In this document: one piece after another, positions 1 to 64,000 of the stretch
Numbering within the stretch: the first letter of the stretch is position 1
Layout: the number at the start of each line of letters is the position of its first letter
Assembly (NCBI GenBank): GCA_963737905.1
Contig: CAVTUQ010000029.1
Span: forward strand, 1-64,000
DNA length: 64,000 bases
Reading direction: 5' to 3'
DNA from: an uncultured delta proteobacterium
GTDB taxonomy: Bacteria; Desulfobacterota; Binatia; UBA9968
The notes under the pieces: generated by a model
The model's input: the letters and a program-made list of their open reading frames with translations, nothing else
Database searches by the model: none
What the model was told of the DNA's origin: nothing
Position numbers and translations under genes: made by a program

Positions 1-1
1 T

Positions 2-105
2 TTGTAAAAAGACAGGCGTTCAAACCGCTCAATCGCTGCGCTCCGTTCAAGCCGTTCAAGCAGTTCAAATACCCACTACCCTGCGGCTGTTAAATCGGTT
101 TTGGA
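2..105. repeat. Intergenic repeat module A (GTTCAA-rich), copy 1; copy 2 at ~1357-1460
   Basis: TTGTAAAAAGAyAGGCGTTCAAACCGCTCAATCGCTGCGCTCCGTTCAAGCCGTTCAAGCAGTTCAAATACCC is near identical at both sites. Confidence 0.9.
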
Positions 106-132
106 TTTTCGACAAGGAAATGCCAGGGTCGA

Positions 133-189
133 ACCGGCGCAACCTATTGAATCGCTGATGTAAAATAGCGTAAGCAGGGCCGATTTAGG
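133..189. repeat. Intergenic repeat module B, copy 1; copy 2 at ~1208-1262
   Basis: ACCGGyGCAACCTATTGAATCGCTGATGTAAAATAG...CGATTTAGG at both sites. Confidence 0.85.
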
Positions 190-371
190 GGCTTAGACGT
201 GTGTTTTTGGCCAGCAAACGCGCGTTCTAGATAGACACATACCGCGCGCCAATCGTGAGTTAAGAGATCCGAGGGTCAAATCTTTGCCTGTGAACTATGA
301 AGCTTAACGAGGAGGACAGGTTCGAAACGCTACGCATAGGACCCTTGACGCTTAGCGCCAGACGCGTTAAA

Positions 372-749
372 TCAGGCAGCTTTCTTCGTCCGAATCGGAC
401 GGATTAGCACATCCACCGATATGCCTAGCTTCTGATGCAAGCGGCGGATCATGTTAATTGATAGGCCGCGACGACGGTTCAATACTTCGGCCACTCGGGT
501 GCGACTTCCCAATATTTCTGCCAGATCCTTGCGACTCAGACCCTGTTGTTCCATGCGGAATTTGATCGCCTCGATAGGGTCTGGGGGGTCCATAGGATAG
601 TGTTCACTCTCATAGGCATCGATAAGCGTTGCGAGAATGTCGAGCCGGTCACCCCTCCGAGTGCCTCTCCGTGCTCCCCATAGACGCTCGATTTCCGCGA
701 GCGACACTTCGTAATCAGCTTTGGTCCTAATCGGTTTAAGATTTTTCAT
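372..749 (-). CDS. higA: HigA antitoxin (HTH XRE)
   Basis: LKPIRT...LIDAYE..HYP..PPDPIEAIKFRMEQQGL...EVLNRRRGLS; overlaps the upstream toxin. Confidence 0.92.
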   Translation of the reverse strand: MKNLKPIRTKADYEVSLAEIERLWGARRGTRRGDRLDILATLIDAYESEHYPMDPPDPIEAIKFRMEQQGLSRKDLAEILGSRTRVAEVLNRRRGLSINMIRRLHQKLGISVDVLIRPIRTKKAA

Positions 750-1062
750 ACTTAACTTCCCTCACATTAATCTTATCGTACTCACTGTGAGTCCCGATCC
801 ACTTGATCCAAACAATTCCTTTCTCAAAATCGACTGAGGCCACAAGGCGATAATCGTTGCCCTTGATATTAAACACGATCGGGTCAGCGGTCACGACACT
901 AGCCGTGGCATAGAGGCGCTTCACGTCAGCCGTATTTTTCCATTTCGCTTTACGCACTTCCTCGAACCAAGCATCAAGTGCGGCTTTCAGTGCTGCATGG
1001 TCACTGTGGCCCGCACGAGACTGAAGAAATTCACGTAACGTCCGGCGAGCAATGACCCGCAT
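736..1062 (-). CDS. higB: HigB toxin (mRNA interferase)
   Basis: MRVIARRTL...VFNIKGNDYRLV...WIGTHSEYDKI; toxin-first gene order. Confidence 0.92.
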   Translation of the reverse strand: MRVIARRTLREFLQSRAGHSDHAALKAALDAWFEEVRKAKWKNTADVKRLYATASVVTADPIVFNIKGNDYRLVASVDFEKGIVWIKWIGTHSEYDKINVREVKYEKS

Positions 1063-1078
1063 GAACTAAACTTTACTA

Positions 1079-1097
1079 TGTGCCCATTTTGGGAACA
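1079..1097 (-). promoter_or_regulatory. Palindromic operator overlapping the higBA promoter
   Basis: TGTGCCCATTTTGGGAACA inverted repeat overlapping TTGTTC-N17-TAAAGT just upstream of the higB ATG. Confidence 0.6.
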
Positions 1098-1207
1098 AGT
1101 ATAACGTTTAGCGTTCAATTTCCAAGCGGGCAAGAAGTCAAATCTTTGGTTGGGAGTCCTGTTGCGGTTGCTAACAAAAGGGTTGCCCATATGAATGCTA
1201 GGATCCG

Positions 1208-1262
1208 ACCGGTGCAACCTATTGAATCGCTGATGTAAAATAGTAATTGGGGTCGATTTAGG
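1208..1262. repeat. Repeat module B copy 2
   Basis: Matches 133-189. Confidence 0.85.
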
Positions 1263-1309
1263 AATAGGCAGGGGCTCGGGTCGGACCACGCTAAGTTGCC
1301 CGGAAGTTC

Positions 1310-1597
1310 GGTAAGTCTCTCCCATGGAAGTGTGTTTTCTGGTCTTAGAGCCTCACTTGTAAAAAGATAGGCGTTCAAACCGCTCAATCGCTGCGCTCCG
1401 TTCAAGCCGTTCAAGCAGTTCAAATACCCGCTACCCTGCGGCTGTTGAATCGATTTTGATTTTTGGATTCCGACCGAATCAGCGCTCAAATCTAAGAAAT
1501 CAGTTCGCGATGCACAGCCCCGTTTTTCGCTCTTCATCTTCTCAACAAAATTCAGATTGCCAACTGGAACTCCTTCCGACCACCGTGCGTCTCGCAC
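1310..1597 (-). pseudogene. Possible C-terminal remnant of a REP-associated Y1 (RAYT-like) transposase, interrupted by repeat module A
   Basis: RDARWSEGVPVGNLNFVEKMKSE and SEALRPENTLPW resemble, from recall, the C-terminal tail of this family; no HUH motif remains. Confidence 0.35.
1357..1460. repeat. Repeat module A copy 2
   Basis: Matches 2-105. Confidence 0.9.
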
Positions 1598-1840
1598 CTA
1601 CAACTCATCCCGGAGAGCGATCTCTACGAACTTCGCTTGGTCCGACCCAACACGCCGCGAGACGACATCCACGTCGTGGGTAGATGGTTTGCCCCACCGC
1701 AACTTCCGACCGGGTAGGCTCTTTGACACCCGGTAAGTGCAGGCAACTTCAAGCCGAGACCCACAATTCTCGCAGAAGACGGCATCGGCGGAATTTTGAG
1801 TTTGGCACTCGGGGCAGTTCACAACATCACCAACCTGCAC
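1598..1840 (-). pseudogene. Truncated zinc-ribbon protein (N-terminus typical of DZR adenylate cyclase/ATPase proteins)
   Basis: CPECQTQN...FCENCGSRLEVAC followed by loss of similarity. Confidence 0.5.
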
Positions 1841-2016
1841 TTAAGAGTTTCAAGCTTTTGGGACGAGAGAAGAGATGCCGAACCGAGCAATCCGTTCTGA
1901 CATCTTCGCGGATACGAAAGCGACCTTCGCGCGGTAAAACGTTGGCAGGGTGACGGGCAACTCCTTACGGTTCGGCGCAGTACTCGAAGCTGCGCGTCAA
2001 CCCTGCCTGGGCTAAC

Positions 2017-2634
2017 TTACCTTTGAGCTACGGAGCGGCGGAGCCATTCGTCGAGACCGATGCGGCCTAGGCGCGCTTCGCCCAACGGCACGAGCGAGCG
2101 CTCCTCGACCCGGCCGCCGTAGTATCGGGCCTCGGGGTCACTCACGACCTCACGCGGGTCGCCGACCGCCTTCAGATAGCGGGCGACGATTTCGTTGAAC
2201 GGCGCTCGTTCCGGGCCCGCGATCTCGACGATGCCGTTTCGCGGCGCCGCGAGCGCCACATCGGCAACGATGGCAGCAACGTCGTCCGCTGCGATGGGCT
2301 GGAACAGGCCGGGCGAAAGCCTGACCCTATTTCCATCCGTACTTGAAGCGGCGATGCCGCCGAGGAATTCCAGGAACTGGGTCGAGCGGATAATGGTGTA
2401 GGGGATGCCGGAGGTCTCGAAGAATTCCAACGCCGCCTTGTCCTCCCACGAAGGCGCGTTCGCCAAGTCGACGACAACCTGAGCGCCGGCAAGCGCTTCT
2501 GCCAACCCCTCACCAGTGATGGTATTGACGCCGGTATTGGGCGAGGCGGCGACGACCTCGTGGCCGCCCTGGCGCAAAATGGCGACGGTCTTCGAGCCGA
2601 TCAGGCCGGTGCCGCCGATGACGACGATCTTCAT
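2017..2634 (-). CDS. NmrA-like/SDR NAD(P)-binding protein with an internal in-frame deletion
   Basis: MKIVVIGGTGLIG Rossmann motif; FFETSG joined directly to IPYTIIRSTQF. Confidence 0.8.
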   Translation of the reverse strand: MKIVVIGGTGLIGSKTVAILRQGGHEVVAASPNTGVNTITGEGLAEALAGAQVVVDLANAPSWEDKAALEFFETSGIPYTIIRSTQFLEFLGGIAASSTDGNRVRLSPGLFQPIAADDVAAIVADVALAAPRNGIVEIAGPERAPFNEIVARYLKAVGDPREVVSDPEARYYGGRVEERSLVPLGEARLGRIGLDEWLRRSVAQR

Positions 2635-3234
2635 ATGCGCTCTCCTTCTATAGTCGCCCGCAATCGGACGAGTCTTTAAGTTCACTACGGATTCGCATTA
2701 CGTTAAGGCGCATCCGTGTGAGAACATTGCCAATGTTTATTGAACCATAACAGCTCGTTTCTCGTGTGTGTTTCCAGTGCTCCGTCGACGATAATTCGGA
2801 GCATGCGGGAAAGACGCTCCCCAGTCACTTTACTGGCACGAACACTGGAGCGTCCTTGTTCTTGACCAACCACACGAGGAATTTTGCTGGTTTGTTTTTG
2901 TCTGCGCTCCGACCAACGATATGAACATCGTCGGGGCCTTCATAAAAGGTCTGTCCTGGTGTCAGCGTGACTTCTTTTCCGCCTTTCAGTTGCATGACGA
3001 TGGAGCCCTCCAGCACGTATACAAATGCGTGTGCATTGTGACGATGTATAGGGTCTGTAGCCCCGGGCGGATACTCTACTCTGATCAGCAGGCCTTCCTT
3101 ACCAGGGAAATCCTTCAGATCTTTCGACATGAGAGGCGTTACCTTAGTAGTAATTCGCATAAATATGGCGACGTATAAGTCATTGTTTATTTCTGCGGTT
3201 TCTGCTACCGTCGTCCCGGCGGAGGACGGTCAGG

Positions 3235-3543
3235 ATGCCGCGAATAAGCCCGTTCCAAATCGTGCTGTCGAAACAAGAAAGAGAAGTTCTGGAACGCCGC
3301 GCCCGAAAATATACGTTGCCGTATTTCGAGGTGTTGCGTGCCAAGATGATCCTGCTCGCTGCCGAGGGACGATCCAATGATGAAATCGGCGCATCCCTGG
3401 ACATCGGACGCGACGTGGTCAGTCTGTGGCGCAAGCGGTTCTTCCATGAGCGATTGCCAGGCCTGGAAGAGCGAACCCGACCGGGCCGCCCCCCGGTTTT
3501 TTCCCCCAGAGGTGGTCGTGCAGGTAAAAGCCATCGCGTGTGA
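3235..3543 (+). CDS. IS630 OrfA (HTH domain)
   Basis: RAKMILLAAEG...WRKRF...GLEERTRPGRPPVFSP. Confidence 0.85.
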   Translation: MPRISPFQIVLSKQEREVLERRARKYTLPYFEVLRAKMILLAAEGRSNDEIGASLDIGRDVVSLWRKRFFHERLPGLEERTRPGRPPVFSPRGGRAGKSHRV

Positions 3544-4378
3544 GCTGCCAGCGACGCTCGGCGTTCCGCTTTCCCGTTTGAGTTCCGCAGATATTGTCCG
3601 TGAGGCGCAACGCTCTGGCATCGTGGCAACCTTAAGCAACAAGACCGTTTGGCGGTGGCTGCATGAAGATGCGATTCGCCCTTGGCAACATCGCACCTGG
3701 ATTTTCCCGCGCGATCCGCAATTTATCTCCAAAGCTGGGCGCATCCTAGACCTGTACGCGAGGCACTGGGAAGGCCGTCCTCTGCGAGACGACGAATTCG
3801 TGCTCTCCGCTGACGAAAAGACCAGCATCCAGGCGCGCATTCGAAAGCATGTCTCCTTGCCACCCCGTCCAGGCCAGCCAGCTCGTGTCGAGCACGAGTA
3901 CGCGCGAGGCGGCGCCTGGGCGTACCTGGCCGCGATGGATGTTCATCGCGCGAAGTTCTTCGGCCGTTGCGAGCAGTCCACCGGTATCGAGCCGTTCAAT
4001 CGTCTGGTTACCCAGGTCATGACACAGCCCCCGTATCGCAACGCCCAGCGCGTGTTCTGGATCATGGACAACGGCTCCTCGCATCGCGGCCAGCCTTGTG
4101 TTCGGCGCCTAAAGGCAGCTTTCCCCAACCTTGTCCCCGTGCATGGACCGGTCCATGCAAGCTGGCTCAATCAAATCGAAATCTACTTCTCCATTGTTGA
4201 ACGCAAAGCGCTCACGCCCAACGACTTCCACTCCCTTGAGGAAGTCGAGAATCGACTCCTCGGCTTCCAACAATACTATGAGAACATCGCTGCACCATTC
4301 GAGTGGAAATTCACGCGTGACGACCTTAAGGCAATGATGAAAAAGCTCCATGTGCAACCTACTTGCTTGGCGGCTTAG
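3377..4378 (+). CDS. IS630 OrfB DDE transposase (probably fused to OrfA by a frameshift at TTTTTTCCCCC ~3497-3507)
   Basis: DEKTSIQA, HEYARGG, MDNGSSH, HASWLNQIEIYFS motifs. Confidence 0.9.
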   Translation: MMKSAHPWTSDATWSVCGASGSSMSDCQAWKSEPDRAAPRFFPPEVVVQVKAIACELPATLGVPLSRLSSADIVREAQRSGIVATLSNKTVWRWLHEDAIRPWQHRTWIFPRDPQFISKAGRILDLYARHWEGRPLRDDEFVLSADEKTSIQARIRKHVSLPPRPGQPARVEHEYARGGAWAYLAAMDVHRAKFFGRCEQSTGIEPFNRLVTQVMTQPPYRNAQRVFWIMDNGSSHRGQPCVRRLKAAFPNLVPVHGPVHASWLNQIEIYFSIVERKALTPNDFHSLEEVENRLLGFQQYYENIAAPFEWKFTRDDLKAMMKKLHVQPTCLAA

Positions 4379-5099
4379 ATGAATACGTTGCCGAACTTAT
4401 GAACCAAACTACTTAGCCTCCTGAGCCATCAGCGTGCCGGTAATGAGAGATAACAGAACCACCATTATTATTTTCTTCCTCAGCATAATTAACCTCTCGT
4501 TCTTTGCCCGAGGCACCATGGTGCCGATCGGGTCGATGTACTAGCCATGACCGAATAGCTCCGCACCCATATTGACTCCCCTTCATTGAGAGGATTGAAG
4601 AGGCACACCTTCAGTTGAATCTTGCTATTGCTCTGGAAAATAGGAAGGTCTCTAACCGGGAGGCGATGTGGTAGGGACCATGAGTTGCGCGAGCTCGACG
4701 AAATGAAAATTGCTTGGCATTCCGGATAATCGGAAGATTCTCGAGGGCTTCATCGGCGCGCTCCCTCCAGGGAACGGCAGTCGCGATGAGCAGTGATGGA
4801 GTTTCTAGCCCCACGCTAACATAGAATTGATATGTGTCAACTTATTTTTCGGTTGCTAGTATCGGGAAATGCCGGATTTCCACTTCCGAATCTCCTGAGC
4901 ACTGCCATTTTCAGTTAATCGCAGTTGACGGCGGCTATAACTCTGGTACCCGGGCGGGATCCGTCGGCCGTTGTGGATCTCCCACGTGACCTGGTGGCCG
5001 CGGCGGACCTGCTTTCCCACGCGGACGAGGGCGTAGCCGTCTTGGTCGACGGCGCCCTGCCAGCGCCAGCAGCCGGACGGTGTCTTGACGCAGTTGCGG

Positions 5100-5306
5100 A
5101 ATGCTTGGCAACCATCCCCACAATGCCGTCGCCCCGGCTACCGCTACCACGTCGCAAGGTTTTTCTAGCGCGCTCTGCCAATTCTCGTCTTTCGATGAAT
5201 GGTAGCTGGGCGTGTGTCCTGCACGGCTGATGAGCTCGAACAGCGCATCGGCGGACGGTTGTTGGTTATCCCCCGCGTCGGGGTTGTGGATTAAGGTTAC
5301 CTTCAT
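5100..5306 (-). pseudogene. Diacylglycerol-kinase-family N-terminal fragment, frameshifted and truncated
   Basis: MKVTLIHNPDAG...VVAVAG then GDGIVGMVAK in another frame. Confidence 0.65.
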
Positions 5307-5480
5307 GCGTAGAAGAGAAAAATAGGTGAGAAAAGAATAGACGGGATTTGCACTAAGCGGCAGTGGTTCAATTGAGAAATAGACCAAAGGGGGGCCGTTG
5401 AAACACGGCTGCGTGAGACCTCTTCGTCTCGATCTCACGCATACGAAGAATTGGTCGGTCCAATTGAAACATCCACTCGA

Positions 5481-6047
5481 TTAACGAGTTTCTTTAGACG
5501 CCCCCTTGAGCTGTTCGCCCGTTGTTTGCACCATCTCTAAATGTTTCTTGATTATCGGAGCATATTTTCCGGCAAACTGCTTGAGGTCGGGGTCTTTTGC
5601 CTTGTCGGCTTCGCGCTCGAACACTTTCAGGTCCTCTTTATGATCCTCGATCATCGTTCGGGTATATTGACGGTCGAACTCAGAGCCCGAGAGCTTCGAA
5701 AGGCGATCGACGGTTTTCTTTTGTTTCCCTTCAAGTGTCATCGGGATCTTTACCCCTTTATTGGCGGCAATGGCCTTTAATTCCTCATTGGCTTTGCCGT
5801 GATCCTCCTGCATCTGCCGGCCGAAAGCTTTGACTTTATCATTCGTCGACTTGTCAGCAGCGATCTTTCCTAGCTCCACCTCCATCATTCCTCCGGCGGC
5901 CGCCTCTTTGACGAACTTTTCGTCCGAGCTCGACAGCTTGTCAGTCGTTTTCTTCGGCTCACTCTGATCAGCGGCTAAGACGAGGCCCGCCGGTAAGCTC
6001 ACCACGAGACCGAAAATTAAAACTTGAACAAATGGTTTTGTGAACAT
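5481..6047 (-). CDS. DUF4142 exported ferritin-like protein
   Basis: Signal peptide; DEKFVKEAAAGGMMEVELGK, DHGKANEEL, FDRQY...DHKED. Confidence 0.88.
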   Translation of the reverse strand: MFTKPFVQVLIFGLVVSLPAGLVLAADQSEPKKTTDKLSSSDEKFVKEAAAGGMMEVELGKIAADKSTNDKVKAFGRQMQEDHGKANEELKAIAANKGVKIPMTLEGKQKKTVDRLSKLSGSEFDRQYTRTMIEDHKEDLKVFEREADKAKDPDLKQFAGKYAPIIKKHLEMVQTTGEQLKGASKETR

Positions 6048-6087
6048 TGTTTTTCTCCTTGCATTTAGAAACTACTTCGTATTGTGC

Positions 6088-6102
6088 GCAAACCTTATGC
6101 CA
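6088..6102 (-). promoter_or_regulatory. Sigma-54 -24/-12 promoter (DUF4142)
   Basis: TGGCAT-AAGGT-TTGC. Confidence 0.75.
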
Positions 6103-6418
6103 GGGAAGTGAGAGTTGAGGTACTTAAAAAATCTTGTGTTACGAGAGGCAGAGTGGCAATTCCTCTCGCATTACCGTCAGAAATTGCGCACAGAGCATCA
6201 GGATTCTTGCCACACCTTTCAATAGAATCTTTCCTCGAACACCCGTCAAAAAACGCCGACCTTCATAGTCAGGTTTCAAGCGCAAGGAAAAATACTGCCG
6301 GACTAGCTATCGTTCGGACTATCGTTCCGGAACGAAATCTAGGGGTTGCCTGCGATGTCGTGCGAGAAATGGCGCCATGAGTTGAGGCGCCATTTGTCGT
6401 TTAAAGGGTTGGGGGTTC

Positions 6419-6583
6419 TCACTTTCCGCAGTCAGGGTGACCGCAGCCACAGTTCCCCTCCCCTGTCAATGGCTCCGCGCTAGCGCAATGGTTATTGCAA
6501 TACATTTCGTTGCCGCGGGAAACCGCTTTTCCTTCCTCGACTTTGCAGCCGCAGCCTGAATGAGCGCAATCTTTCGTCGCCAT
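6419..6583 (-). CDS. Prokaryotic metallothionein-like protein (54 aa, 8 Cys, 3 His)
   Basis: CAHSGCGC...YCNNHCA...CGCGHPDC; AAAGGAG RBS. Confidence 0.82.
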   Translation of the reverse strand: MATKDCAHSGCGCKVEEGKAVSRGNEMYCNNHCASAEPLTGEGNCGCGHPDCGK

Positions 6584-6614
6584 AATTCGATCTCCTTTCT
6601 GGTGTGACAGTCGA

Positions 6615-6629
6615 GCAAGTATCATGCCT
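6615..6629 (-). promoter_or_regulatory. Sigma-54 promoter (metallothionein)
   Basis: AGGCAT-GATAC-TTGC. Confidence 0.7.
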
Positions 6630-6812
6630 CTAAATCCGCATGGCTGCTTCGGTGGCGCTGTACAAGAAATCGCCGCTGCCCGTAAAGCAGCGCGCACACG
6701 CGCGCGGCGTGGATATATTCAACCGCCCTTCCGGCGTTCTCAGAACTGGGAGCGCCGGGTTTTCCCGTTTTCTCAAAGAAAGTTGAATACCACTCCAAGG
6801 GCTTTAACAATT

Positions 6813-7241
6813 TTACCGCCGGTCCTCGTGAGTCGAATGGATTTCGCTCCCGATATATCCAATCCATTCTCCGCGTGTTGCCGCAATCGGATGAAGCTTG
6901 AAGCTAACGTCGGACTGATCTTCGTCATCCATACTCTTCGGGATCGACAAAACGAGTACTCCATTTCCGTAAGTTGCATTGGTCAACTTGCCGTTTAAAC
7001 CCCGATTAAGTGAGATTTCCCGGTGGTACGGGCCAATAGTCCACTCATCCATGATGAGATCGGTTCCATGCTGGCGCGGGCCGCGCTCTTCGCCACTGAT
7101 GAGAATTTTGTTATTGGCAATTGTTACCGAGATGTCTTCGGGTTCAAGCCCCGGAAGTGGAGCTGCCAAAACAATCAGTTGCCCGCGATCGTAAACACGT
7201 ACGGGAATAGTCTGGGAATCGCCTATCATGATTACCTCCAT
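6813..7241 (-). CDS. Hsp20/alpha-crystallin small heat-shock protein
   Basis: LPGLEPEDISVTI...ATYGNGVLVLSIPK. Confidence 0.88.
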   Translation of the reverse strand: MEVIMIGDSQTIPVRVYDRGQLIVLAAPLPGLEPEDISVTIANNKILISGEERGPRQHGTDLIMDEWTIGPYHREISLNRGLNGKLTNATYGNGVLVLSIPKSMDDEDQSDVSFKLHPIAATRGEWIGYIGSEIHSTHEDRR

Positions 7242-7319
7242 TTGGTTCGCACTCCATGATTGCTATACTTCCATTTTTTCTAAATCGTCCAGGCCGAATT
7301 TTCTGTATGAGAAAATTGC

Positions 7320-7334
7320 GCAACAATGATGCCA
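7320..7334 (-). promoter_or_regulatory. Sigma-54 promoter (Hsp20)
   Basis: TGGCAT-CATTG-TTGC. Confidence 0.72.
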
Positions 7335-7407
7335 AGACGCTTCGTCATGGCACAGAAGTCACGAATCAACGTACCTGCGGACCATGGTTTTGATCGCTGC
7401 GAGCTGC

Positions 7408-8352
7408 CTATCTGACTTGCGGTCGGCTTCGTCTCTCTGGCGGTGGCGATTCTCTCTTTTGCGTTTCCCGAGCGGCAGAAATTGTCTCGGCGTTTTCCGC
7501 CGGCACAACTCCCGATCCGTACTGGCTTGCGTAGACTTGGGTAAACTCTGCTCCCAAGAAAAATATTAACGATGAGTAGTAAACCCACAGCAAAATCGTA
7601 ATCAATGAGCCGGCGGCGCCATAGACTGAAGTCACCCCGCTACTGCCTAGATATAGTCCTATTAAAAACTTGCCTACTGTGAAAAGAAATGAGGTCAGCC
7701 CGGCGCCGATCCACACGTCCTTCCACTGAATACGAGCGTCTGGAAGAAATTTGTAGATTATTGCAAAAAGCGCCGTTACGAAGCCAAAAGAGATCAAGAG
7801 GTCCAGAGCATGGGCGATGAGCGCGGCTTCGCCGAGCAACGTACCCATTATCTGCGTCAGGCTCGTTAGCAATGCGCTAATCACGAGTGAAACCAGGAGA
7901 AGAAAGCCAATCGCCAGAACCATCCCAAATGAGATGAAGCGCTGGCGGACAAAAGTCCAGATGCCTTGACCGGGTTTCGGGACCACGCCCCAAATCGTAT
8001 TGAGCGAGGTCTGTAGCTGGCCAACCACGCCGCCCGCACCCACCATTAAGGCAACAATTCCGAACAATCCGGAAATCATTCCTGTCTCCGGCTTGCTGCT
8101 AGCGTTTTGGATCATCTCTTGGACGGCCTGTGCGCTATCTCGACCGATCAATCCTTGGATCGTTTGGACTATCTGGTTTTGTGCCGCTTCCTTGCCGAAA
8201 ACGAAGCCGGCGATGGCAATAGCGATGATCAGGAGCGGAGCGAGGGAGAAAACGGTGTAATAGGAAAGCGCGGCCGCTAACTGGAACGGCTCATCCTCAA
8301 TCCATTGGGTAATGGTGTCTTTGAGGAATTGCCAAATCGATTTTGGCCTCAT
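7408..8352 (-). CDS. YihY/BrkB membrane protein
   Basis: AAALSYYTVFSLAPLL, YGAAGSL..LLWVYYSS...GAE. Confidence 0.92.
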   Translation of the reverse strand: MRPKSIWQFLKDTITQWIEDEPFQLAAALSYYTVFSLAPLLIIAIAIAGFVFGKEAAQNQIVQTIQGLIGRDSAQAVQEMIQNASSKPETGMISGLFGIVALMVGAGGVVGQLQTSLNTIWGVVPKPGQGIWTFVRQRFISFGMVLAIGFLLLVSLVISALLTSLTQIMGTLLGEAALIAHALDLLISFGFVTALFAIIYKFLPDARIQWKDVWIGAGLTSFLFTVGKFLIGLYLGSSGVTSVYGAAGSLITILLWVYYSSLIFFLGAEFTQVYASQYGSGVVPAENAETISAARETQKRESPPPERRSRPQVR

Positions 8353-8489
8353 CGTCTTTGTTTACCGTGATTTGCCAGCATATAGCGGCCGCACGGTCGA
8401 GCGAGGCGGTCGCTATGGGATTCGATATCGCTTTCGTGGTTAATCTCTGACCGTCGAGAGATGTTCGCTGTCCACTGAAGTTTATCAAT

Positions 8490-9623
8490 CTAAGAGAGCG
8501 GTCTGGTCGCCAGTCTGATCATCCGCTGTTTTGATCGAGTTGAAATCTGTTTTGGGCGAGGAATCTGTGAATCCGCTCCTTCTTGTGCCGGCTCGATCCC
8601 GATGGTTACTGGCTGGTGAGACGCAAGGCCGTTCAGACGCCCGACATGTCCTGTTCTTCGCAAAACCTCCATGACGCGGCTCTCTGTCCCCCAATCGCTC
8701 CAGAGCACATCTCGCACGCGTATGGCCAGCAGGCTAAACGGGTGGGTTTGAACATAGGGCTCGAGTAACTCCTTTGAGAAATTTACCGGAGCCAAGTGCT
8801 GATATGTTTCCCGCAGCACGTCTTTTTCGCCCGGGGTGCCGACAGCCTCATAAATTTTTTGAAATGTAAGATACAGATTGGGCGCGACCTCAGAGGCGAG
8901 GCGGAGAAGGGTCTCGGCTTGACAGACCATTATCATCGTATTCCACAATGCGCCGTTAAGAATGAGGTCTCGCGCTTTTCCAGGATCGGGTTTTTCTATA
9001 AAAGCGGACACCGGAGCTGGACCTGCTGCTTCTTTCAACATTTTTTCCGGTAGAATGTAACCATACTCCGAGTCTTCCCGATCCGGCTCGATACCCAAGA
9101 GCACCAATCGGGATGGGTTTCCCTTGACGTACTGATGCGCGTGATGCACATAGCGCATCAGTTTTTCCTCTTCTAAGACGAAATGGTCGGAGGGGAGAAT
9201 GGCCACCACTGCGTTGGGATAATGCTTCGTTAAATAAATGAGAGGAAGAAGCAGTCCGGGCCCCGTTTCCCTATTCTGCGGTTGCACGACCAACGTTTGC
9301 GCCGGCCGCTTCCAAATCTGTCGTTGAACCTCTGGAAAGCCAAGATGGGCCTCATTGATCACCGTGAACAGGCGCTCGGAAGGTATCAGTCTTTCCGCTC
9401 GATTAAGAGTATGTTCCAACATGGAACGGCTTCCGATGAAGTTGACATACTGCTTGGGCAGTAGATCCTTCCTCAATAAATGGACGAACGGGCGAAGCCG
9501 TTTTCCTTCCCCTCCCGCCAATACGATTCCGCAAAGCGGAATGCTGGAAGTGAGATTGGACCGGTCAAAGGTAAGTACTTTTTTGTGGGTGTTTTCTAAA
9601 GCCATTCCTCGATGCCAGCTCAT
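8490..9623 (-). CDS. Sugar-phosphate nucleotidyltransferase (mannose-1-P guanylyltransferase-like)
   Basis: LAGGEGKRL, PKQY, QPQNRETGP, PSDH, FIEKP, WSDWG. Confidence 0.85.
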   Translation of the reverse strand: MSWHRGMALENTHKKVLTFDRSNLTSSIPLCGIVLAGGEGKRLRPFVHLLRKDLLPKQYVNFIGSRSMLEHTLNRAERLIPSERLFTVINEAHLGFPEVQRQIWKRPAQTLVVQPQNRETGPGLLLPLIYLTKHYPNAVVAILPSDHFVLEEEKLMRYVHHAHQYVKGNPSRLVLLGIEPDREDSEYGYILPEKMLKEAAGPAPVSAFIEKPDPGKARDLILNGALWNTMIMVCQAETLLRLASEVAPNLYLTFQKIYEAVGTPGEKDVLRETYQHLAPVNFSKELLEPYVQTHPFSLLAIRVRDVLWSDWGTESRVMEVLRRTGHVGRLNGLASHQPVTIGIEPAQEGADSQIPRPKQISTRSKQRMIRLATRPLS

Positions 9624-9726
9624 ACTGTTTCCCCTCCCTCACGGATTTTGCCTGGTGCTACATTACTTTCGGCTTTCTTCTCAACGTCGGATTTATCTAT
9701 CGGTGTTAAATAGCTGTTGTCGTTAA

Positions 9727-9741
9727 ACAAAGTCTGTGCCA
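9727..9741 (-). promoter_or_regulatory. Sigma-54-like promoter (nucleotidyltransferase)
   Basis: TGGCAC-AGACT-TTGT (GT instead of GC at -12). Confidence 0.55.
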
Positions 9742-9945
9742 ATCCCAGAAAACATTTTGGTGGGGCGATTTGGCGGGATTTTTCAGAAAGAGCTATGAGA
9801 TTCGCTAAGTTTTTGTCAGATTTTTCGATACAGCGTTCGGGAAAGGCGCACTAAGGATGCACATTCAAGCGGCCATCTCTTTAAGAGCAAGCGCGCCACT
9901 CGTGCCGGCGGCTCTGCATTTTTGCTCCCCCGGCGATTCGCTGGC

Positions 9946-11062
9946 TCAGGCCGAGGCGCCTTCGACGTGAATCAGCTGAGATTTGGCTACGGGGGGCCGG
10001 TGTTTTTCTTGCTGCACCGTCGGGCGCTTTCTGATCGGTGTCGTTTTCAGCTTTACTGGCTTCCCGGTTTCGGACGCGCGGTAGAGCGCGCGAACAATGC
10101 GGACGTCTGCCAGCCCCTCCTCTCCAGATGGTTCCGGCTCGATATTTTTCCGGATGCAATCCGAAAAATAGAGTAGCTCAGAGGCAAATTGATCGCGTCG
10201 CGCGAAAGTGCGGGCGGTGGTCTTATCGCCGATGGTAACGTACATCTTTAGCGCCATAGCGTACTCAAAGGCAGGATCTAAGCGCAGTTTTCCCTTGGTT
10301 CCAACAATTTCATAAGAGGCGACATCGGCAGATCCGAAGCTGGTGGTGAAGCTTGCGATCCGCTGTGCAGGAAATCGAAGGACCGCAGACGTCATCTCAT
10401 CTATTTCCTTGAATCGGCGATCGTTGCGTGCGGCGGCACAAGCGAAGGCTTCCACGGGCTCGTTCTGGAAAAGATTGCGCGCAGCATTGATGCAATAGAT
10501 GCCGAGATCATAGAGGGTTCCGCCCCCCAGATCGGCCTGAGTCCGGATGTTTCCCTCTTTAACCTGTAGTCCAAAAACCGAGCTGAAAATGCGGGGCTCG
10601 CCCAGTTTGCCGGCTTTCACGATCTCGATCGCCCTCAAATTGGCCTCTTCAAAATGAAGCCGGTAGGCAATCATCAGCTTGATCTTGTGCTTCTGTGCGG
10701 CGCGGATCATTGCTTGACATTCCCGTTCGGTGACAGCCATGGGCTTTTCACACAAGACGTGGACGCCAGCCTGCGCCGCTCGAATCGAGTATTCTGCGTG
10801 CATGCTGTTGGGGAGCGCGATATATACGGCATCGACGTCGCCGCTCCGCAGACAGTCGTCGTAATGTTTATAGGGATAGGTAAGTTTGACGCCGTAACGA
10901 TGGCCAAGTTGCCTCCAATTTCTCGGAATCGTCAGACACTAATGCGGTAAGTTTGGAATTCCGCGCCGCATGGGCAAAAGCCGGCAGCACGGCAACTTGA
11001 GCAATGTGTCCCAGACCGACAATCGCGTAGCGAATTTTGGCTAACTTTTTATTTTTGGCCAT
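9946..11062 (-). CDS. Gfo/Idh/MocA oxidoreductase (frameshifted ~10860-10920)
   Basis: IRYAIVGLGHIAQ in 10868-11062; HVLCEKPMA and GGGTLYDLGIYC in 9946-10803. Confidence 0.88.
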
Positions 11063-11091
11063 GCCTTACCTCCGAGTGATTTCGAATCAGT

Positions 11092-11106
11092 GCAAGGAAG
11101 ATACCA
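11092..11106 (-). promoter_or_regulatory. Sigma-54 promoter (Gfo oxidoreductase)
   Basis: TGGTAT-CTTCC-TTGC. Confidence 0.68.
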
Positions 11107-11234
11107 TTGCGCCCAAGGCACGGACGTTGGTAGAAGGGGAGAGCAGAGCGATGTTCATGTAGTTTGCCAAAATTCAACAGCCGCTATAGCTCTGCACCGA
11201 TAGTGTAGTTAATTAGAGACCTGAATGTGCTCTC

Positions 11235-11249
11235 TGGCACAGCTCTTGC
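11235..11249 (+). promoter_or_regulatory. Sigma-54 promoter (DUF748)
   Basis: TGGCAC-AGCTC-TTGC. Confidence 0.78.
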
Positions 11250-11326
11250 CCGTAGTCGTATAGGAATTTCAAAACGTAGGAGAGCGTATAGAAATATCTG
11301 ACTACCGGTTGTCAGCGATGTGATCC

Positions 11327-12934
11327 ATGGCATTCAGAAACGTCGATTCCTATTTTAGCAAGCTCGTCGAGCGAAGATCCGTTCTTTGGATAGGGGCATC
11401 AATTTCGGTGATCCTGATTCTTATCTTTGCGGCAGCCTTCCTTCTTGACGAGCCCTTGCGAAAGAAGATGGAAGCGGACATCAATAAGAGCCTGAAAGGC
11501 TACAGCGTCCGCATCGGGCACCTCGACTTCCACCCCATCGGGCTTTCACTCGATCTCGAAGATTCGACGATTTATCAAACTGCTCATCCCGATCCCCCGG
11601 TCGTGCACATACCCAGTCTGAGCGCGAGCATTCACTGGAAAGCCTTGTTGCATGGGCGTCTCGTGGCTGATTTTGAGCTGGACGATCCAACTCTACGATT
11701 CGATCTCAGCCAGTTTAGTCAAGAAGCCCAGGATAAGACTCCGATCAAAGAAAAAGGATGGCAGGATGCCGTGCGGGCGATTTATCCCCTTAAAATTAAT
11801 CGATTTGTGATTCGGAACGCCGACATCACTTACATCGACAAAGGGCCATTCCGACCACTGCAGCTCACGAAAGTTAATTTTCTCGCCGAAAACATTCGAA
11901 ATGTCGAGTCAGAGGAAGGAACTTACCCGTCACCCGTCGAATTGGCCGGCGTTGTATTTGATACCGGCAGATTGGAGCTAAAGGGCAATGCCGACTTTCT
12001 TGCCGAGCCTCATCTGACTTTCGAGGCCGATTTCCAAATCGAAAATATCGCTCTTGATTATTTCAAGCCGATCAGTGAACGATACAATTCTTCAGTGCGT
12101 AAGGGGGTGCTTTCTGCCGCAGGCTCGGCTGAATATACTCCTGACGTTACCAGACTGAACATTCAAAAAGTGAGTCTGAACGGGGTTGAGGCGGACTATA
12201 TTTATGACGCGCCGGGCGCGCCCGTGAAAGAGACCGCAAGTAAGGTTGGCAAAACCGCAAGAAAATACAGCAACGAACCGACCTTGGAGCTTAAGGTCAA
12301 CGAAGTGGAAGTGCGCAAGAGCCAGCTCGGATATGTCAATCGAGCGGCAAAACCTCCCTACCGGGTTTTTTTAAGTGATACAACTTTAGCGATAGAGAAT
12401 TTCAGTAACCACCTGGAAGACGGCGTCGCCCGCGGGAAAGCCCAGGCGAAATTCATGGGAAGCGGATCGACTTTGATTGACTTCGCTTTTCGTCCGGAGA
12501 ATAAAGGGCCTGATTTTAATCTAGCGCTCCGCATCGAGGACACGGACATGCGAACAATGAATGATCTTTTCCGCGCTTACGGCAATTTTGACGTTACCGC
12601 CGGGGTGTTTTCGTTTTATTCGGAAATCAAAGTTCGGCAGGGAAAGATCGAGGGTTATGTCAAGCCTCTCTTCCGCGACATGAAAGTCTATGATGAACGC
12701 CAGGATCGCGAGAAAAGTTTGTTCCGGAAACTCTATGAGGGACTTGTCGGCGGCATTGCGGGTTTGTTGCAAAACCGACCGCGCGAAGAAGTGGCAACGG
12801 AAACGTCGGTTTCCGGAGACATAGAAAAACCTGAAACCAGCACCTTCGAAACGGTAGTGCGGCTAGTTCAAAATGCGTTCTTTAAAGCAATCCTTCCCGG
12901 GTTCGAAAAGGAAATCTCCCAGCATTCCAACTAA
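11327..12934 (+). CDS. DUF748/AsmA-like membrane-anchored protein
   Basis: N-terminal TM helix, beta-rich body, MNDLFRAYGNFDV, GYVKPLF, LVQNAFFKAI. Confidence 0.75.
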   Translation: MAFRNVDSYFSKLVERRSVLWIGASISVILILIFAAAFLLDEPLRKKMEADINKSLKGYSVRIGHLDFHPIGLSLDLEDSTIYQTAHPDPPVVHIPSLSASIHWKALLHGRLVADFELDDPTLRFDLSQFSQEAQDKTPIKEKGWQDAVRAIYPLKINRFVIRNADITYIDKGPFRPLQLTKVNFLAENIRNVESEEGTYPSPVELAGVVFDTGRLELKGNADFLAEPHLTFEADFQIENIALDYFKPISERYNSSVRKGVLSAAGSAEYTPDVTRLNIQKVSLNGVEADYIYDAPGAPVKETASKVGKTARKYSNEPTLELKVNEVEVRKSQLGYVNRAAKPPYRVFLSDTTLAIENFSNHLEDGVARGKAQAKFMGSGSTLIDFAFRPENKGPDFNLALRIEDTDMRTMNDLFRAYGNFDVTAGVFSFYSEIKVRQGKIEGYVKPLFRDMKVYDERQDREKSLFRKLYEGLVGGIAGLLQNRPREEVATETSVSGDIEKPETSTFETVVRLVQNAFFKAILPGFEKEISQHSN

Positions 12935-13127
12935 CAGCTCATGCCAAATCTCGTTACGCCCGGGGATATTGGATTAATGAGCGGGGTAACGTCCGATAAT
13001 TAGCGTTGTCGTATACCTGACAACGGATGCGAGATTTAAACCCATCTTGACGGCTCGTAGATAAGAGTCATTATTTAAGTAGTCGTAGCATGTGCGAGAT
13101 TTGGCACTCGAAGAAAGGTAAATCGAG

Positions 13128-13520
13128 ATGAAAAAGCGAGGCCTACATGAGCGACAGTTGACTGAGGCGCGAGCCATCTGGCGGAGATTCTGCGCAATAT
13201 TAAATGCAACGGAAAGGCAATACGCCGCTGACGTCATGCCGATATTAGTAGATCTATACCGACGACACGAAAGGGTCTGCGGCCATGAAACAGAACTGAA
13301 AGCGTCTCGCGAGGATGTGGTGTTTCTTTACGAGATACACCATATCGATGACTACGGCCCTGCACTGGCGGGGCGGGTGAGAAAAGTAATGCGAGATTTT
13401 GAGCTGAATCATGAAGCGAAACAAGTGCTGAGAAAAAAGTTTCGACTGATTAAGGGAGGGCTGAAAGCTAACCAGCCGACAAGTTCCAGAGGCGACTTGA
13501 GGCTCCTGGAACGCATGTAA
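13128..13520 (+). CDS. Hypothetical protein
   Basis: 130-aa ORF with AAGG RBS and an upstream TTGACG..CATTAT sigma-70-like promoter. Confidence 0.6.
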   Translation: MKKRGLHERQLTEARAIWRRFCAILNATERQYAADVMPILVDLYRRHERVCGHETELKASREDVVFLYEIHHIDDYGPALAGRVRKVMRDFELNHEAKQVLRKKFRLIKGGLKANQPTSSRGDLRLLERM

Positions 13521-13560
13521 AGTGTAAGTGTCTAGACGCCAAGCTTCTGAACGGCGACTT

Positions 13561-14694
13561 CTATTGGCGTCGACCTCGGACCATCTTAGGGCTCGGATCC
13601 TCCACCTCCAGCCAGCGAATCACAGTTGTCGTTAAGGCCACGGTGACCAGATCGAGCGGTTTGGCGCGCATAAAGTGATCGTTGCCTAGATCAGCCAGGG
13701 TCACACTGCGAGGCAGAATCATATCGGCTAGTAAGGACACGCCATCGTTTGGTCCGTACTTGCTGAGAATGGAAAAGCCTCTGTGCGCCCACAGCGACAT
13801 GCTGCCGGTGAGAGGAACGCCGAGGTAATTGACCACCAGCACATGCTCGGGAATGCGGAAAGAATTGAAACGTTGGCGACTGCGGCTGGTCGTCAAGCTT
13901 TCCTTGCCCGCCACGTCCACGTTTCCCACGAGAAATTCCAATTCCCGGAAAAGGTGTTCATTCACCAGCGGGGTACCCTGAAGCACACCGACGACGTTGA
14001 TCCATGCTGCGACATGGGCTGTCTTAGCCGGCCCCAGGCGCGTCAGGGCTAGCGCGACTTCCGAACCCGCTTTGCTGGCACTGACGATGATCAGCCGACG
14101 GCTGCTCAAGGCGCGATCCTGGATCGCAGCTGCCACCAGGTTGGCATTGGTTTCGATGGCACCATCGTCCTGAGTTTCGACGAAGTGGCATGGGATGCCC
14201 AGGCTTTGAAGTGCCTCCCGCGGAGCGGCCAAATCCGCGCCCGCGCCAGGAAGCCGAGCATAGAGGTAGATGGGTACAAACAGCGCCTCATAACGCGCCG
14301 CCGTTATGGGGAGTTCCGCCCCTTGGGGAGAAGCTTTCCGAGTAGCATCATAAGCCTGATCAAAAGCGTTTCGAAAACGACGATTGACGGGCACGCGAAC
14401 GATATGGTCGGCCAAGTATAAAGACGCAAAATCAACCGAGAATTCTTCGGTCAATTGCTTGAGCTGGTCCCGATCCGGAAGCTTCTGGTCAGCACTCCGG
14501 TCTGCGCGATCGATACGGTCGTTGAGAGCCGCATCGGTGACTTCTCCCGCCAGATAGTTTTCTACATAGTAACGCGCCGCCTCCGAGTCGACCCGGGTCT
14601 GTATGGTTTGCATCCCAACCTGGCCTTGCACTGGCACGCCGGCGCAGCTCCACGTCATGACCAACACAACCCCCCAGGCGCCAAGCCAACACAA
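13561..14694 (-). CDS. Putative alpha/beta-hydrolase-fold lipoprotein
   Basis: WSC lipobox-like motif, SASKAG nucleophile elbow, LQGTPL, PNDG, DH. Confidence 0.6.
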   Translation of the reverse strand: MCWLGAWGVVLVMTWSCAGVPVQGQVGMQTIQTRVDSEAARYYVENYLAGEVTDAALNDRIDRADRSADQKLPDRDQLKQLTEEFSVDFASLYLADHIVRVPVNRRFRNAFDQAYDATRKASPQGAELPITAARYEALFVPIYLYARLPGAGADLAAPREALQSLGIPCHFVETQDDGAIETNANLVAAAIQDRALSSRRLIIVSASKAGSEVALALTRLGPAKTAHVAAWINVVGVLQGTPLVNEHLFRELEFLVGNVDVAGKESLTTSRSRQRFNSFRIPEHVLVVNYLGVPLTGSMSLWAHRGFSILSKYGPNDGVSLLADMILPRSVTLADLGNDHFMRAKPLDLVTVALTTTVIRWLEVEDPSPKMVRGRRQ

Positions 14695-14786
14695 GGTGGG
14701 AAACTCGTCTCTGGGTGCTGTGATTCTTCGCAGTCATCTTCTCCCTCACTGGATCTGCCTCCACGTGGTGAGAAGGGTGACGAGCT

Positions 14787-15440
14787 TTAGTATCGCGTTA
14801 AAACCTCGCGCAACTTATTCGCGCCGGCGGGAGGTTCCACTTTGCCCGCGAGGATGTCCCTCGCATCGACCGGTTTACCGTAGTATTCCGCATTGGCCTC
14901 GTCGCGAGTGCCGATGACCGTGCCATCCAAAGAAATACCCGCAAACAGTCCCTGGCTGCGGCTGTAGGTGTACATCGCCGCTCCCAGCGTCAAGCTGGCC
15001 TCGGCATCGCGCCCAATGGGACCTGCCGCTACACTCAGGCTGCCCCCGAGAGTAACATTGCCTCCTTTGGAAAACGCCGCAACGGCCTCCGGAGTATTAA
15101 GGATAATTACGAGCTCCGACACCTGAACCCCCGCCTGAAAACCAAAACCCATCCCTCCCGTGCCGATGGCTGAAGGGCCGCTCCAGCCTTTCTCCGTTCG
15201 CGCAACGACGATCCCGGTGCCACCCCTGGCGCTCACGATGAATCCGCCTTTAGTAACGGTAAGGATCGCCAGGCCCTTTGCTTCGCGCAACACTGCCTGC
15301 GGAATGGCCTGCTCGGGAATCTCCTGAAAGCGTTCAATGATCGTAACGGCCTGATCAACGTCCGCCTGCATATCGGCGTGGACAGCAGGGGCCAGCCCCG
15401 CCAGGAGTCCAATTGCAATTGAGAAGATAGTGGCTCTCAC
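14787..15440 (-). CDS. SYLF/Ysc84 lipid-binding protein
   Basis: GWSGPSAI, AGPIGRDAEA, YSRSQGLFAGISLDG, ANAEYYG. Confidence 0.9.
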   Translation of the reverse strand: MRATIFSIAIGLLAGLAPAVHADMQADVDQAVTIIERFQEIPEQAIPQAVLREAKGLAILTVTKGGFIVSARGGTGIVVARTEKGWSGPSAIGTGGMGFGFQAGVQVSELVIILNTPEAVAAFSKGGNVTLGGSLSVAAGPIGRDAEASLTLGAAMYTYSRSQGLFAGISLDGTVIGTRDEANAEYYGKPVDARDILAGKVEPPAGANKLREVLTRY

Positions 15441-15618
15441 CTAAAAACCTCCGTGCGATGCCCAGACGTCGAGCATCTGTATTTGTCAGAATCCTGCGAC
15501 CCTCAACCGGCTTTTCGGGACCGTTTGTTTTTACTTTGCTCCAGTTTCTCACCAAACTGCGACGCGCGGATCGAACGAACTGATTGAGCCATATTCGTAG
15601 ATTGCTCCACAGGATGGA

Positions 15619-15633
15619 GCAAAACGTATTCCA
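15619..15633 (-). promoter_or_regulatory. Sigma-54 promoter (SYLF operon)
   Basis: TGGAAT-ACGTT-TTGC. Confidence 0.62.
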
Positions 15634-15806
15634 AAGGAAATTATCTAGAGTGTCCTGATTTCCGCGGCCACCTTGCGGCCGCTTTACCTACAAATCACAG
15701 CCGGTTTTGCGTACAACCGTCTGTCAAAGACTCTCTCGAACCACCTCCAATTTTGATTATGATGACCCATTGACAAATAAGCCTCTGCGGTATTATTGGA
15801 CATTTC

Positions 15807-16118
15807 ATGAGACTGCGAGACCATCCGCTGATGACCTATCGGGGGATTCGAAGTTGGCCACCGGTTTGGACATGGGTAGGGGGCGCGGATAACACACGTC
15901 CTGAGGGAGAGGTCGGAGTTCTCACGGAAGCCAAAGCTTCAAGGATCGAACCGCCGGATCGCATGTTTCTCTATATGGAACACCAAAACGCATCCTATAT
16001 CGGGTGTCTCTTGGTAGATGATCAAACTTTCTGCCGCCAAATCTGCGCGTTGTTGCAGAACTGGTGCGGCCGTTCCATCGAGGACATTGGCGCTTGCGAT
16101 CTTTCTTACACGCTTTAG
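15807..16118 (+). CDS. Hypothetical protein
   Basis: 103-aa globular-looking ORF (MRLRDHPLM..WPPVW). Confidence 0.6.
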   Translation: MRLRDHPLMTYRGIRSWPPVWTWVGGADNTRPEGEVGVLTEAKASRIEPPDRMFLYMEHQNASYIGCLLVDDQTFCRQICALLQNWCGRSIEDIGACDLSYTL

Positions 16119-16147
16119 ATTTGGGCTTTAAGCTTCGATAATTACCG

Positions 16148-16519
16148 TTATTTCCGCAACGCCTTTTTTACCGCCAGCTTGAAATCGGCGATATCGATGG
16201 GTTTCATGAGAAAGATGTCCGCGCCTTCCCTGGCAGCGGTTCCGGCTGTGTGCGCGGTGCCATAACCGGATATCAAAATAAACGGCAGCGCCTGGTTTAC
16301 CGTCTTCCCCTTTTTGACCACGTCCAATCCGTCGATGCCATTCATCTTCAGGTCGGTGACCACCAAATCGAATGAACTTTTGACCAATTTCTCGATGGCT
16401 TCGCTCCCGGAAGCGGCGCATTCCACCTCATAGCCTTCTTTTTCCAGAATCCTGCTAAAGAGAACCCGGACATGCTTCTCGTCATCGACGACAAGAATTC
16501 GTTCATGAGCTTCGGTCAT
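16148..16519 (-). CDS. Single-domain response regulator
   Basis: LVVDDE, DLVVTDLKM, ISGYG, MKP. Confidence 0.92.
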   Translation of the reverse strand: MTEAHERILVVDDEKHVRVLFSRILEKEGYEVECAASGSEAIEKLVKSSFDLVVTDLKMNGIDGLDVVKKGKTVNQALPFILISGYGTAHTAGTAAREGADIFLMKPIDIADFKLAVKKALRK

Positions 16520-18395
16520 CGGATTTGCCCCCCTTCAATGGGAAATGAAGAAGGAAAGTCGTGCCTCGCCCCAGGCTGCTTTCCACCGCGATGCTGCCGC
16601 CATGGGCTTTGAGGATTCGATCACACACGGAAAGCCCCAGGCCAGTGCCGCGTTTTTGCTTTGTCGTAAAAAACGGCTGAAAAATATGCGGCAGGGTTTC
16701 AGGATGAATGCCTTGACCGGTGTCGGATACCGCGATAGTCAAATCATCGGCCGTTTCAGCGGTCGCTCCGACGGACAGAACCCCGCCGGCCGGCATCGCA
16801 TCCACCGCATTGAAAAAGAGATTGATCAGAACCTGTTTCAGCGTTTGCGGATCGCCGTAAATGGCGGGGAGATCCTCCGGAATCCGAATATCAACCGAGA
16901 CATGGAATTTATCCAAATAGCCCCGAACTAACTTGATGCTATCCCGGACCAGGGCGTCGACGCTGATGGGCACCGGCTCATTGCTGGTCGGGCGGGCAAA
17001 ATCGAGCAGATTTCTAATGATGCCCCGGCAGCGCCGTGCTTCATCCTCGATGACGCGCAGGTCCTGCTGCCGGTCCTCAGAAAAATTTTCTTCCTGTAGC
17101 AGATTTTGCGCAAAGCCGAGAATGATCTGCAACGGATTATTGAATTCATGGGCGAGCGACGCAGACAACTCGCCAACTGAAATCAATCGGTCGTTGGCAA
17201 TGAGGTGATCCTCCAGCTGATTGGCAAAGGCCAGCAACTGGGTCTCGCTGTGGCGCAACTTTTCTTCCACCTCCTTGCGCTCGTTGACCTCCGACCGTAG
17301 CACTTCATTGGTCTTGGCCAGCGCGCCCGTGCGCTCGTCGACCCTTGATTCCAGCTCGTCCCGGGTTTTCCGGAGCTCCACGGTCTGGCTTTTGAGTTTC
17401 TCGTAAAGCTGGGAATTATGAATCGCGATCGCCGCTTGGACCGCCAGAGAAGAAAACGAGTCGATCTCATCCTTGGTGAATTCGTGCTCTTCTTTGGTGT
17501 ATAGACCCAGGATACCTAGGACTTCTCCCTGCACGGTTAATGGGACCCCGAGGTAAGAAACCAAGCCGTTGCGGATATAAAAATCGGGGGATCGGCTGCT
17601 GGGGTCGGTTTGAACGTTGCGCGCCATGACCGGGAGCTTACGGTGGAGCAGCTCCTCCGTGCGCGGGCCCGGAACCGAGGGCGAATGGGCCTGCCACTCC
17701 TGGTGGTTGAGACCTCGAGATATAATGTGCGTCAATTTTTGCCTCTCCGGCACTATGAGTCTAACGGTCGTCGCAATGGGATACGAAAAGAGTAGTGTCA
17801 CCCTATCGAGGAGCACGTCCAGGACTTGTTGCGGATCCAAACTTGAGGTGATAGCGAGGTTGATGTCGCGCAGGACACTGATGCGCGTGAGTTGGGCCTC
17901 AATTTGCTGTTCCGCCGTCCGGCGCTGGGTCACGTCGCGTAAAAGCCAGCGCAACCCCACGAGGCGTTGTTCACCGGCGACCGGCTCGCGAACCGCCGAT
18001 ACGGTCAAGGCGGCCTCAAATGGGGGTCCATCACGCGGCTGCATTTCGGTCTCCCAACTCAAGACCTGGTCCACTTTGTCGAAGCGCTCGAGGAGTTGAT
18101 AAAAAGATTCATGCGCCGGTTCCGAAAGATAAACAATAATCGGTTTGCCGATAAGAAAATCCGCGCGCACGCGCAGCAGACTCGCTGCATTGCAATTAGC
18201 CTCCTGGATGATCCCATCCCTGTCGGTAATTAAATAGCCGTCCGGGGCCAATTCGAAGAGATCTTGGAAATGCCGCCGCTCGGCTTCCACCAGGTTCCGC
18301 GCGACAGCCAGCTCATCGTTTTGCTGTTGTAGTTCCTCCGCAGTGACGGTCAATTCTTCGATGGATGTGGAGAGTTCCTGCAACGCTTCGTGCAC
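16503..18395 (-). CDS. PAS-GAF sensor histidine kinase (N-terminus probably extends to ~18500 across a frameshift)
   Basis: AHEFNNPL, NAVDAM, DTGQG, FFTTK..GTGLGL; N-terminal EELQQQNDEL coiled coil. Confidence 0.92.
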   Translation of the reverse strand: MHEALQELSTSIEELTVTAEELQQQNDELAVARNLVEAERRHFQDLFELAPDGYLITDRDGIIQEANCNAASLLRVRADFLIGKPIIVYLSEPAHESFYQLLERFDKVDQVLSWETEMQPRDGPPFEAALTVSAVREPVAGEQRLVGLRWLLRDVTQRRTAEQQIEAQLTRISVLRDINLAITSSLDPQQVLDVLLDRVTLLFSYPIATTVRLIVPERQKLTHIISRGLNHQEWQAHSPSVPGPRTEELLHRKLPVMARNVQTDPSSRSPDFYIRNGLVSYLGVPLTVQGEVLGILGLYTKEEHEFTKDEIDSFSSLAVQAAIAIHNSQLYEKLKSQTVELRKTRDELESRVDERTGALAKTNEVLRSEVNERKEVEEKLRHSETQLLAFANQLEDHLIANDRLISVGELSASLAHEFNNPLQIILGFAQNLLQEENFSEDRQQDLRVIEDEARRCRGIIRNLLDFARPTSNEPVPISVDALVRDSIKLVRGYLDKFHVSVDIRIPEDLPAIYGDPQTLKQVLINLFFNAVDAMPAGGVLSVGATAETADDLTIAVSDTGQGIHPETLPHIFQPFFTTKQKRGTGLGLSVCDRILKAHGGSIAVESSLGRGTTFLLHFPLKGGKSDDRSS

Positions 18396-18629
18396 AAGAG
18401 GCAGCTCCAGTGGGCGAATTCAAAGACCGTCGATAGAGCGCGTCAAAGCGCCGGCGGGCGAGTGCGAGTTTTTCGCCCAGACTGCTGTGGCTCGGCATAA
18501 CGGCCATATCACTCGAGGCGCCGACTACAATGATGTCGCGCCCGGCCATATTTCAATTCTAACATGTGTCCAGGTCAGCGCTAGCGGGGTACCGAGAAAA
18601 ATGTATCGACGTCATTCAAGCCGAACCGA

Positions 18630-20480
18630 TCACCCCTCCTCTTCATCCATCAACAAGATCGCGCCTGCCCGTTCCTTATTCGCCGACAGAAGCGGCGCGC
18701 AAATGATGCGGCATTGAATGGCTTTGCCCCGGCGGTTGATGGCTTCCAATAAAACCTCCGTGCGATTTTCGGCACCCGACAAGCAAGGGCGAATGACCGC
18801 CTTCAGGCGATCCACTGGAAGGCCAATATCCAGATTCAAAAGGGACCGTCCTTGGACCTCCGTCTCTCTCAAGCCCCAGAGATCCTCGGCCCGGGGGTTC
18901 CAGACCAGAATATTGAAATTTTGATCGAAGACGATGGCGCCCAAACGCAAGCTGCTGACAATGGAATGTTGGAAAGCATTGGCCCGGTTGGCTTCCTCGG
19001 TGCGCTGGTGCAACTCGTCGTTGAGGGTCTGCAATTCTTCATTGGTGGATTGCAATTCTTCGTTCATGGTTTCGAGCTCCTCGTTGGTGGATTGAAGCTC
19101 TTCGTTGGTTGTTTCCAACTCTTCATTACTGGATTGGAGCTCTTCGTTGGTCGTTTCCAGCTCTTCGTTGCTCGATTGCAGTTCTTCACTGGCGGTTTGA
19201 ATCTCCTCCCTGGCACGCTGCAGCTCCTCCTGCAGTCTGTGATAGGAGGACACGTCGGCAAAAGAGACGGCCACGCCGAAGGGATTGTTCCCATCGTCGT
19301 AAAGCGGCATCGCTATAACGTCGAAATATTGAACCTCGGCATTGGGAAAACGTCGCTCCACGCTGGTGAGGGTAATCGAGCGCCGCTCGGCATAGGCCTG
19401 TTCGATTAAAGAGCGCAACTCCACCGGCCGGTAGGAAAGCTCCAAGTCCTGCAACGGACGCCCGATGTCTTTGGGATTTAGAGTAAAGAGCAGCCGCGCC
19501 TTTTGGTTGGCGTGCGCGAGAATTCCAGTTACGTCAACCACGACTCTAGCCATCGGTGAATATTCAAGAGCCAACTCCTGAAGACGATTCGGCCGTACTG
19601 TAAGGTTATTCATGTGATTGTTCCCGATCTCGGTCATCGTCACCAGCCGGTCGCGCATATTGCCCAGCGGCACCTTGATAAAAACCCGTGACTTGAGATC
19701 CAACGGCGTAAACAGATTGCCATGAGTCAGCAGCAACTCGGCGCGCCCTAGGAAAAGATACCCGCTATCGTTCAACGCAAAATGAAAACGCGAGAGAACG
19801 CGCGCCTGAACCTCGGAATTGAAATACATGATCGTGTTACGGCAGATCAACAAATCGAGCCGAGAGATCGGCGCGTCTTGAGTCAAATCGTGACGGCCGA
19901 AAATAACCGACCGTCGCAAATCGGCGCGAAAAACATAACGGTCATGAAGCGGCTCAAAGTATTTGCTTCTGAGCTGATCATCGATATCTTGCAAATTTTT
20001 GGCCCCATAAATCCCCTGGCGCGCCGCGTTCAGGGCCTCTTCGTCAACGTCGGTGGCGTAGATCTTGACTCGTTGGCGGCAGGCTTCGACCCCCATGGCC
20101 TCGGCCAGAAGTATCGCTGCGGTGTAAGCCTCTTCACCCGAGGCACAGCCCGCGCTCCAGACGCGGATCGGCGCGCCCGATTGCTTTTCCCGGAGAATCG
20201 CCGGAAGAACTTCATGAGCAAGGTACTCCCATGACGGCGGGTCTCTAAAGAACGACGTAACATTGATCAGCACTGTGTTAAAAAGTTGGGAAAATTCCTC
20301 CGGATGGACTTCGAGGAAATCCATATAGTCGGCAAAACTGTCGAGATGCAAAAGCTGCGCTCGCGTACTCACCCGGCGCATTAGACTGGGACGTTTATAG
20401 CCGGTGAAATCGAACCCCCGGTTTTGCCGAAGGTAGGTCAACAGTTTTTTAATCTCCTCATTGTTTTCCGATAAGCTCAT
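18630..20480 (-). CDS. cheR: CheR-type methyltransferase with PAS domains and an ELQSTNEE coiled coil
   Basis: INVTSFFRD, WSAGCASGEEAY, ATDVD, CRNTIMYF. Confidence 0.92.
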   Translation of the reverse strand: MSLSENNEEIKKLLTYLRQNRGFDFTGYKRPSLMRRVSTRAQLLHLDSFADYMDFLEVHPEEFSQLFNTVLINVTSFFRDPPSWEYLAHEVLPAILREKQSGAPIRVWSAGCASGEEAYTAAILLAEAMGVEACRQRVKIYATDVDEEALNAARQGIYGAKNLQDIDDQLRSKYFEPLHDRYVFRADLRRSVIFGRHDLTQDAPISRLDLLICRNTIMYFNSEVQARVLSRFHFALNDSGYLFLGRAELLLTHGNLFTPLDLKSRVFIKVPLGNMRDRLVTMTEIGNNHMNNLTVRPNRLQELALEYSPMARVVVDVTGILAHANQKARLLFTLNPKDIGRPLQDLELSYRPVELRSLIEQAYAERRSITLTSVERRFPNAEVQYFDVIAMPLYDDGNNPFGVAVSFADVSSYHRLQEELQRAREEIQTASEELQSSNEELETTNEELQSSNEELETTNEELQSTNEELETMNEELQSTNEELQTLNDELHQRTEEANRANAFQHSIVSSLRLGAIVFDQNFNILVWNPRAEDLWGLRETEVQGRSLLNLDIGLPVDRLKAVIRPCLSGAENRTEVLLEAINRRGKAIQCRIICAPLLSANKERAGAILLMDEEEG

Positions 20481-21109
20481 GAAACAGCTCCAGTGGAAAC
20501 GAGGGTTGCCAGGGCTGAAGCAATTTCGTCAAGTGGCAACACGAAGTCGACACACCCGGTTTGCATGGCGGCTGCCGGCATGCCGTAGAACTCGGCGCTG
20601 TGCTCATCCTGGACGATCACAGTGCCGCCCATCTTTCTGATTGCCTTAACGCCCATGGAACCGTCACTCCCGGTCCCCGACAGCACCACGGCGATGACAC
20701 GATCCTTGTAGCTGGCGGCGACGGATTCAAACAAGAGATCGGCCGAAGGACGAACGAAATGAACCAGCTCCGTTTGGGAAAGGGAAAGGGTCGCGTCGGG
20801 ATTGACCAGCAAATGGCGGTTGGGTGGCGCTATATAGGCGGTTCCGGGCACCAGAAGCGCTCCTTCCTTCGCTTCCTCAACATGCAACGCAGTCCGCCGA
20901 CTCAGAATATCGGCCATCAGGCTCCGATGGCGCGGGTCAAGATGCTGCACTACTACGATTGCAGCCGGAAAAGTAGCCGGCAGGGCGCCGAGTATTTGAC
21001 TGATCGCGCGGAGACCGCCTGCCGAGGCCGCAATGGCGACAACCTCGAAGCTCCGGTGGCAAGCCGCGTCGCGATAGTCCCTGGAGCGCGAATCATTGTC
21101 GCCATTCAT
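20477..21109 (-). CDS. cheB: Stand-alone CheB methylesterase (no receiver domain)
   Basis: ASAGG, VQH, RPSADLLFES, LSGTGSDG, GMP. Confidence 0.92.
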   Translation of the reverse strand: MNGDNDSRSRDYRDAACHRSFEVVAIAASAGGLRAISQILGALPATFPAAIVVVQHLDPRHRSLMADILSRRTALHVEEAKEGALLVPGTAYIAPPNRHLLVNPDATLSLSQTELVHFVRPSADLLFESVAASYKDRVIAVVLSGTGSDGSMGVKAIRKMGGTVIVQDEHSAEFYGMPAAAMQTGCVDFVLPLDEIASALATLVSTGAVS

Positions 21110-21152
21110 ATTTTTACCCTAATTCCTTCGGCCGACAGAGGTCAATAGGTAC

Positions 21153-21167
21153 GCAATATTAACCCCA
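21153..21167 (-). promoter_or_regulatory. Weak sigma-54-like promoter (cheB operon)
   Basis: TGGGGT-TAATA-TTGC. Confidence 0.4.
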
Positions 21168-21424
21168 GATCCTAATCTAATGATCAAACCGGTTCGCTGT
21201 CGTCAATAGAAATCTAAAATGGCTTTTCTCGGGCTCTTTCAAGAGTACTTGAATGTTATCGTGATCCGAAAAAACGTGCCGCGAAATTCCTATAAAGCGA
21301 GCCCCGTCGTACGGAGCATCTCTATGTGGGAAATCACATACTATGCGTTTGCATTTGGCCCACTAAGAGATGGTCACAAAAACCCTTTGCCGAAGGAATT
21401 ACTTGCAGAAAAATGTGGAGAACG

Positions 21425-21439
21425 TGGCACATGCTTTGC
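21425..21439 (+). promoter_or_regulatory. Sigma-54 promoter (peptidoglycan-binding protein)
   Basis: TGGCAC-ATGCT-TTGC. Confidence 0.8.
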
Positions 21440-21478
21440 TCTACATGATTTTCATCTTTCAGAGAAAGGGGAGGGATT

Positions 21479-22213
21479 ATGAAATTTAAAGAAAGCATAG
21501 CGGTATCGTTTTTGGCGATTGCCGCCTTGATACTCAATTGCGGGCCGGCGTGGTCGCAGTCGGTGGGTGAAACCCAAAACAAGCGCAGCGGCGGAGAGAG
21601 TCAAACTCCAATGGCTCCCCAGCCAGGGAACGTCGGAAAATCCGGCAGTGCTAGCCAATCTCAAAGCGGCACCGCTCAAAGTCAAAAAGACGACAATTCC
21701 GTGGGCGGCACTCAGAGCCAGCGAAGCAGCGACAGTCAGACGCCGCTTCCCTCAGGACCCGGTAATGTGGGAAAATCCGGCAGTAGTCAATCACGGAGCA
21801 GCAGTGCTCAAGGTGAAAAAGATACTTCGGTCGGTGGCACCCAGAGCCAGCGAAGCGGCGGTGATAGCCAAACACCAACACCAAAGGCGGATCGTTCAGC
21901 GAAGTCAGCCGATTCGATGAAGGCGGGACAGAGCCGGCGCGTTGCTGGACATCAGGGAATGGCGGGAATGGATGAAGTGAGGGAAGCGCAAGAGGCGTTA
22001 AAAAGCCAGGGGCATGATCCCGGTCCGATCGATGGCATTATGGGCTCCCAGACCCAACAGGCGCTCAAGGAGTTTCAAAGTCAAAATGGCTTGAAACAGA
22101 CGGGTATGTTGGATGCTCAAACCAAACAAAAGCTCAACATGGATAATTCGTCGTCAAGTTCGTCGGGCAGAAGCGACTCGATGAGACAACAAGAATCGCC
22201 CATGAACAAGTAG
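21479..22213 (+). CDS. Exported S/Q/G-rich repeat protein with a C-terminal PG_binding_1 domain
   Basis: Signal peptide; VREAQEALKSQGHDPGPIDGIMGSQTQQALKEFQSQNGL..TG.LD. Confidence 0.85.
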   Translation: MKFKESIAVSFLAIAALILNCGPAWSQSVGETQNKRSGGESQTPMAPQPGNVGKSGSASQSQSGTAQSQKDDNSVGGTQSQRSSDSQTPLPSGPGNVGKSGSSQSRSSSAQGEKDTSVGGTQSQRSGGDSQTPTPKADRSAKSADSMKAGQSRRVAGHQGMAGMDEVREAQEALKSQGHDPGPIDGIMGSQTQQALKEFQSQNGLKQTGMLDAQTKQKLNMDNSSSSSSGRSDSMRQQESPMNK

Positions 22214-22229
22214 TGGCGCCGGTCGATTC

Positions 22230-22276
22230 GCCAAAAGAGAGAGGGAAGCTAATTCTCTCTCTCTCTCTCTTTTGGC
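22230..22276 (+). terminator. Intrinsic terminator-like hairpin
   Basis: GCCAAAAGAGAGAG ... CTCTCTCTTTTGGC. Confidence 0.6.
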
Positions 22277-22345
22277 TCTGGTTTCTTAAACATAAGACGG
22301 CGATTGTCGTTTATTTAAAGTCGCTCGAATGAAACGAGGTAACAG

Positions 22346-22906
22346 ATGGAAAACAATATTGAGAACGGTTCCGTGAACCGGGACATTTTGGCAGGAAAGT
22401 GGAAACAAATTCGTGGCGAGCTTAAAACCTGGTGGGGCAAATTCACCGATGATGATATCGACAGGATCGCCGGTCAGAAGGACAGACTAGTCGGATTGCT
22501 ACAAGAGAGATACGGATATACTCGCGAGCAGGCCGATCGAGAAGTGGAGTGGCGCCTTCAAGAGTATGACGAGAAGACCGCCGCGGCTCTTGCGAGCATG
22601 TCGGCCAAGGCACGAGAGTTCGGCGCGACTGCCGCGAAGAAGGCGAACGAGGCGGCACCTGTTATCGGCGAGAAAATGAAATCTCTGGCGGGCGCGATCC
22701 GCGAAAAGGCGCCGCGCGAAGGCAAGATGGGGATAACTGCGACCAAAGTAGCGGGAGGATTGGAATCGGCAAGTGACTATCTAGAAGAGAAGAAATTTGA
22801 ACATTTGGGAGAAGATTTCAGGGGCTTGGTTCGTCGCTACCCTCTGCGCTCTATATTGATCGGTCTTGGTTTAGGCTTTTTCCTCGCCGGCCGTAACAAA
22901 AAGTGA
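22346..22906 (+). CDS. csbD: CsbD-family protein with helical extension and C-terminal membrane anchor
   Basis: GKWKQIRGELKTWWGKFTDDD...LQERYGY; ElaB-like RRYPLRSILIGLGLGF tail. Confidence 0.8.
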   Translation: MENNIENGSVNRDILAGKWKQIRGELKTWWGKFTDDDIDRIAGQKDRLVGLLQERYGYTREQADREVEWRLQEYDEKTAAALASMSAKAREFGATAAKKANEAAPVIGEKMKSLAGAIREKAPREGKMGITATKVAGGLESASDYLEEKKFEHLGEDFRGLVRRYPLRSILIGLGLGFFLAGRNKK

Positions 22907-23208
22907 AATGAGCATAAAAAGCAGGAAGTGTTTACGAATACCCGCATCTATCGAGTCTTACGTGGTGCCAAAGATTAGTTTGTCACGAAAATTTGATTTA
23001 ACGGCTTTGTTCCGTAGCGAGGTGTACGAATTTTCCTTAAACCGAAGAGCGCACGATTCGGTAAATTAGGACAGGACTATCCCCTGAAAGTTTGAAAAGC
23101 CTCCCCTGTCGGGTGATTTAGAAATTCGTGGGACGGAAATAACTAGCCTATTCTTGCTGCTGCGCGGCGAATGTTTTTTTACCTCTTCGCGGGGTCTTCT
23201 TAGCCACT

Positions 23209-23223
23209 TGGCATCTGGGTTGC
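23209..23223 (+). promoter_or_regulatory. Sigma-54 promoter (DUF2892-like gene)
   Basis: TGGCAT-CTGGG-TTGC. Confidence 0.7.
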
Positions 23224-23298
23224 TGATTGAACTATGTGCGCTCATCAAGCGCGCGATCTCGGAGGCACGCCCTATTCAAATATTTTAAGGAGGACAGC

Positions 23299-23745
23299 AT
23301 GCCAAATAATACAGAGCCGGAACGAGTGAGAGCCAATACTTCTGCGGAAGTAAATTGGCGTATCGACCAGCGGATTCAGGAAAACGTGCGCTTTTACTCG
23401 GATAAGCCGCCCGAGGAAATTGCCCGGCGTATTTGGGAGTTAGAGCAAGAATGGGATATAGAGCGCATTCTGCAAACGATGGCGGCGTCTTTTTCCCTGA
23501 CGGGGATCGCCTTGAGTCTCACGGTTGATAAGCGTTGGATCTTATTGCCGGGTGTCGTGTTATCGTTCCTTCTGCTCCACGCATTCCAAGGTTGGTGTCC
23601 TCCGGTGCCGGTGCTGCGCAGACTTGGCGTACGCACTCAGGAGGAGATCGATCGAGAGCTCTACGCGCTCAAAGGTTTGATCGGTGACTTTCCCCGCAGC
23701 AGTGAGGAACTTAGCGCGGATGCAGCGCTGGCGGCAACAAGATGA
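23299..23745 (+). CDS. DUF2892/YgaP-like membrane protein
   Basis: EWDIERIL, FLLLHAFQGWCPP...RRLGVRT..EI; AAGGAGG RBS. Confidence 0.75.
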   Translation: MPNNTEPERVRANTSAEVNWRIDQRIQENVRFYSDKPPEEIARRIWELEQEWDIERILQTMAASFSLTGIALSLTVDKRWILLPGVVLSFLLLHAFQGWCPPVPVLRRLGVRTQEEIDRELYALKGLIGDFPRSSEELSADAALAATR

Positions 23746-23859
23746 TCTCTACCGGCGCCGCGGTTTGGAAACGGTGGCGCGGAACTATCCGTGAATAAAA
23801 GTTTGAGACACGCGGCCGCTCTGAAGAACTGGCAATATCATCCTCCGGAATTCCGGGCC

Positions 23860-26800
23860 CTAGTGAAAATTCCGGCTGGGTGTGCCGGTCGGTTGCAGTC
23901 TCACGCTAGGCTTCCAGAGTTCCTCGGCAACCAGGTGAACGACACCGTCCTCAACCTGGAGCTTCCCCGTGATACCTAGAAAGCTTACCGTCTTGGCCAA
24001 AACTGAATAGCGCTGAAAGACACTTTCCCACACCACAATGTTCACAAATCCCGTTTCGTCTTCCAGGGTCATGAAAACAACACCGCCGGCGGTTCCAGGG
24101 CGCTGCCGGCAGATGACCAGGCCGGCATAGCGAATTTTGACGCCGTTCTTCATAGACGACACCGTACGGGCATCCGGTAAACCCTGATCGGCAAGGCTAG
24201 CCCGCATGGGTTCAAGCGGATGACGACGCGGGCTGTGCGAAGTTGTGCGATAGTCCCACTTGACCTCTTCGAAATCAGTCAAGGAATCAAAATGGGGCGA
24301 TGGCTCGCGGTCTTTGAGAGAAAGGGATTCGTAGCGGGTGCGAGAAAGCCGCCGGATATTCCAGAGAGCCCTACGCCGGTCCACGCCCAAGCCGTCGAAA
24401 GCGCCGGCCTCCGCTAGCACGCTTAAAATTCCTTCCTCCAATCCAGAGCGTTGGACAAAATTTTCAAGCGAGTCAAACGGCATCTGGCGGCGAGCTCTTG
24501 CGATTTTTTCCCAATCTCTCTCACGAAAACCTTTCACATATCGAAGCCCCATGCGCACCGCGAAGCCGCCAGCACTTTGGTCAGAGCGCTCCAAAGTGCA
24601 ATCCCAGTCGCTAACCGCGACGTCGATGGGTGCAACAACTAGATGGTGCCGCTTGGCATCCTCAACGATCGTCGCCGGCATGTAAAATCCCATCGGCTGG
24701 GCATTGAGCAGAGAACAAGCAAATTCCGCCGGATAATAGCACTTAAGCCATGCGGTCGCGTAAGCTATGAGAGCGAAGCTTGCCGCATGACTTTCCGGAA
24801 AGCCGTATTCGCCGAAGCCTTTAATCTGCTCAAAGACTCTTTCAGCAAACTCGGGCGCTATTCCTTTTTCCTGCATCCTGGTTATCAGGCGCTCCCGATG
24901 GCGTTCCATCCTTCCAGTACGATGCCATGCGGCCATATCGCGCCGAAGCTGATCAGCTTCTCCTGGGGTATAATCCGCCGCTATCATAGCCAGCTTCATC
25001 ACCTGTTCCTGAAATAGCGGTACCCCTAAAGTTTTTTTGAGTACGGGCTCTAGACTCGGGTGAGGAAACTCCACCGGCTCCTTCAAGCTTCGGCGGCGAA
25101 GATAGGGATGGACCATCCCGCCGGTGATAGGTCCGGGTCTTACGATGCTGATTTCGATCGCCAGGTCGTAGAAATTCTTCGGTTTAAGCCTCGGAAGCAT
25201 CGCCATTTGCGCCCGGCTTTCGATTTGGAAGACACCAACCGTATCGCTCTTGCGCATCATGTCAAAGACCTGAGGATCTTCCGCCGGAATCGTGGCCATG
25301 GAATATTCCAAGCTTCGATGGCGCCGAAGAAGATCAAAACACAGATGAAGTTGCCTGAGCGCTCCCAAGCCGAGAAGATCCACTTTGAATAGGCCAAGGT
25401 CTTCGAGATCGTTCTTATCCCACTGAATAACGGTTCGTTCCGGCATCGTGGCATTTTCAATTGGAACGATGTCATGCACCGGCTCATGGCCAAGAAGAAA
25501 GCCTCCGGGATGTATAGACAAATGACGAGGAAAATCGAGAATCTCGTTGGTAAGCCGGAGGAGTTGGCTATGCCGTTCTTCTGATGGATCGAGTCCCATC
25601 CGTTGAAACATTGGAGGTTCAACGGCCTCATAACTTGAGAGGAACTTGGCTACCCGATCCAAGGCGGTCTCAGAAAACCCCAGAGCCTTGCCGACATCTC
25701 GTAGAGCCGACCGGGAGCGGTAACGCACAACGTTAGCCACCATTGCAGCCCGGTCACGACCATATTTTTTATAAACGTGCTGGATCACCTCTTCGCGCCG
25801 GTCATGCTCGATATCAAGGTCTATATCGGGCGGCTCGGCGCGTTCCTTGGAGATAAAGCGTTCGAAAAGTAGATCCATACGTACCGGATCGATTGCCGTA
25901 ACACCGAGGCAATAACAGACCGCCGAATTGGCTGCGGAGCCCCGCCCTTGACAGAGGATGCCTTTCTCACGGCAGAACCGGACAAGTTCCCACATGGTTA
26001 GGAAGTAGCCGGGATAGTCCAGCGCTTCGATGATCTCAAGCTCCTTTTCTACTTGGCTTATAACGTTGACCGGAATGCCGTTGGGATAGCGTTCCTTTGC
26101 CCCTTCGAACGTGACCTGGCGGAGCCACTCTGCCGAGGTGGTTCCATTCGGAAGATACTCGGACGGATAACGATAACGGATCTCATTCAAAGAGAATGTG
26201 CACCGCTCGGCGATCTCGAGGGTTCGACTGATGGCCGCAGGATCATCGCTAAAAAGCTTTCCGAAGGCCGAAGGCGATCTGAGGCCGTGTTCAGCGTTCG
26301 GTTTGAGCTTGGTGCCGCAGGAAACGAGGGGAAGGCCATAGCGAATGGCGGTCAGTACGTCCTGAACCGGTCGACGAGCCGGCGTATGATAGACAACCTC
26401 AGTCGCCGCGACGACCGAAAGTCCATAATGTTTCGACCGCTCACGTACCCGCGTTTCCTGCACTACTTCATGCTCCGCCCAATGGCGGCTTATCATGCAA
26501 TAGAGCCGGTCGCTAAAGGCTTCATGGAGATGGGCCGCAATACTATCCGGTTCCATTTCCCCTGAAGCTAAACTTTGATCGCCGCCCCAGAGTGCGATCA
26601 ATCCATCCCCGTGCCCGTAAATCTCATCCCAACTCACGAGGCTTTGGCCTTTCTCGGAGCGCAGCCGACCGGCGCTTAAAAGCCGGCACAGATTCGCATA
26701 CCCAGTCTCTGTCTTGTGCTAGGAGAATAATCATCGACCCATCATCGATATTGACCTGGGAACCGATAATCAAATGAATGCCCAGCTCTTGAGCTCTGAC

Positions 26801-26956
26801 GTGTGCCCTGACAATGCCGTACACGCCGTCTCGGTCGGTAAGCGCTAAAGATGTGAGGCCAAGGCGATGCGCCTCCTCGATCAGTTCGTCGGGGTGGCTT
26901 GCGCCTTCGAGAAACGAAAAGTTACTTTTACACCAGAGAGGAGCGTAGGAGGACAT
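23860..26956 (-). CDS. dnaE2: Error-prone DNA polymerase DnaE2 (frameshifted ~26630-26700)
   Basis: [46 protein letters not shown]-terminal SRNFH. Confidence 0.93.
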
Positions 26957-27002
26957 GGATCGATAGCTAACTGTTTTATAGTCGGCGCCGAGCGCAGATT
27001 AT

Positions 27003-27022
27003 TACTGAAATTACTTTCAGTA
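27003..27022. promoter_or_regulatory. Putative LexA (SOS) box upstream of dnaE2
   Basis: Palindrome TACTG-AAATTACTTT-CAGTA between TTGCTA and TAATAA-like promoter elements. Confidence 0.6.
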
Positions 27023-27081
27023 GCAAGCTCCCCGGCGTGCCTCCAACGCAAGGACTAGTTTGACTTTCTAACCACTATTTC

Positions 27082-29224
27082 TCATTGCTTGTCTCCCCGG
27101 GGCCAATAGCGTAGCTGTCGGCAGTCTGTAATGAACGCTGAACAATCCGCCGGCTTTTTGAGCGCAATGAATCCCTCATCGCGACTATCGGAAACACCAG
27201 CCTTTTCAAAGAGAGGCGTCGCTGCCTCGACGTAGCCGATGAACTTATGATGGGCAAACGCGTCGGCGACAAAATCGCGCGCGGCTGCATTGTTAGCCAA
27301 AGCCGTCGCGCCTTGGTTCGAAGGCAACAGCGCCACGGCGTCATAAAGGATGGATGGCCCGCCATCGATCCTTTGCGCCGCTTCGATCCAAGAACCGTCG
27401 CTGGCCTTGACCCCTCCAATCTTGGGGGCGACGAATTCAATCATCGCGCCTTCCTTTTTCAAGGCGGTTTGAAGTGATTTCAGCATCGCGATATCCACAC
27501 CATCGGTCACCAGGGCGCCCATTTTGCGGCCTTTAAAACTCTTCGGGCCATTGAGGACGATGCTCAAGGCGGACGATTTCTTCAGATCCTCCCGCGTCGG
27601 CTTTGCGGCGTCTGCCGGTTTGGGCATCTCTTTGAGACGCAATCCGTCCGCCACTTTGTTTGCGAGTTCCGTGTGTATATTCAAGAGGTGCGATACCATG
27701 CGGGCTCGAATTTCAAGCCGTTCAACTTTGCTGAGCTCAAACACGAGCGCGCCCACCAGATGGCTTTGCTCCGTCTCCGTCTGGCTGATGTAAAACTGCC
27801 GTGCCTGGCTATAGTGGTCGGCGAAAGTCTCTGAACGGACGCGGAGTTTCTGTCCCCCTTCCTCGGCGGGGTACGACTGAAAACCCTTTTCGGGCGATTC
27901 GCGTGGACCAGCGGCCTCGCCATTCCACGAATTCGGCTCATAGTTGGCTCGACCTTTGGGATTCATCATAGCCATGTGGCCGTCTTGCTGAAAGAAGTGA
28001 AAGGGACACTTGGGCGCATTGATGGGAATATGCGTGAAGTTGGGGCCACCGAGCCGTTTGAGTTGCGTATCGAGGTACGAGAAATTGCGACCCTGAAGTA
28101 GCGGATCGTTTGTAAAATCTATTCCCGGCACGATATTCTGCGTGCAAAAGGCGACCTGCTCGGTCTCGGCAAAAAAATTCTCCACACAACGATCGAGCAC
28201 GAGCCGGCCGACCCGGCGCACTGGAACCTCCTCTTCCGGGATGATCTTGGTGGCATCGAGCACATCGAAGTCGAAACGCTCGGCAAAGTCCTCATCGAAG
28301 AGCTGCAAACCTAGCTCCCACTCCGGGTAGTCGCCCATCTGGATCGCGTTCCACAGATCCCGGCGATGAAAATCTGGATCAGCGCCATTGATCTTTACCG
28401 CTTCATTCCACACCACGGATTGCAGGCCGAGTTTCGGTTTCCAATGAAACTTGACGAAGGTCGCCTTCCCGTCGGCGTTGATGAAGCGGAACGTATGGAC
28501 GCCGAAACCTTCCATGAATCGGAAGGAGCGCGGAATCGTGCGATCCGACATGATCCACATCACCATATTCATGCTTTCCGGCGTCAGGGAAATGAAATCC
28601 CAGAAGTTATCATGCGCCGTCTGCGCCTGCGGAAAGTCTCGATCCGGTTCCGCTTTGGCCGCATGGATAATGTCGGGAAACTTGATGGCGTCCTGAATGA
28701 AGAATACTGGAATGTTATTCCCGACGATGTCCCAGTTGCCCTCTTTAGTATAAATTTTTACCGCGAATCCGCGCACGTCTCGCGCCAGATCAGCCGAGCC
28801 TTTGTTGCCGGCCACCGTAGAGAAACGGACAAAGACAGGAGTCTTTTCCCCGGCTCGCTGAAAGAGATCGGCCTTCGTAACATCGGACAGGGACTTGTAA
28901 TTCTCAAAATAGCCATGCGCTCCAAAACCGCGAGCGTGAACGACACGCTCAGGTATGCGCTCGTGATCAAAGTGGAAAATCTTTTCGCGAAAATGAAAGT
29001 CTTCAAGCGCCGTCGGCCCGCGGACGCCGACCCGGAGAGAGTTCTGGTCGTCTGCTACGGGAACGCCTTGTTGCGTCGTCAATATGGGTGTGTTGGCCTC
29101 CAGCCGTTTGGTGGGTTTCCCCGCCCGCTCCGCTGGTTATAATCTGGTCGGCGTATCGAATCTTTTTTCGGTCGCTATCGCCTCGGCTTCTCATGTTATT
29201 GGATGTGGCGCGTTTCTTTTTCAT
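27082..29224 (-). CDS. katE: Large-subunit catalase HPII (frameshifted ~29090)
   Basis: [33 protein letters not shown]-terminal DJ-1-like domain. Confidence 0.95.
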
Positions 29225-29368
29225 GGTCTCTCCTATTTAGATAGTTAGAGTGGTTAATTTTAAGAATGGATGGAACGCAGGATGGAGTATCGGTGGCTTA
29301 CAAATGAGCGTACACTCAGATTCTCCACCAGAGTTTTCCGTACATCGCCTAAATATCGTGATGTGTCC

Positions 29369-29383
29369 GCAACATTTATGCCA
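29369..29383 (-). promoter_or_regulatory. Sigma-54 promoter (katE)
   Basis: TGGCAT-AAATG-TTGC. Confidence 0.72.
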
Positions 29384-29764
29384 TTAAGCCGGCGAACCTA
29401 TTGTCGAACAAGTATCGGTGACTTTGTGGCTGTCTCGCAGGGCACGAGAACGAGCAAAATTAGTTGAGAGCAACGCCGAGGTTGAGGGTCGGCCAATCGA
29501 GAAGCTTGATATGATGATGACAAAAGGATCGATGAAAGATATTAGCCGTAGCGCAACATGATCCTCATTAATCGACGAATCGATGATCTCAAAGCCGCGG
29601 AGCCACATGGACGACGCATTCGAGTAAAGCGTGAAGTCGGAAATTTCCTGTCTGGTGTGCTTTTTCTGAGATAGTTTTGTATAGAAAAGTGGTACAAGAT
29701 GATCTCGCCTTAACCCATTTCACAAAGGCTCGATCGTTGCTATTGTTGTCGTGTTAATGCTTCT

Positions 29765-29779
29765 CGGCATAAAGCTTGC
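29765..29779 (+). promoter_or_regulatory. Sigma-54 promoter (hypothetical gene at 29846)
   Basis: CGGCAT-AAAGC-TTGC. Confidence 0.68.
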
Positions 29780-29845
29780 TGATCGCTGATAAATGAAGGT
29801 GTCACGCGATCGAGTTAGAAATCAAAAAGAAAGGAGAGTTTCTCT

Positions 29846-30290
29846 ATGTTCATTGAGACCTATTGCGATGAGCGGTTGACGTTTCCTAGTGGGCAGGTGA
29901 GCGAGTCATTCCCTATCCCGAGCTAAAGGGAGAGGAGTTGAGGGTTTGGCAAAAATATCTGCCAGTGCGAACAGAAATACAAAGCGTCCCTTCTGGTTGC
30001 GTGATAATATGCCTCGCCTTGCCCTGGAGCAGATCGAGAAGGCACAAAAGGCGCCGGGTTTGTTCGATCACATCGAGATATGGAGCCGCTCGGACGATCC
30101 GATGGCGGTTGGCATTACCGGTATAGAGCCGCGTTACTTTTCTATCGTACGCTGGGGCGATGCCAAACTCACACTGGATCAGGTGAAACACAAATTAAGG
30201 ATAGAAAAATGGATGTTCCGGCTGACCCCGGTGGCAATGATCCCTATGTTTTTGGCCGCGATATTCTTTCTGACCACGCATACTGGCTAA
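29846..30290 (+). CDS. Hypothetical protein with C-terminal TM helix (frameshifted near its 5' end)
   Basis: AAGGAG RBS and ATG at 29846; continues in ORF 29946-30290. Confidence 0.55.
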
Positions 30291-30523
30291 TTTGTAAACC
30301 GGCTCAGCAAGCTTTGGGATTCTTCGTTTAGATCTCAATCAAGTTTGTAAAATTTCCCGCAATCGTGGGACGATAGGACCCCGCTTGCAATTGGCGAAGC
30401 GAATTACATGTTCCCGTCCGGATGAACCAGCGATTCACCGGTATAACGATTACAAGCGTGCAGCCGGCGGCGAGAAGAAGAGAGACGAGCGCGACCGTGT
30501 GTACCCAACCCATGTGTGTTAGT

Positions 30524-30670
30524 TCATTTCTTTCGTGCCTTTGCGGCCTGTTTACCTAGCGCCGTTCGGGTTTTTTTGGGTAAATGCTTTAAAGTTTGTT
30601 TCCGCTTTGCGGCTTTGATCGCCTTCTGAATGTTTTTTCGAGCAGCGTTGCGTTGTTTGCGGCTTGCCAT
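30524..30670 (-). CDS. Small, highly basic K/R/A-rich protein (48 aa)
   Basis: MASRKQRNAARKNIQKAIKAAKRKQTLKHLPKKTRTALGKQAAKARKK; AAGGAG RBS. Confidence 0.8.
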   Translation of the reverse strand: MASRKQRNAARKNIQKAIKAAKRKQTLKHLPKKTRTALGKQAAKARKK

Positions 30671-30704
30671 AAAAAACTCCTTTTCTTTAATTTTATGATC
30701 AGGC

Positions 30705-31076
30705 TCAGTCCTGCCCCAACGCCGAATCTGTGGAGAGGCGGCCTTCATCCATTATTTGTTTTAGGATATCGCGGGCTTGTTCTAGCAACGTGCGCTTGAT
30801 AGCCGTGAGGGGATATTCCACACCGACGATAAGCGTAAGGGCAACGTTCACCCCCTCAAGTCCCGAGTGGGGTCGCCCCGATACCGGAGATGCTTCCTTA
30901 CGGCGGAGCTCACCAATCAAACGGTCTCGGAGCCGGACCATGTCGCGCTGGATCTGATCGACCTCTTGCTCAACCTCTCTTGCTGGAAGGTTTGTCGCTC
31001 GATCAAGCTTCTCAATCAGCTCCTGGCATTGCGTAGGTAGGGAGATCTCTTGGTGTGATCCTATCATAGGAGTCAT
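30705..31076 (-). CDS. Hypothetical helical protein in the FDH operon
   Basis: Start overlaps the nrfD stop (ATGA); LRDRLI...VNVALTLIVGVEYP. Confidence 0.6.
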   Translation of the reverse strand: MTPMIGSHQEISLPTQCQELIEKLDRATNLPAREVEQEVDQIQRDMVRLRDRLIGELRRKEASPVSGRPHSGLEGVNVALTLIVGVEYPLTAIKRTLLEQARDILKQIMDEGRLSTDSALGQD

Positions 31077-32061
31077 CTTGGCTGGGTCGTGTGAAAATAG
31101 TCTTCCGGACGCTTTGCTGATTCTTTCCCGGCTTGAAGGATAACCGAACGGAGTAAATACCCACCGGCCAATGTCGCAATCGCTGCCACCATCGCCCAGC
31201 GGTCGGAGCGCCGCTTCATCATATGATTGAGGCCGTGCACGACTAGAGGAAAAAGCAAGCCTACGCCTTGATAGCCGATGCGATAAGCGCTTGCGACCGG
31301 CTCTTGTTTCATAGGTCCCGCTAGGTTTTCTCGCTCCCATTGCCGTTCCAGTCCGTTGCTTACAATGATCTCCGCAGCGCCCGTGATCATCGCGAATTTT
31401 TCTAAACGGCGTCTCGTCTCTTCGGGCGCGCCGTTTATTTCGGCGGCGATTGAAAGTATCGAGCAGACGTTGCCGCCGCCGAGATCCCGAAGAGTGCGGG
31501 CAACCAGCGACTGGCGCGCGCCCAAAGCGGTGTGCTGGTCGCACCGAGCAAAGTTCCGGTATAGGTCGCTACGACCATACCCGCGGCTGTAGCAGGCAGC
31601 GCTGCGGCGCGCGCGGCGTGCCGGTAAAAAGGCTTCCTTAACCGATCGGCGAGAAACTGCAGAGCCGCAGTTATCGCGCTGAAGGTCCCAAAGCCAGCAA
31701 GTGTCCACGAACCGATCGACATAGCCGATGTTCGGCGAAAAATCCGTAGCATGTTGTACCAACGTTCGGGGGTGTGGAGATCGGCGATCAGGAAGGCGGG
31801 GCCGGCGACCGCACCCCCAAGTGCCAGATAACGGCCGGCGCGAACAACGGAGCTGCTTTTTTCGCCACCGCTGAGATCGGCGATGGTAGCGATCATTTGA
31901 CTGGCGCCGGCGACTCCGCCGATGAACAGATAGGTCGCAACGAGCTGACCGTAGTGGCTCGGGTTGAGAACCGGTTGCTCGTAGTAGGTTTGACCTTGGT
32001 ACGGGGCGGGGACGCCTTGGTGCCGTCCATAGGGCGCGCGCTCGATGGGTTGAGTCTGCAT
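31073..32061 (-). CDS. NrfD/PsrC-family membrane anchor (frameshifted ~31450)
   Basis: YLFIGGVAG, LIADLHTPERWYNML, SAMSIGSW, YTGTLLGATSTPLW. Confidence 0.88.
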
Positions 32062-32079
32062 GGATAAAGGGTTTCCTTT

Positions 32080-32985
32080 CTATCTGTGGCTGCCAGTGAA
32101 GGCGACCATGGCTGCCAACGCCAGGCCCGCCATAGTCGCCAGCCCGCTTAACAAGCTCGGTAAAATCTGTTTCGACGGCAAGCTCGGCGCGGGCGGCAGG
32201 TTGTAGACCTCCGGACGATCCGTGAGCAAGAAAAAAGCATTTAGTTGGTTGATTCCGCCTGTCGCACCGGGTGAATCGGGCGCGCCGTAAAGGTAGGCAT
32301 CATTTCTACCCTGGGCGCGCAGGCTATCGACGCGCTTGCGCGCTCGGTCGTGCAGCGTGGACAGCTCTCCGAACTGGATCGAATCGGTGGGGCAAGCCTT
32401 GGCGCAAGCCGGTTCAAGCCCGCCCTTTAAGCGGTCGTAACACAGCGTGCATTTATGCGCCTTGCCGTCGGGCACATTCACCTCGACGACTCCAAAGGGG
32501 CACGCCGGGACGCAATAGCCGCAACCGTTGCAGATATCCTGCTGGACCACGACCGTGTCGAACTCGGTGCGAAACAACGCGCCCGTGGGGCAGGCTTCGA
32601 GGCAGGGCGCCGGGGAACAGTGCTTGCACACATCGCTCATCATCAGCCAGTTGCTTTGAAACGGTTGGAGCGCCGTGGCCCGGTTGCCGTCGCTCTTTCT
32701 TAGCTTTTCTAGGAACGTGACGTGGCGCCAGGTTGTCGCCGAAAGCCCCCCGGTATTGTCGTAGCTATGACCGCTGAGCTTGAACTCTTCCGCCGGCAAC
32801 GCATTCCATTCTTTACAGGCGACTTCACAGGCTTTGCATCCGATGCAGAGCGATGTGTCGGTGAAAAAACCATAACTACGGCCGGGTTCGATGCGTGACG
32901 CCTGCAGTCAACTCGGCTTCCTGCGGATCGACTGCCTGGCAAGGATCGATTCGGTGTAATCCAAAGCGCGTGGGGTAAATGTCAT
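32080..32985 (-). CDS. Formate dehydrogenase 4Fe-4S beta subunit (indels near its 5' end)
   Basis: FFTDTSLCIGCKACEVACKEWN, CKHC...CLEACP, CNGCGYCVPACP, KCTLCYDR..PACAKACP. Confidence 0.9.
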
Positions 32986-32989
32986 GCTG

Positions 32990-35900
32990 TTATAACCTCT
33001 CATTCATCATGGTCCCGTTCGTCGTTTTACGTTTCACTCGTCCCTTGCGCAAATTGCAGGTGAACGCTTTGCCTTCGTGAATCGTGGTGTTTGGATCACC
33101 GACGATCGCTGATAGCACATTCGCAATGTCGCCGGTCGCGTACCCTTGCCAGCCAAAGTGCCAGGGCATGCCGATCTGATAGACGCGCCGGCCGTTGATT
33201 TCGAATGGCCGCAGGCGATCCGTCACAAGCGCGCGTGTTTCAATCTCGCCACGCGCAGTGGAGATCACAATCCAATCCAGGCTCCGCGATCCCTTTTTCG
33301 TCCGCTAGCTCCGGTGGGATCTCGGCGAAGCCTTCGGGTTGCAACTCGGCGAGGGTTGGTACGAACCGTGTCGGTATCGCGCCGGAATGATGTTCGGTCA
33401 AACGGTACGTCGTAATAACGTACGGGTAATCGAGGATCGCCGACCTTGTGGTAGACGTTGTCCGGCCGCGGCCACTTGCGGGTCGGCGGATTGTCTTGTT
33501 GCTTGTACATCGGATTCGCACCGGCGACTCGACGGGCTCATAGTGCGTCGGCAGCGGCGCGTCCTTCAATCCTGATGGAACGAATAGCCACGCTTTGCCA
33601 TCGGCCGACATCATAAACGGCGATTTGCCGTCGTGCGCATCGTTGCCCAATAATGGGCCCGTGGCAAAATCGGGATTGGTAGTCAGGAGACTTGCTCGAG
33701 GAAAAATCAGGCTTGTCTTTTCCGACCCACTCTTTCTTTTCCGCATCCCACCACAGGTAGCGTTTGCGCTCCGACCACGGTTGCCCGTGGGTATCGGCGG
33801 AAGCCCGGTTGTACATGATGCGCCGATTGCTCGGCCAGGCGAACGCCCAATTCAAGATGAGTGCCCGGACCATCCGGTGGGTCGGGTTGTCGCGACCTGG
33901 AATGATTGAAATCATTTCGCGGGTAAACGCCCGTGTAGATCCAGACGCCACAGGCTGTCGAGCCGTCGTTTTTTAATTCTTTGAAATCGTCGATCTGCAT
34001 GTCGATCTGGCCAGGTATAGCCGTTCATCTCTTTCAAAATCGCGTCGGCCGATGGTTCGTCGTTCGGACCCTTCGTCGGGTAGTCCCACGTTATATTCCT
34101 GATCGGATCGTCCTTGGCGTCGGTACTGTTCGCGTAAAGTTTTTTCAACCGGTTGCCCAAATGGAACATGAACCAGAGGTCCGACCTGCAGTCGGCTGGC
34201 GGTTCGACGATTTTCTCGTGCCACTGGATCAGCCGCTGGGTATTGGTGAACGATCCTTCCTTCTCCCCGGGCAATGCCGCCGGCATTAAAAAGATCTCCG
34301 TTTTGATTGCTTCGGGAGGGAGGAGGGTGACTTGCGGCGATTTGTACCAAAACGACGCGGTTTCGTTTTCAAATGTTTCGCGCACGACCATCCATTCGAG
34401 GTTCGCAAGGGCTTTGCGCACGAGACGACTATTGTGTCCGCCGACCACCGGATTTTGGCCGATCAGATAGTAGACCCCGGATGACGCCGTCGGCGATCGC
34501 CAGCATCATCGGCTCCTGGGAATGATCGCCAATGATCTTCGGAACCCATTGGTAACCCCACTCATTCTGCGGAGTTGCTACATCGCCGTACCAGGCGCGC
34601 ATCAGGCTAATCATGTATTTGGGAAAGTTGTGCCACCATCCGGTGGGCGGCGTTTCGACCTCGAGGTATCGATCAAGCGATTTATGCGGCTTCATAGCGC
34701 TCGGCTGCGGCAGATAACCCGGGAGCAGGTTGTAGAGCGTCGGAACATCGGTACTGCCTTGAATGCTGCAATGACCGCGAAGCGCCAGGATACCGCCACC
34801 TGGCCGGCCGATGTTTCCCAGTAAGGATTGGATGATCGCAGCCGCGCGGATCATCTGAACTCCGGTCGTGTGGTGAGTCCAGCCGACCGCGTAGCACCAG
34901 GCGCCGGTCCGATCGCGCCCGGAGTTTTTCAAGAGCGCTTCCGCGATGTTTAAGAAGGTTTCCTTGGGACATCCGGTGACTCGCTCGACCATTTCAGGCG
35001 TGTAGGCCGAATAATGGGCTTTGAGGATCTGGTACACGCACTTCGGATCTATCAATGTCGGATCGCATGGCGGCGGCCGGCGCGTCAGTTCCTGCTGCTT
35101 CTTGATCATCTTTTCCGGATCATCCGTGCTCGGATGCACGTACGCTTCAGCGAGTGTCGCGGGAATATCCATGCCGCGGTACTGCCACGAATCCACGTTG
35201 TAGGAAAGCGTCTCTGCCTCCCATCCGGAAAATAATCCGTCGAGCTCGCTGGCATCCTTGAAGTCGTCCTCGATGATCGTCGCGATGTTCGTGTAGTTGA
35301 GCGCGTACTCTTTGAAGAAGGGGTCGTTGTGCCAGCGCTCACTGTCGAGAATGTAGTGGATGATGCCGCCGAGAAAAGCGATGTCGCTGCCGGCGCGCAA
35401 GGGAGCATAGATATCGCATAGCGCTGAGGTGCGGGTGAATCGCGGATCGACGTGAATAATCGTGGCGCCTTTCTCCTTGGCCTGCATGACGAACCGAAAA
35501 GCGATCGGGTGGTTTTCGGCCATATTGGAGCCCATGATCATGACGCAATCGGCATTCGCCAGATCCCATTGCGACGTCGTTGCCGCCCCGCGACCGAAAG
35601 TGGCGCCCAAACTGGGCACCGATGAGCTGTGTCAGACCCGCGCCTGGTTTTCTATCCAGACCATTCCCAGAGCGCCGCCGCAGAATTTTTTGATCAGATA
35701 ATTTTCTTCGTTGTCGAGGGTAGCGCCTCCGAGCTCTGCGACAGCTAAAGTATGATTCACTTGGGTTCCGTCCGGCAGCTGGCGCACAAAGGTTTCATCG
35801 CGGGTACGCTTGACCAAATACGCGATGCGGTCCATCGCCCATTCCAGCGGGCGTTCCTCCCAGTGATCGGAATAGGGCGCGCGATATTTCACTTTGGTAA

Positions 35901-36225
35901 GCCGGTTCGGGTTGAGCATCCAGCCGAGAGTCGCCGCCCCTTTGGGACAGAGCGTTCCCTGGTTGATCGGGCTGCGGGGATCCCCTTCGATATGGATAAC
36001 CTCGTTCCCCTTGGCATATATTAGCTGCGCGCAGCCCACAGCGCAGTACGGGCAGATGCTCGTGCCGACCCGATCGGCCTCTTCCAAACGGGGCCGCAGC
36101 GTACGGGACTGAGTGGATTCTGCTGCGGTGCTCTTTGGATCTTGCCCGGCCAGTTGCCGCGGTATCGACCATTCATGCAGAACGCCTCGCAATCGCTCGC
36201 CGACACTTGCTAGTTTAGCTGACAT
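32990..36225 (-). CDS. Selenocysteine formate dehydrogenase alpha subunit (FdnG-like, several frameshifts)
   Basis: CPYCAVGC, LCPKG, NQARV-TGA-HSSSVPSLGATFGRG, GWTHH, LRGH, TTYRLTEHH. Confidence 0.92.
35602..35634 (-). promoter_or_regulatory. In-frame Sec UGA codon (35632-35634) with bacterial SECIS hairpin
   Basis: TGA-11 nt-GGTGCCCA GTT TGGGCGCC stem-loop with G first in the loop. Confidence 0.85.
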
Positions 36226-36490
36226 GTTTTTCCTCCGGTTTAAGCTTATCCATCTGTTGGACAGCGCACGCTATGCCGGAGGCTTGGTTTGCTTCTCCCG
36301 CAAACCATACCCGCACGCGTGCGCGCGTGCGCTTGAGCTGAATTAGACCGCTAACGTCAACAGGTGCTTTACGTCCGAGGAGCAAAATCAAGCTCCGGCC
36401 GTCGTCCAGTATCAGACGAAACCGTTGTTCCTGAACTAGATTTATGTATCCTGTGACCGCCGTATACGCTGGAATCAGATTGTGAGACAT
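36215..36490 (-). CDS. Hypothetical protein leading the FDH operon
   Basis: GYINLVQEQRFRLILDDGRSL; stop overlaps the FDH alpha start. Confidence 0.65.
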   Translation of the reverse strand: MSHNLIPAYTAVTGYINLVQEQRFRLILDDGRSLILLLGRKAPVDVSGLIQLKRTRARVRVWFAGEANQASGIACAVQQMDKLKPEEKHVS

Positions 36491-36523
36491 GTGCTTCGTC
36501 GATTGGACCTGCAATTGGACGGA

Positions 36524-36538
36524 GCAAGGCAGGTGCCA
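36524..36538 (-). promoter_or_regulatory. Sigma-54 promoter (FDH operon)
   Basis: TGGCAC-CTGCC-TTGC. Confidence 0.78.
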
Positions 36539-36750
36539 AATATTCGGCTCTTACGAAACGTTTGTCAGTCGACTATCAGAGGATCTCTGTATCGACTATT
36601 GCTCGGTGGGATCCTCGAAGCGAGTGATCGTCGATGGCGCGTTCGTCGAGTATGTCGGATGACCTGTACTGATTTGGCTTTCAATTGGCCTCTCTATCTG
36701 AGAAAAATCCGTACAAAAAATCCCGTTGAGATGGAATCTATCGCGCCGTC

Positions 36751-37353
36751 TCATCGGTAGAAAACGTGTTTTCCGATCTCCACAGTACGTCTGTGCTCTT
36801 TGGCCCAAGCTGGCGTCAGCTCCACCGAATGAAAGAACAAAGCGCCACCGGTTGGATCGATTGGAGGGTTCTTCAGGAGCTGTGCGGCGACTTCCCGTGC
36901 TTCCTTCCAGGCGTCGGCGTTGTGCGGTGTATCAGACTGGCCGTCGCACCAGTATGAAAATTGGCACGGTGACTTTTCACCTCCCTGCCGTACCACTTCA
37001 CAGGCTGTGTCCGGGAAGTTTGGATTCTTCATTCGATTCAAAACCACCCACCCAACGGCCTCCATCGCCGCACGCCCCTGAGCACGCGCTTCCCAGTAAA
37101 CTGTCAAGGCGAGACAGCGAATCTCATCAGACTGCCTCTCCGTAGCTATGAGGTTCGATTGGCGACCTATCGGCATCAGATATAAGGCCAGGCTCATAGC
37201 GATCGCTAGCAGGAACCGTCCGATACTCTGAATGTTAAAAGCACCCAAGCGCTTAGCTCTCGAATTATTCGACCAGCAAAAATTAGGCAATTCATGTGCC
37301 ATTATATGAGTGGGCATGCCCCTGTTCTTTCCGCTAGCAGGGCCGCGCACCAA
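36751..37353 (-). CDS. SleB/CwlJ-like cell wall hydrolase (Hydrolase_2); true start may be downstream
   Basis: CLALTVYWEARAQ..AVGWVVLNR..FP..CEVVRQ..CQFS..DPTGGALFFH..IGKHVFYR. Confidence 0.88.
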   Translation of the reverse strand: MVRGPASGKNRGMPTHIMAHELPNFCWSNNSRAKRLGAFNIQSIGRFLLAIAMSLALYLMPIGRQSNLIATERQSDEIRCLALTVYWEARAQGRAAMEAVGWVVLNRMKNPNFPDTACEVVRQGGEKSPCQFSYWCDGQSDTPHNADAWKEAREVAAQLLKNPPIDPTGGALFFHSVELTPAWAKEHRRTVEIGKHVFYR

Positions 37354-37410
37354 ACATCCCGAGATCGGTGATTTTCAGCAATGCCTTGCCCGTCCAGCGC
37401 CAACAACTTT

Positions 37411-37425
37411 GCAAGCACAGTTCCC
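37411..37425 (-). promoter_or_regulatory. Sigma-54-like promoter (cell wall hydrolase)
   Basis: GGGAAC-TGTGC-TTGC. Confidence 0.55.
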
Positions 37426-37759
37426 CGGCCGAGCTCGTCTAGATCGTTTCCTGACTTCGTCCCTAGTTTGTCCTATTTCTTAATGGCTGGCCGTTCTTTA
37501 ACATTGATTGACAAAGGCCCGCTCTTTGATAGGCTGAACCAGGGCTTAATAATGATTTGTTACGTCACAGAAACAGCCATGTTAACGGACGAAAAGTGGT
37601 CACGTTTCCGGGCCCGAATACAGACAGAATTCCACAGAAGAAACCTTCGCTCGACCCCAGCCGGTGGCGATTCTCGCGTCGGCGAATTCGAGCACGGCGC
37701 GTCCGAGTACTTTATCCCTTTCAACTCCTGAGAGCCGCTGGCATCGATAAGCACAATCG

Positions 37760-40700
37760 ATGATTTCACAAATTTCCACTGAAGTTCTGGAACGGGAGCG
37801 AAGATTGCGCTCTCAAGCCGAGAAGCTCAATGAGGTGGCGCGCAGCCTGACATCCGAGCTTGACCTTCAGACGCTTCTTCAAAAGGTCACCGATGTGGCC
37901 ACTGAGCTGACGGGCGCGAAGTTTGGGGCTTTCTTTTACAACTCGATGAACGAGCGAGGCGAGTCTTACGTGTTATACACGCTGTCAGGTGCGCCTCGTG
38001 AAGCGTTCGAAAAGTTCGGCATTCCGCGAAATACGCCATTGTTCGAACCAACTTTTCGAGGCGCGGGGGTCGTGCGTGTTGATGATGTGCTAAAGGATTC
38101 GCGTTATGGCCAAAACCCACCTCACCGCGGCATGCCCCAGGGCCATCTTGCCGTTCGCAGTTATTTGGCGGTTCCAGTTATCTCGCGCTTCGGCGAAGTC
38201 CTAGGGGGTTTGTTCTTTGGTCACCCTGAGCCGGCTGTATTTACCGAGTATGCAGAGAGCGTCGCTCTGGGTATCGCAGCTCAAGCAGCCGTTGCTATCG
38301 ATAACGCGAAGCTTCATGGGCAAGCCAAGAAAGAAATCGAAGAGCGCGTCCGAATCGAAACGGCGCTGAGGGAAAGCGAGGAACGGCTTCGTTTAGTTGC
38401 TCGCGCGGCCAATGACGTAATTTGGGAAATCGACATTAACAAAGACCGGGTCTGGTGGAGCGAGGCTATGCAAGGCGTCTTCGGATACGCGCCCGAGGAG
38501 ATCGGCCTTGATACAGCCTGGCTCCGCGAGCACATTCATCCTGATGATCGAGATCGAGTTGTTGGCGGAATGACTGAAGCTATCAAGGGCACAAGCGAAG
38601 TATGGTCGGACGAATTTCGTTATCGCCGAGCGGATGGGTCCTACGTGTACGTGGTCGACCGGGCCTTTCTGGTCCGGGATGCAAAAGGGGATGCATTGCG
38701 CATGATCGGGGGAATGCGCGACATCACTGAACGCAAGCAGGCGGAACAGTCGTTAGCGGAAAAGATGCGCCAATTGGAAGCGCTCTACCAATTCGTGGAG
38801 CAGCGGCAGCGAGCCAGATGCCTCGAAGAGATCTACGATACGGCGCTGGATGCGATTCTGTCGGCGCTGCGCTGCGAGCGCGCTTCGATTTTGCTTGTCG
38901 ACGAGTCGGGGGTTATGCGTTTCGTAGCATGGCGTGGATTGTCCGACATTTATCGGAAAACCACCGAAGGTCACTCTCCGTGGAGGAAAGACGACCCTAA
39001 CCCGAAGCCTGTCTGTGTTCCCGATGTCGCCGTTGCTGATCTTGATGGTGCGCTGAAATCGGTGGTCACGGCCGAAGGGATCGGCGCGCTTGCCTTTATT
39101 CCGTTGGTGAACGACCAGAGGCTTGCTGGCAAGTTCATGATCTATTATAACGCGCCTCATGTTTTTGGCGATGAAGAACTTGAACTGAGCCTTACCATTG
39201 CTGGCCACCTCGCGCTCGGCATCGAGCGCATGCGGGCGGAACAAGCTCTGCAGATCGTCTCGCTTTTGCCAGGTCAAAATCCAGCTCCGGTGCTGCGCAT
39301 TACTCGTGCTGGCACGCTCCTTTATGCTAATCCAGCTGCTCTCGAATCGTTTAAGGAATGGGATCTTCGCATCGACGCAACAGTTCCGCGTGTGCTCAAT
39401 GAAGTGATCGCGGAGGCCTGGAGCGCAGGAGAAGTACGCACACAGGAACAGATTGTGGGTGACCGAGATTACCTCGTCTGCATTGCGCCCGTATTGGAGT
39501 CTGATTATGCGAATCTCTACTGGAACGACATCACCGAGCGGAAACGAAGCGAAGTAGCATTACGGGAGAGCGAGGCGCGTTTCCGCCAGCTTGCCGATGC
39601 TATGCCTCAAATTGTCTGGACTGCCAGGCCCGACGGCTATATCGACTACTATAACGAACGTTGGTATGAGTTCACCGGGTTCCCGCGCGCCGAATTCGGC
39701 CAAAGCAGCTGGAAACCGATTCTCCACCCTGATGATGTGCAGCGTTGCGTTGAGACTTACTTCGGCTGCATACACGAGGGCAAGCCTTATCAGATTGAAT
39801 ACCGGTTTAAAGATCGCGCCAGCGGCGGCTACCGATGGTTCATGGGTCGCGCGATGCCCATCCGCGACGATCGAGGCGAGATCCTCAAATGGGTCGGCAC
39901 CTGCACCGATATTGATGACCAGAAACGAGGCAATGAGCGTCTGGAAAAGACGGTGGCGGACCGAACCCGGGAGCTGCAGCAGGCGAATGCGGCGATCTTG
40001 CGGGACATGGAGGAACGAAGGAAGCTCGAGGAGCAGCTGCTGCAGGCTCAGAAGATGGAAAGCATCGGAGTCCTGGCTGGCGGCATCGCACACGATTTCA
40101 ATAATATTCTCAACATCATTCAGGGATATGCTTCGGTTTTGAGCGCCGATGGCGTCGAAAGCAAACAGACGGGCGAAAGCCTGGCCATCATTAGCGAGAC
40201 TGTCCAGCGCGGGTCTATCCTAGTGCAGCAGCTTTTGACTCTGGCGCGTAAGAGCAGCATTCATTTGGAATCGGTAAGTCTTAACGGGCTGATCGAAGGA
40301 CTGATCTCATTGATCAGCCAAACTTTTCCCAAGACCATCGAATTGAACTCCAGGCTCGAGGCGGATCTCCCGCCGATACTGGCCGATAGAAACCAAATCG
40401 AGCAGGCACTGCTGAATCTTTGTGTGAACGCCAGCGATGCCATGCCCGACGGCGGCAATCTCACCTTCAAAACCGAATCAGTAGACCCCCGGAATTTGCA
40501 GGGTTTGGGCGATGTCCTCGAACCGCGTTACGTCTGCATTGAAGTGAGTGATACCGGGAAGGGGATAGAGGAGGGCGTTCGAGAGCGGATTTTCGAGCCC
40601 TTCTTCACGACCAAAAAGAGTCAGGGAACCGGATTGGGGCTCTCGGTGGTCTACGGCATTGTAAAAAACCACAACGGCTTGATCGACGTGAAAAGCAGGC

Positions 40701-41179
40701 CGATGTCCGGGACAGTGTTTCGATTGTACTTCCCGATCAGCGATTTCGAGAAAACTGTCGACGAACCGGTAGTCAAGCCCGACATCGATCCCGCCGCAGT
40801 CAGTGGTACGGCGACGGTATTAGTCGTGGAAGATGAGAAGAACATGCTGAATCTTTTAGAGAAAGTTCTCCTGCAGCAGGGATATCAGGTCTTCACTGCG
40901 ACTGATGGAGAGAAGGCGCTGGAGGTCTATCAGCATCACAACGGAACCATCGATGTCGTGCTGCTTGACATCGGACTGCCAAAACTGGCGGGTGAGGACG
41001 TCTTGCGAAAAATGAAACAACAGAACCCGGGCGTGAAAGTTGTTATCGCCAGCGGTTATTTAGAACCCGAACTCAAGGCCAAGATGGATCAGGCCGGAGT
41101 CCAGTATTTTTTGCCGAAGCCCTACTTACCCGACAAGGTGGTCAAAATTCTCCAATGTGCGATTGAGGGCAAACCGTAA
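37760..41179 (+). CDS. Hybrid sensor kinase GAF-PAS-GAF-PAS-PAS-HisKA-HATPase-REC
   Basis: [40 protein letters not shown]. Confidence 0.93.
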
Positions 41180-41204
41180 ACGCGCTCCAAGCATCATTTT
41201 GTCA

Positions 41205-41972
41205 CTACTTCCCCGACGCTACTCGCTTCTGATAATTCCAGATGCCGTCGCGCTGCGGCGGGCGGCCTTTGAGGACGTCTTTAAAGTGCGGGTGCTCGTA
41301 GAGTGGAGTGCGATTCGACATCTCATCGATAAGATCGTCGGATAGGTAAGTGTAGTCCTTGCCCTCTGCGCAGTACGCTAGGTAATTCATCCGAGCCTGC
41401 TCTTCTAGCTGCGCCATACCCATCACCGCCTCTGAGAGGTTTTTCCCCGTCGTTACGGCGCCATGGCCACGAAGCAGCATAGCTCGGCTGTTGCCCAACA
41501 GATTTGCGACCTCCATCCCCTCAGCATCGCTCTGGATCGTCTTGACGTGGGGGTAAATGGGGAGCGCACGGCGCACCAGTTGCGCGCCTTCTTGGCACAT
41601 CGGCTTCAGCGAGCCCGTGAGAACGCTCATGAGGATGGTGTAGCGCGGGTGAACGTGCACGACCGCCTGAACGTCCGGTCGCGTCTTGTAGATGCACGCG
41701 TGGATTTTCACTTCGGAGCACTGCGTCAATCCCGGTCGGCCCGCGATGAGAAATCCCTCGGTGTCGCACAGAACCATATCGTCCGGCTCCATGATCGACA
41801 GGGCGTCGAACTCGTACTCGCGACCCTTGACAAAGAAATGCTTGGGCTCCGAGGGGACGCGCATGCTGGCGTGTCCCAGAGCGGCAGTCAGGCCAGTTGC
41901 CAGGCCCAGGTTGGCGAGGACGCGGTTCGCCGCCGCCACCTCGCGCTTTACATCTTCGAGATTTGTGCTCAT
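41205..41972 (-). CDS. Class II aldolase/adducin-family protein
   Basis: GHASMR, SEVKIH, VVHVHP, LLRGHGAV. Confidence 0.88.
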   Translation of the reverse strand: MSTNLEDVKREVAAANRVLANLGLATGLTAALGHASMRVPSEPKHFFVKGREYEFDALSIMEPDDMVLCDTEGFLIAGRPGLTQCSEVKIHACIYKTRPDVQAVVHVHPRYTILMSVLTGSLKPMCQEGAQLVRRALPIYPHVKTIQSDAEGMEVANLLGNSRAMLLRGHGAVTTGKNLSEAVMGMAQLEEQARMNYLAYCAEGKDYTYLSDDLIDEMSNRTPLYEHPHFKDVLKGRPPQRDGIWNYQKRVASGK

Positions 41973-42308
41973 TTCTGACCTCCTGCTTCAATGACGGCGT
42001 GAGTTTTAGCATGTTCTGAGACCATGCGTCGATATCCCATTATAATATTAGAACGACGGTAATTGCAGCGACCTTTACGGCATTCTGCGTTAACGAACCG
42101 CATCTCGGCTGGATGGAATCGTGAGACCGATCTGCTTCGCGGTCCTGAGATTGACAATAAATGCTTTTCCCCAGCAATAGTCAAACTCAGGTAGGCTCGG
42201 TCGCGCCAAGAGCAAGACAAGTAATTTTCTTATTCATCGGACGTCCCAAATCCGAGACGCACTGCCAAATGCTTGACTAGGTAGCTACCAGAAGCTACAT
42301 TGTTAACC

Positions 42309-42599
42309 ATGAGAGCCGTTGGTTTAAAAGTCCTCAAAAACAAGCTTAGCGAGTATGTTCGCTTGGCCGCGAGCGGCGAAACCGTACTGGTCACCGACCG
42401 CGACCGTGTAGTCGCCGAGCTGGTTCCGCCCCAAAAGAACCGCAGCCCGTTTCTGGCCGACGCATTGCTTGCTGAGGCGGTACGCCAGGGCTGGATAACC
42501 CCTCCGATGCAGCGCTCCGAAGGCCCTCCGCCACGCAAGCCGGTCATGTCCTTCCGCAAACTACTTGGTGAGCTGGAGCAGGACCGGAGCGAGCGTTGA
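42309..42599 (+). CDS. Phd/YefM-type antitoxin
   Basis: VGLKVLKNKLSEYVRLAASGETVLVTDRDRVVAEL. Confidence 0.88.
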   Translation: MRAVGLKVLKNKLSEYVRLAASGETVLVTDRDRVVAELVPPQKNRSPFLADALLAEAVRQGWITPPMQRSEGPPPRKPVMSFRKLLGELEQDRSER

Positions 42600-42982
42600 T
42601 CTATCTCGATACTTCGGTTGCCCTGGCTCATCTGCTGGCGGAAGACCGGACGCCACCCGAACAGCTTTGGCAGGAGGATCTGATTTCTAGCCGCCTTCTT
42701 GAGTATGAAATCTGGACTCGGATTCACGCGCTTAAACTGACCGGGTCGCATGCGGATGAGGTCCGTTCCTTGCTGGGCCGCGTCGCACTTATTGAGCTCT
42801 CCCCGCCGGTGCTCGCGAGAGCCTTGGAGCCTTTCCCAAAACCCGTCCGTACTCTAGATGCCCTCCATCTAGCATCGATGGAATTTCTCCGAAAGCAGGG
42901 GCAGAGCGTTTCTGTGGCAGTTTACGAGGGCCGCCTTCTTGACGCGGCCCGTGCCCTTCGCTTTCCCCTCTACAAGCTCTAG
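42596..42982 (+). CDS. vapC: VapC PIN-domain toxin
   Basis: IYLDTS, RTLDALHLAS. Confidence 0.88.
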   Translation: MIYLDTSVALAHLLAEDRTPPEQLWQEDLISSRLLEYEIWTRIHALKLTGSHADEVRSLLGRVALIELSPPVLARALEPFPKPVRTLDALHLASMEFLRKQGQSVSVAVYEGRLLDAARALRFPLYKL

Positions 42983-43082
42983 CGATTGTCGATTGTCGGA
43001 TAAGAGCGGAAATTCTCTTCGAGAAGCTGCATCCATGCGTCTTCTCCCCCAATCTAAAATCCCAAATCAAAAATCGAAAATG

Positions 43083-44113
43083 TTATCTGATCAACTTATT
43101 CGCCCGGGCGAGCACCTCCGGCGGAATGGTCAGGTCGATCTGCTTTGCGGTCTTAAGATTGATCACCAGCTCGAACTTCGTCGGCTGCTCGACCGGCAGA
43201 TCGGCGGGCTTGGCTCCCTTCAGGATTCTGTCCACGTAGTATGCGACGCGCCCGTAGCTGTCCGCTTGGTCCGCCCCGTAGGACATGAGCCCGCCGGTCT
43301 CTACAGCTTCTTTGTTTTTGTACACCGACGGTAACCGGCTCTTTAACGCCAAGCCAATGATCCGTTTTTCGTTGTTATTCATTAGTGGGCTCGCGGTCAC
43401 GTAGAGTCCATCCGGGCGCTGCTTGTTTAGCGCGGCGAATGCCTTCTCGAAACCGTCCGCAGCTCTTACCTCCCAAGGCTGAAGGGTCAACTTCAGGGCG
43501 CGCGCCGCGGCCGGGAGAACCTCTTTCACCTCGTGTACAGTGGTCGAAACGGCCGGATCATAGAGAACCGCGACACGGGCAAGTTGGGAACGGCTTCTTT
43601 GAGCAGTTCTAAACGCTTCCCGCCTAGTTCTCTGTCAAGGAGAGTAATGCCGGTGACGTTGCCGCCGGGACGGGCAAGGCTTTCAACATGGCCTGCTACG
43701 ACAGGATCGTTCCCAGAGCCCATCATAACGATGGGAATTGTCTTGGTCGCATTCTTGGCGGCCCGGACCACCGGCTCCGCTCCTGATACCAGAAGAATAT
43801 CAACCTTGAGACGCACTAATTCGGCCACAAGCTCAGGGTACCGATCGTTCTTCCCCTCCGCATATCGGTACTCGGTGGCGATGTTCTGTCCTTCGATGTA
43901 GCCATGCTCGCGCAGCGCCAGATATCCTATCCGCGGGACTTTCTTTGGCTGCTGCGCCTGAGCCATCGCCCCACCGAAGATGAATGTGAGAGTCATAGAG
44001 AAGATCCCCGCCCATTTTAGATTTTCGATACTTTGGCAAGGCTCAGCACAGGTTTTAGATTTTCGATTGTTGGACCGGAAACTCAAAGATCGCATCCAGG
44101 TTTTCTCATGCAT
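43083..44113 (-). pseudogene. ABC_sub_bind substrate-binding paralog with a frameshift and an internal deletion
   Basis: PRIGYL joined to ALREHG; SLARPGGNVTG; GAKPADLPVEQPTKFELVINLKTAK in a second frame. Confidence 0.8.
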
Positions 44114-44144
44114 TTGTTTTTCTCCAAATCTAAAATCGAAAATG

Positions 44145-45161
44145 TCATCTTATGACCCGATTCGCCCGCGAGAGAAACTCCGGCGAGAGTGTCAGACCGA
44201 TCTGTTTCGCTGCCTTCAAGTTGATCACGAATTCAAACTTCGTTGCCTGCTGCACCGGCAAATCAGCCGGTTTGGCACCCTTCAAGATCTTGTCCACGTA
44301 AACAGCCGCACGCCGATAGTTGTCAGTCGAGTCGATCCCGTAGAACATGAGACCGCCTTCATCGACATAATCCTTCGTTGGGTAAATAGCCGGCAAACGG
44401 TATTTGACGGCAAGCTCGACGATCCGCTTTCTCTCGGCGCGAAAGCGCCCACCGGCCTGCGGCATAATCGCGCCCACCTGTTTCTGCTTTGCGGTTTGGA
44501 AGGCGATTTCTAGTTTTTTGGCGTCGGGTTGAGTCTCGATCTCCTCCAGTTTTATCTTCAGTGCCACACCCGCAGGCCTGAGCTCTTTTAGTTGGGGGTT
44601 TTCTAGTTCACTCCTCTGCGTCACGAGAAATCCAACTCGGACAAGCTTGGGAACCGCGTCCTTGAGTATCTCTAGCCTTTTGGTACCTAGCTCGGGCGAT
44701 AAACCGGAGTTCCCGGTGATATTGCGTCCCGTCCGCGCCAGACTGGCAACCAAACCTTGTCCCACGGGGTCCGTAGAGGTCGCCATTACGATGGGGATGG
44801 TGCTGGTTGCTCTCTTCGCCGGTAACGACGTCCCTCCCCCTGAGATGACGATCACATCAACTTTTAGACGAACGAGTTCCGCCGCCAACTCCGGTAGCCG
44901 CTCATTTTTTTGCTCGGCAAACCGATACTCGATGGTGATGTTTTTACCTTCAATCCATCCAAGCTTGCTCAGCTCCTGCCGAAACGCCTCCCAGAGGACT
45001 GCCTGACTGGTTGCAGTGCTATTATCCAGGATACCGATGCGGAAGATTTTCCCTGTCTGTTGCGCGGCAGCGGACGCGCAAAACGCAAGGAGCATGGCGC
45101 CCACTAGGGTAAAGGCAAAGCGCATGGCGCTAGGTGCAAAAGCGATCCCGTTCCTACTCAT
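44145..45161 (-). CDS. ABC_sub_bind substrate-binding protein
   Basis: GLVASLARTGRNITG, KGAKPADLPVQQATKFEFVINLKAAK. Confidence 0.9.
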   Translation of the reverse strand: MSRNGIAFAPSAMRFAFTLVGAMLLAFCASAAAQQTGKIFRIGILDNSTATSQAVLWEAFRQELSKLGWIEGKNITIEYRFAEQKNERLPELAAELVRLKVDVIVISGGGTSLPAKRATSTIPIVMATSTDPVGQGLVASLARTGRNITGNSGLSPELGTKRLEILKDAVPKLVRVGFLVTQRSELENPQLKELRPAGVALKIKLEEIETQPDAKKLEIAFQTAKQKQVGAIMPQAGGRFRAERKRIVELAVKYRLPAIYPTKDYVDEGGLMFYGIDSTDNYRRAAVYVDKILKGAKPADLPVQQATKFEFVINLKAAKQIGLTLSPEFLSRANRVIR

Positions 45162-45218
45162 GAGTTTCTCCCCGTTTTATTTCCGCGCTATGCTTTTTGC
45201 CTTCTGCGCTCTGCCCTG

Positions 45219-45263
45219 TTAACTGATCACCTTCTCCGCCCTCGCCAGCACATTAGTCGGGAT
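45219..45263 (-). pseudogene. C-terminal stub of another ABC_sub_bind paralog
   Basis: IPTNVLARAEKVIS-stop. Confidence 0.55.
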
Positions 45264-45488
45264 CCTATCAGCAAATCCGCATTCCGAATATCCAAATCCG
45301 CAAGGGGCCGTATAGAATTTTTCCTAATTGAACATTTGAATTCGTTTCGAATTTCGGATTTTTGATTTTGCTAGTCACTGCCGCTCAGGATTCAAGCCAA
45401 GAAAAGCGCGGTTGGTCGCGCTGCACGGTTACGAATTGACTCGATGTCAACGATCAAATACTCTTATTCTTACGCGGAGGGATTTTCC

Positions 45489-45683
45489 ATGAAAGGGATC
45501 AAGCGCAAAAACTACTCCCTGGATGAGGCCAAGGTCAAAAAGTTGAGACGCCTTTTGAAGACCCGCAGCGATACAGAAGCAGTCCATAAGGCTGTCGACT
45601 TGGTGCTTTTCCAGCAGGAGGCAGTCAAAGCGTGGATCGAGAACGCGGGGGCGGGCGGCGTCGAAGATCTCTATGCCCGCTAA
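45489..45683 (+). CDS. VapB-like antitoxin
   Basis: RKNYSLDE...SDTEAVHKAVD; overlaps the PIN gene. Confidence 0.75.
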   Translation: MKGIKRKNYSLDEAKVKKLRRLLKTRSDTEAVHKAVDLVLFQQEAVKAWIENAGAGGVEDLYAR

Positions 45684-46104
45684 ATATATTTTTGACACCA
45701 ACATTTATATTCACTGCCTGCAGGACCGCGCTTTTGCCCTAAGGCACGCCGACCAATATTCTCGCTTTCTGCCATTGACCTATTTTTCAAGCGTTGTGGC
45801 CCAAGAGCTCCTCGTAGGCTGCACCGATGACCTCGCTGTAAGACGGGTGCAAAACTTTTTGTTGCCTTTTGAACGGGTACGGCGCATCGTCAATCCAACC
45901 TATCAGAACTGGAAAGACGCCGGGCTGATTGTCGTCAAGATAACTCTGCGCCAGCCTAACTTGAAAAGCAAAAAAATCGCCTTGGTCAACGACACGCTCA
46001 TCGCCTTGTCATGCCGTGATATTGGCGCAACGGTTGTGACGCAGAACATAGAAGATTTTCAATTAATCCGGCGGTTTGTTAGCTTTCGCTTTCAAGAATT
46101 TTAA
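45673..46104 (+). CDS. vapC: VapC PIN-domain toxin
   Basis: IFDTNIYI, SVVAQELLVG, NDTLIA, TQNIEDF. Confidence 0.88.
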   Translation: MPAKYIFDTNIYIHCLQDRAFALRHADQYSRFLPLTYFSSVVAQELLVGCTDDLAVRRVQNFLLPFERVRRIVNPTYQNWKDAGLIVVKITLRQPNLKSKKIALVNDTLIALSCRDIGATVVTQNIEDFQLIRRFVSFRFQEF

Positions 46105-46295
46105 TCGCCAGGCCGCTCAATTGCGCGCACTTCAGCGGCGAAAGCCGCTACTTGCCGTTCCACCGAATCACCTGATTCGCCCGCGCCAGCCCATTCGGGG
46201 GATCGCCGATCCATTTTGGATTTTCGTTTGCGGCGCCGATTGTTCGGTCATCGGATCACTTTGTCCGCCCGATATAGTAACGATTGCGGAATGTT

Positions 46296-46850
46296 ACGCC
46301 GATTTGCTTCGCTGTCTTAAGATTAATGACAAGCTCGAACTTCGTTGGCTGCTCGACCGGCAGATCGGCGGGTTTAGCTCCGTTCAGGATTCTGTCCACA
46401 TAATAAGCGACGCGCCGGAAGCTTTCGTCTTGGTCGGCCCCGTAGGACAGGAGCCCGCCGCCACCGACAAATTTCTGTTGCTGTAAGCCGAAGGCAATCG
46501 CCTTTTTAACGCGAAGCCCACAATCCGTTTCTGGTTAGTAACTATTGTTGGACTGGCGCCGGCCACGTAGAGTCCATCCAGGCGCTGCTTACCCATCGCG
46601 GCAAAAACCTTATCGAAATCGTCCGGAACTCGCACCTCCCAAGGTTGGATAATCAACTTTAGTGCGTGCGCGGCCACTGGGAGAAGCTCTTTTACCTCTC
46701 GTACACCGGCCGGATTACCCAAATCGTAGAGAACCGCGACACGAGCAAGTTTGGGAACGGCTTCCTTGAGCAGCTCTAGCCCGCTTCCCGCCGAGGTCTC
46801 TCGTAAGGTTTGCAATACCGGTGACGTTGCCGCCGGGGCGGGTGATGCAC
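46296..46850 (-). pseudogene. Degraded ABC_sub_bind paralog
   Basis: RPGGNVTG, LELLKEAVPKLARVAVL, AKPADLPVEQPTKFELVINLKTAK spread over several frames. Confidence 0.75.
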
Positions 46851-47044
46851 CTCTGGGCCCTAACACGACGGAGACAAAACCAAGTAAGAGTGAATCGCGC
46901 AAAGGCGCAAAGGCCGCAAAGGAAAGAATGAATCTCAACTTGGCGTTCTTGGCGTCTTGGCGCGAGAATAATCCTAAGCGCTCTCAACTAGAGGGCAAAG
47001 ACTGCCGGTAGACTTGCAGAAGCCGCGAAAACTTTCACGGCCGA

Positions 47045-47449
47045 TTACTTGGTGCCGAGCCAGCCGTGTTCGGACAGGTCGATCGTGACGCCGTCCGGGC
47101 CGCTGAACTTGACCTCGACGTTGCCTCGCTTCGCCATCTCTTCGGTTCCCGGGTAGGGACGATGCACGGCACCCGCCTTCTCGATTTGCGCCTGAGCCTT
47201 CGCCATGTCCTCGACTTCGACACCGAAGTGGTGGATGCCGGCGTACCTGAGGGTGCCCTCGGTAGTGGCGGGATCGTCGTATTTGAACTTCAGGATTGCG
47301 AGGTTTACGTGGCCGTCGCTCAGGTAGTAACCCTCGGAAGTTGGCGTGTTGACCTTACCCACCTGCTTCAAGCCGAGGCCCTCAATGTAAAACTGCGTCG
47401 TCGCCTCCAGATCCCGGGTGGCTATTGCGATGTGCCGAATTCGTCCCAT
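47045..47449 (-). CDS. VOC/glyoxalase-family protein
   Basis: IRHIAI, GIHHFGVEVED, EVKFSGPDGVTIDLS. Confidence 0.88.
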   Translation of the reverse strand: MGRIRHIAIATRDLEATTQFYIEGLGLKQVGKVNTPTSEGYYLSDGHVNLAILKFKYDDPATTEGTLRYAGIHHFGVEVEDMAKAQAQIEKAGAVHRPYPGTEEMAKRGNVEVKFSGPDGVTIDLSEHGWLGTK

Positions 47450-47508
47450 TGTCTACCTCCTTTTTCTGCCTTCATCCCACACTGGAAAACCTGATTTTCG
47501 AACTCCAA

Positions 47509-49062
47509 TTATTTGAACTCCGCTTTTTTGCTCAGATAGAACTTCCGCATCTGCGGCCGATATTTTTCCATCATCTCCCTGTTGAGATCCAGCGGCGGTT
47601 TGGCGTCCGGAGGAAGTAGTGAAAAATACTTGATATCTTTCGTGTCCTCCTCAAACTGTTTCTTCGCCGCTGCCCGCAGTTCAGGCGAGGTCAATAAGTC
47701 TAGGATCGATGCTGCCATCACCTTCGCGCCGACGACCGCGCCCCTGTGGGCAATCGACATCGTCGGCGTAATTCCTGCCGTCCAGTGGTGCGCTTGCACC
47801 CCAGGCACGACAACGGGAAAGCGAACAGTACCCGTCGGTACGACCCAAGTAACATCGCCGATGTCGTTCGAGGAACTATTCTGCCTTGCAGCTTGGAGTG
47901 GCGCTTCCTTTGTTGGGAGGCCCGCCTCTTTTTTACCCAAGGATTTTTGTAACTCTTTGGCGAACTTGTTCTCTTCCTCGGTCCATTTCGGCATTCCTAC
48001 CATCTCGATATTCTTTTGCACCGCTTCAGCGATCGCTTTGTTACCCAGCGACGGCCAGGCCGCACCGAACGGTTCCATCTCCATCGTGGTTCCGGTCATG
48101 AGCGCGGCGCCCTGCGCAATGTTGACCAGCTTATCAAAGTTTTCCTTTGCCCACGGGCCGTTGGCGTCGCGGATGAACCACCAGATCTGGCCCACGTCCG
48201 GGATGATGTTGGGTTGCACGCCGCCCATGGTGATCGCTCGATGACCGCGGTAAGTAGGGCGCAGATGTTCACGCAGTTTATCGAAGCCGATATCCATCAA
48301 GACTACAGCATCGACAGCGTCTTTACCGTCCCAGGGATTCACGGCGCCATGCGCAGTTCTGCCCTTAAAAGTGAACTTGGCGCCGATCAACGCGTAGTTC
48401 TGTAATCCATAGCCGGTGGCCAATTGGTCGGCGACATGTGTGATGATCGCCGCGTCGACATCCTTGAAATAACCCGCGCGCACCAAATAGGGCCGGCTCA
48501 TCAGTTGCTCTTCCGCTGGACCGATCGAGACCACAACGGTGCCAGGAATTTTGAATTGCTCCATCGTCGTTTTAACCGCGTGTGCGGCGCCCACAGCTAC
48601 CGCCGCCATCACATTGTGGCCTTCCATGTGGCCCGGGGCGCCCTCGACAAGAGGTTTGCGTGGAATACTTCCCGGCGTTTGTGAACCCTCCGGCAGCGAG
48701 TCCATCTCGGTGGCGATTGCAATTACTGGCTTACCCGTTCCCCACGTCGCCCAAACGTTCGTGGGTAATCCAGCGCCGCCGACCTCGACTTTGAAGCCGA
48801 TCTGCTCCAGCGTTTCTTTTAGATACTTGGAGCTCTCAACCTCTTGCATGCCAGGTTCGCCGAAATAATAAAGCACGTCGCCGACAGTGGCGATCTGATC
48901 CGCATTGCGATCGATCACTTCCATAGCAGCTCGTTTGGGTTCGCTTGGAGAATCGGCGGTGGCCACCGGGAAGACAAAGGCCACTAAGGCAACAGCAATC
49001 CCGATTGCCAGCATTAGTGTTCTTGACCAGTAGGCTTTTAGCATCGGCCGGGCGTATGACAT
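47509..49062 (-). CDS. M20 amidohydrolase, AbgB-like, with signal peptide
   Basis: EMDSLP, GHMEGHN, PAEE, GRTAHGA..PWDG. Confidence 0.85.
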   Translation of the reverse strand: MSYARPMLKAYWSRTLMLAIGIAVALVAFVFPVATADSPSEPKRAAMEVIDRNADQIATVGDVLYYFGEPGMQEVESSKYLKETLEQIGFKVEVGGAGLPTNVWATWGTGKPVIAIATEMDSLPEGSQTPGSIPRKPLVEGAPGHMEGHNVMAAVAVGAAHAVKTTMEQFKIPGTVVVSIGPAEEQLMSRPYLVRAGYFKDVDAAIITHVADQLATGYGLQNYALIGAKFTFKGRTAHGAVNPWDGKDAVDAVVLMDIGFDKLREHLRPTYRGHRAITMGGVQPNIIPDVGQIWWFIRDANGPWAKENFDKLVNIAQGAALMTGTTMEMEPFGAAWPSLGNKAIAEAVQKNIEMVGMPKWTEEENKFAKELQKSLGKKEAGLPTKEAPLQAARQNSSSNDIGDVTWVVPTGTVRFPVVVPGVQAHHWTAGITPTMSIAHRGAVVGAKVMAASILDLLTSPELRAAAKKQFEEDTKDIKYFSLLPPDAKPPLDLNREMMEKYRPQMRKFYLSKKAEFK

Positions 49063-49158
49063 CTAACTCCTCCTTTTAGCACCGGCTTATCATGAATTCA
49101 TTTACAGTTCACGCTAGACCTGATTGAGGCAGGGAGCAGTATTTTCCATGAGAACCAA

Positions 49159-50208
49159 CTAGTTTTTCCAGAGCTGCTTGAAAAAACCGCTCTGATCGAG
49201 CTCTTGAAGCAGCGAAAGATCGACAAAGCTCTCCGGCGCCACGTTCCTTGCCCGTGGCTGTGTTTCAGCCATGCTGTCTAGAATAAACTTTATGCCCTTA
49301 AGCGTCGGGTAGGGAATTCTTTGAACTCTCTGTGAGTAAAAGGCGTAGGCGTCGTCCAGCATTTCTTTTTCATCCACTCGCAAATACTTTTTCAATACTT
49401 GAATGGAAAAATCCCGGTCGGTCACAAAACGATGAAGACCCTCTGAGTAAGCCTGAACAAAGGCCTTGACGATGGGCCGGTGCTCGCGCAGGTATTTAGT
49501 AGTGACCGTGATACACGTCTGCTGCAGCTCGATGCCGAGTGTGTCGATATCGAAAAGCTCTCTCATGCCGAGCTTTTTAGCCCGGCTCGAATTGGGAGGA
49601 GAGGCGAAGCCGGCTTGGACGGCGCCTTTTTCCATCGCCGTGATGATCTCCGGCAGACCGCCTAACTGGATGATGGCCACGTCCGTGCCGCGCTTGAGCC
49701 CAACGCGCTCAAGAAAAATCCCCGAGCCGGTTTCGCTCAAGGCGCCGAATCTCGATATCCCAAGTTTTTTCCCTTTGAGATCCTCCGGCGTCTTAATTTC
49801 CGGCCGGACGTAAATAAAGCCGACGAGCCGGTTGAGCGTGCTGGCGATGATTCGCACGTCCGCCCCTGCTAAGATAGCCCCGGAAGTAGAGACCCCGGTC
49901 ACTTGCGCCAATTGAATTTCGCCGGCGATCAACGCCTGGGTAGCTGCGACCGCGGGAATATAAATGAGCTCCGCTTCTATGCCATACTTTGAGAGATACC
50001 CGGCTTCCTTTGCCATCCAAGAGCCGATTTGGCTTGCTGATAGAGCCGCATAGCCTAGCTTAATGGGTTGAGCAAAGACCTCTGCACTGAAGCCGAACAG
50101 GACTACCATCAGGGCCATCGCAAGAGGTTTGCGGAAAAAGAGCCGGCCTCGTCTCCAAATAAAAATTCGATCTTCGAGCAACGTTCGTGGGCGATCATAA
50201 AAATTCAT
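49159..50208 (-). CDS. NMT1/SsuA-type ABC substrate-binding protein (type A copy 2)
   Basis: DLKGKKLGISRFG; highly similar to 51312-52370. Confidence 0.85.
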   Translation of the reverse strand: MNFYDRPRTLLEDRIFIWRRGRLFFRKPLAMALMVVLFGFSAEVFAQPIKLGYAALSASQIGSWMAKEAGYLSKYGIEAELIYIPAVAATQALIAGEIQLAQVTGVSTSGAILAGADVRIIASTLNRLVGFIYVRPEIKTPEDLKGKKLGISRFGALSETGSGIFLERVGLKRGTDVAIIQLGGLPEIITAMEKGAVQAGFASPPNSSRAKKLGMRELFDIDTLGIELQQTCITVTTKYLREHRPIVKAFVQAYSEGLHRFVTDRDFSIQVLKKYLRVDEKEMLDDAYAFYSQRVQRIPYPTLKGIKFILDSMAETQPRARNVAPESFVDLSLLQELDQSGFFKQLWKN

Positions 50209-50315
50209 TTTTAGATCCTCCTCTATTTACATTGCTTCACGTTTGCCTGGTCCTTTTAACGTCTAACTCCTCCGGCTTGTTGGGAAATCGAAAATCTAAA
50301 ATCGGCAATCTAAAA

Positions 50316-51272
50316 TTACTTAATCCCCAGCTCCTTCTGCGCTTCTCTGAGAAGCGACAGATCCTCAACTTCATTGATCGACACTTCACGGTTTACCTTG
50401 GTGGTTCTCTTTGCCTCTTCAATCACAAGACGGAGTCCATCTTGCGGTACGCTGCCGTCGCCATTGAACGCTTTGGAGACGCTGTCATAGGTAGCCGTGG
50501 CCATCTCTCGATCGATCTTCAGCCAGTCCGCTTTCACCTGAATCGTCCCGCCGCGATTCTGCGGGATATATCGATTGGCCTTGATTCCCGCCATGATGAC
50601 CCGCTTCACTTCATCCGGCTTCTCTTTGATTTTCTTTACGGTGGCGATCAAGCCGCTAGCGGGGTAGCTGAAAAGTTCGTGGGCGCTGGCAAGCACTACA
50701 AACCCCTGCTTCTTGCCTAGGAAATCTAACGGCGCCGAGCCCAAAGTGGCAGCGGTCAACCCCTGATTCATCGCAGCAAATCGCGACTCGATCATTCCCG
50801 TGGTCAGGAACTTTATCTCATTGTCCGGGTCAATACCGAAGTGTTTGACGATCAGTCTGCCGATGACCTCGAGCGGACTGCCGTAAGTGTTGATCCCAAT
50901 CGTCTTACCCTTAAGCTCGGGAACCGATTTGAATTCCGGCCGGGCGATGATCGCAATCGGAGCGCTGGGAACGTAGCAGGCCACAACTTTAACCGGCAAT
51001 CCCCGAATGGATGCGGCGACCCCGGAACCGATTGAAGTGTAATAGTCAATTTCTCCGCTGACTAATGCTGCGATCGCAACGGTTGGCACGATCCGGATGA
51101 ACTCTGCCTGAAGCCCTTCCTCTCTAAAGAAGCCTCGCTGTTCTCCCAAAGGGAGCGGGACAAATTGGGCGGCACGGTCCGGGAATCCGATTCTGATCTT
51201 GTCTACTGCATGGACTGAGGTCTGGAGAAATAAGATGGCGAGCAAAATCCCCAAAAGCTTTCTCATAGCCAC
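50316..51272 (-). CDS. NMT1/SsuA-type ABC substrate-binding protein (type B copy 2)
   Basis: GFFREEGL, ALVSGEIDY, LKGKTIG. Confidence 0.85.
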   Translation of the reverse strand: MAMRKLLGILLAILFLQTSVHAVDKIRIGFPDRAAQFVPLPLGEQRGFFREEGLQAEFIRIVPTVAIAALVSGEIDYYTSIGSGVAASIRGLPVKVVACYVPSAPIAIIARPEFKSVPELKGKTIGINTYGSPLEVIGRLIVKHFGIDPDNEIKFLTTGMIESRFAAMNQGLTAATLGSAPLDFLGKKQGFVVLASAHELFSYPASGLIATVKKIKEKPDEVKRVIMAGIKANRYIPQNRGGTIQVKADWLKIDREMATATYDSVSKAFNGDGSVPQDGLRLVIEEAKRTTKVNREVSINEVEDLSLLREAQKELGIK

Positions 51273-51311
51273 TCCGTGTTGTGCGCCGACCGCTACAAAA
51301 CTCCAGTCCGA

Positions 51312-52370
51312 TTAGTTTTTCCAAAGCTGCTTGAAAAACCCGTTCTGGTCGAGCTCTTGAAGCAGCGAAAGATCGACAAAACTTTCCGGCGCCACGTTCC
51401 TTGCCCGCGGCTGCTTCTCGGCCATTTCATCCAGGATAAATTTTATTCCCTTCATGGTTGGGTAGGGGATCTTTTGCAGTCTTTGCGAGTAGAAGGTATA
51501 GGCTTCGTCCAAAATCTCTTTGTCTTCCACCCGCAAATATTTTTTTAGCACCTGAATGGAAAAATCCCGATCGGTCATAAAACGGTGCAGACCTTCCGCG
51601 TAGGCTTGGAGAAAAGACTTCACAACCGGCCGCCGCTCGCGCAAGTATTTGGTCGTAACCGTTAGACAGGTCTGTTGCAGCTCTACGCCGAGCGCGTTCA
51701 GATCAAAAAGCTCTCTCATGCCGAGCTGTCTGGCCCGGCTTGTTTGGGGAGGATTGGCAAATCCTGCCTCGACGGCCCCTCGATCCATCGCCGTGATGAT
51801 CTCCGGCAGACCGCCCAGCTGGATGATAGCCACGTCGGTGCCGCGCTTGAGGCCGAAGCGCGCAAGAAACATCGCCACGGCGGTCTCGCTCACCGCGCCA
51901 AATCTCGATATCCCAATTTTTTTTCCTTTGAGATCCTCCGGCGTCTTGATTTCCGGGCGGGCGTAGATCGAGCCGGCTAGCCGATCCTGCACGCTGGCTA
52001 TGATTCTCACGTCCGCCCCTGCCAAGATCGCCCCGGCAGTAGAGACCCCGGTGACTTGGGCCAGTTGAATCTCGCCTGCGATCAGCGCCTGGGTAGCTGC
52101 GACCGCGGGAATATAGATAAGGTCGGCGTCGATGCCGTTCTTTGAGAGATAACCGCCTTCCTTTGCAATCCAAACGGCCACCTGACCTGCGACCAGTGCC
52201 GCGTAGCCGACCTTGATGGATTGAGCAGAAGCCTTTGCACTGAAGCCTAACAGGACTCCCGTCAGGAGCAGCGAAAGAAACTTCCGGAAAACGAGCCTAT
52301 TGCACCGATCTTCGAGTAAAGTTTGTATGCGAAAAAAAAGGTCCATTTTTAAAAGCCTCCATCGTAACAT
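51312..52370 (-). CDS. NMT1/SsuA-type ABC substrate-binding protein (type A copy 1)
   Basis: Paralog of 49159-50208. Confidence 0.85.
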   Translation of the reverse strand: MLRWRLLKMDLFFRIQTLLEDRCNRLVFRKFLSLLLTGVLLGFSAKASAQSIKVGYAALVAGQVAVWIAKEGGYLSKNGIDADLIYIPAVAATQALIAGEIQLAQVTGVSTAGAILAGADVRIIASVQDRLAGSIYARPEIKTPEDLKGKKIGISRFGAVSETAVAMFLARFGLKRGTDVAIIQLGGLPEIITAMDRGAVEAGFANPPQTSRARQLGMRELFDLNALGVELQQTCLTVTTKYLRERRPVVKSFLQAYAEGLHRFMTDRDFSIQVLKKYLRVEDKEILDEAYTFYSQRLQKIPYPTMKGIKFILDEMAEKQPRARNVAPESFVDLSLLQELDQNGFFKQLWKN

Positions 52371-52502
52371 TGCCTCGCGTTTGCCTGATCCTTCTTACGT
52401 CTGAGCCCTCCGATTGTTGGACGGAATCGAAAATCCAAAACCTGTGGTGAGCCCTTCGCCTAGGCTCAGGATAAACTCTGTCGATCCATCGGCAATCTAA
52501 AA

Positions 52503-53462
52503 TTACTTGTTTCCCATCTCCCTTTGCACCTCTCTAAGAAGCGATAGATCCGCCACTTGATCGATCGAGACCTCGCGGTCCACCTTGGCATTTTTCTTGG
52601 CCTCGTCGATCAGGAGCTTAAGCCCATCCTCAGGAAGGCTTAAGTCGTCGCTATAGGTTTTCACGATGCCATCGTAAGTGGCTGCCGCCGTCTCTCGATC
52701 GATCCTCATCCACTCCATCATCACTTGAAGCGTGCCCTCGCGATTGTGAGAAATATACCTGTTCGCTTGAATGCCTGCTTTGATCATTCGCTTGATTTCG
52801 TCCGGTCTCTCTTTGATCCTTTTGGCATTTACGATCAACCCGCTTGAAGGGTAAGTGTACAGTTCGTTGGCCCTGGCAAGCACAACAAATCCCAACTTTT
52901 TGCCGAAAAACTCGATGGGGGGCGAGCCCATGGTCGCAACGGTAAAGCCTTGTTTCATGGCCGTGAGGCGAGACTCCATTCCGCCGGTGGGAAGAAGCTT
53001 TACGTCCTTTTCCGGGTCCAGACCAAAATGCTTGAGCATCAACTTCGTTTGACCCTCAAGACCGCCGCCCAAGCTGTTTAGCCCGATCGTTTTACCTCTC
53101 AGGTCCTGGACTGACTTGAACTCGGGCAAGGCGATGAGGGCAGTGGCTACGCGAGGCGTGAAACAGGCCACGATTTTGACTGGAATGCCGCGCATCGCCG
53201 CCGCCACCGCGGGGCCTATCACCGTGTGATAATCGAGTTCTCCGCTAACCAGGGCGGTCAGCGCAACGGTCGATCTAATCCTGATGAGCTCTGCTTGAAT
53301 CCCTTCCTTTTGATAGAAGCCCCGCCTCTCTCCCACCGGCGGTGAAAGAAACGAGCCGGAGTTGTCCGGATAGCCGATCCTGATTTTATCTGCGGCATGA
53401 ACCGAGAAGCGGAAAGCAAGAATGGCAAGAATAGTGAGGAAAGCTACAAAGATCCGATTCAT
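52503..53462 (-). CDS. NMT1/SsuA-type ABC substrate-binding protein (type B copy 1)
   Basis: Paralog of 50316-51272. Confidence 0.85.
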   Translation of the reverse strand: MNRIFVAFLTILAILAFRFSVHAADKIRIGYPDNSGSFLSPPVGERRGFYQKEGIQAELIRIRSTVALTALVSGELDYHTVIGPAVAAAMRGIPVKIVACFTPRVATALIALPEFKSVQDLRGKTIGLNSLGGGLEGQTKLMLKHFGLDPEKDVKLLPTGGMESRLTAMKQGFTVATMGSPPIEFFGKKLGFVVLARANELYTYPSSGLIVNAKRIKERPDEIKRMIKAGIQANRYISHNREGTLQVMMEWMRIDRETAAATYDGIVKTYSDDLSLPEDGLKLLIDEAKKNAKVDREVSIDQVADLSLLREVQREMGNK

Positions 53463-53501
53463 CGGACACCCCCCTTATAGCCATTATTCGCTTCACAAAC
53501 G

Positions 53502-53532
53502 AAAAAGCCCGGCTGGTACATCCAGTCCGGGC
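53502..53532 (-). terminator. Intrinsic terminator upstream of the binding-protein array
   Basis: GCCCGGACTGG-ATGTA-CCAGCCGGGC-TTTTT on the minus strand. Confidence 0.7.
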
Positions 53533-53600
53533 TCATGTAGTACGAATCAAAAGGGGTGACCGGATCTGAAGACCCAGTTTAACCTGAGAGGTTATGTGGA
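53502..53600 (-). ncRNA. Candidate structured sRNA / attenuator leader
   Basis: TTGACA-N17-TAAACC promoter (53632-53604), two hairpins, then a terminator. Confidence 0.45.
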
Positions 53601-53645
53601 CGTGGTTTATGCCTGGGCAGGCCAGCTGTCAAGCGGTTTTTTTGG

Positions 53646-55229
53646 CTAGATCTCTCTTCGGCTTTTGGAGACGAACTGCCGATCATACAGAGCCTGGAGC
53701 TCTGTCAGTGTGGTAGATTGCTCGGGACTTTTATCGTCCCGGATTCTCGTGATCCGCGCAAAGCGCAGCGCGAAGCCCGAGCTGTACTGCGGGCTTCGCT
53801 GTATTTCATTGTAGGCGACTTCGACGACGACCTCCGGCTTTACCGTCACCGTATAGCCGTCGTCGGCAGTTTGTAGCTCACGCAACCGGGCCGTCATCTC
53901 AATGAATTCTTTATCGGTCAAGCCTTTAAAAGTTTTTCCCACCGGAGCAAATCCATCCGCGCCGTCGGCAACGGCGAGATGATAGTTAGAGAGCCAGCCG
54001 CGCCGTCTTCCCGAACCGCGATCGGCGGCCGTGATCACGCAATCCACCGTTTCCGCGGGCTTGATTTTAAACCAAAGCTTTCCTCGGTTGCCTGGCATGT
54101 AGGGGCTATCCAAGGCCTTGGCCATCAGCCCTTCATGACCTGCGGCGAGGGCCTCGTTCAGAAAAACTTCGGCTTCGGCGATATCGGTCGTGATTTTTCG
54201 GTGCGCGACGTTTTTGCCTCTGGAAATAGCGCTCAGTTTCAACCAGCGCGCTTCATAAGGCTCGTCGATGAGCGAACGAGCTTCGAAAAAGAGGCAATCG
54301 AAGAGGTGAAGAGAAAGAGGGATCTCGCTGGCCGCGGATTCAATTCCATGAATCCGCTTGAAGCGGCGCATGAGCTCCTGAAAAGGAAACGGCCGTCCGT
54401 CTTTGCCTACGGCCACAACCTCCGCGTCGAGAATGAAAGAATTCCCTTGAAGATCTTTGCGCACAATCTCAACGATTTCCGGTAGACTCCAAGTTACCTC
54501 AGAAAGGCGCCGGCTCCAGATGCGCACCTGCTCTCTCTCTTTATGAATCTGAACCCTCGCCCCATCGTACTTGAACTCAAGCGCTGTCTTTCCTCCATGA
54601 GCCGTGAAAATTTCGTTGAAGTCCTGAGATAGCTCGGAGAGCATGGGCAGCAGAGGAACGAAAAGTTTGATATCGACCTGTTGCAGACCAGCCATTCCGT
54701 CCGTAAGAGCAATTGTGGCAACCTCGGCGAGGTCCGAAAGAAAAAGAGCCGCGCGGCGGACGGTTTTCAAATCCGTGTTGGAAGCGCGAGCGATCGCTTC
54801 TTGAATGAGGCCGTCGTGTAGACCGATGCGCAGTTCGTTGTGGAGCAGGCGAAATAGAATGGGCCGTTCATGGGAATCGGCTCTTTCGACAAGCTCCGTG
54901 AGCCGAGCCAATTTTTCTCGGCGCGAGCCTTTGCCGCCGGCCTCGGCGATTTTGCCGAAACTGTCCGCGACATCTTTGAGCGTGAGCGACGTTGAGGATA
55001 GATTCTCGACTGCGGGGATTTTCGATGCTTCGAAAAAAGCCCCTGCCCCAATGTCGAGGGTCCGGGGATCGGAGACCGGAAATGGCCGGCCGGACAAGAA
55101 CGCAATGCCGTACCGGATCTCATCGGGCTGAAGCCGCTTGAGATAGGCCGCCGCCGACGCAATCTTCGCAAGCCGGCTCGGCGTTTTCTCGAGCTCGTAG
55201 CAGAGAGCGGCGAAGTCAGAAAACTTCAT
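53646..55229 (-). CDS. ATP-dependent DNA ligase (LigB/archaeal-like)
   Basis: EFKYDGARVQIH, EGLMAK, WFKIKP, ALRFARITRIRDDK. Confidence 0.92.
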   Translation of the reverse strand: MKFSDFAALCYELEKTPSRLAKIASAAAYLKRLQPDEIRYGIAFLSGRPFPVSDPRTLDIGAGAFFEASKIPAVENLSSTSLTLKDVADSFGKIAEAGGKGSRREKLARLTELVERADSHERPILFRLLHNELRIGLHDGLIQEAIARASNTDLKTVRRAALFLSDLAEVATIALTDGMAGLQQVDIKLFVPLLPMLSELSQDFNEIFTAHGGKTALEFKYDGARVQIHKEREQVRIWSRRLSEVTWSLPEIVEIVRKDLQGNSFILDAEVVAVGKDGRPFPFQELMRRFKRIHGIESAASEIPLSLHLFDCLFFEARSLIDEPYEARWLKLSAISRGKNVAHRKITTDIAEAEVFLNEALAAGHEGLMAKALDSPYMPGNRGKLWFKIKPAETVDCVITAADRGSGRRRGWLSNYHLAVADGADGFAPVGKTFKGLTDKEFIEMTARLRELQTADDGYTVTVKPEVVVEVAYNEIQRSPQYSSGFALRFARITRIRDDKSPEQSTTLTELQALYDRQFVSKSRREI

Positions 55230-55396
55230 TGCCTGTATTCTACCACGTCACCTAAAACGGCAAGACAATCCAAGCCCACCCTGCTACGTGAAAGCGCCGC
55301 CTTAACCGATATTGGTCGGGCAGCCAGCTTAGGCGTTCGAGGTCGGTTGGCGGTATCCGCGACGTGTTAGACAGGGGTGTTTGGGTGCAAGGTAAA

Positions 55397-56356
55397 CTAT
55401 GCGAACAGCGGGAGACCGGCCTCGAGCCAATGAGGACGAATGCCGGCTATGTTTAGCGACGCGAGGACCCGCTTGGGTTCACCGAGATCGTTCCATCTTA
55501 CCCCGATGACCTTGAGAACGGCGAGCCGATCTGGACGGTGGGCGAGTACGTGATGGGAAAAATTTGTTTCCGTGATGCGCTGGTAAAGCTCATCGATGAT
55601 AATAGATTCCTCGGCCGTGCCGAGGAATGGAGAGAGACCGATAAACGTTCCGTAGAGTTGCGGAATTGCGCTTTGAATGATTCCGAGTAAAGCTTGCACC
55701 GAGGCGACCATCACAAAACTGTTCCACAGGCACCCGCGAAGCTGTAGCACCTGAGCCAAGAGTTGATTGGGCTTCTCCCAAAAACGCCGCACGCCATAGA
55801 CTCGCGATTGACCCCGGACCGGCTCCGACGGTTCGATCCAACCATATTCCACTTCCGGAGTTTCCGGGTCGAATCCAAGTAGGATGACCAAATCCGGTCG
55901 TTGGCGGGCGGTGTCCAGTGCAGCGCGGATATGGCTCATAAATTTTTCGTTGTCTGAAATGTAATGGTCAGAAGGAAGGAAGGCGACCAAAGCCTTAGGA
56001 TCAACGGCGGCGATCCGCAACAAACTATAAAGAATTGCCGGTGCGGTGCCACGATTGCTGGGTTGAACCACAAGGTGTCTTCCGGACTCACCGCCCACAA
56101 TGGGCCCGTAGTAGGGCGCGTGAACGCGATTGACAACATAGAGGGTTCGTTCGCGCGCCAGTTCCAGGGCGGCGCGAGTTCGTGTTTCTTCGAGAAGCGT
56201 TTTCTTGCCAAACACGGAGCAGAACTGCTTAGGCCGCTCGTCGCCAGCGATCTTTCTGGTGAGAGACTTGAGGCGCGTGCCGTCGCCGCCCGCCAGAATG
56301 ACTGCCCATTCGCTTTCTCGATTGCGGACAGTGCCCGTCAACGTTAGGTAATTCAT
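55397..56356 (-). CDS. Sugar-phosphate nucleotidyltransferase, paralog of 8490-9623
   Basis: LAGGDGTRL, PKQF, QPSNRGTAP, PSDH, FWEKP, WNDLG. Confidence 0.85.
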   Translation of the reverse strand: MNYLTLTGTVRNRESEWAVILAGGDGTRLKSLTRKIAGDERPKQFCSVFGKKTLLEETRTRAALELARERTLYVVNRVHAPYYGPIVGGESGRHLVVQPSNRGTAPAILYSLLRIAAVDPKALVAFLPSDHYISDNEKFMSHIRAALDTARQRPDLVILLGFDPETPEVEYGWIEPSEPVRGQSRVYGVRRFWEKPNQLLAQVLQLRGCLWNSFVMVASVQALLGIIQSAIPQLYGTFIGLSPFLGTAEESIIIDELYQRITETNFSHHVLAHRPDRLAVLKVIGVRWNDLGEPKRVLASLNIAGIRPHWLEAGLPLFA

Positions 56357-56676
56357 AAGTTTGTCCTTGTTGTCGTTTCTAACGTGTGGCTGTTAAATGC
56401 CTGTTTCCTCTATGTTAAATCTTTGATGACCAGTGGAACAGAAAGGATGCAACAAGGCGGAGTTCAGAAAACAGATTGCCGGTCGAGCCAACTCGTCGAC
56501 AATAGCGTCCGTGGTAGAGGCCCATCGACTTCGGTCGGAGGGTTTGCCGCTGCGGTTGACTATCGGAAGAATCCGCGCCTATAGGCAACAATAGTGAAAT
56601 GGATAACTCCCGGACTAGGGATCATTTCTCGTATCTTGTGGCCTGCTCGACAACAACTTGGCAAAGGAGAAGAAAA

Positions 56677-57144
56677 ATGACCAAAAGAACAAATTTGAAT
56701 CCGCAAGCTCAATCGCAAGAGTTGGTTAGAGCCGGTATCGAGCAGACGCTGCAAAAATTATCGACAGCATTTCGTGAGCACGACGCAAGTGCTTTGAGCG
56801 GCATCTACGTGGAGGATGCTGATTGGACAAATGCCTTTGGCACAACCCGACATGGACGTGACGCGATTATCTCCTATCTCAGGGGGCTCTTCGCTGATCC
56901 GCACTTTGCTGCCGGTAAGCCAGTCGGCGCACCGGAACTGGCGGTCCGCTTCGTTACCGACGACGTGGCCCTAGCCAAGACGTACGTGGAAATTCAAGGG
57001 CAACAAACGGTCGCAGGTGGCGTACTCCCAATGCGACGGAATCACTCGCTCAAAGTATTGAGCCGGCAGTCGGATGGACGATGGCTCATCGTTTCAGAAA
57101 TTTTCATGGATGCTCGTGATGACAGCACCTACGTCGAGAGCTAG
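56677..57144 (+). CDS. NTF2-like/SnoaL (SgcJ/EcaC, DUF4440) protein
   Basis: YVEDADWTNAFG...GRDAI...VRFVTDDVA...GRWLI. Confidence 0.78.
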   Translation: MTKRTNLNPQAQSQELVRAGIEQTLQKLSTAFREHDASALSGIYVEDADWTNAFGTTRHGRDAIISYLRGLFADPHFAAGKPVGAPELAVRFVTDDVALAKTYVEIQGQQTVAGGVLPMRRNHSLKVLSRQSDGRWLIVSEIFMDARDDSTYVES

Positions 57145-57314
57145 CCGCCCGGAAAACAAGGCCAACTGATCTGAACCTGACCCTTGGGTTGAAAAAGAAG
57201 CGCGCCTCTCACCCACGTCGTTAGGCGGCAACCCGGGAGAGTCGGCGGACAACATTAAGTTGTAGTATTATAATCCACAGGTGGCAGGTTCCTCCTGGGA
57301 GACGAGTTGTACTG

Positions 57315-58292
57315 ATGTCAAAACTCAAACTTACCCTCGCATGCTGGGACTATGATCGCACCCGTCCGCTCATCGATGGTCGTGTCCAAGCCGAAGGCAT
57401 CGATTTGGAGATCAAGATCATGCGTCCCCGCGAGATCTTTCCCAGGATGCTGGAGAACAAAGAGTTTGAGGTTTCGGAGCTATCGCTTGGCTCTTATGTG
57501 ATCCTCAAAGGCCGCGACATTTGCCCTTTCGTGGCGGTGCCTGTCGCGTTGTCTAAGATCTTCCGCCACTCTTGTATTTACATACGGACCGATGCCGGCA
57601 TCCGGACGCCTGAAGACCTCCGGGGCAAAAGGGTGGGAACGACTCAGCTCGGTTCTACCGGCGTCGTCTTTATGAATGGGATGCTGCAACACGAGTACGG
57701 TGTGACACTGGAGGATATTCACTGGTTCGTTGGCGGATTGGCTGACGCGACCCCACGACCCGTGATTCCGTTGAAGCTGCCGGGGAAAATTAAGATTGAG
57801 TTTCTGCCGTCGGACCAGACACTGGAGGGAATGCTGGAGAACGGGAACCTCGACGCGTTGTTCGCGTTGTATATTCCCTCCATTTTCCAGAAGGGCTCGC
57901 CCCGCATAGCGCGCCTGTTTCCGAACTATTGTGAGGTAGAGCAAGATTATTATCGTCGCACCCGCATCTTCCCGATCATGCATACGGTGGTAGTACGCGA
58001 TGATGTCTGTCGAGAGCACCCGTGGGTGACCCGGAGTATATACAAGGCCTTCTGCGAAGCTCGGGATCTAGCGATCGGTGGACTCTATGACACGGACGCG
58101 CTACGCCTCTCGCTTCCTTGGCTCATCAACCATATCGAGGAGACATGGCGGGTCTTAGGGAAGGATTTCTGGGCCTATGGTTTGGAGCCTAACCGGCCGG
58201 CGCTACAGGCTATCGGTCAGTATGTGTACGAGCAGGGTTTCTCGCCCCGCGCTGTTGGGCCTGAGGAACTGTTCGCCTCGAACGTGGAGTAG
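57315..58292 (+). CDS. 4,5-dihydroxyphthalate decarboxylase-like protein (binding-protein fold)
   Basis: LTLACWDYDRTRPL, FRHSCIY, IFPIMHTVV, WAYGLEPNR; no signal peptide. Confidence 0.82.
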   Translation: MSKLKLTLACWDYDRTRPLIDGRVQAEGIDLEIKIMRPREIFPRMLENKEFEVSELSLGSYVILKGRDICPFVAVPVALSKIFRHSCIYIRTDAGIRTPEDLRGKRVGTTQLGSTGVVFMNGMLQHEYGVTLEDIHWFVGGLADATPRPVIPLKLPGKIKIEFLPSDQTLEGMLENGNLDALFALYIPSIFQKGSPRIARLFPNYCEVEQDYYRRTRIFPIMHTVVVRDDVCREHPWVTRSIYKAFCEARDLAIGGLYDTDALRLSLPWLINHIEETWRVLGKDFWAYGLEPNRPALQAIGQYVYEQGFSPRAVGPEELFASNVE

Positions 58293-58571
58293 ACAGATAA
58301 TATGGCCCCTTTACTCTGTTTGGTGACGATTATTCGTACTGAACACCTCTGGTCCGCTGGCAGTTTGGCTTTCAGTGACGAGGTGAGCTTGGGGTCAAAG
58401 CGATGCATCGCGAAGTTGCCGAGGTAAGCGGGATGTACACACTGCGGGAGCCGTGTGTGTTCAAGGGAAGTCACCCGCATAGGTAGAACGGCAATGCGGA
58501 GTTGTATGTCTTTGAAGCCAGCATTTTTCATCAGTCCTTCGACTTCTTTTGCGAACTTTTGGGACAGGACA

Positions 58572-59555
58572 CTAGTTGGGTAACCACGCAAGCGCGCCGC
58601 GGACTTCGGTAAATTCGCGCGGCAACTTGACCCACCACTCGCCGCCATCCGAGCTGGCGAAGAGCTGTCCGTAGTGGCTGCACGCGAGAATCAGGTCGGG
58701 ATCTGCCGGATGGGTCGCGAAGCACTCCATGTGAGTGTTCGGCGCGATGGGCAGCAGTGGCGTTTCCCAAGTGTGACCGCCGTCCGAAGAGCGCTGTATC
58801 GAGCCGAGGCCGCCGAGGGCGTCGTCGCCGATAGCCGCAAGAATCACTCTCACATCGTCTTGCTTAAAGACTATGCTTCGGCAATACGGCAAAGGAAATT
58901 TTCCGCGCACGCCGAGCGCCTGCCAATTCATTCCGCCATCGTTGCTGATGCAAATCTCGTCGGGGAGAGTGACCACCGCGGCTCCAGATTTGCCGGGCAG
59001 CGGTTTGATGTCATGAATATCGGGTTCATCCATGAGCCCGCCGGACGGGCGCGTCCAGCTCTCACCACCGTCCCGGCTCACGCGGACGCCGTCGACTTCG
59101 ACTCCCGCCCAGACAAATTTGTGATCCAGGGGATCCACGACCAGAGCAGTTACGCGGGGCGTGGTAACATTAACGCATTCCGTCGAAAAATCCGCCGGGA
59201 GCTTCTCCCAGTGCAAGCCGCTGTCTCGCGAGCGAAAAATCGCCGGCGGCGCGGTTCCGGCAAACATCGTATTCGGAGCCACCGGATCGATGGCGATGCG
59301 CCAAACTTTGTAGCCATCCAACGGAGAGTCGATATGCTCGAAGTTGGCGCCGCCGTCCTCGCTGCGATAGATGCCGTCATCGGCGCCGGCATAAATAACG
59401 CGGGGATCTTTCGGGTGCACCGCGAGGCCGAAGACCGACCTGCCGCCCTGGTACCCTTTCCACAATTTGCCTCTAGCCCAACTCATACCTCCATCGGCGC
59501 TGCGCCATAGACCCATGCCCAAAGTGCCGACGCAGATCGTGAAGTTTTTTGCCAT
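58572..59555 (-). CDS. BNR/Asp-box beta-propeller protein
   Basis: Repeated RSxDGGxxW motifs; no signal peptide. Confidence 0.8.
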   Translation of the reverse strand: MAKNFTICVGTLGMGLWRSADGGMSWARGKLWKGYQGGRSVFGLAVHPKDPRVIYAGADDGIYRSEDGGANFEHIDSPLDGYKVWRIAIDPVAPNTMFAGTAPPAIFRSRDSGLHWEKLPADFSTECVNVTTPRVTALVVDPLDHKFVWAGVEVDGVRVSRDGGESWTRPSGGLMDEPDIHDIKPLPGKSGAAVVTLPDEICISNDGGMNWQALGVRGKFPLPYCRSIVFKQDDVRVILAAIGDDALGGLGSIQRSSDGGHTWETPLLPIAPNTHMECFATHPADPDLILACSHYGQLFASSDGGEWWVKLPREFTEVRGALAWLPN

Positions 59556-59574
59556 AAGAGCCTCCTGTGGTGAG

Positions 59575-59820
59575 CAATGGAATACTGGAACAATGGAGTA
59601 TTGGATCCCATCACTCCACTACTCCAATGGTCCAATCTGGCATTGTGCAGAGCTTTGATCAAGCAGCCTGCGTCGCGCACGCGAGTACATAGTCGCTCGC
59701 TGCGCGAAAATGATGCGCGCATGACATTGACGATGGTGTCGAGGTTTTGTTATTGCTGCCTCAGAACGGGTTGGATATTGAGTTCCATCACTCCATCATT
59801 CCACCACTCCATTACTCCAG
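59575..59820. repeat. ACTCCA/TGGAGT short-unit intergenic repeats
   Basis: AATGGAATACTGGAACAATGGAGTATTGG...CATCACTCCACTACTCCA and TCCATCACTCCATCATTCCACCACTCCATTACTCCA. Confidence 0.6.
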
Positions 59821-59836
59821 CCCAAGGAGGTAACCC

Positions 59837-61000
59837 ATGCCTGGAGCTCTCCAAGACTTGCGCGTGATCGACTTTACCCACGCTTTGAATGGGCCTTTCT
59901 GCACGATGCTACTCGGACATCTGGGAGCGGAGATCATCAAGATCGAGCCGCCGAGCGGCGACCGCTTTCGCCGGTCATGGATGCCGCGGGACGCAAAAAA
60001 GGATGGCTACGAGTTTCTTTGGATAAATATCAACAAAAAGAGCGTCGTCCTCAATCTGAAGAGCGAACGGGGCGTAGAGCTAGCGCGCCGGTTGATCGCC
60101 ACTGCCGACGTGCTGGTGGAGAATTTTCAGAAAGGGACGATGGAGCGGTTTGGTCTGGACTATGACTCGCTGAAAAGTCTCAACCCGCGGCTGATATATG
60201 CTTGCTCGCGCGGTTACGGCGAATCGGGGCCCTATTCAGCCTACGGCAACACAGCGCAATCCAACAACAGCATGACCGGATGGACCCACACGTCGTGGGG
60301 GTACAGCGGCGCCCCGGGGACGAAGTCCCTGGGCATCGGCGACGAAGCAGCTGGCGTTAGCATGTGCGTCGGCATTCTCGCAGCGCTGCACGCCCGCGAG
60401 CGCACCGGCGAAGGGCAGAAAATCGTGGTGTCGATGCAAGAGGCGGTGCTCGGATTCATGATCAGCTCGATGCACGAGTATTTCACCGGCATCGACGTCG
60501 GCAACCAGCCGATTCCAGTGGCCGATGGTTTCTTCACGCTTCGGGTTCCCGAAATAAGCGACGGTGTCTGGGCGAAGCTTGCTCGTCTGATGGGCCAGGC
60601 CGAACTCGTGGAAGATCCGCGTTTTGTCACCGCGGCCGCACGCCGGCAACACCAGGCTGAGCTGGAGAAAATAATCAAAGCATGGGCGCAGGGGAAAACC
60701 CGCCAGGAATTATGGAACGGGCTGCGCGACCTGGACTACTTCGGCGCGCCTGTTTTGTCGACTCGCGAGGTGTTCGAAGATCCGCACATCAAAGCACGGC
60801 AAGCATACATTCAGCGCGATCATCCGACTGCCGGGCCGACGACACTGCTGGCGCCGTGGATTCACCTGTCCAAGACGCCCGCCAGCATCCGCGACGATGC
60901 GCCGGCTATCGGCCAGCACACGGACGAGGTGCTCGGCGGAATCCTGGGGTTGAGCGGAACAGAGCTGGGAGATCTGCGCGCCACGGGGGTTATCAAGTAG
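59837..61000 (+). CDS. CaiB/BaiF family III CoA-transferase
   Basis: LRVIDFT..GPFC..LGAEIIKIEPP, ADVLVENF, APAIGQHTDEVL. Confidence 0.9.
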   Translation: MPGALQDLRVIDFTHALNGPFCTMLLGHLGAEIIKIEPPSGDRFRRSWMPRDAKKDGYEFLWININKKSVVLNLKSERGVELARRLIATADVLVENFQKGTMERFGLDYDSLKSLNPRLIYACSRGYGESGPYSAYGNTAQSNNSMTGWTHTSWGYSGAPGTKSLGIGDEAAGVSMCVGILAALHARERTGEGQKIVVSMQEAVLGFMISSMHEYFTGIDVGNQPIPVADGFFTLRVPEISDGVWAKLARLMGQAELVEDPRFVTAAARRQHQAELEKIIKAWAQGKTRQELWNGLRDLDYFGAPVLSTREVFEDPHIKARQAYIQRDHPTAGPTTLLAPWIHLSKTPASIRDDAPAIGQHTDEVLGGILGLSGTELGDLRATGVIK

Positions 61001-61196
61001 GGATGGAGTGACTCGCGCAAAGACGCAAAGCATGTCCTGAGCGATGTCGAAGGGGTCGCAAAGAAATTAAACTTCCGTTGGCACTTAAATCTTCAACGGC
61101 TAAAGCAAGATTCTCTTGACAGCCCGTGCTGGCTGTGGTTCGAGAAGGCAGTGGGTTGTTTTCGCCGAGAAAATTCACTGAAGGTGAGATCTTGAT

Positions 61197-62474
61197 ATGA
61201 TAACGCGAGAAGAAAACCAACTGCTGACTCATACCGATCGGGGAACGCCTGCTGGAGCGCTGTTGCGGCGCTACTGGCAACCAGTGGCTCTTTCAGAGGA
61301 GCTACCTCCGGGAGGCGCGCCACTGGCTGTGAAGATTCTGGGCGAAGAACTGGTCTTGTTTCGCGACGATCAGGGGCAGGTTGGGCTTTTAGGGATTCAC
61401 TGCGCGCACAGAGGAACAAATTTGAGCTACGGGCGAATCGAAGATGGCGGGTTGCGCTGTCTCTATCATGGTTGGCTCTACGATATTGGCGGCCGGTGCC
61501 TGCAGCAACCCGGGGAACCCGGCGGCGGAGAGCACAGGGATGCAATCCGCCAGCTTGCCTATCCGTGTGAAGAGGCTGGAGGAGTCGTCTTCACTTATAT
61601 GGGACCAGGAGCACCGCCCTTGTTTCCCAACTATGATTTTCTCAAAGCATCCCGAGAGCATGTCTGCGTTGAAAAGATCTTTCACGAGTGCAATTACCTC
61701 CAGGCCAACGAAGGGAACATCGATCCGGTTCACCTCTCTTTTCTGCACCGGTTTCTCGAGAACCGAGAGGAACAATACCGCGGCGTGCGCGGCGCCAACG
61801 AGTCGCATTACAATCTGGTGGGCCGAACGGTCACGCCTACCATCGATGTGGAGCTAGTCGACTTCGGAGTGCGCATCTACACGGTGCGGCAGATGGAAGC
61901 GGGCCAATCCTATCTCAGAGTCTCTTATTTTATCTTGCCCAACTTGAGCGCGTTTCCTGGGCAAACAGGGGGCGAGGGGTATTCAGTGAACTGGCATGTC
62001 CCCATCGATAATTCGCAGCACTGGAAATATACCTTTATCTACAGTTCGGGCGCGCCCCTCGATAAAGCTATTCTTGACCGAGAACGCTCGGAGCTAACCT
62101 CAGATTACCGATTGATCCGAAACACCGCTAACCGTTTTCTGCAGGATCGCGAAGCCATGAAAACAAAAACCTTCGCGGGCATGGGTCATGGTTTTCAAGC
62201 TCACGACGCCTTCGCTACCGCTAGCCAGGGCACGATCCAGGACCGCACGGATGAGCACCTGGTTTCCTCGGACAAAGCGATCGTTGCGGCACGCAAGCTT
62301 CTCGAAAAAGCCATCCGGGATGTTCAGGAGGGACGAGATCCCGCCCATATCGCCAGGGAGCCCAACCAGAACCGCTTTCCTCAGCTACTGGTGATTTCGG
62401 ATATGATCCCCGCGACCAGTGACTGGAAGGATTACACCAGGGGGTTGGAAGTGGAAGCGACGGCGAAGCTGTAA
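61197..62474 (+). CDS. Rieske oxygenase, phthalate 4,5-dioxygenase/LigX-like
   Basis: LRRYWQP, CAHRG...CLYHGW, EGNIDPVHLSFLH. Confidence 0.88.
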   Translation: MITREENQLLTHTDRGTPAGALLRRYWQPVALSEELPPGGAPLAVKILGEELVLFRDDQGQVGLLGIHCAHRGTNLSYGRIEDGGLRCLYHGWLYDIGGRCLQQPGEPGGGEHRDAIRQLAYPCEEAGGVVFTYMGPGAPPLFPNYDFLKASREHVCVEKIFHECNYLQANEGNIDPVHLSFLHRFLENREEQYRGVRGANESHYNLVGRTVTPTIDVELVDFGVRIYTVRQMEAGQSYLRVSYFILPNLSAFPGQTGGEGYSVNWHVPIDNSQHWKYTFIYSSGAPLDKAILDRERSELTSDYRLIRNTANRFLQDREAMKTKTFAGMGHGFQAHDAFATASQGTIQDRTDEHLVSSDKAIVAARKLLEKAIRDVQEGRDPAHIAREPNQNRFPQLLVISDMIPATSDWKDYTRGLEVEATAKL

Positions 62475-62506
62475 TTTAGGGTAGGTGGAGATCTCTGAGT
62501 AACATC

Positions 62507-62690
62507 ATGGCCGCTATGCTCTATCGCGCAGATCAAGTGGGCAGCCTTTTGCGTCCGCCGGAGTTACTTGAAGCTCGCGCCGCTAATGCCGCCGCGCGGA
62601 TGACCTTAGAGCAATTGCGAGAGGTCGAGGGACGATCAGCTCCAAAAATTGGAATTGGTGGTCGCCACGGCTGAGAAAGTCTGGGGTTAA
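62507..62690 (+). pseudogene. Collapsed cobalamin-independent methionine synthase II-like gene (only both ends remain)
   Basis: YRADQVGSLLRPPELLEAR...LREVE joined to DDQLQKLELVVATAEKVWG-stop. Confidence 0.75.
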
Positions 62691-62796
62691 TCGGTAACGC
62701 TACAAAAAACGTGACCGTCCTTTCTCCCGCACCGCCTTGAATCAGTTTCTATTTTAGATGGGCACGAATTTCACCTGGAGGAGTTCACATCAAGCC

Positions 62797-63861
62797 ATGA
62801 AACTAAGAGTCGGTAATGGTTGCTGGCATGCGGGCCACGTGCAAGCTGCGATGAACGCCCTGGAGGCGGGTTTCTTCGCGCAGGAGGGTTTGGACGTCGA
62901 AGTTGTCCACGCCAAGATCAACCCGAAGGGAATGGAGTCCAGCCGTCCTGACGGCGAGCGGTACGACGAAGTCGGCACCGTCGTGCGGGATATGATCGCT
63001 TTCAACATCGACATTATTCCCGACGTCCATGTGCGCACGCCCTTTGCCGAGCGCGCTCTGGGCAACGACGAGGTGCGCATTATCGGCGGCTGGCGCAACT
63101 GGTTTCCCGCCACCCTTGTCACAGCGCCGGGAATTAAATCGATCAAAGACCTCAGGGGGAGGCGCATCGGCGATTGGTACAAAGGCGGTATCGCCACTAT
63201 GTGGATCGAGCATCAGCTACGCAAAGTCGGTTTGAATCCGGACAAGGATGTGGAGTGGAAAGTCGGCTACAAGTACGGTTCGATGCGCGAAGCGTGGAAA
63301 CCCCTCCATGCCGGCGAAACGGATGCTGCGCTGGTGCGAAATCAGTTTGTTCCCGAGCTCTTAGAAAAAGGATTCAACAAGCTCTATGATTTTGTCGAAG
63401 ATAGCAAGCCGCACGGCCGGCCCGACCGCGTGACCGTAGCGCGTAAGTCTTTCATTGACCGCAATCCCGAGTTGATCAAGCGCTACTGGAAGGCGACGAT
63501 CCGCGGCTATCACTTCATGCGCATCGTGCCGGAGAACTATCCTTTTCAGCGCTTCGTGGAAGCCAAGATCCGCGTCAATAATCCTGATCCGTCGGAAAAT
63601 ATGCGTGACCTCCGCCCGATCCGGATTATGGAAAGCTCTTTTTTTCCGCTCGACGGACAGCTTACCGTTGAAGGAATCTGGCGTATCTTGGAAGAGCATC
63701 AGGATGCCGGCGTACTGGCAAAATCGATCACGCGGCGAGACGTGGAAGAAGTGGTGCGTCAGGAGCTGGTCCAAGAAGCCTGGCAAGAAATTTCTCAGAC
63801 GGACGAAGTGAAGCGCAATCTCGAACGGCTCCAGCCCGTGGTGGAGAAGTATGGGTATTAG
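62797..63861 (+). CDS. NMT1/THI5-like binding-fold protein without signal peptide
   Basis: GFFAQEGLDVEVV, IKDLRGRRIG, FIDRNPE; GGAGGAG RBS. Confidence 0.75.
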   Translation: MKLRVGNGCWHAGHVQAAMNALEAGFFAQEGLDVEVVHAKINPKGMESSRPDGERYDEVGTVVRDMIAFNIDIIPDVHVRTPFAERALGNDEVRIIGGWRNWFPATLVTAPGIKSIKDLRGRRIGDWYKGGIATMWIEHQLRKVGLNPDKDVEWKVGYKYGSMREAWKPLHAGETDAALVRNQFVPELLEKGFNKLYDFVEDSKPHGRPDRVTVARKSFIDRNPELIKRYWKATIRGYHFMRIVPENYPFQRFVEAKIRVNNPDPSENMRDLRPIRIMESSFFPLDGQLTVEGIWRILEEHQDAGVLAKSITRRDVEEVVRQELVQEAWQEISQTDEVKRNLERLQPVVEKYGY

Positions 63862-63924
63862 CGACTCACAGTGCGGTTCGATGTTTGGCCGGGAGGTCAT
63901 GACCAACGAAGCTAGGGAGGCCCG

Positions 63925-64000
63925 ATGATGAAAAAAGTCGTGCCACTCGTAATCTTCACGCTGTGGCACTTAAACCTCCTCGCCCAGGAGCCATTTTACC
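63925..64000 (+). CDS. Start of an exported protein, possibly TctC-like (runs off the window)
   Basis: GGAGG RBS; MMKKVVPLVIFTLWHLNLLAQEPFY. Confidence 0.45.
   Translation, partial: MMKKVVPLVIFTLWHLNLLAQEPFY

Follow-up and report, generated by a model that had tools for sequence, protein, structure and literature searches.

Predicted sigma-54-type promoters upstream of clustered stress and envelope genes in an uncultured Binatia-like bacterium and in related loci of Acidobacteriota

The analyzed stretch of DNA, called the window in the following, comes from an uncultured soil bacterium, has a length of 64 kb and contains between 5.4 and 37.4 kb (the island) a series of transcription units which are predicted to encode stress-protection and envelope proteins. 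Nearly every one of these units is preceded by a putative -24/-12 promoter. Sites were scored against the consensus TGGCAY-N5-TTGCW at 11 positions, with GG and GC being fixed for the class of at least 10 matches. Twelve sites score 10 or 11 of 11 in the 64-kb window, all of them within about 6087-37301. The initial annotation had listed 14 motifs, 13 of which were found at their coordinates as described, and the gene content it gave agrees with the profile matches in the window.

The first site (TGGCATAAGGTTTGC, 6088-6102, minus strand) is located 40 nt upstream of the ATG of a DUF4142 gene (5481-6047). The second one (AGGCATGATACTTGC, 6615-6629, minus strand) is located 31 nt upstream of the ATG at 6583 of a metallothionein-like gene (6419-6583), which matches Pfam Metallothio_Pro with 24.7 bits, under the curated cut-off of 33 bits. 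A third site (TGGCATCATTGTTGC, 7320-7334, minus strand) was identified upstream of an Hsp20 gene (6813-7241). The -24/-12-like site TGGCACAGACTTTGT (9727-9741, minus strand), with GT for GC at -12 as listed before, lies 103 nt upstream of a unit consisting of a nucleotidyltransferase gene (NTP_transferase, 8490-9623), an ORF of 63 aa and a BrkB/YihY gene (7408-8352).

The site TGGTATCTTCCTTGC (11092-11106, minus strand) lies 29 nt upstream of a Gfo/Idh/MocA oxidoreductase gene (9946-11062), and TGGCACAGCTCTTGC (11235-11249, plus strand) lies 77 nt upstream of a DUF748 gene (11327-12934). The gene of a SYLF/Ysc84 protein (14787-15440) is preceded at a distance of 178 nt by TGGAATACGTTTTGC (15619-15633, minus strand) and followed by a gene for a 377-aa protein without family (13561-14694), for which an alpha/beta-hydrolase is a lead only.

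The next unit codes for CheB (20477-21109), CheR-PAS (18630-20480), a PAS-GAF histidine kinase (16503-18395) and a single-domain response regulator (16148-16519). A motif could be located upstream of cheB (TGGGGTTAATATTGC, 21153-21167, minus strand), but it is a weak candidate, as the initial annotation had also noted, matching 8 of 11 positions with TGGGGT at -24. The best matches of the histidine kinase, AtoS and ZraS, work together with sigma-54-dependent regulators.

On the plus strand, TGGCACATGCTTTGC (21425-21439) is located 39 nt upstream of the gene of a peptidoglycan-binding protein (PG_binding_1, 21479-22213), and TGGCATCTGGGTTGC (23209-23223) 75 nt upstream of the ATG at 23299 of a YgaP-like/DUF2892 membrane protein gene (to 23745). 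The csbD gene (22346-22906), which had been named as a classic member of stress regulons elsewhere, is present between them, but it has no motif of its own and sits after a terminator-like hairpin (22236-22264) that separates it from the PG_binding_1 gene.

The catalase gene katE (HPII type, 27082-29224) has a site 144 nt upstream of its ATG at 29224 (TGGCATAAATGTTGC, 29369-29383, minus strand), and CGGCATAAAGCTTGC (29765-29779, plus strand) is located upstream of a short ORF and a gene for a 114-aa hypothetical protein (29946-30290). The site TGGCACCTGCCTTGC (36524-36538, minus strand) is located upstream of a formate dehydrogenase unit. This unit comprises a small ORF of 99 aa (36215-36514), an FdnG-like alpha subunit (about 32990-36225) with an in-frame TGA at 35632-35634, predicted to encode selenocysteine, an Fe-S beta subunit (32080-32799) and an NrfD-like membrane subunit (30705-32061). 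Finally, TGGCACATGAATTGC (37287-37301, minus strand) is a perfect match 38 nt upstream of the TTG at 37248, which opens the signal-anchor-like N-terminus of a SleB-like cell-wall hydrolase (36751-37248). It had been missed by the initial annotation, which placed the SleB-like site at 37411, where further upstream only a weaker 9-of-11 match (GGGAACTGTGCTTGCA, 37410-37425) is found.

All 12 strong sites are located in non-coding DNA in the same orientation as the downstream gene, and the distance between the end of the motif and the start codon is 29-178 nt (12/12), in line with the 30-180 bp given beforehand. A GGAG-type ribosome-binding site is mostly present at these start codons. The exact 15-mer TGGCAY-N5-TTGC was observed 8 times with an expectation of 0.23, and none of 100 shuffles reached 8; 100 first-order Markov simulations yielded a mean of 2.66 sites with at least 10 of 11 and a maximum of 7, compared to the 12 observed. 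The scan of the window gave no site of this class at 1-6 kb and none at 37.4-64 kb, in agreement with the earlier statement that the intergenic DNA at 41-64 kb lacks motifs. The lower classes, taken for themselves, would fit chance matching: with up to one mismatch 14 sites were observed with 8.1 expected, 14 being reached in 5 of 100 shuffles, so that one-mismatch sites show no enrichment on their own, and the 14 sites with 9 of 11 are spread across the whole window. However, five of the six one-mismatch members are intergenic within the island and correctly oriented, while the sixth, at 52586, is antisense, intragenic and without the GC. Since none of the shuffles or simulations reached the observed numbers, all 12 strong sites are intergenic and co-oriented with their genes, and 10 of the 23 orthologous loci have kept the motif (see below), chance occurrence was rejected; its probability is negligible. 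The enrichment, for which a scan with an RpoN weight matrix had been proposed, is borne out by the simulations. When the sites of the 10 relatives were turned into a position weight matrix, only three island sites ranked at the top, followed by noise. Sigma-70-like consensus sites are depleted at 5-24 kb (4 vs. 12.0 ± 3.5). The flanks of the sites are mutually dissimilar, the sites are not copies of a repeat element, and none of them lies inside any of the 20 listed of 24 direct-repeat families found.

The motif consists of two blocks 5 nt apart, and its GG and GC doublets are exactly 10 nt apart, as in sigma-54 -24/-12 promoters. As sigma-54 binding is predicted here from the sequence and no rpoN was found in the 64-kb window, the motif might be the site of another factor, either an ECF-type sigma factor or a transcription factor, and only resemble a -24/-12 promoter. 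Promoters of ECF sigma factors have a spacer of 16-17 nt, which does not fit this geometry. In addition, the motif is non-palindromic, its orientation always follows the gene, and TGGCAC-N5-TTGC is kept across phyla with G+C contents from 54% to 73%, all of which makes recognition by such a factor very improbable.

The intact DUF748 gene, whose product shares 99% identity with database proteins, was used as a probe for related loci, and 23 orthologous loci were compared on the strand of the gene with a cut-off of at least 10 of 11. In 10 of them, comprising all nine loci from Acidobacteriota and one of two from Rokubacteria, the DUF748 match is preceded by a site at 59-233 nt. No site of this class precedes DUF748 in the other 13 loci (all six Nitrospirota-labelled, all three Desulfuromonadales and four further ones). 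The overall site density in the related loci is about 1 per 12 kb of strand. Further sites were found upstream of genes for DUF4142, ferritin/Dps and DUF1328-BON in locus L012, BON in L020, a DUF892-like protein in L022 and CheB-CheR in L021. In L014 and in L021, the two divergent promoters share one short intergenic region, in which they stand back to back.

In other phyla, DUF748 is clustered with BrkB, KatE, CsbD, DUF4142, a metallothionein-like gene and CheB/CheR, and the loci of the relatives additionally contain Dps, BON/OsmY-like, DUF892/YciF-like, DUF1328, PsiE, SOD and Ku. The latter proteins, as well as KatE, CsbD, Hsp20, DUF4142 and BrkB/YihY of the window, are members of general stress regulons elsewhere. 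The motif recurs upstream of orthologs and beside similar stress-type genes, a conservation which had been named beforehand as a check. The wiring had been ascribed to a single lineage; this was too narrow, as it is common to Acidobacteriota and one Rokubacteria MAG.

The left flank of the island carries an IS630-type transposase gene (3377-4378) and, at 372-1062, a toxin-antitoxin pair of the HigB/HTH type. Furthermore, the coding sequence of several genes is spread over more than one frame, which might leave part of them without function in this copy: five frame changes fall into the last third of fdnG, and single ones were found in katE (near the N-terminus), gfo (two frames), dnaE2 and the NrfD-like gene. 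Such features would be expected of a horizontally acquired or decaying island with a share of pseudogenes, whose promoters would be relics. However, the G+C content is flat over the window (0.50-0.59) without a shift at the island, neither a tRNA nor an integrase gene was found in the window, and no direct repeat bounding the island is among the 20 listed of 24 families. The frame changes look like sequencing indels, since short homopolymer runs occur at some of the five inspected fdnG junctions, all traced changes (five in fdnG and one in katE) have the same direction, and an ABC_sub_bind gene outside the island (43083-44113) is split as well. Together with the intactness of DUF748, this makes a relic island unlikely.

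The regulators were searched for with Pfam on 86 ORFs and a six-frame motif search. Neither an RpoN domain or RpoN-box nor a Sigma54_activat domain or GAFTGA motif, as expected of a bEBP, was detected in the 64-kb window, and a bEBP gene near the DUF748 locus is present in only two of the 23 related loci (L009, L016). Counts of k-mers and dyads over 13 upstream regions revealed no shared enhancer: no 10-mer is common to at least three of the regions, and the best dyad, among tens of thousands tested, is present in 5 of 13. For this reason several unrelated activators may be at work, and the promoters might be real sigma-54 promoters of independent bEBP circuits, e.g., for peroxide, metal, formate and envelope signals, that lie side by side and form no single programme. 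Sigma-54 control of a formate dehydrogenase has a precedent of its own in FhlA. Known sigma-54 circuits for stress respond to specific signals, like PexR to peroxide (PMC12754779). Against separate circuits stand the tight clustering of 12 promoters in 32 kb with 0 in the other 32 kb, the recurrence of the same stress-gene mix with the same motif in acidobacterial loci, and the back-to-back promoters of L014 and L021, which leave little space for gene-specific enhancers. Moreover, katE is not preceded by a PexR site (CACCG-N6-CGGTG), as none of 56 matches with up to two mismatches lies within 29384-29764. Independent circuits are accordingly a possible explanation, yet clearly the less probable one.

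We consider it likely, with a probability of about 0.7, that the 12 strong and one to two weaker predicted sigma-54 promoters at 5.4-37.4 kb, which precede nearly every unit, serve the joint activation of stress and envelope genes. The proposal of a clustered programme run by RpoN is consistent with the sigma-54 geometry, the enrichment, the position and the conservation of the motif, but a single shared enhancer was not found. As neither rpoN nor a bEBP gene was found in the window and the promoters have no enhancer in common, one coordinated programme, as opposed to separate sigma-54 circuits, is an inference. The sigma-54 holoenzyme forms a closed complex at -24/-12, which is silent until an ATP-driven bEBP remodels it. 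The island genes would thus be off by default and would be switched on together by one or a few activated bEBPs encoded outside the window, presumably in response to stress or dormancy. The likeliest local sensor feeding this activator would be the CheB/CheR-PAS/histidine kinase/single-domain response regulator module.

General stress regulons are controlled by RpoS in E. coli, SigB in Bacillus and EcfG/PhyR in Alphaproteobacteria, which depend on sigma-70-family factors and on partner switching or proteolysis. Their gene content is shared in part by the island, with KatE and CsbD, a small heat-shock protein and proteins of the envelope, and by the relatives' loci, with the stress-type genes listed above. 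In contrast, the predicted promoters here are of the sigma-54 class, which require an ATPase activator and allow tight off/on control. In Enterobacteria, sigma-54 stress operons are pspA/PspF, ibpB, rtcBA/RtcR and zraP/ZraR, to which fdhF/FhlA of E. coli can be added as a precedent for a sigma-54 promoter upstream of a formate dehydrogenase selenoenzyme. Sigma-54 promoters upstream of small heat-shock, envelope-stress and selenocysteine formate dehydrogenase genes are therefore common to both, but the enterobacterial operons are single, scattered and each provided with its own activator, and FdhF is cytoplasmic, whereas the formate dehydrogenase of the island resembles FdnGHI and has an NrfD-like membrane subunit.

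In Myxococcus, the Che3-CrdA system is a chemotaxis-like methylation module that feeds a sigma-54 activator. The bEBP Nla28 is reported to act in cascades of development and starvation (PMC9765219). A resting-state programme via sigma-54 activators and a chemotaxis-like feeder resemble the proposed system; the myxobacterial ones are tied to fruiting-body development and differ in their target genes, and no regulators of the myxobacterial type were seen in the window.

Literature searches did not turn up this regulon; PexR of Myxococcus xanthus comes nearest to it. In that publication, PexR is a bEBP that controls a catalase and other oxidative-stress genes from -24/-12 promoters, acts on two or three operons via CACCG-N6-CGGTG repeats, is usually encoded beside ahpC, and has homologs in unclassified Acidobacteriota, Nitrospirota, Planctomycetota and Pseudomonadota (PMC12754779). 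Both systems have a catalase behind a -24/-12 promoter, but in the island the promoter precedes about 13 units with mixed functions, the catalase is of the HPII/KatE type, and neither the repeats at its promoter nor a bEBP (GAF-AAA+ activator) in the window was found. Sigma-54 control of a catalase as such is published for Myxococcus (PMC12754779). Cross-phylum surveys predict, for many phyla, -24/-12 promoters upstream of genes of the cell envelope and of some stress genes; their main texts do not mention "Acidobacteri-", catalase or Hsp20, nor, in Carrera-Reyna 2025, CsbD, although the supplements may differ (Francke 2011, PMC3162934; Carrera-Reyna 2025, PMC12316311).

More tentatively, sigma-54 with a dedicated activator could take the place of RpoS, SigB or EcfG in several soil phyla and serve as master switch for the general stress or resting-state response, with the conserved CheB/CheR-PAS-kinase-receiver module as a methylation-tuned sensor. 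Given the divergent promoters in short regions and the lack of a shared enhancer, the activator might not need an upstream site of the classical kind. The phyla concerned may be the Binatia-like lineage, Acidobacteriota including Thermoanaerobaculia and some Rokubacteria, which are abundant and mostly uncultured. Acidobacteriota, Binatia-like bacteria and Rokubacteria are dominant in many soils, and to our knowledge no general-stress regulator has been described for them.

If this is true, their stress and desiccation genes would remain silent until an ATP-dependent activator fires, unlike the competition among sigma-70-family factors. The 15-nt motif would allow regulon members to be predicted from metagenome-assembled genomes, it would provide a basis for interpreting soil metatranscriptomes during drying and rewetting, and it would open a route to the activator and its signal. 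The Nitrospirota, in which DUF748, BrkB, KatE, CsbD and DUF4142 are clustered without the motif, would be a natural comparison for the rewiring of a regulon between phyla. The same wiring in distant soil phyla suggests a stress programme that is run by an unusual sigma factor.

The gene content of the window was determined from an ORF listing and from Pfam/NCBIfam scans, which bore out the gene list of the initial annotation. The island (5.4-37.4 kb) encodes a DUF4142 protein, a small metallothionein-like protein (scoring under the Pfam cut-off), Hsp20, BrkB/YihY together with a nucleotidyltransferase that partly matches mannose-1-phosphate guanylyltransferase models, and a Gfo/Idh/MocA oxidoreductase. 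DUF748 lies mid-island. Further genes code for a SYLF/Ysc84 protein and, after it, a 377-aa protein without family assignment, a module of CheB, CheR-PAS, a PAS-GAF histidine kinase and a single-domain response regulator, a PG_binding_1 protein with CsbD, a YgaP-like (DUF2892) membrane protein, a DnaE2-type error-prone polymerase, catalase HPII, the alpha, Fe-S and NrfD-like subunits of a formate dehydrogenase, and a SleB-like Hydrolase_2. The dnaE2 gene has no imuA/imuB neighbours. Within the CheR-PAS gene (18993-19223), nine tandem 21-nt units with a seven-residue periodicity, 60-75% alike, separate the methyltransferase from the second PAS domain and probably form a coiled-coil linker.

On its left the island is flanked by an IS630-type transposase and a HigB/HTH toxin-antitoxin pair; the latter lies between direct repeats of 111 nt (94% identity) and 50 nt (90% identity), located at 2-168 and 1194-1467. 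On the right flank, a hybrid kinase is followed by many solute-binding proteins and catabolic enzymes. The paralogous solute-binding genes are found in a row at 43083-53462 and 57315-63861 and comprise six that are NMT1/THI5-like or phosphonate-binding and three ABC_sub_bind ORFs, two of which are the parts of a single split gene. This run is adjoined by genes for a Rieske LigXa-like oxygenase and a family III CoA-transferase.

The exact -24/-12 motif TGGCAY-N5-TTGC was found eight times in the window against 0.23 expected, and this number was reached in none of 100 shuffles. Sites were scored against TGGCAYN5TTGCW with GG and GC held fixed (maximum 11), which gave 104 sites of at least 8/11, 14 of exactly 9/11 and 12 of 10 or 11/11. 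First-order Markov simulations (n = 100) yielded 2.66 ± 1.72 sites of this top class and at most 7, compared to the 12 observed. All 12 fall within 6087-37301 and none elsewhere in the window; the initial annotation had likewise seen none in the intergenic regions between 41 and 64 kb. Each of them is intergenic and directed at a gene, ends 29-178 nt 5′ of the start codon and is in most cases accompanied by a GGAG-type ribosome-binding site. The 14 sites at 9/11 are scattered, with five in the island span and nine beyond it, and look like noise. Sites with up to one mismatch were counted 14 times versus 8.1 expected, a number reached in 5 of 100 shuffles, so that this class alone is not enriched; five of its six one-mismatch members are intergenic in the island and correctly oriented.

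Of the 14 sites listed in the initial annotation, 13 are present as described, including the cheB site at 21153, already marked there as weak (8/11), and the site at 9727, carrying GT at -12 as described. The site assigned to the SleB-like gene at 37411, however, belongs to the noise-like 9/11 class, and a perfect match is located at 37287-37301 instead. The csbD gene lacks a site of its own; it is located after a terminator-like structure (22236-22264, plus strand), a strong hairpin of (AG)n and (CT)n runs with a T-rich tail, which lies between the PG_binding_1 gene and csbD.

No repeat element carrying the motif was seen among the 20 of 24 direct-repeat families shown, and the flanking DNA is unlike from site to site. 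Neither tRNAs, nor Rfam families at gathering thresholds, nor an integrase (Pfam/NCBIfam scans) were found in the window, and its G+C content is flat (0.50-0.59) with no composition shift. By these criteria the sites are not copies of a repeat, and the island is not a mobile one. Sigma-70-like consensus sites are depleted at 5-24 kb (4 versus 12.0 ± 3.5) and show no depletion at 22-41.5 kb (10 versus 11.3 ± 3.0). One of them, TTGCTA-17-AATAAT at 26998-27026 on the minus strand, is located 5′ of dnaE2, which may therefore be transcribed separately from the katE unit and lie outside it.

Several genes are interrupted by frame changes. The fdnG gene (32990-36225, minus strand) has five in its last third, near 34.48, 34.0, 33.9, 33.67 and 33.3 kb, and one each was found in katE (29082-29224), gfo (10803-10868), dnaE2 (26624-26637), the NrfD-like gene (31435-31544) and, beyond the island, the ABC_sub_bind gene (43526-43529). 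Short homopolymer runs are present at some of the five fdnG junctions inspected, and all frame changes traced for direction (five in fdnG, one in katE) run the same way. Together with the split gene beyond the island, this suggests sequencing indels and not pseudogene decay. The fdnG gene also contains an in-frame TGA at 35632-35634 (minus strand), inside ENQARV*HSSSV, which we take to be the selenocysteine position expected from FdnG. A hairpin of 8 bp begins 14 nt past this codon; the 68-nt fold, considered as a SECIS element, was not better than shuffles (z = -0.43).

The DUF748 protein was taken as a probe for related loci because of its position in the middle of the island. It has thousands of homologs, ranging from 99% to 65% identity among the 120 listed, and relatives of 86-99% identity are represented by proteins on contigs of up to 300 kb. 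Labels on related proteins give a tentative lead to a Binatia-like uncultured soil bacterium. Among named proteins 81-89% identical to the CoA-transferase of the window, three are labelled Candidatus Binatia and one (81%) Candidatus Acidoferrales; for DUF748, two at 71-72% identity carry a Binatia label and one at 70% that of Candidatus Udaeobacter; the Atlas cluster closest to the 377-aa protein is mostly Candidatus Binatota. For DUF748, a search of a plasmid collection gave only four distant matches (23-28% identity) in Pseudoalteromonas and Catenovulum. One search of genome contigs with this protein provided 23 related loci (L001-L023) of 44-52% identity. In 10 of them a site of at least 10/11 is located on the strand of the gene, 59-233 nt before the match. 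Grouped by record title, these are all nine loci of Acidobacteriota/Thermoanaerobaculia and one of two from Rokubacteria. No such site was found in the six Nitrospirota loci, in the three Desulfuromonadales loci, where L011 has a 9/11 site, or in L003, L009 and L013. The motif is thus conserved before part of the orthologs, with 13 of the 23 loci lacking it at this threshold. Sites of at least 10/11 occur in the ten positive loci about once per 12 kb of strand, so that the probability of a hit in a given 250-nt stretch is about 0.02. Further sites in these loci precede genes for DUF4142, ferritin/Dps and DUF1328-BON (L012), BON (L020), a DUF892-like protein (L022), CheB-CheR (L021) and AI-2E transporter units.

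Window genes adjoining DUF748 were also detected by tblastn in several phyla, namely BrkB in L001, L003 and L005, KatE in L001, CsbD in L003, L004 and L010, DUF4142 in L012, the metallothionein-like gene in L018 and CheB/CheR in L021 and L022. Taken with the motif counts, this indicates that the gene neighbourhood is widespread and its sigma-54 wiring lineage-dependent. In L001, L003, L005 and L010, which are labelled Nitrospirota or unlabelled, DUF748 is clustered with BrkB, KatE and CsbD and there is no site of at least 10/11; the neighbourhood appears to be under another promoter type there.

A DUF748 tree of 33 rows was built from the 23 loci, the window and nine proteins chosen manually, over the range of identities, from the 120 hits listed. 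The motif label requires at least three changes on this tree versus 8.2 in shuffles, a value as low being reached in none of 500, and two of these changes are forced by well-supported branches. The clade of the window lies apart from the acidobacterial rows. The tree contains three long-branch rows and has a midpoint root only, and no direction of motif gain or loss is therefore claimed.

By eye, a second, divergent -24/-12-like site (GGCCC at -24, 9/11) was seen in the short intergenic region before DUF748 in acidobacterial loci, namely in L014 (about 9800-9892), in L021 (about 9780-9847) and, immediately 5′ of the DUF748 site, in L012, L015, L019 and L020. The gene that it faces is either one for Dps/ferritin (by Pfam in L021, putative in L014) or a small conserved one. 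The -24 elements of the pair in L014 are only about 10 nt apart, which leaves no space for an enhancer between them.

At -24/-12 promoters the sigma-54 holoenzyme forms a closed complex, which has to be opened by an AAA+ enhancer-binding protein (bEBP). Neither rpoN nor a bEBP gene was found in the window by domain scans of ORFs and a six-frame regex search (GAFTGA, Walker A, RpoN box); among the 23 related loci, a bEBP gene is nearby in L009 and L016 only. No common enhancer was found in 13 upstream regions of the island by counts of 7-10 nt k-mers or by searches for palindromic and general 4-N-4 dyads. The best candidate reached at most 5 of 13 regions, in part through double counting of the common intergenic region at 11.1-11.2 kb. 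A position weight matrix built from the sites of ten relatives was tried on the window and dropped, since its top three hits were island promoters (11235, 36523 and 21425), followed by noise from G+C-rich spacer columns.

No description of a sigma-54-driven cluster with such a gene content was found in the literature searched, the coverage of which is incomplete. The nearest system is that of PexR, the Myxococcus xanthus bEBP for katB and ahpC, homologs of which are reported from Acidobacteriota and other phyla (PMC12754779). It differs from the island in that no PexR-type site is present before the island katE. Word searches in two cross-phylum sigma-54 surveys (PMC3162934, PMC12316311) gave no mention of Acidobacteria, catalase or Hsp20, nor, in the latter, of CsbD.

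The island kinase matches AtoS and ZraS best, and the receiver those of AtoC, NtrX and ZraR, the latter match being by a margin too small to discriminate. Since the CheB/CheR-kinase-receiver module also recurs near DUF748 in L021 and L022, it is proposed, speculatively, to act as the sensor for a distant activator. The sigma-54 reading of the sites is well supported by the sequence and by conservation across phyla. Under it, the approximately 13 units of the island would be silent until an AAA+ activator fires, and a single general-stress or dormancy programme, as put forward initially, is a plausible candidate for what they may constitute.
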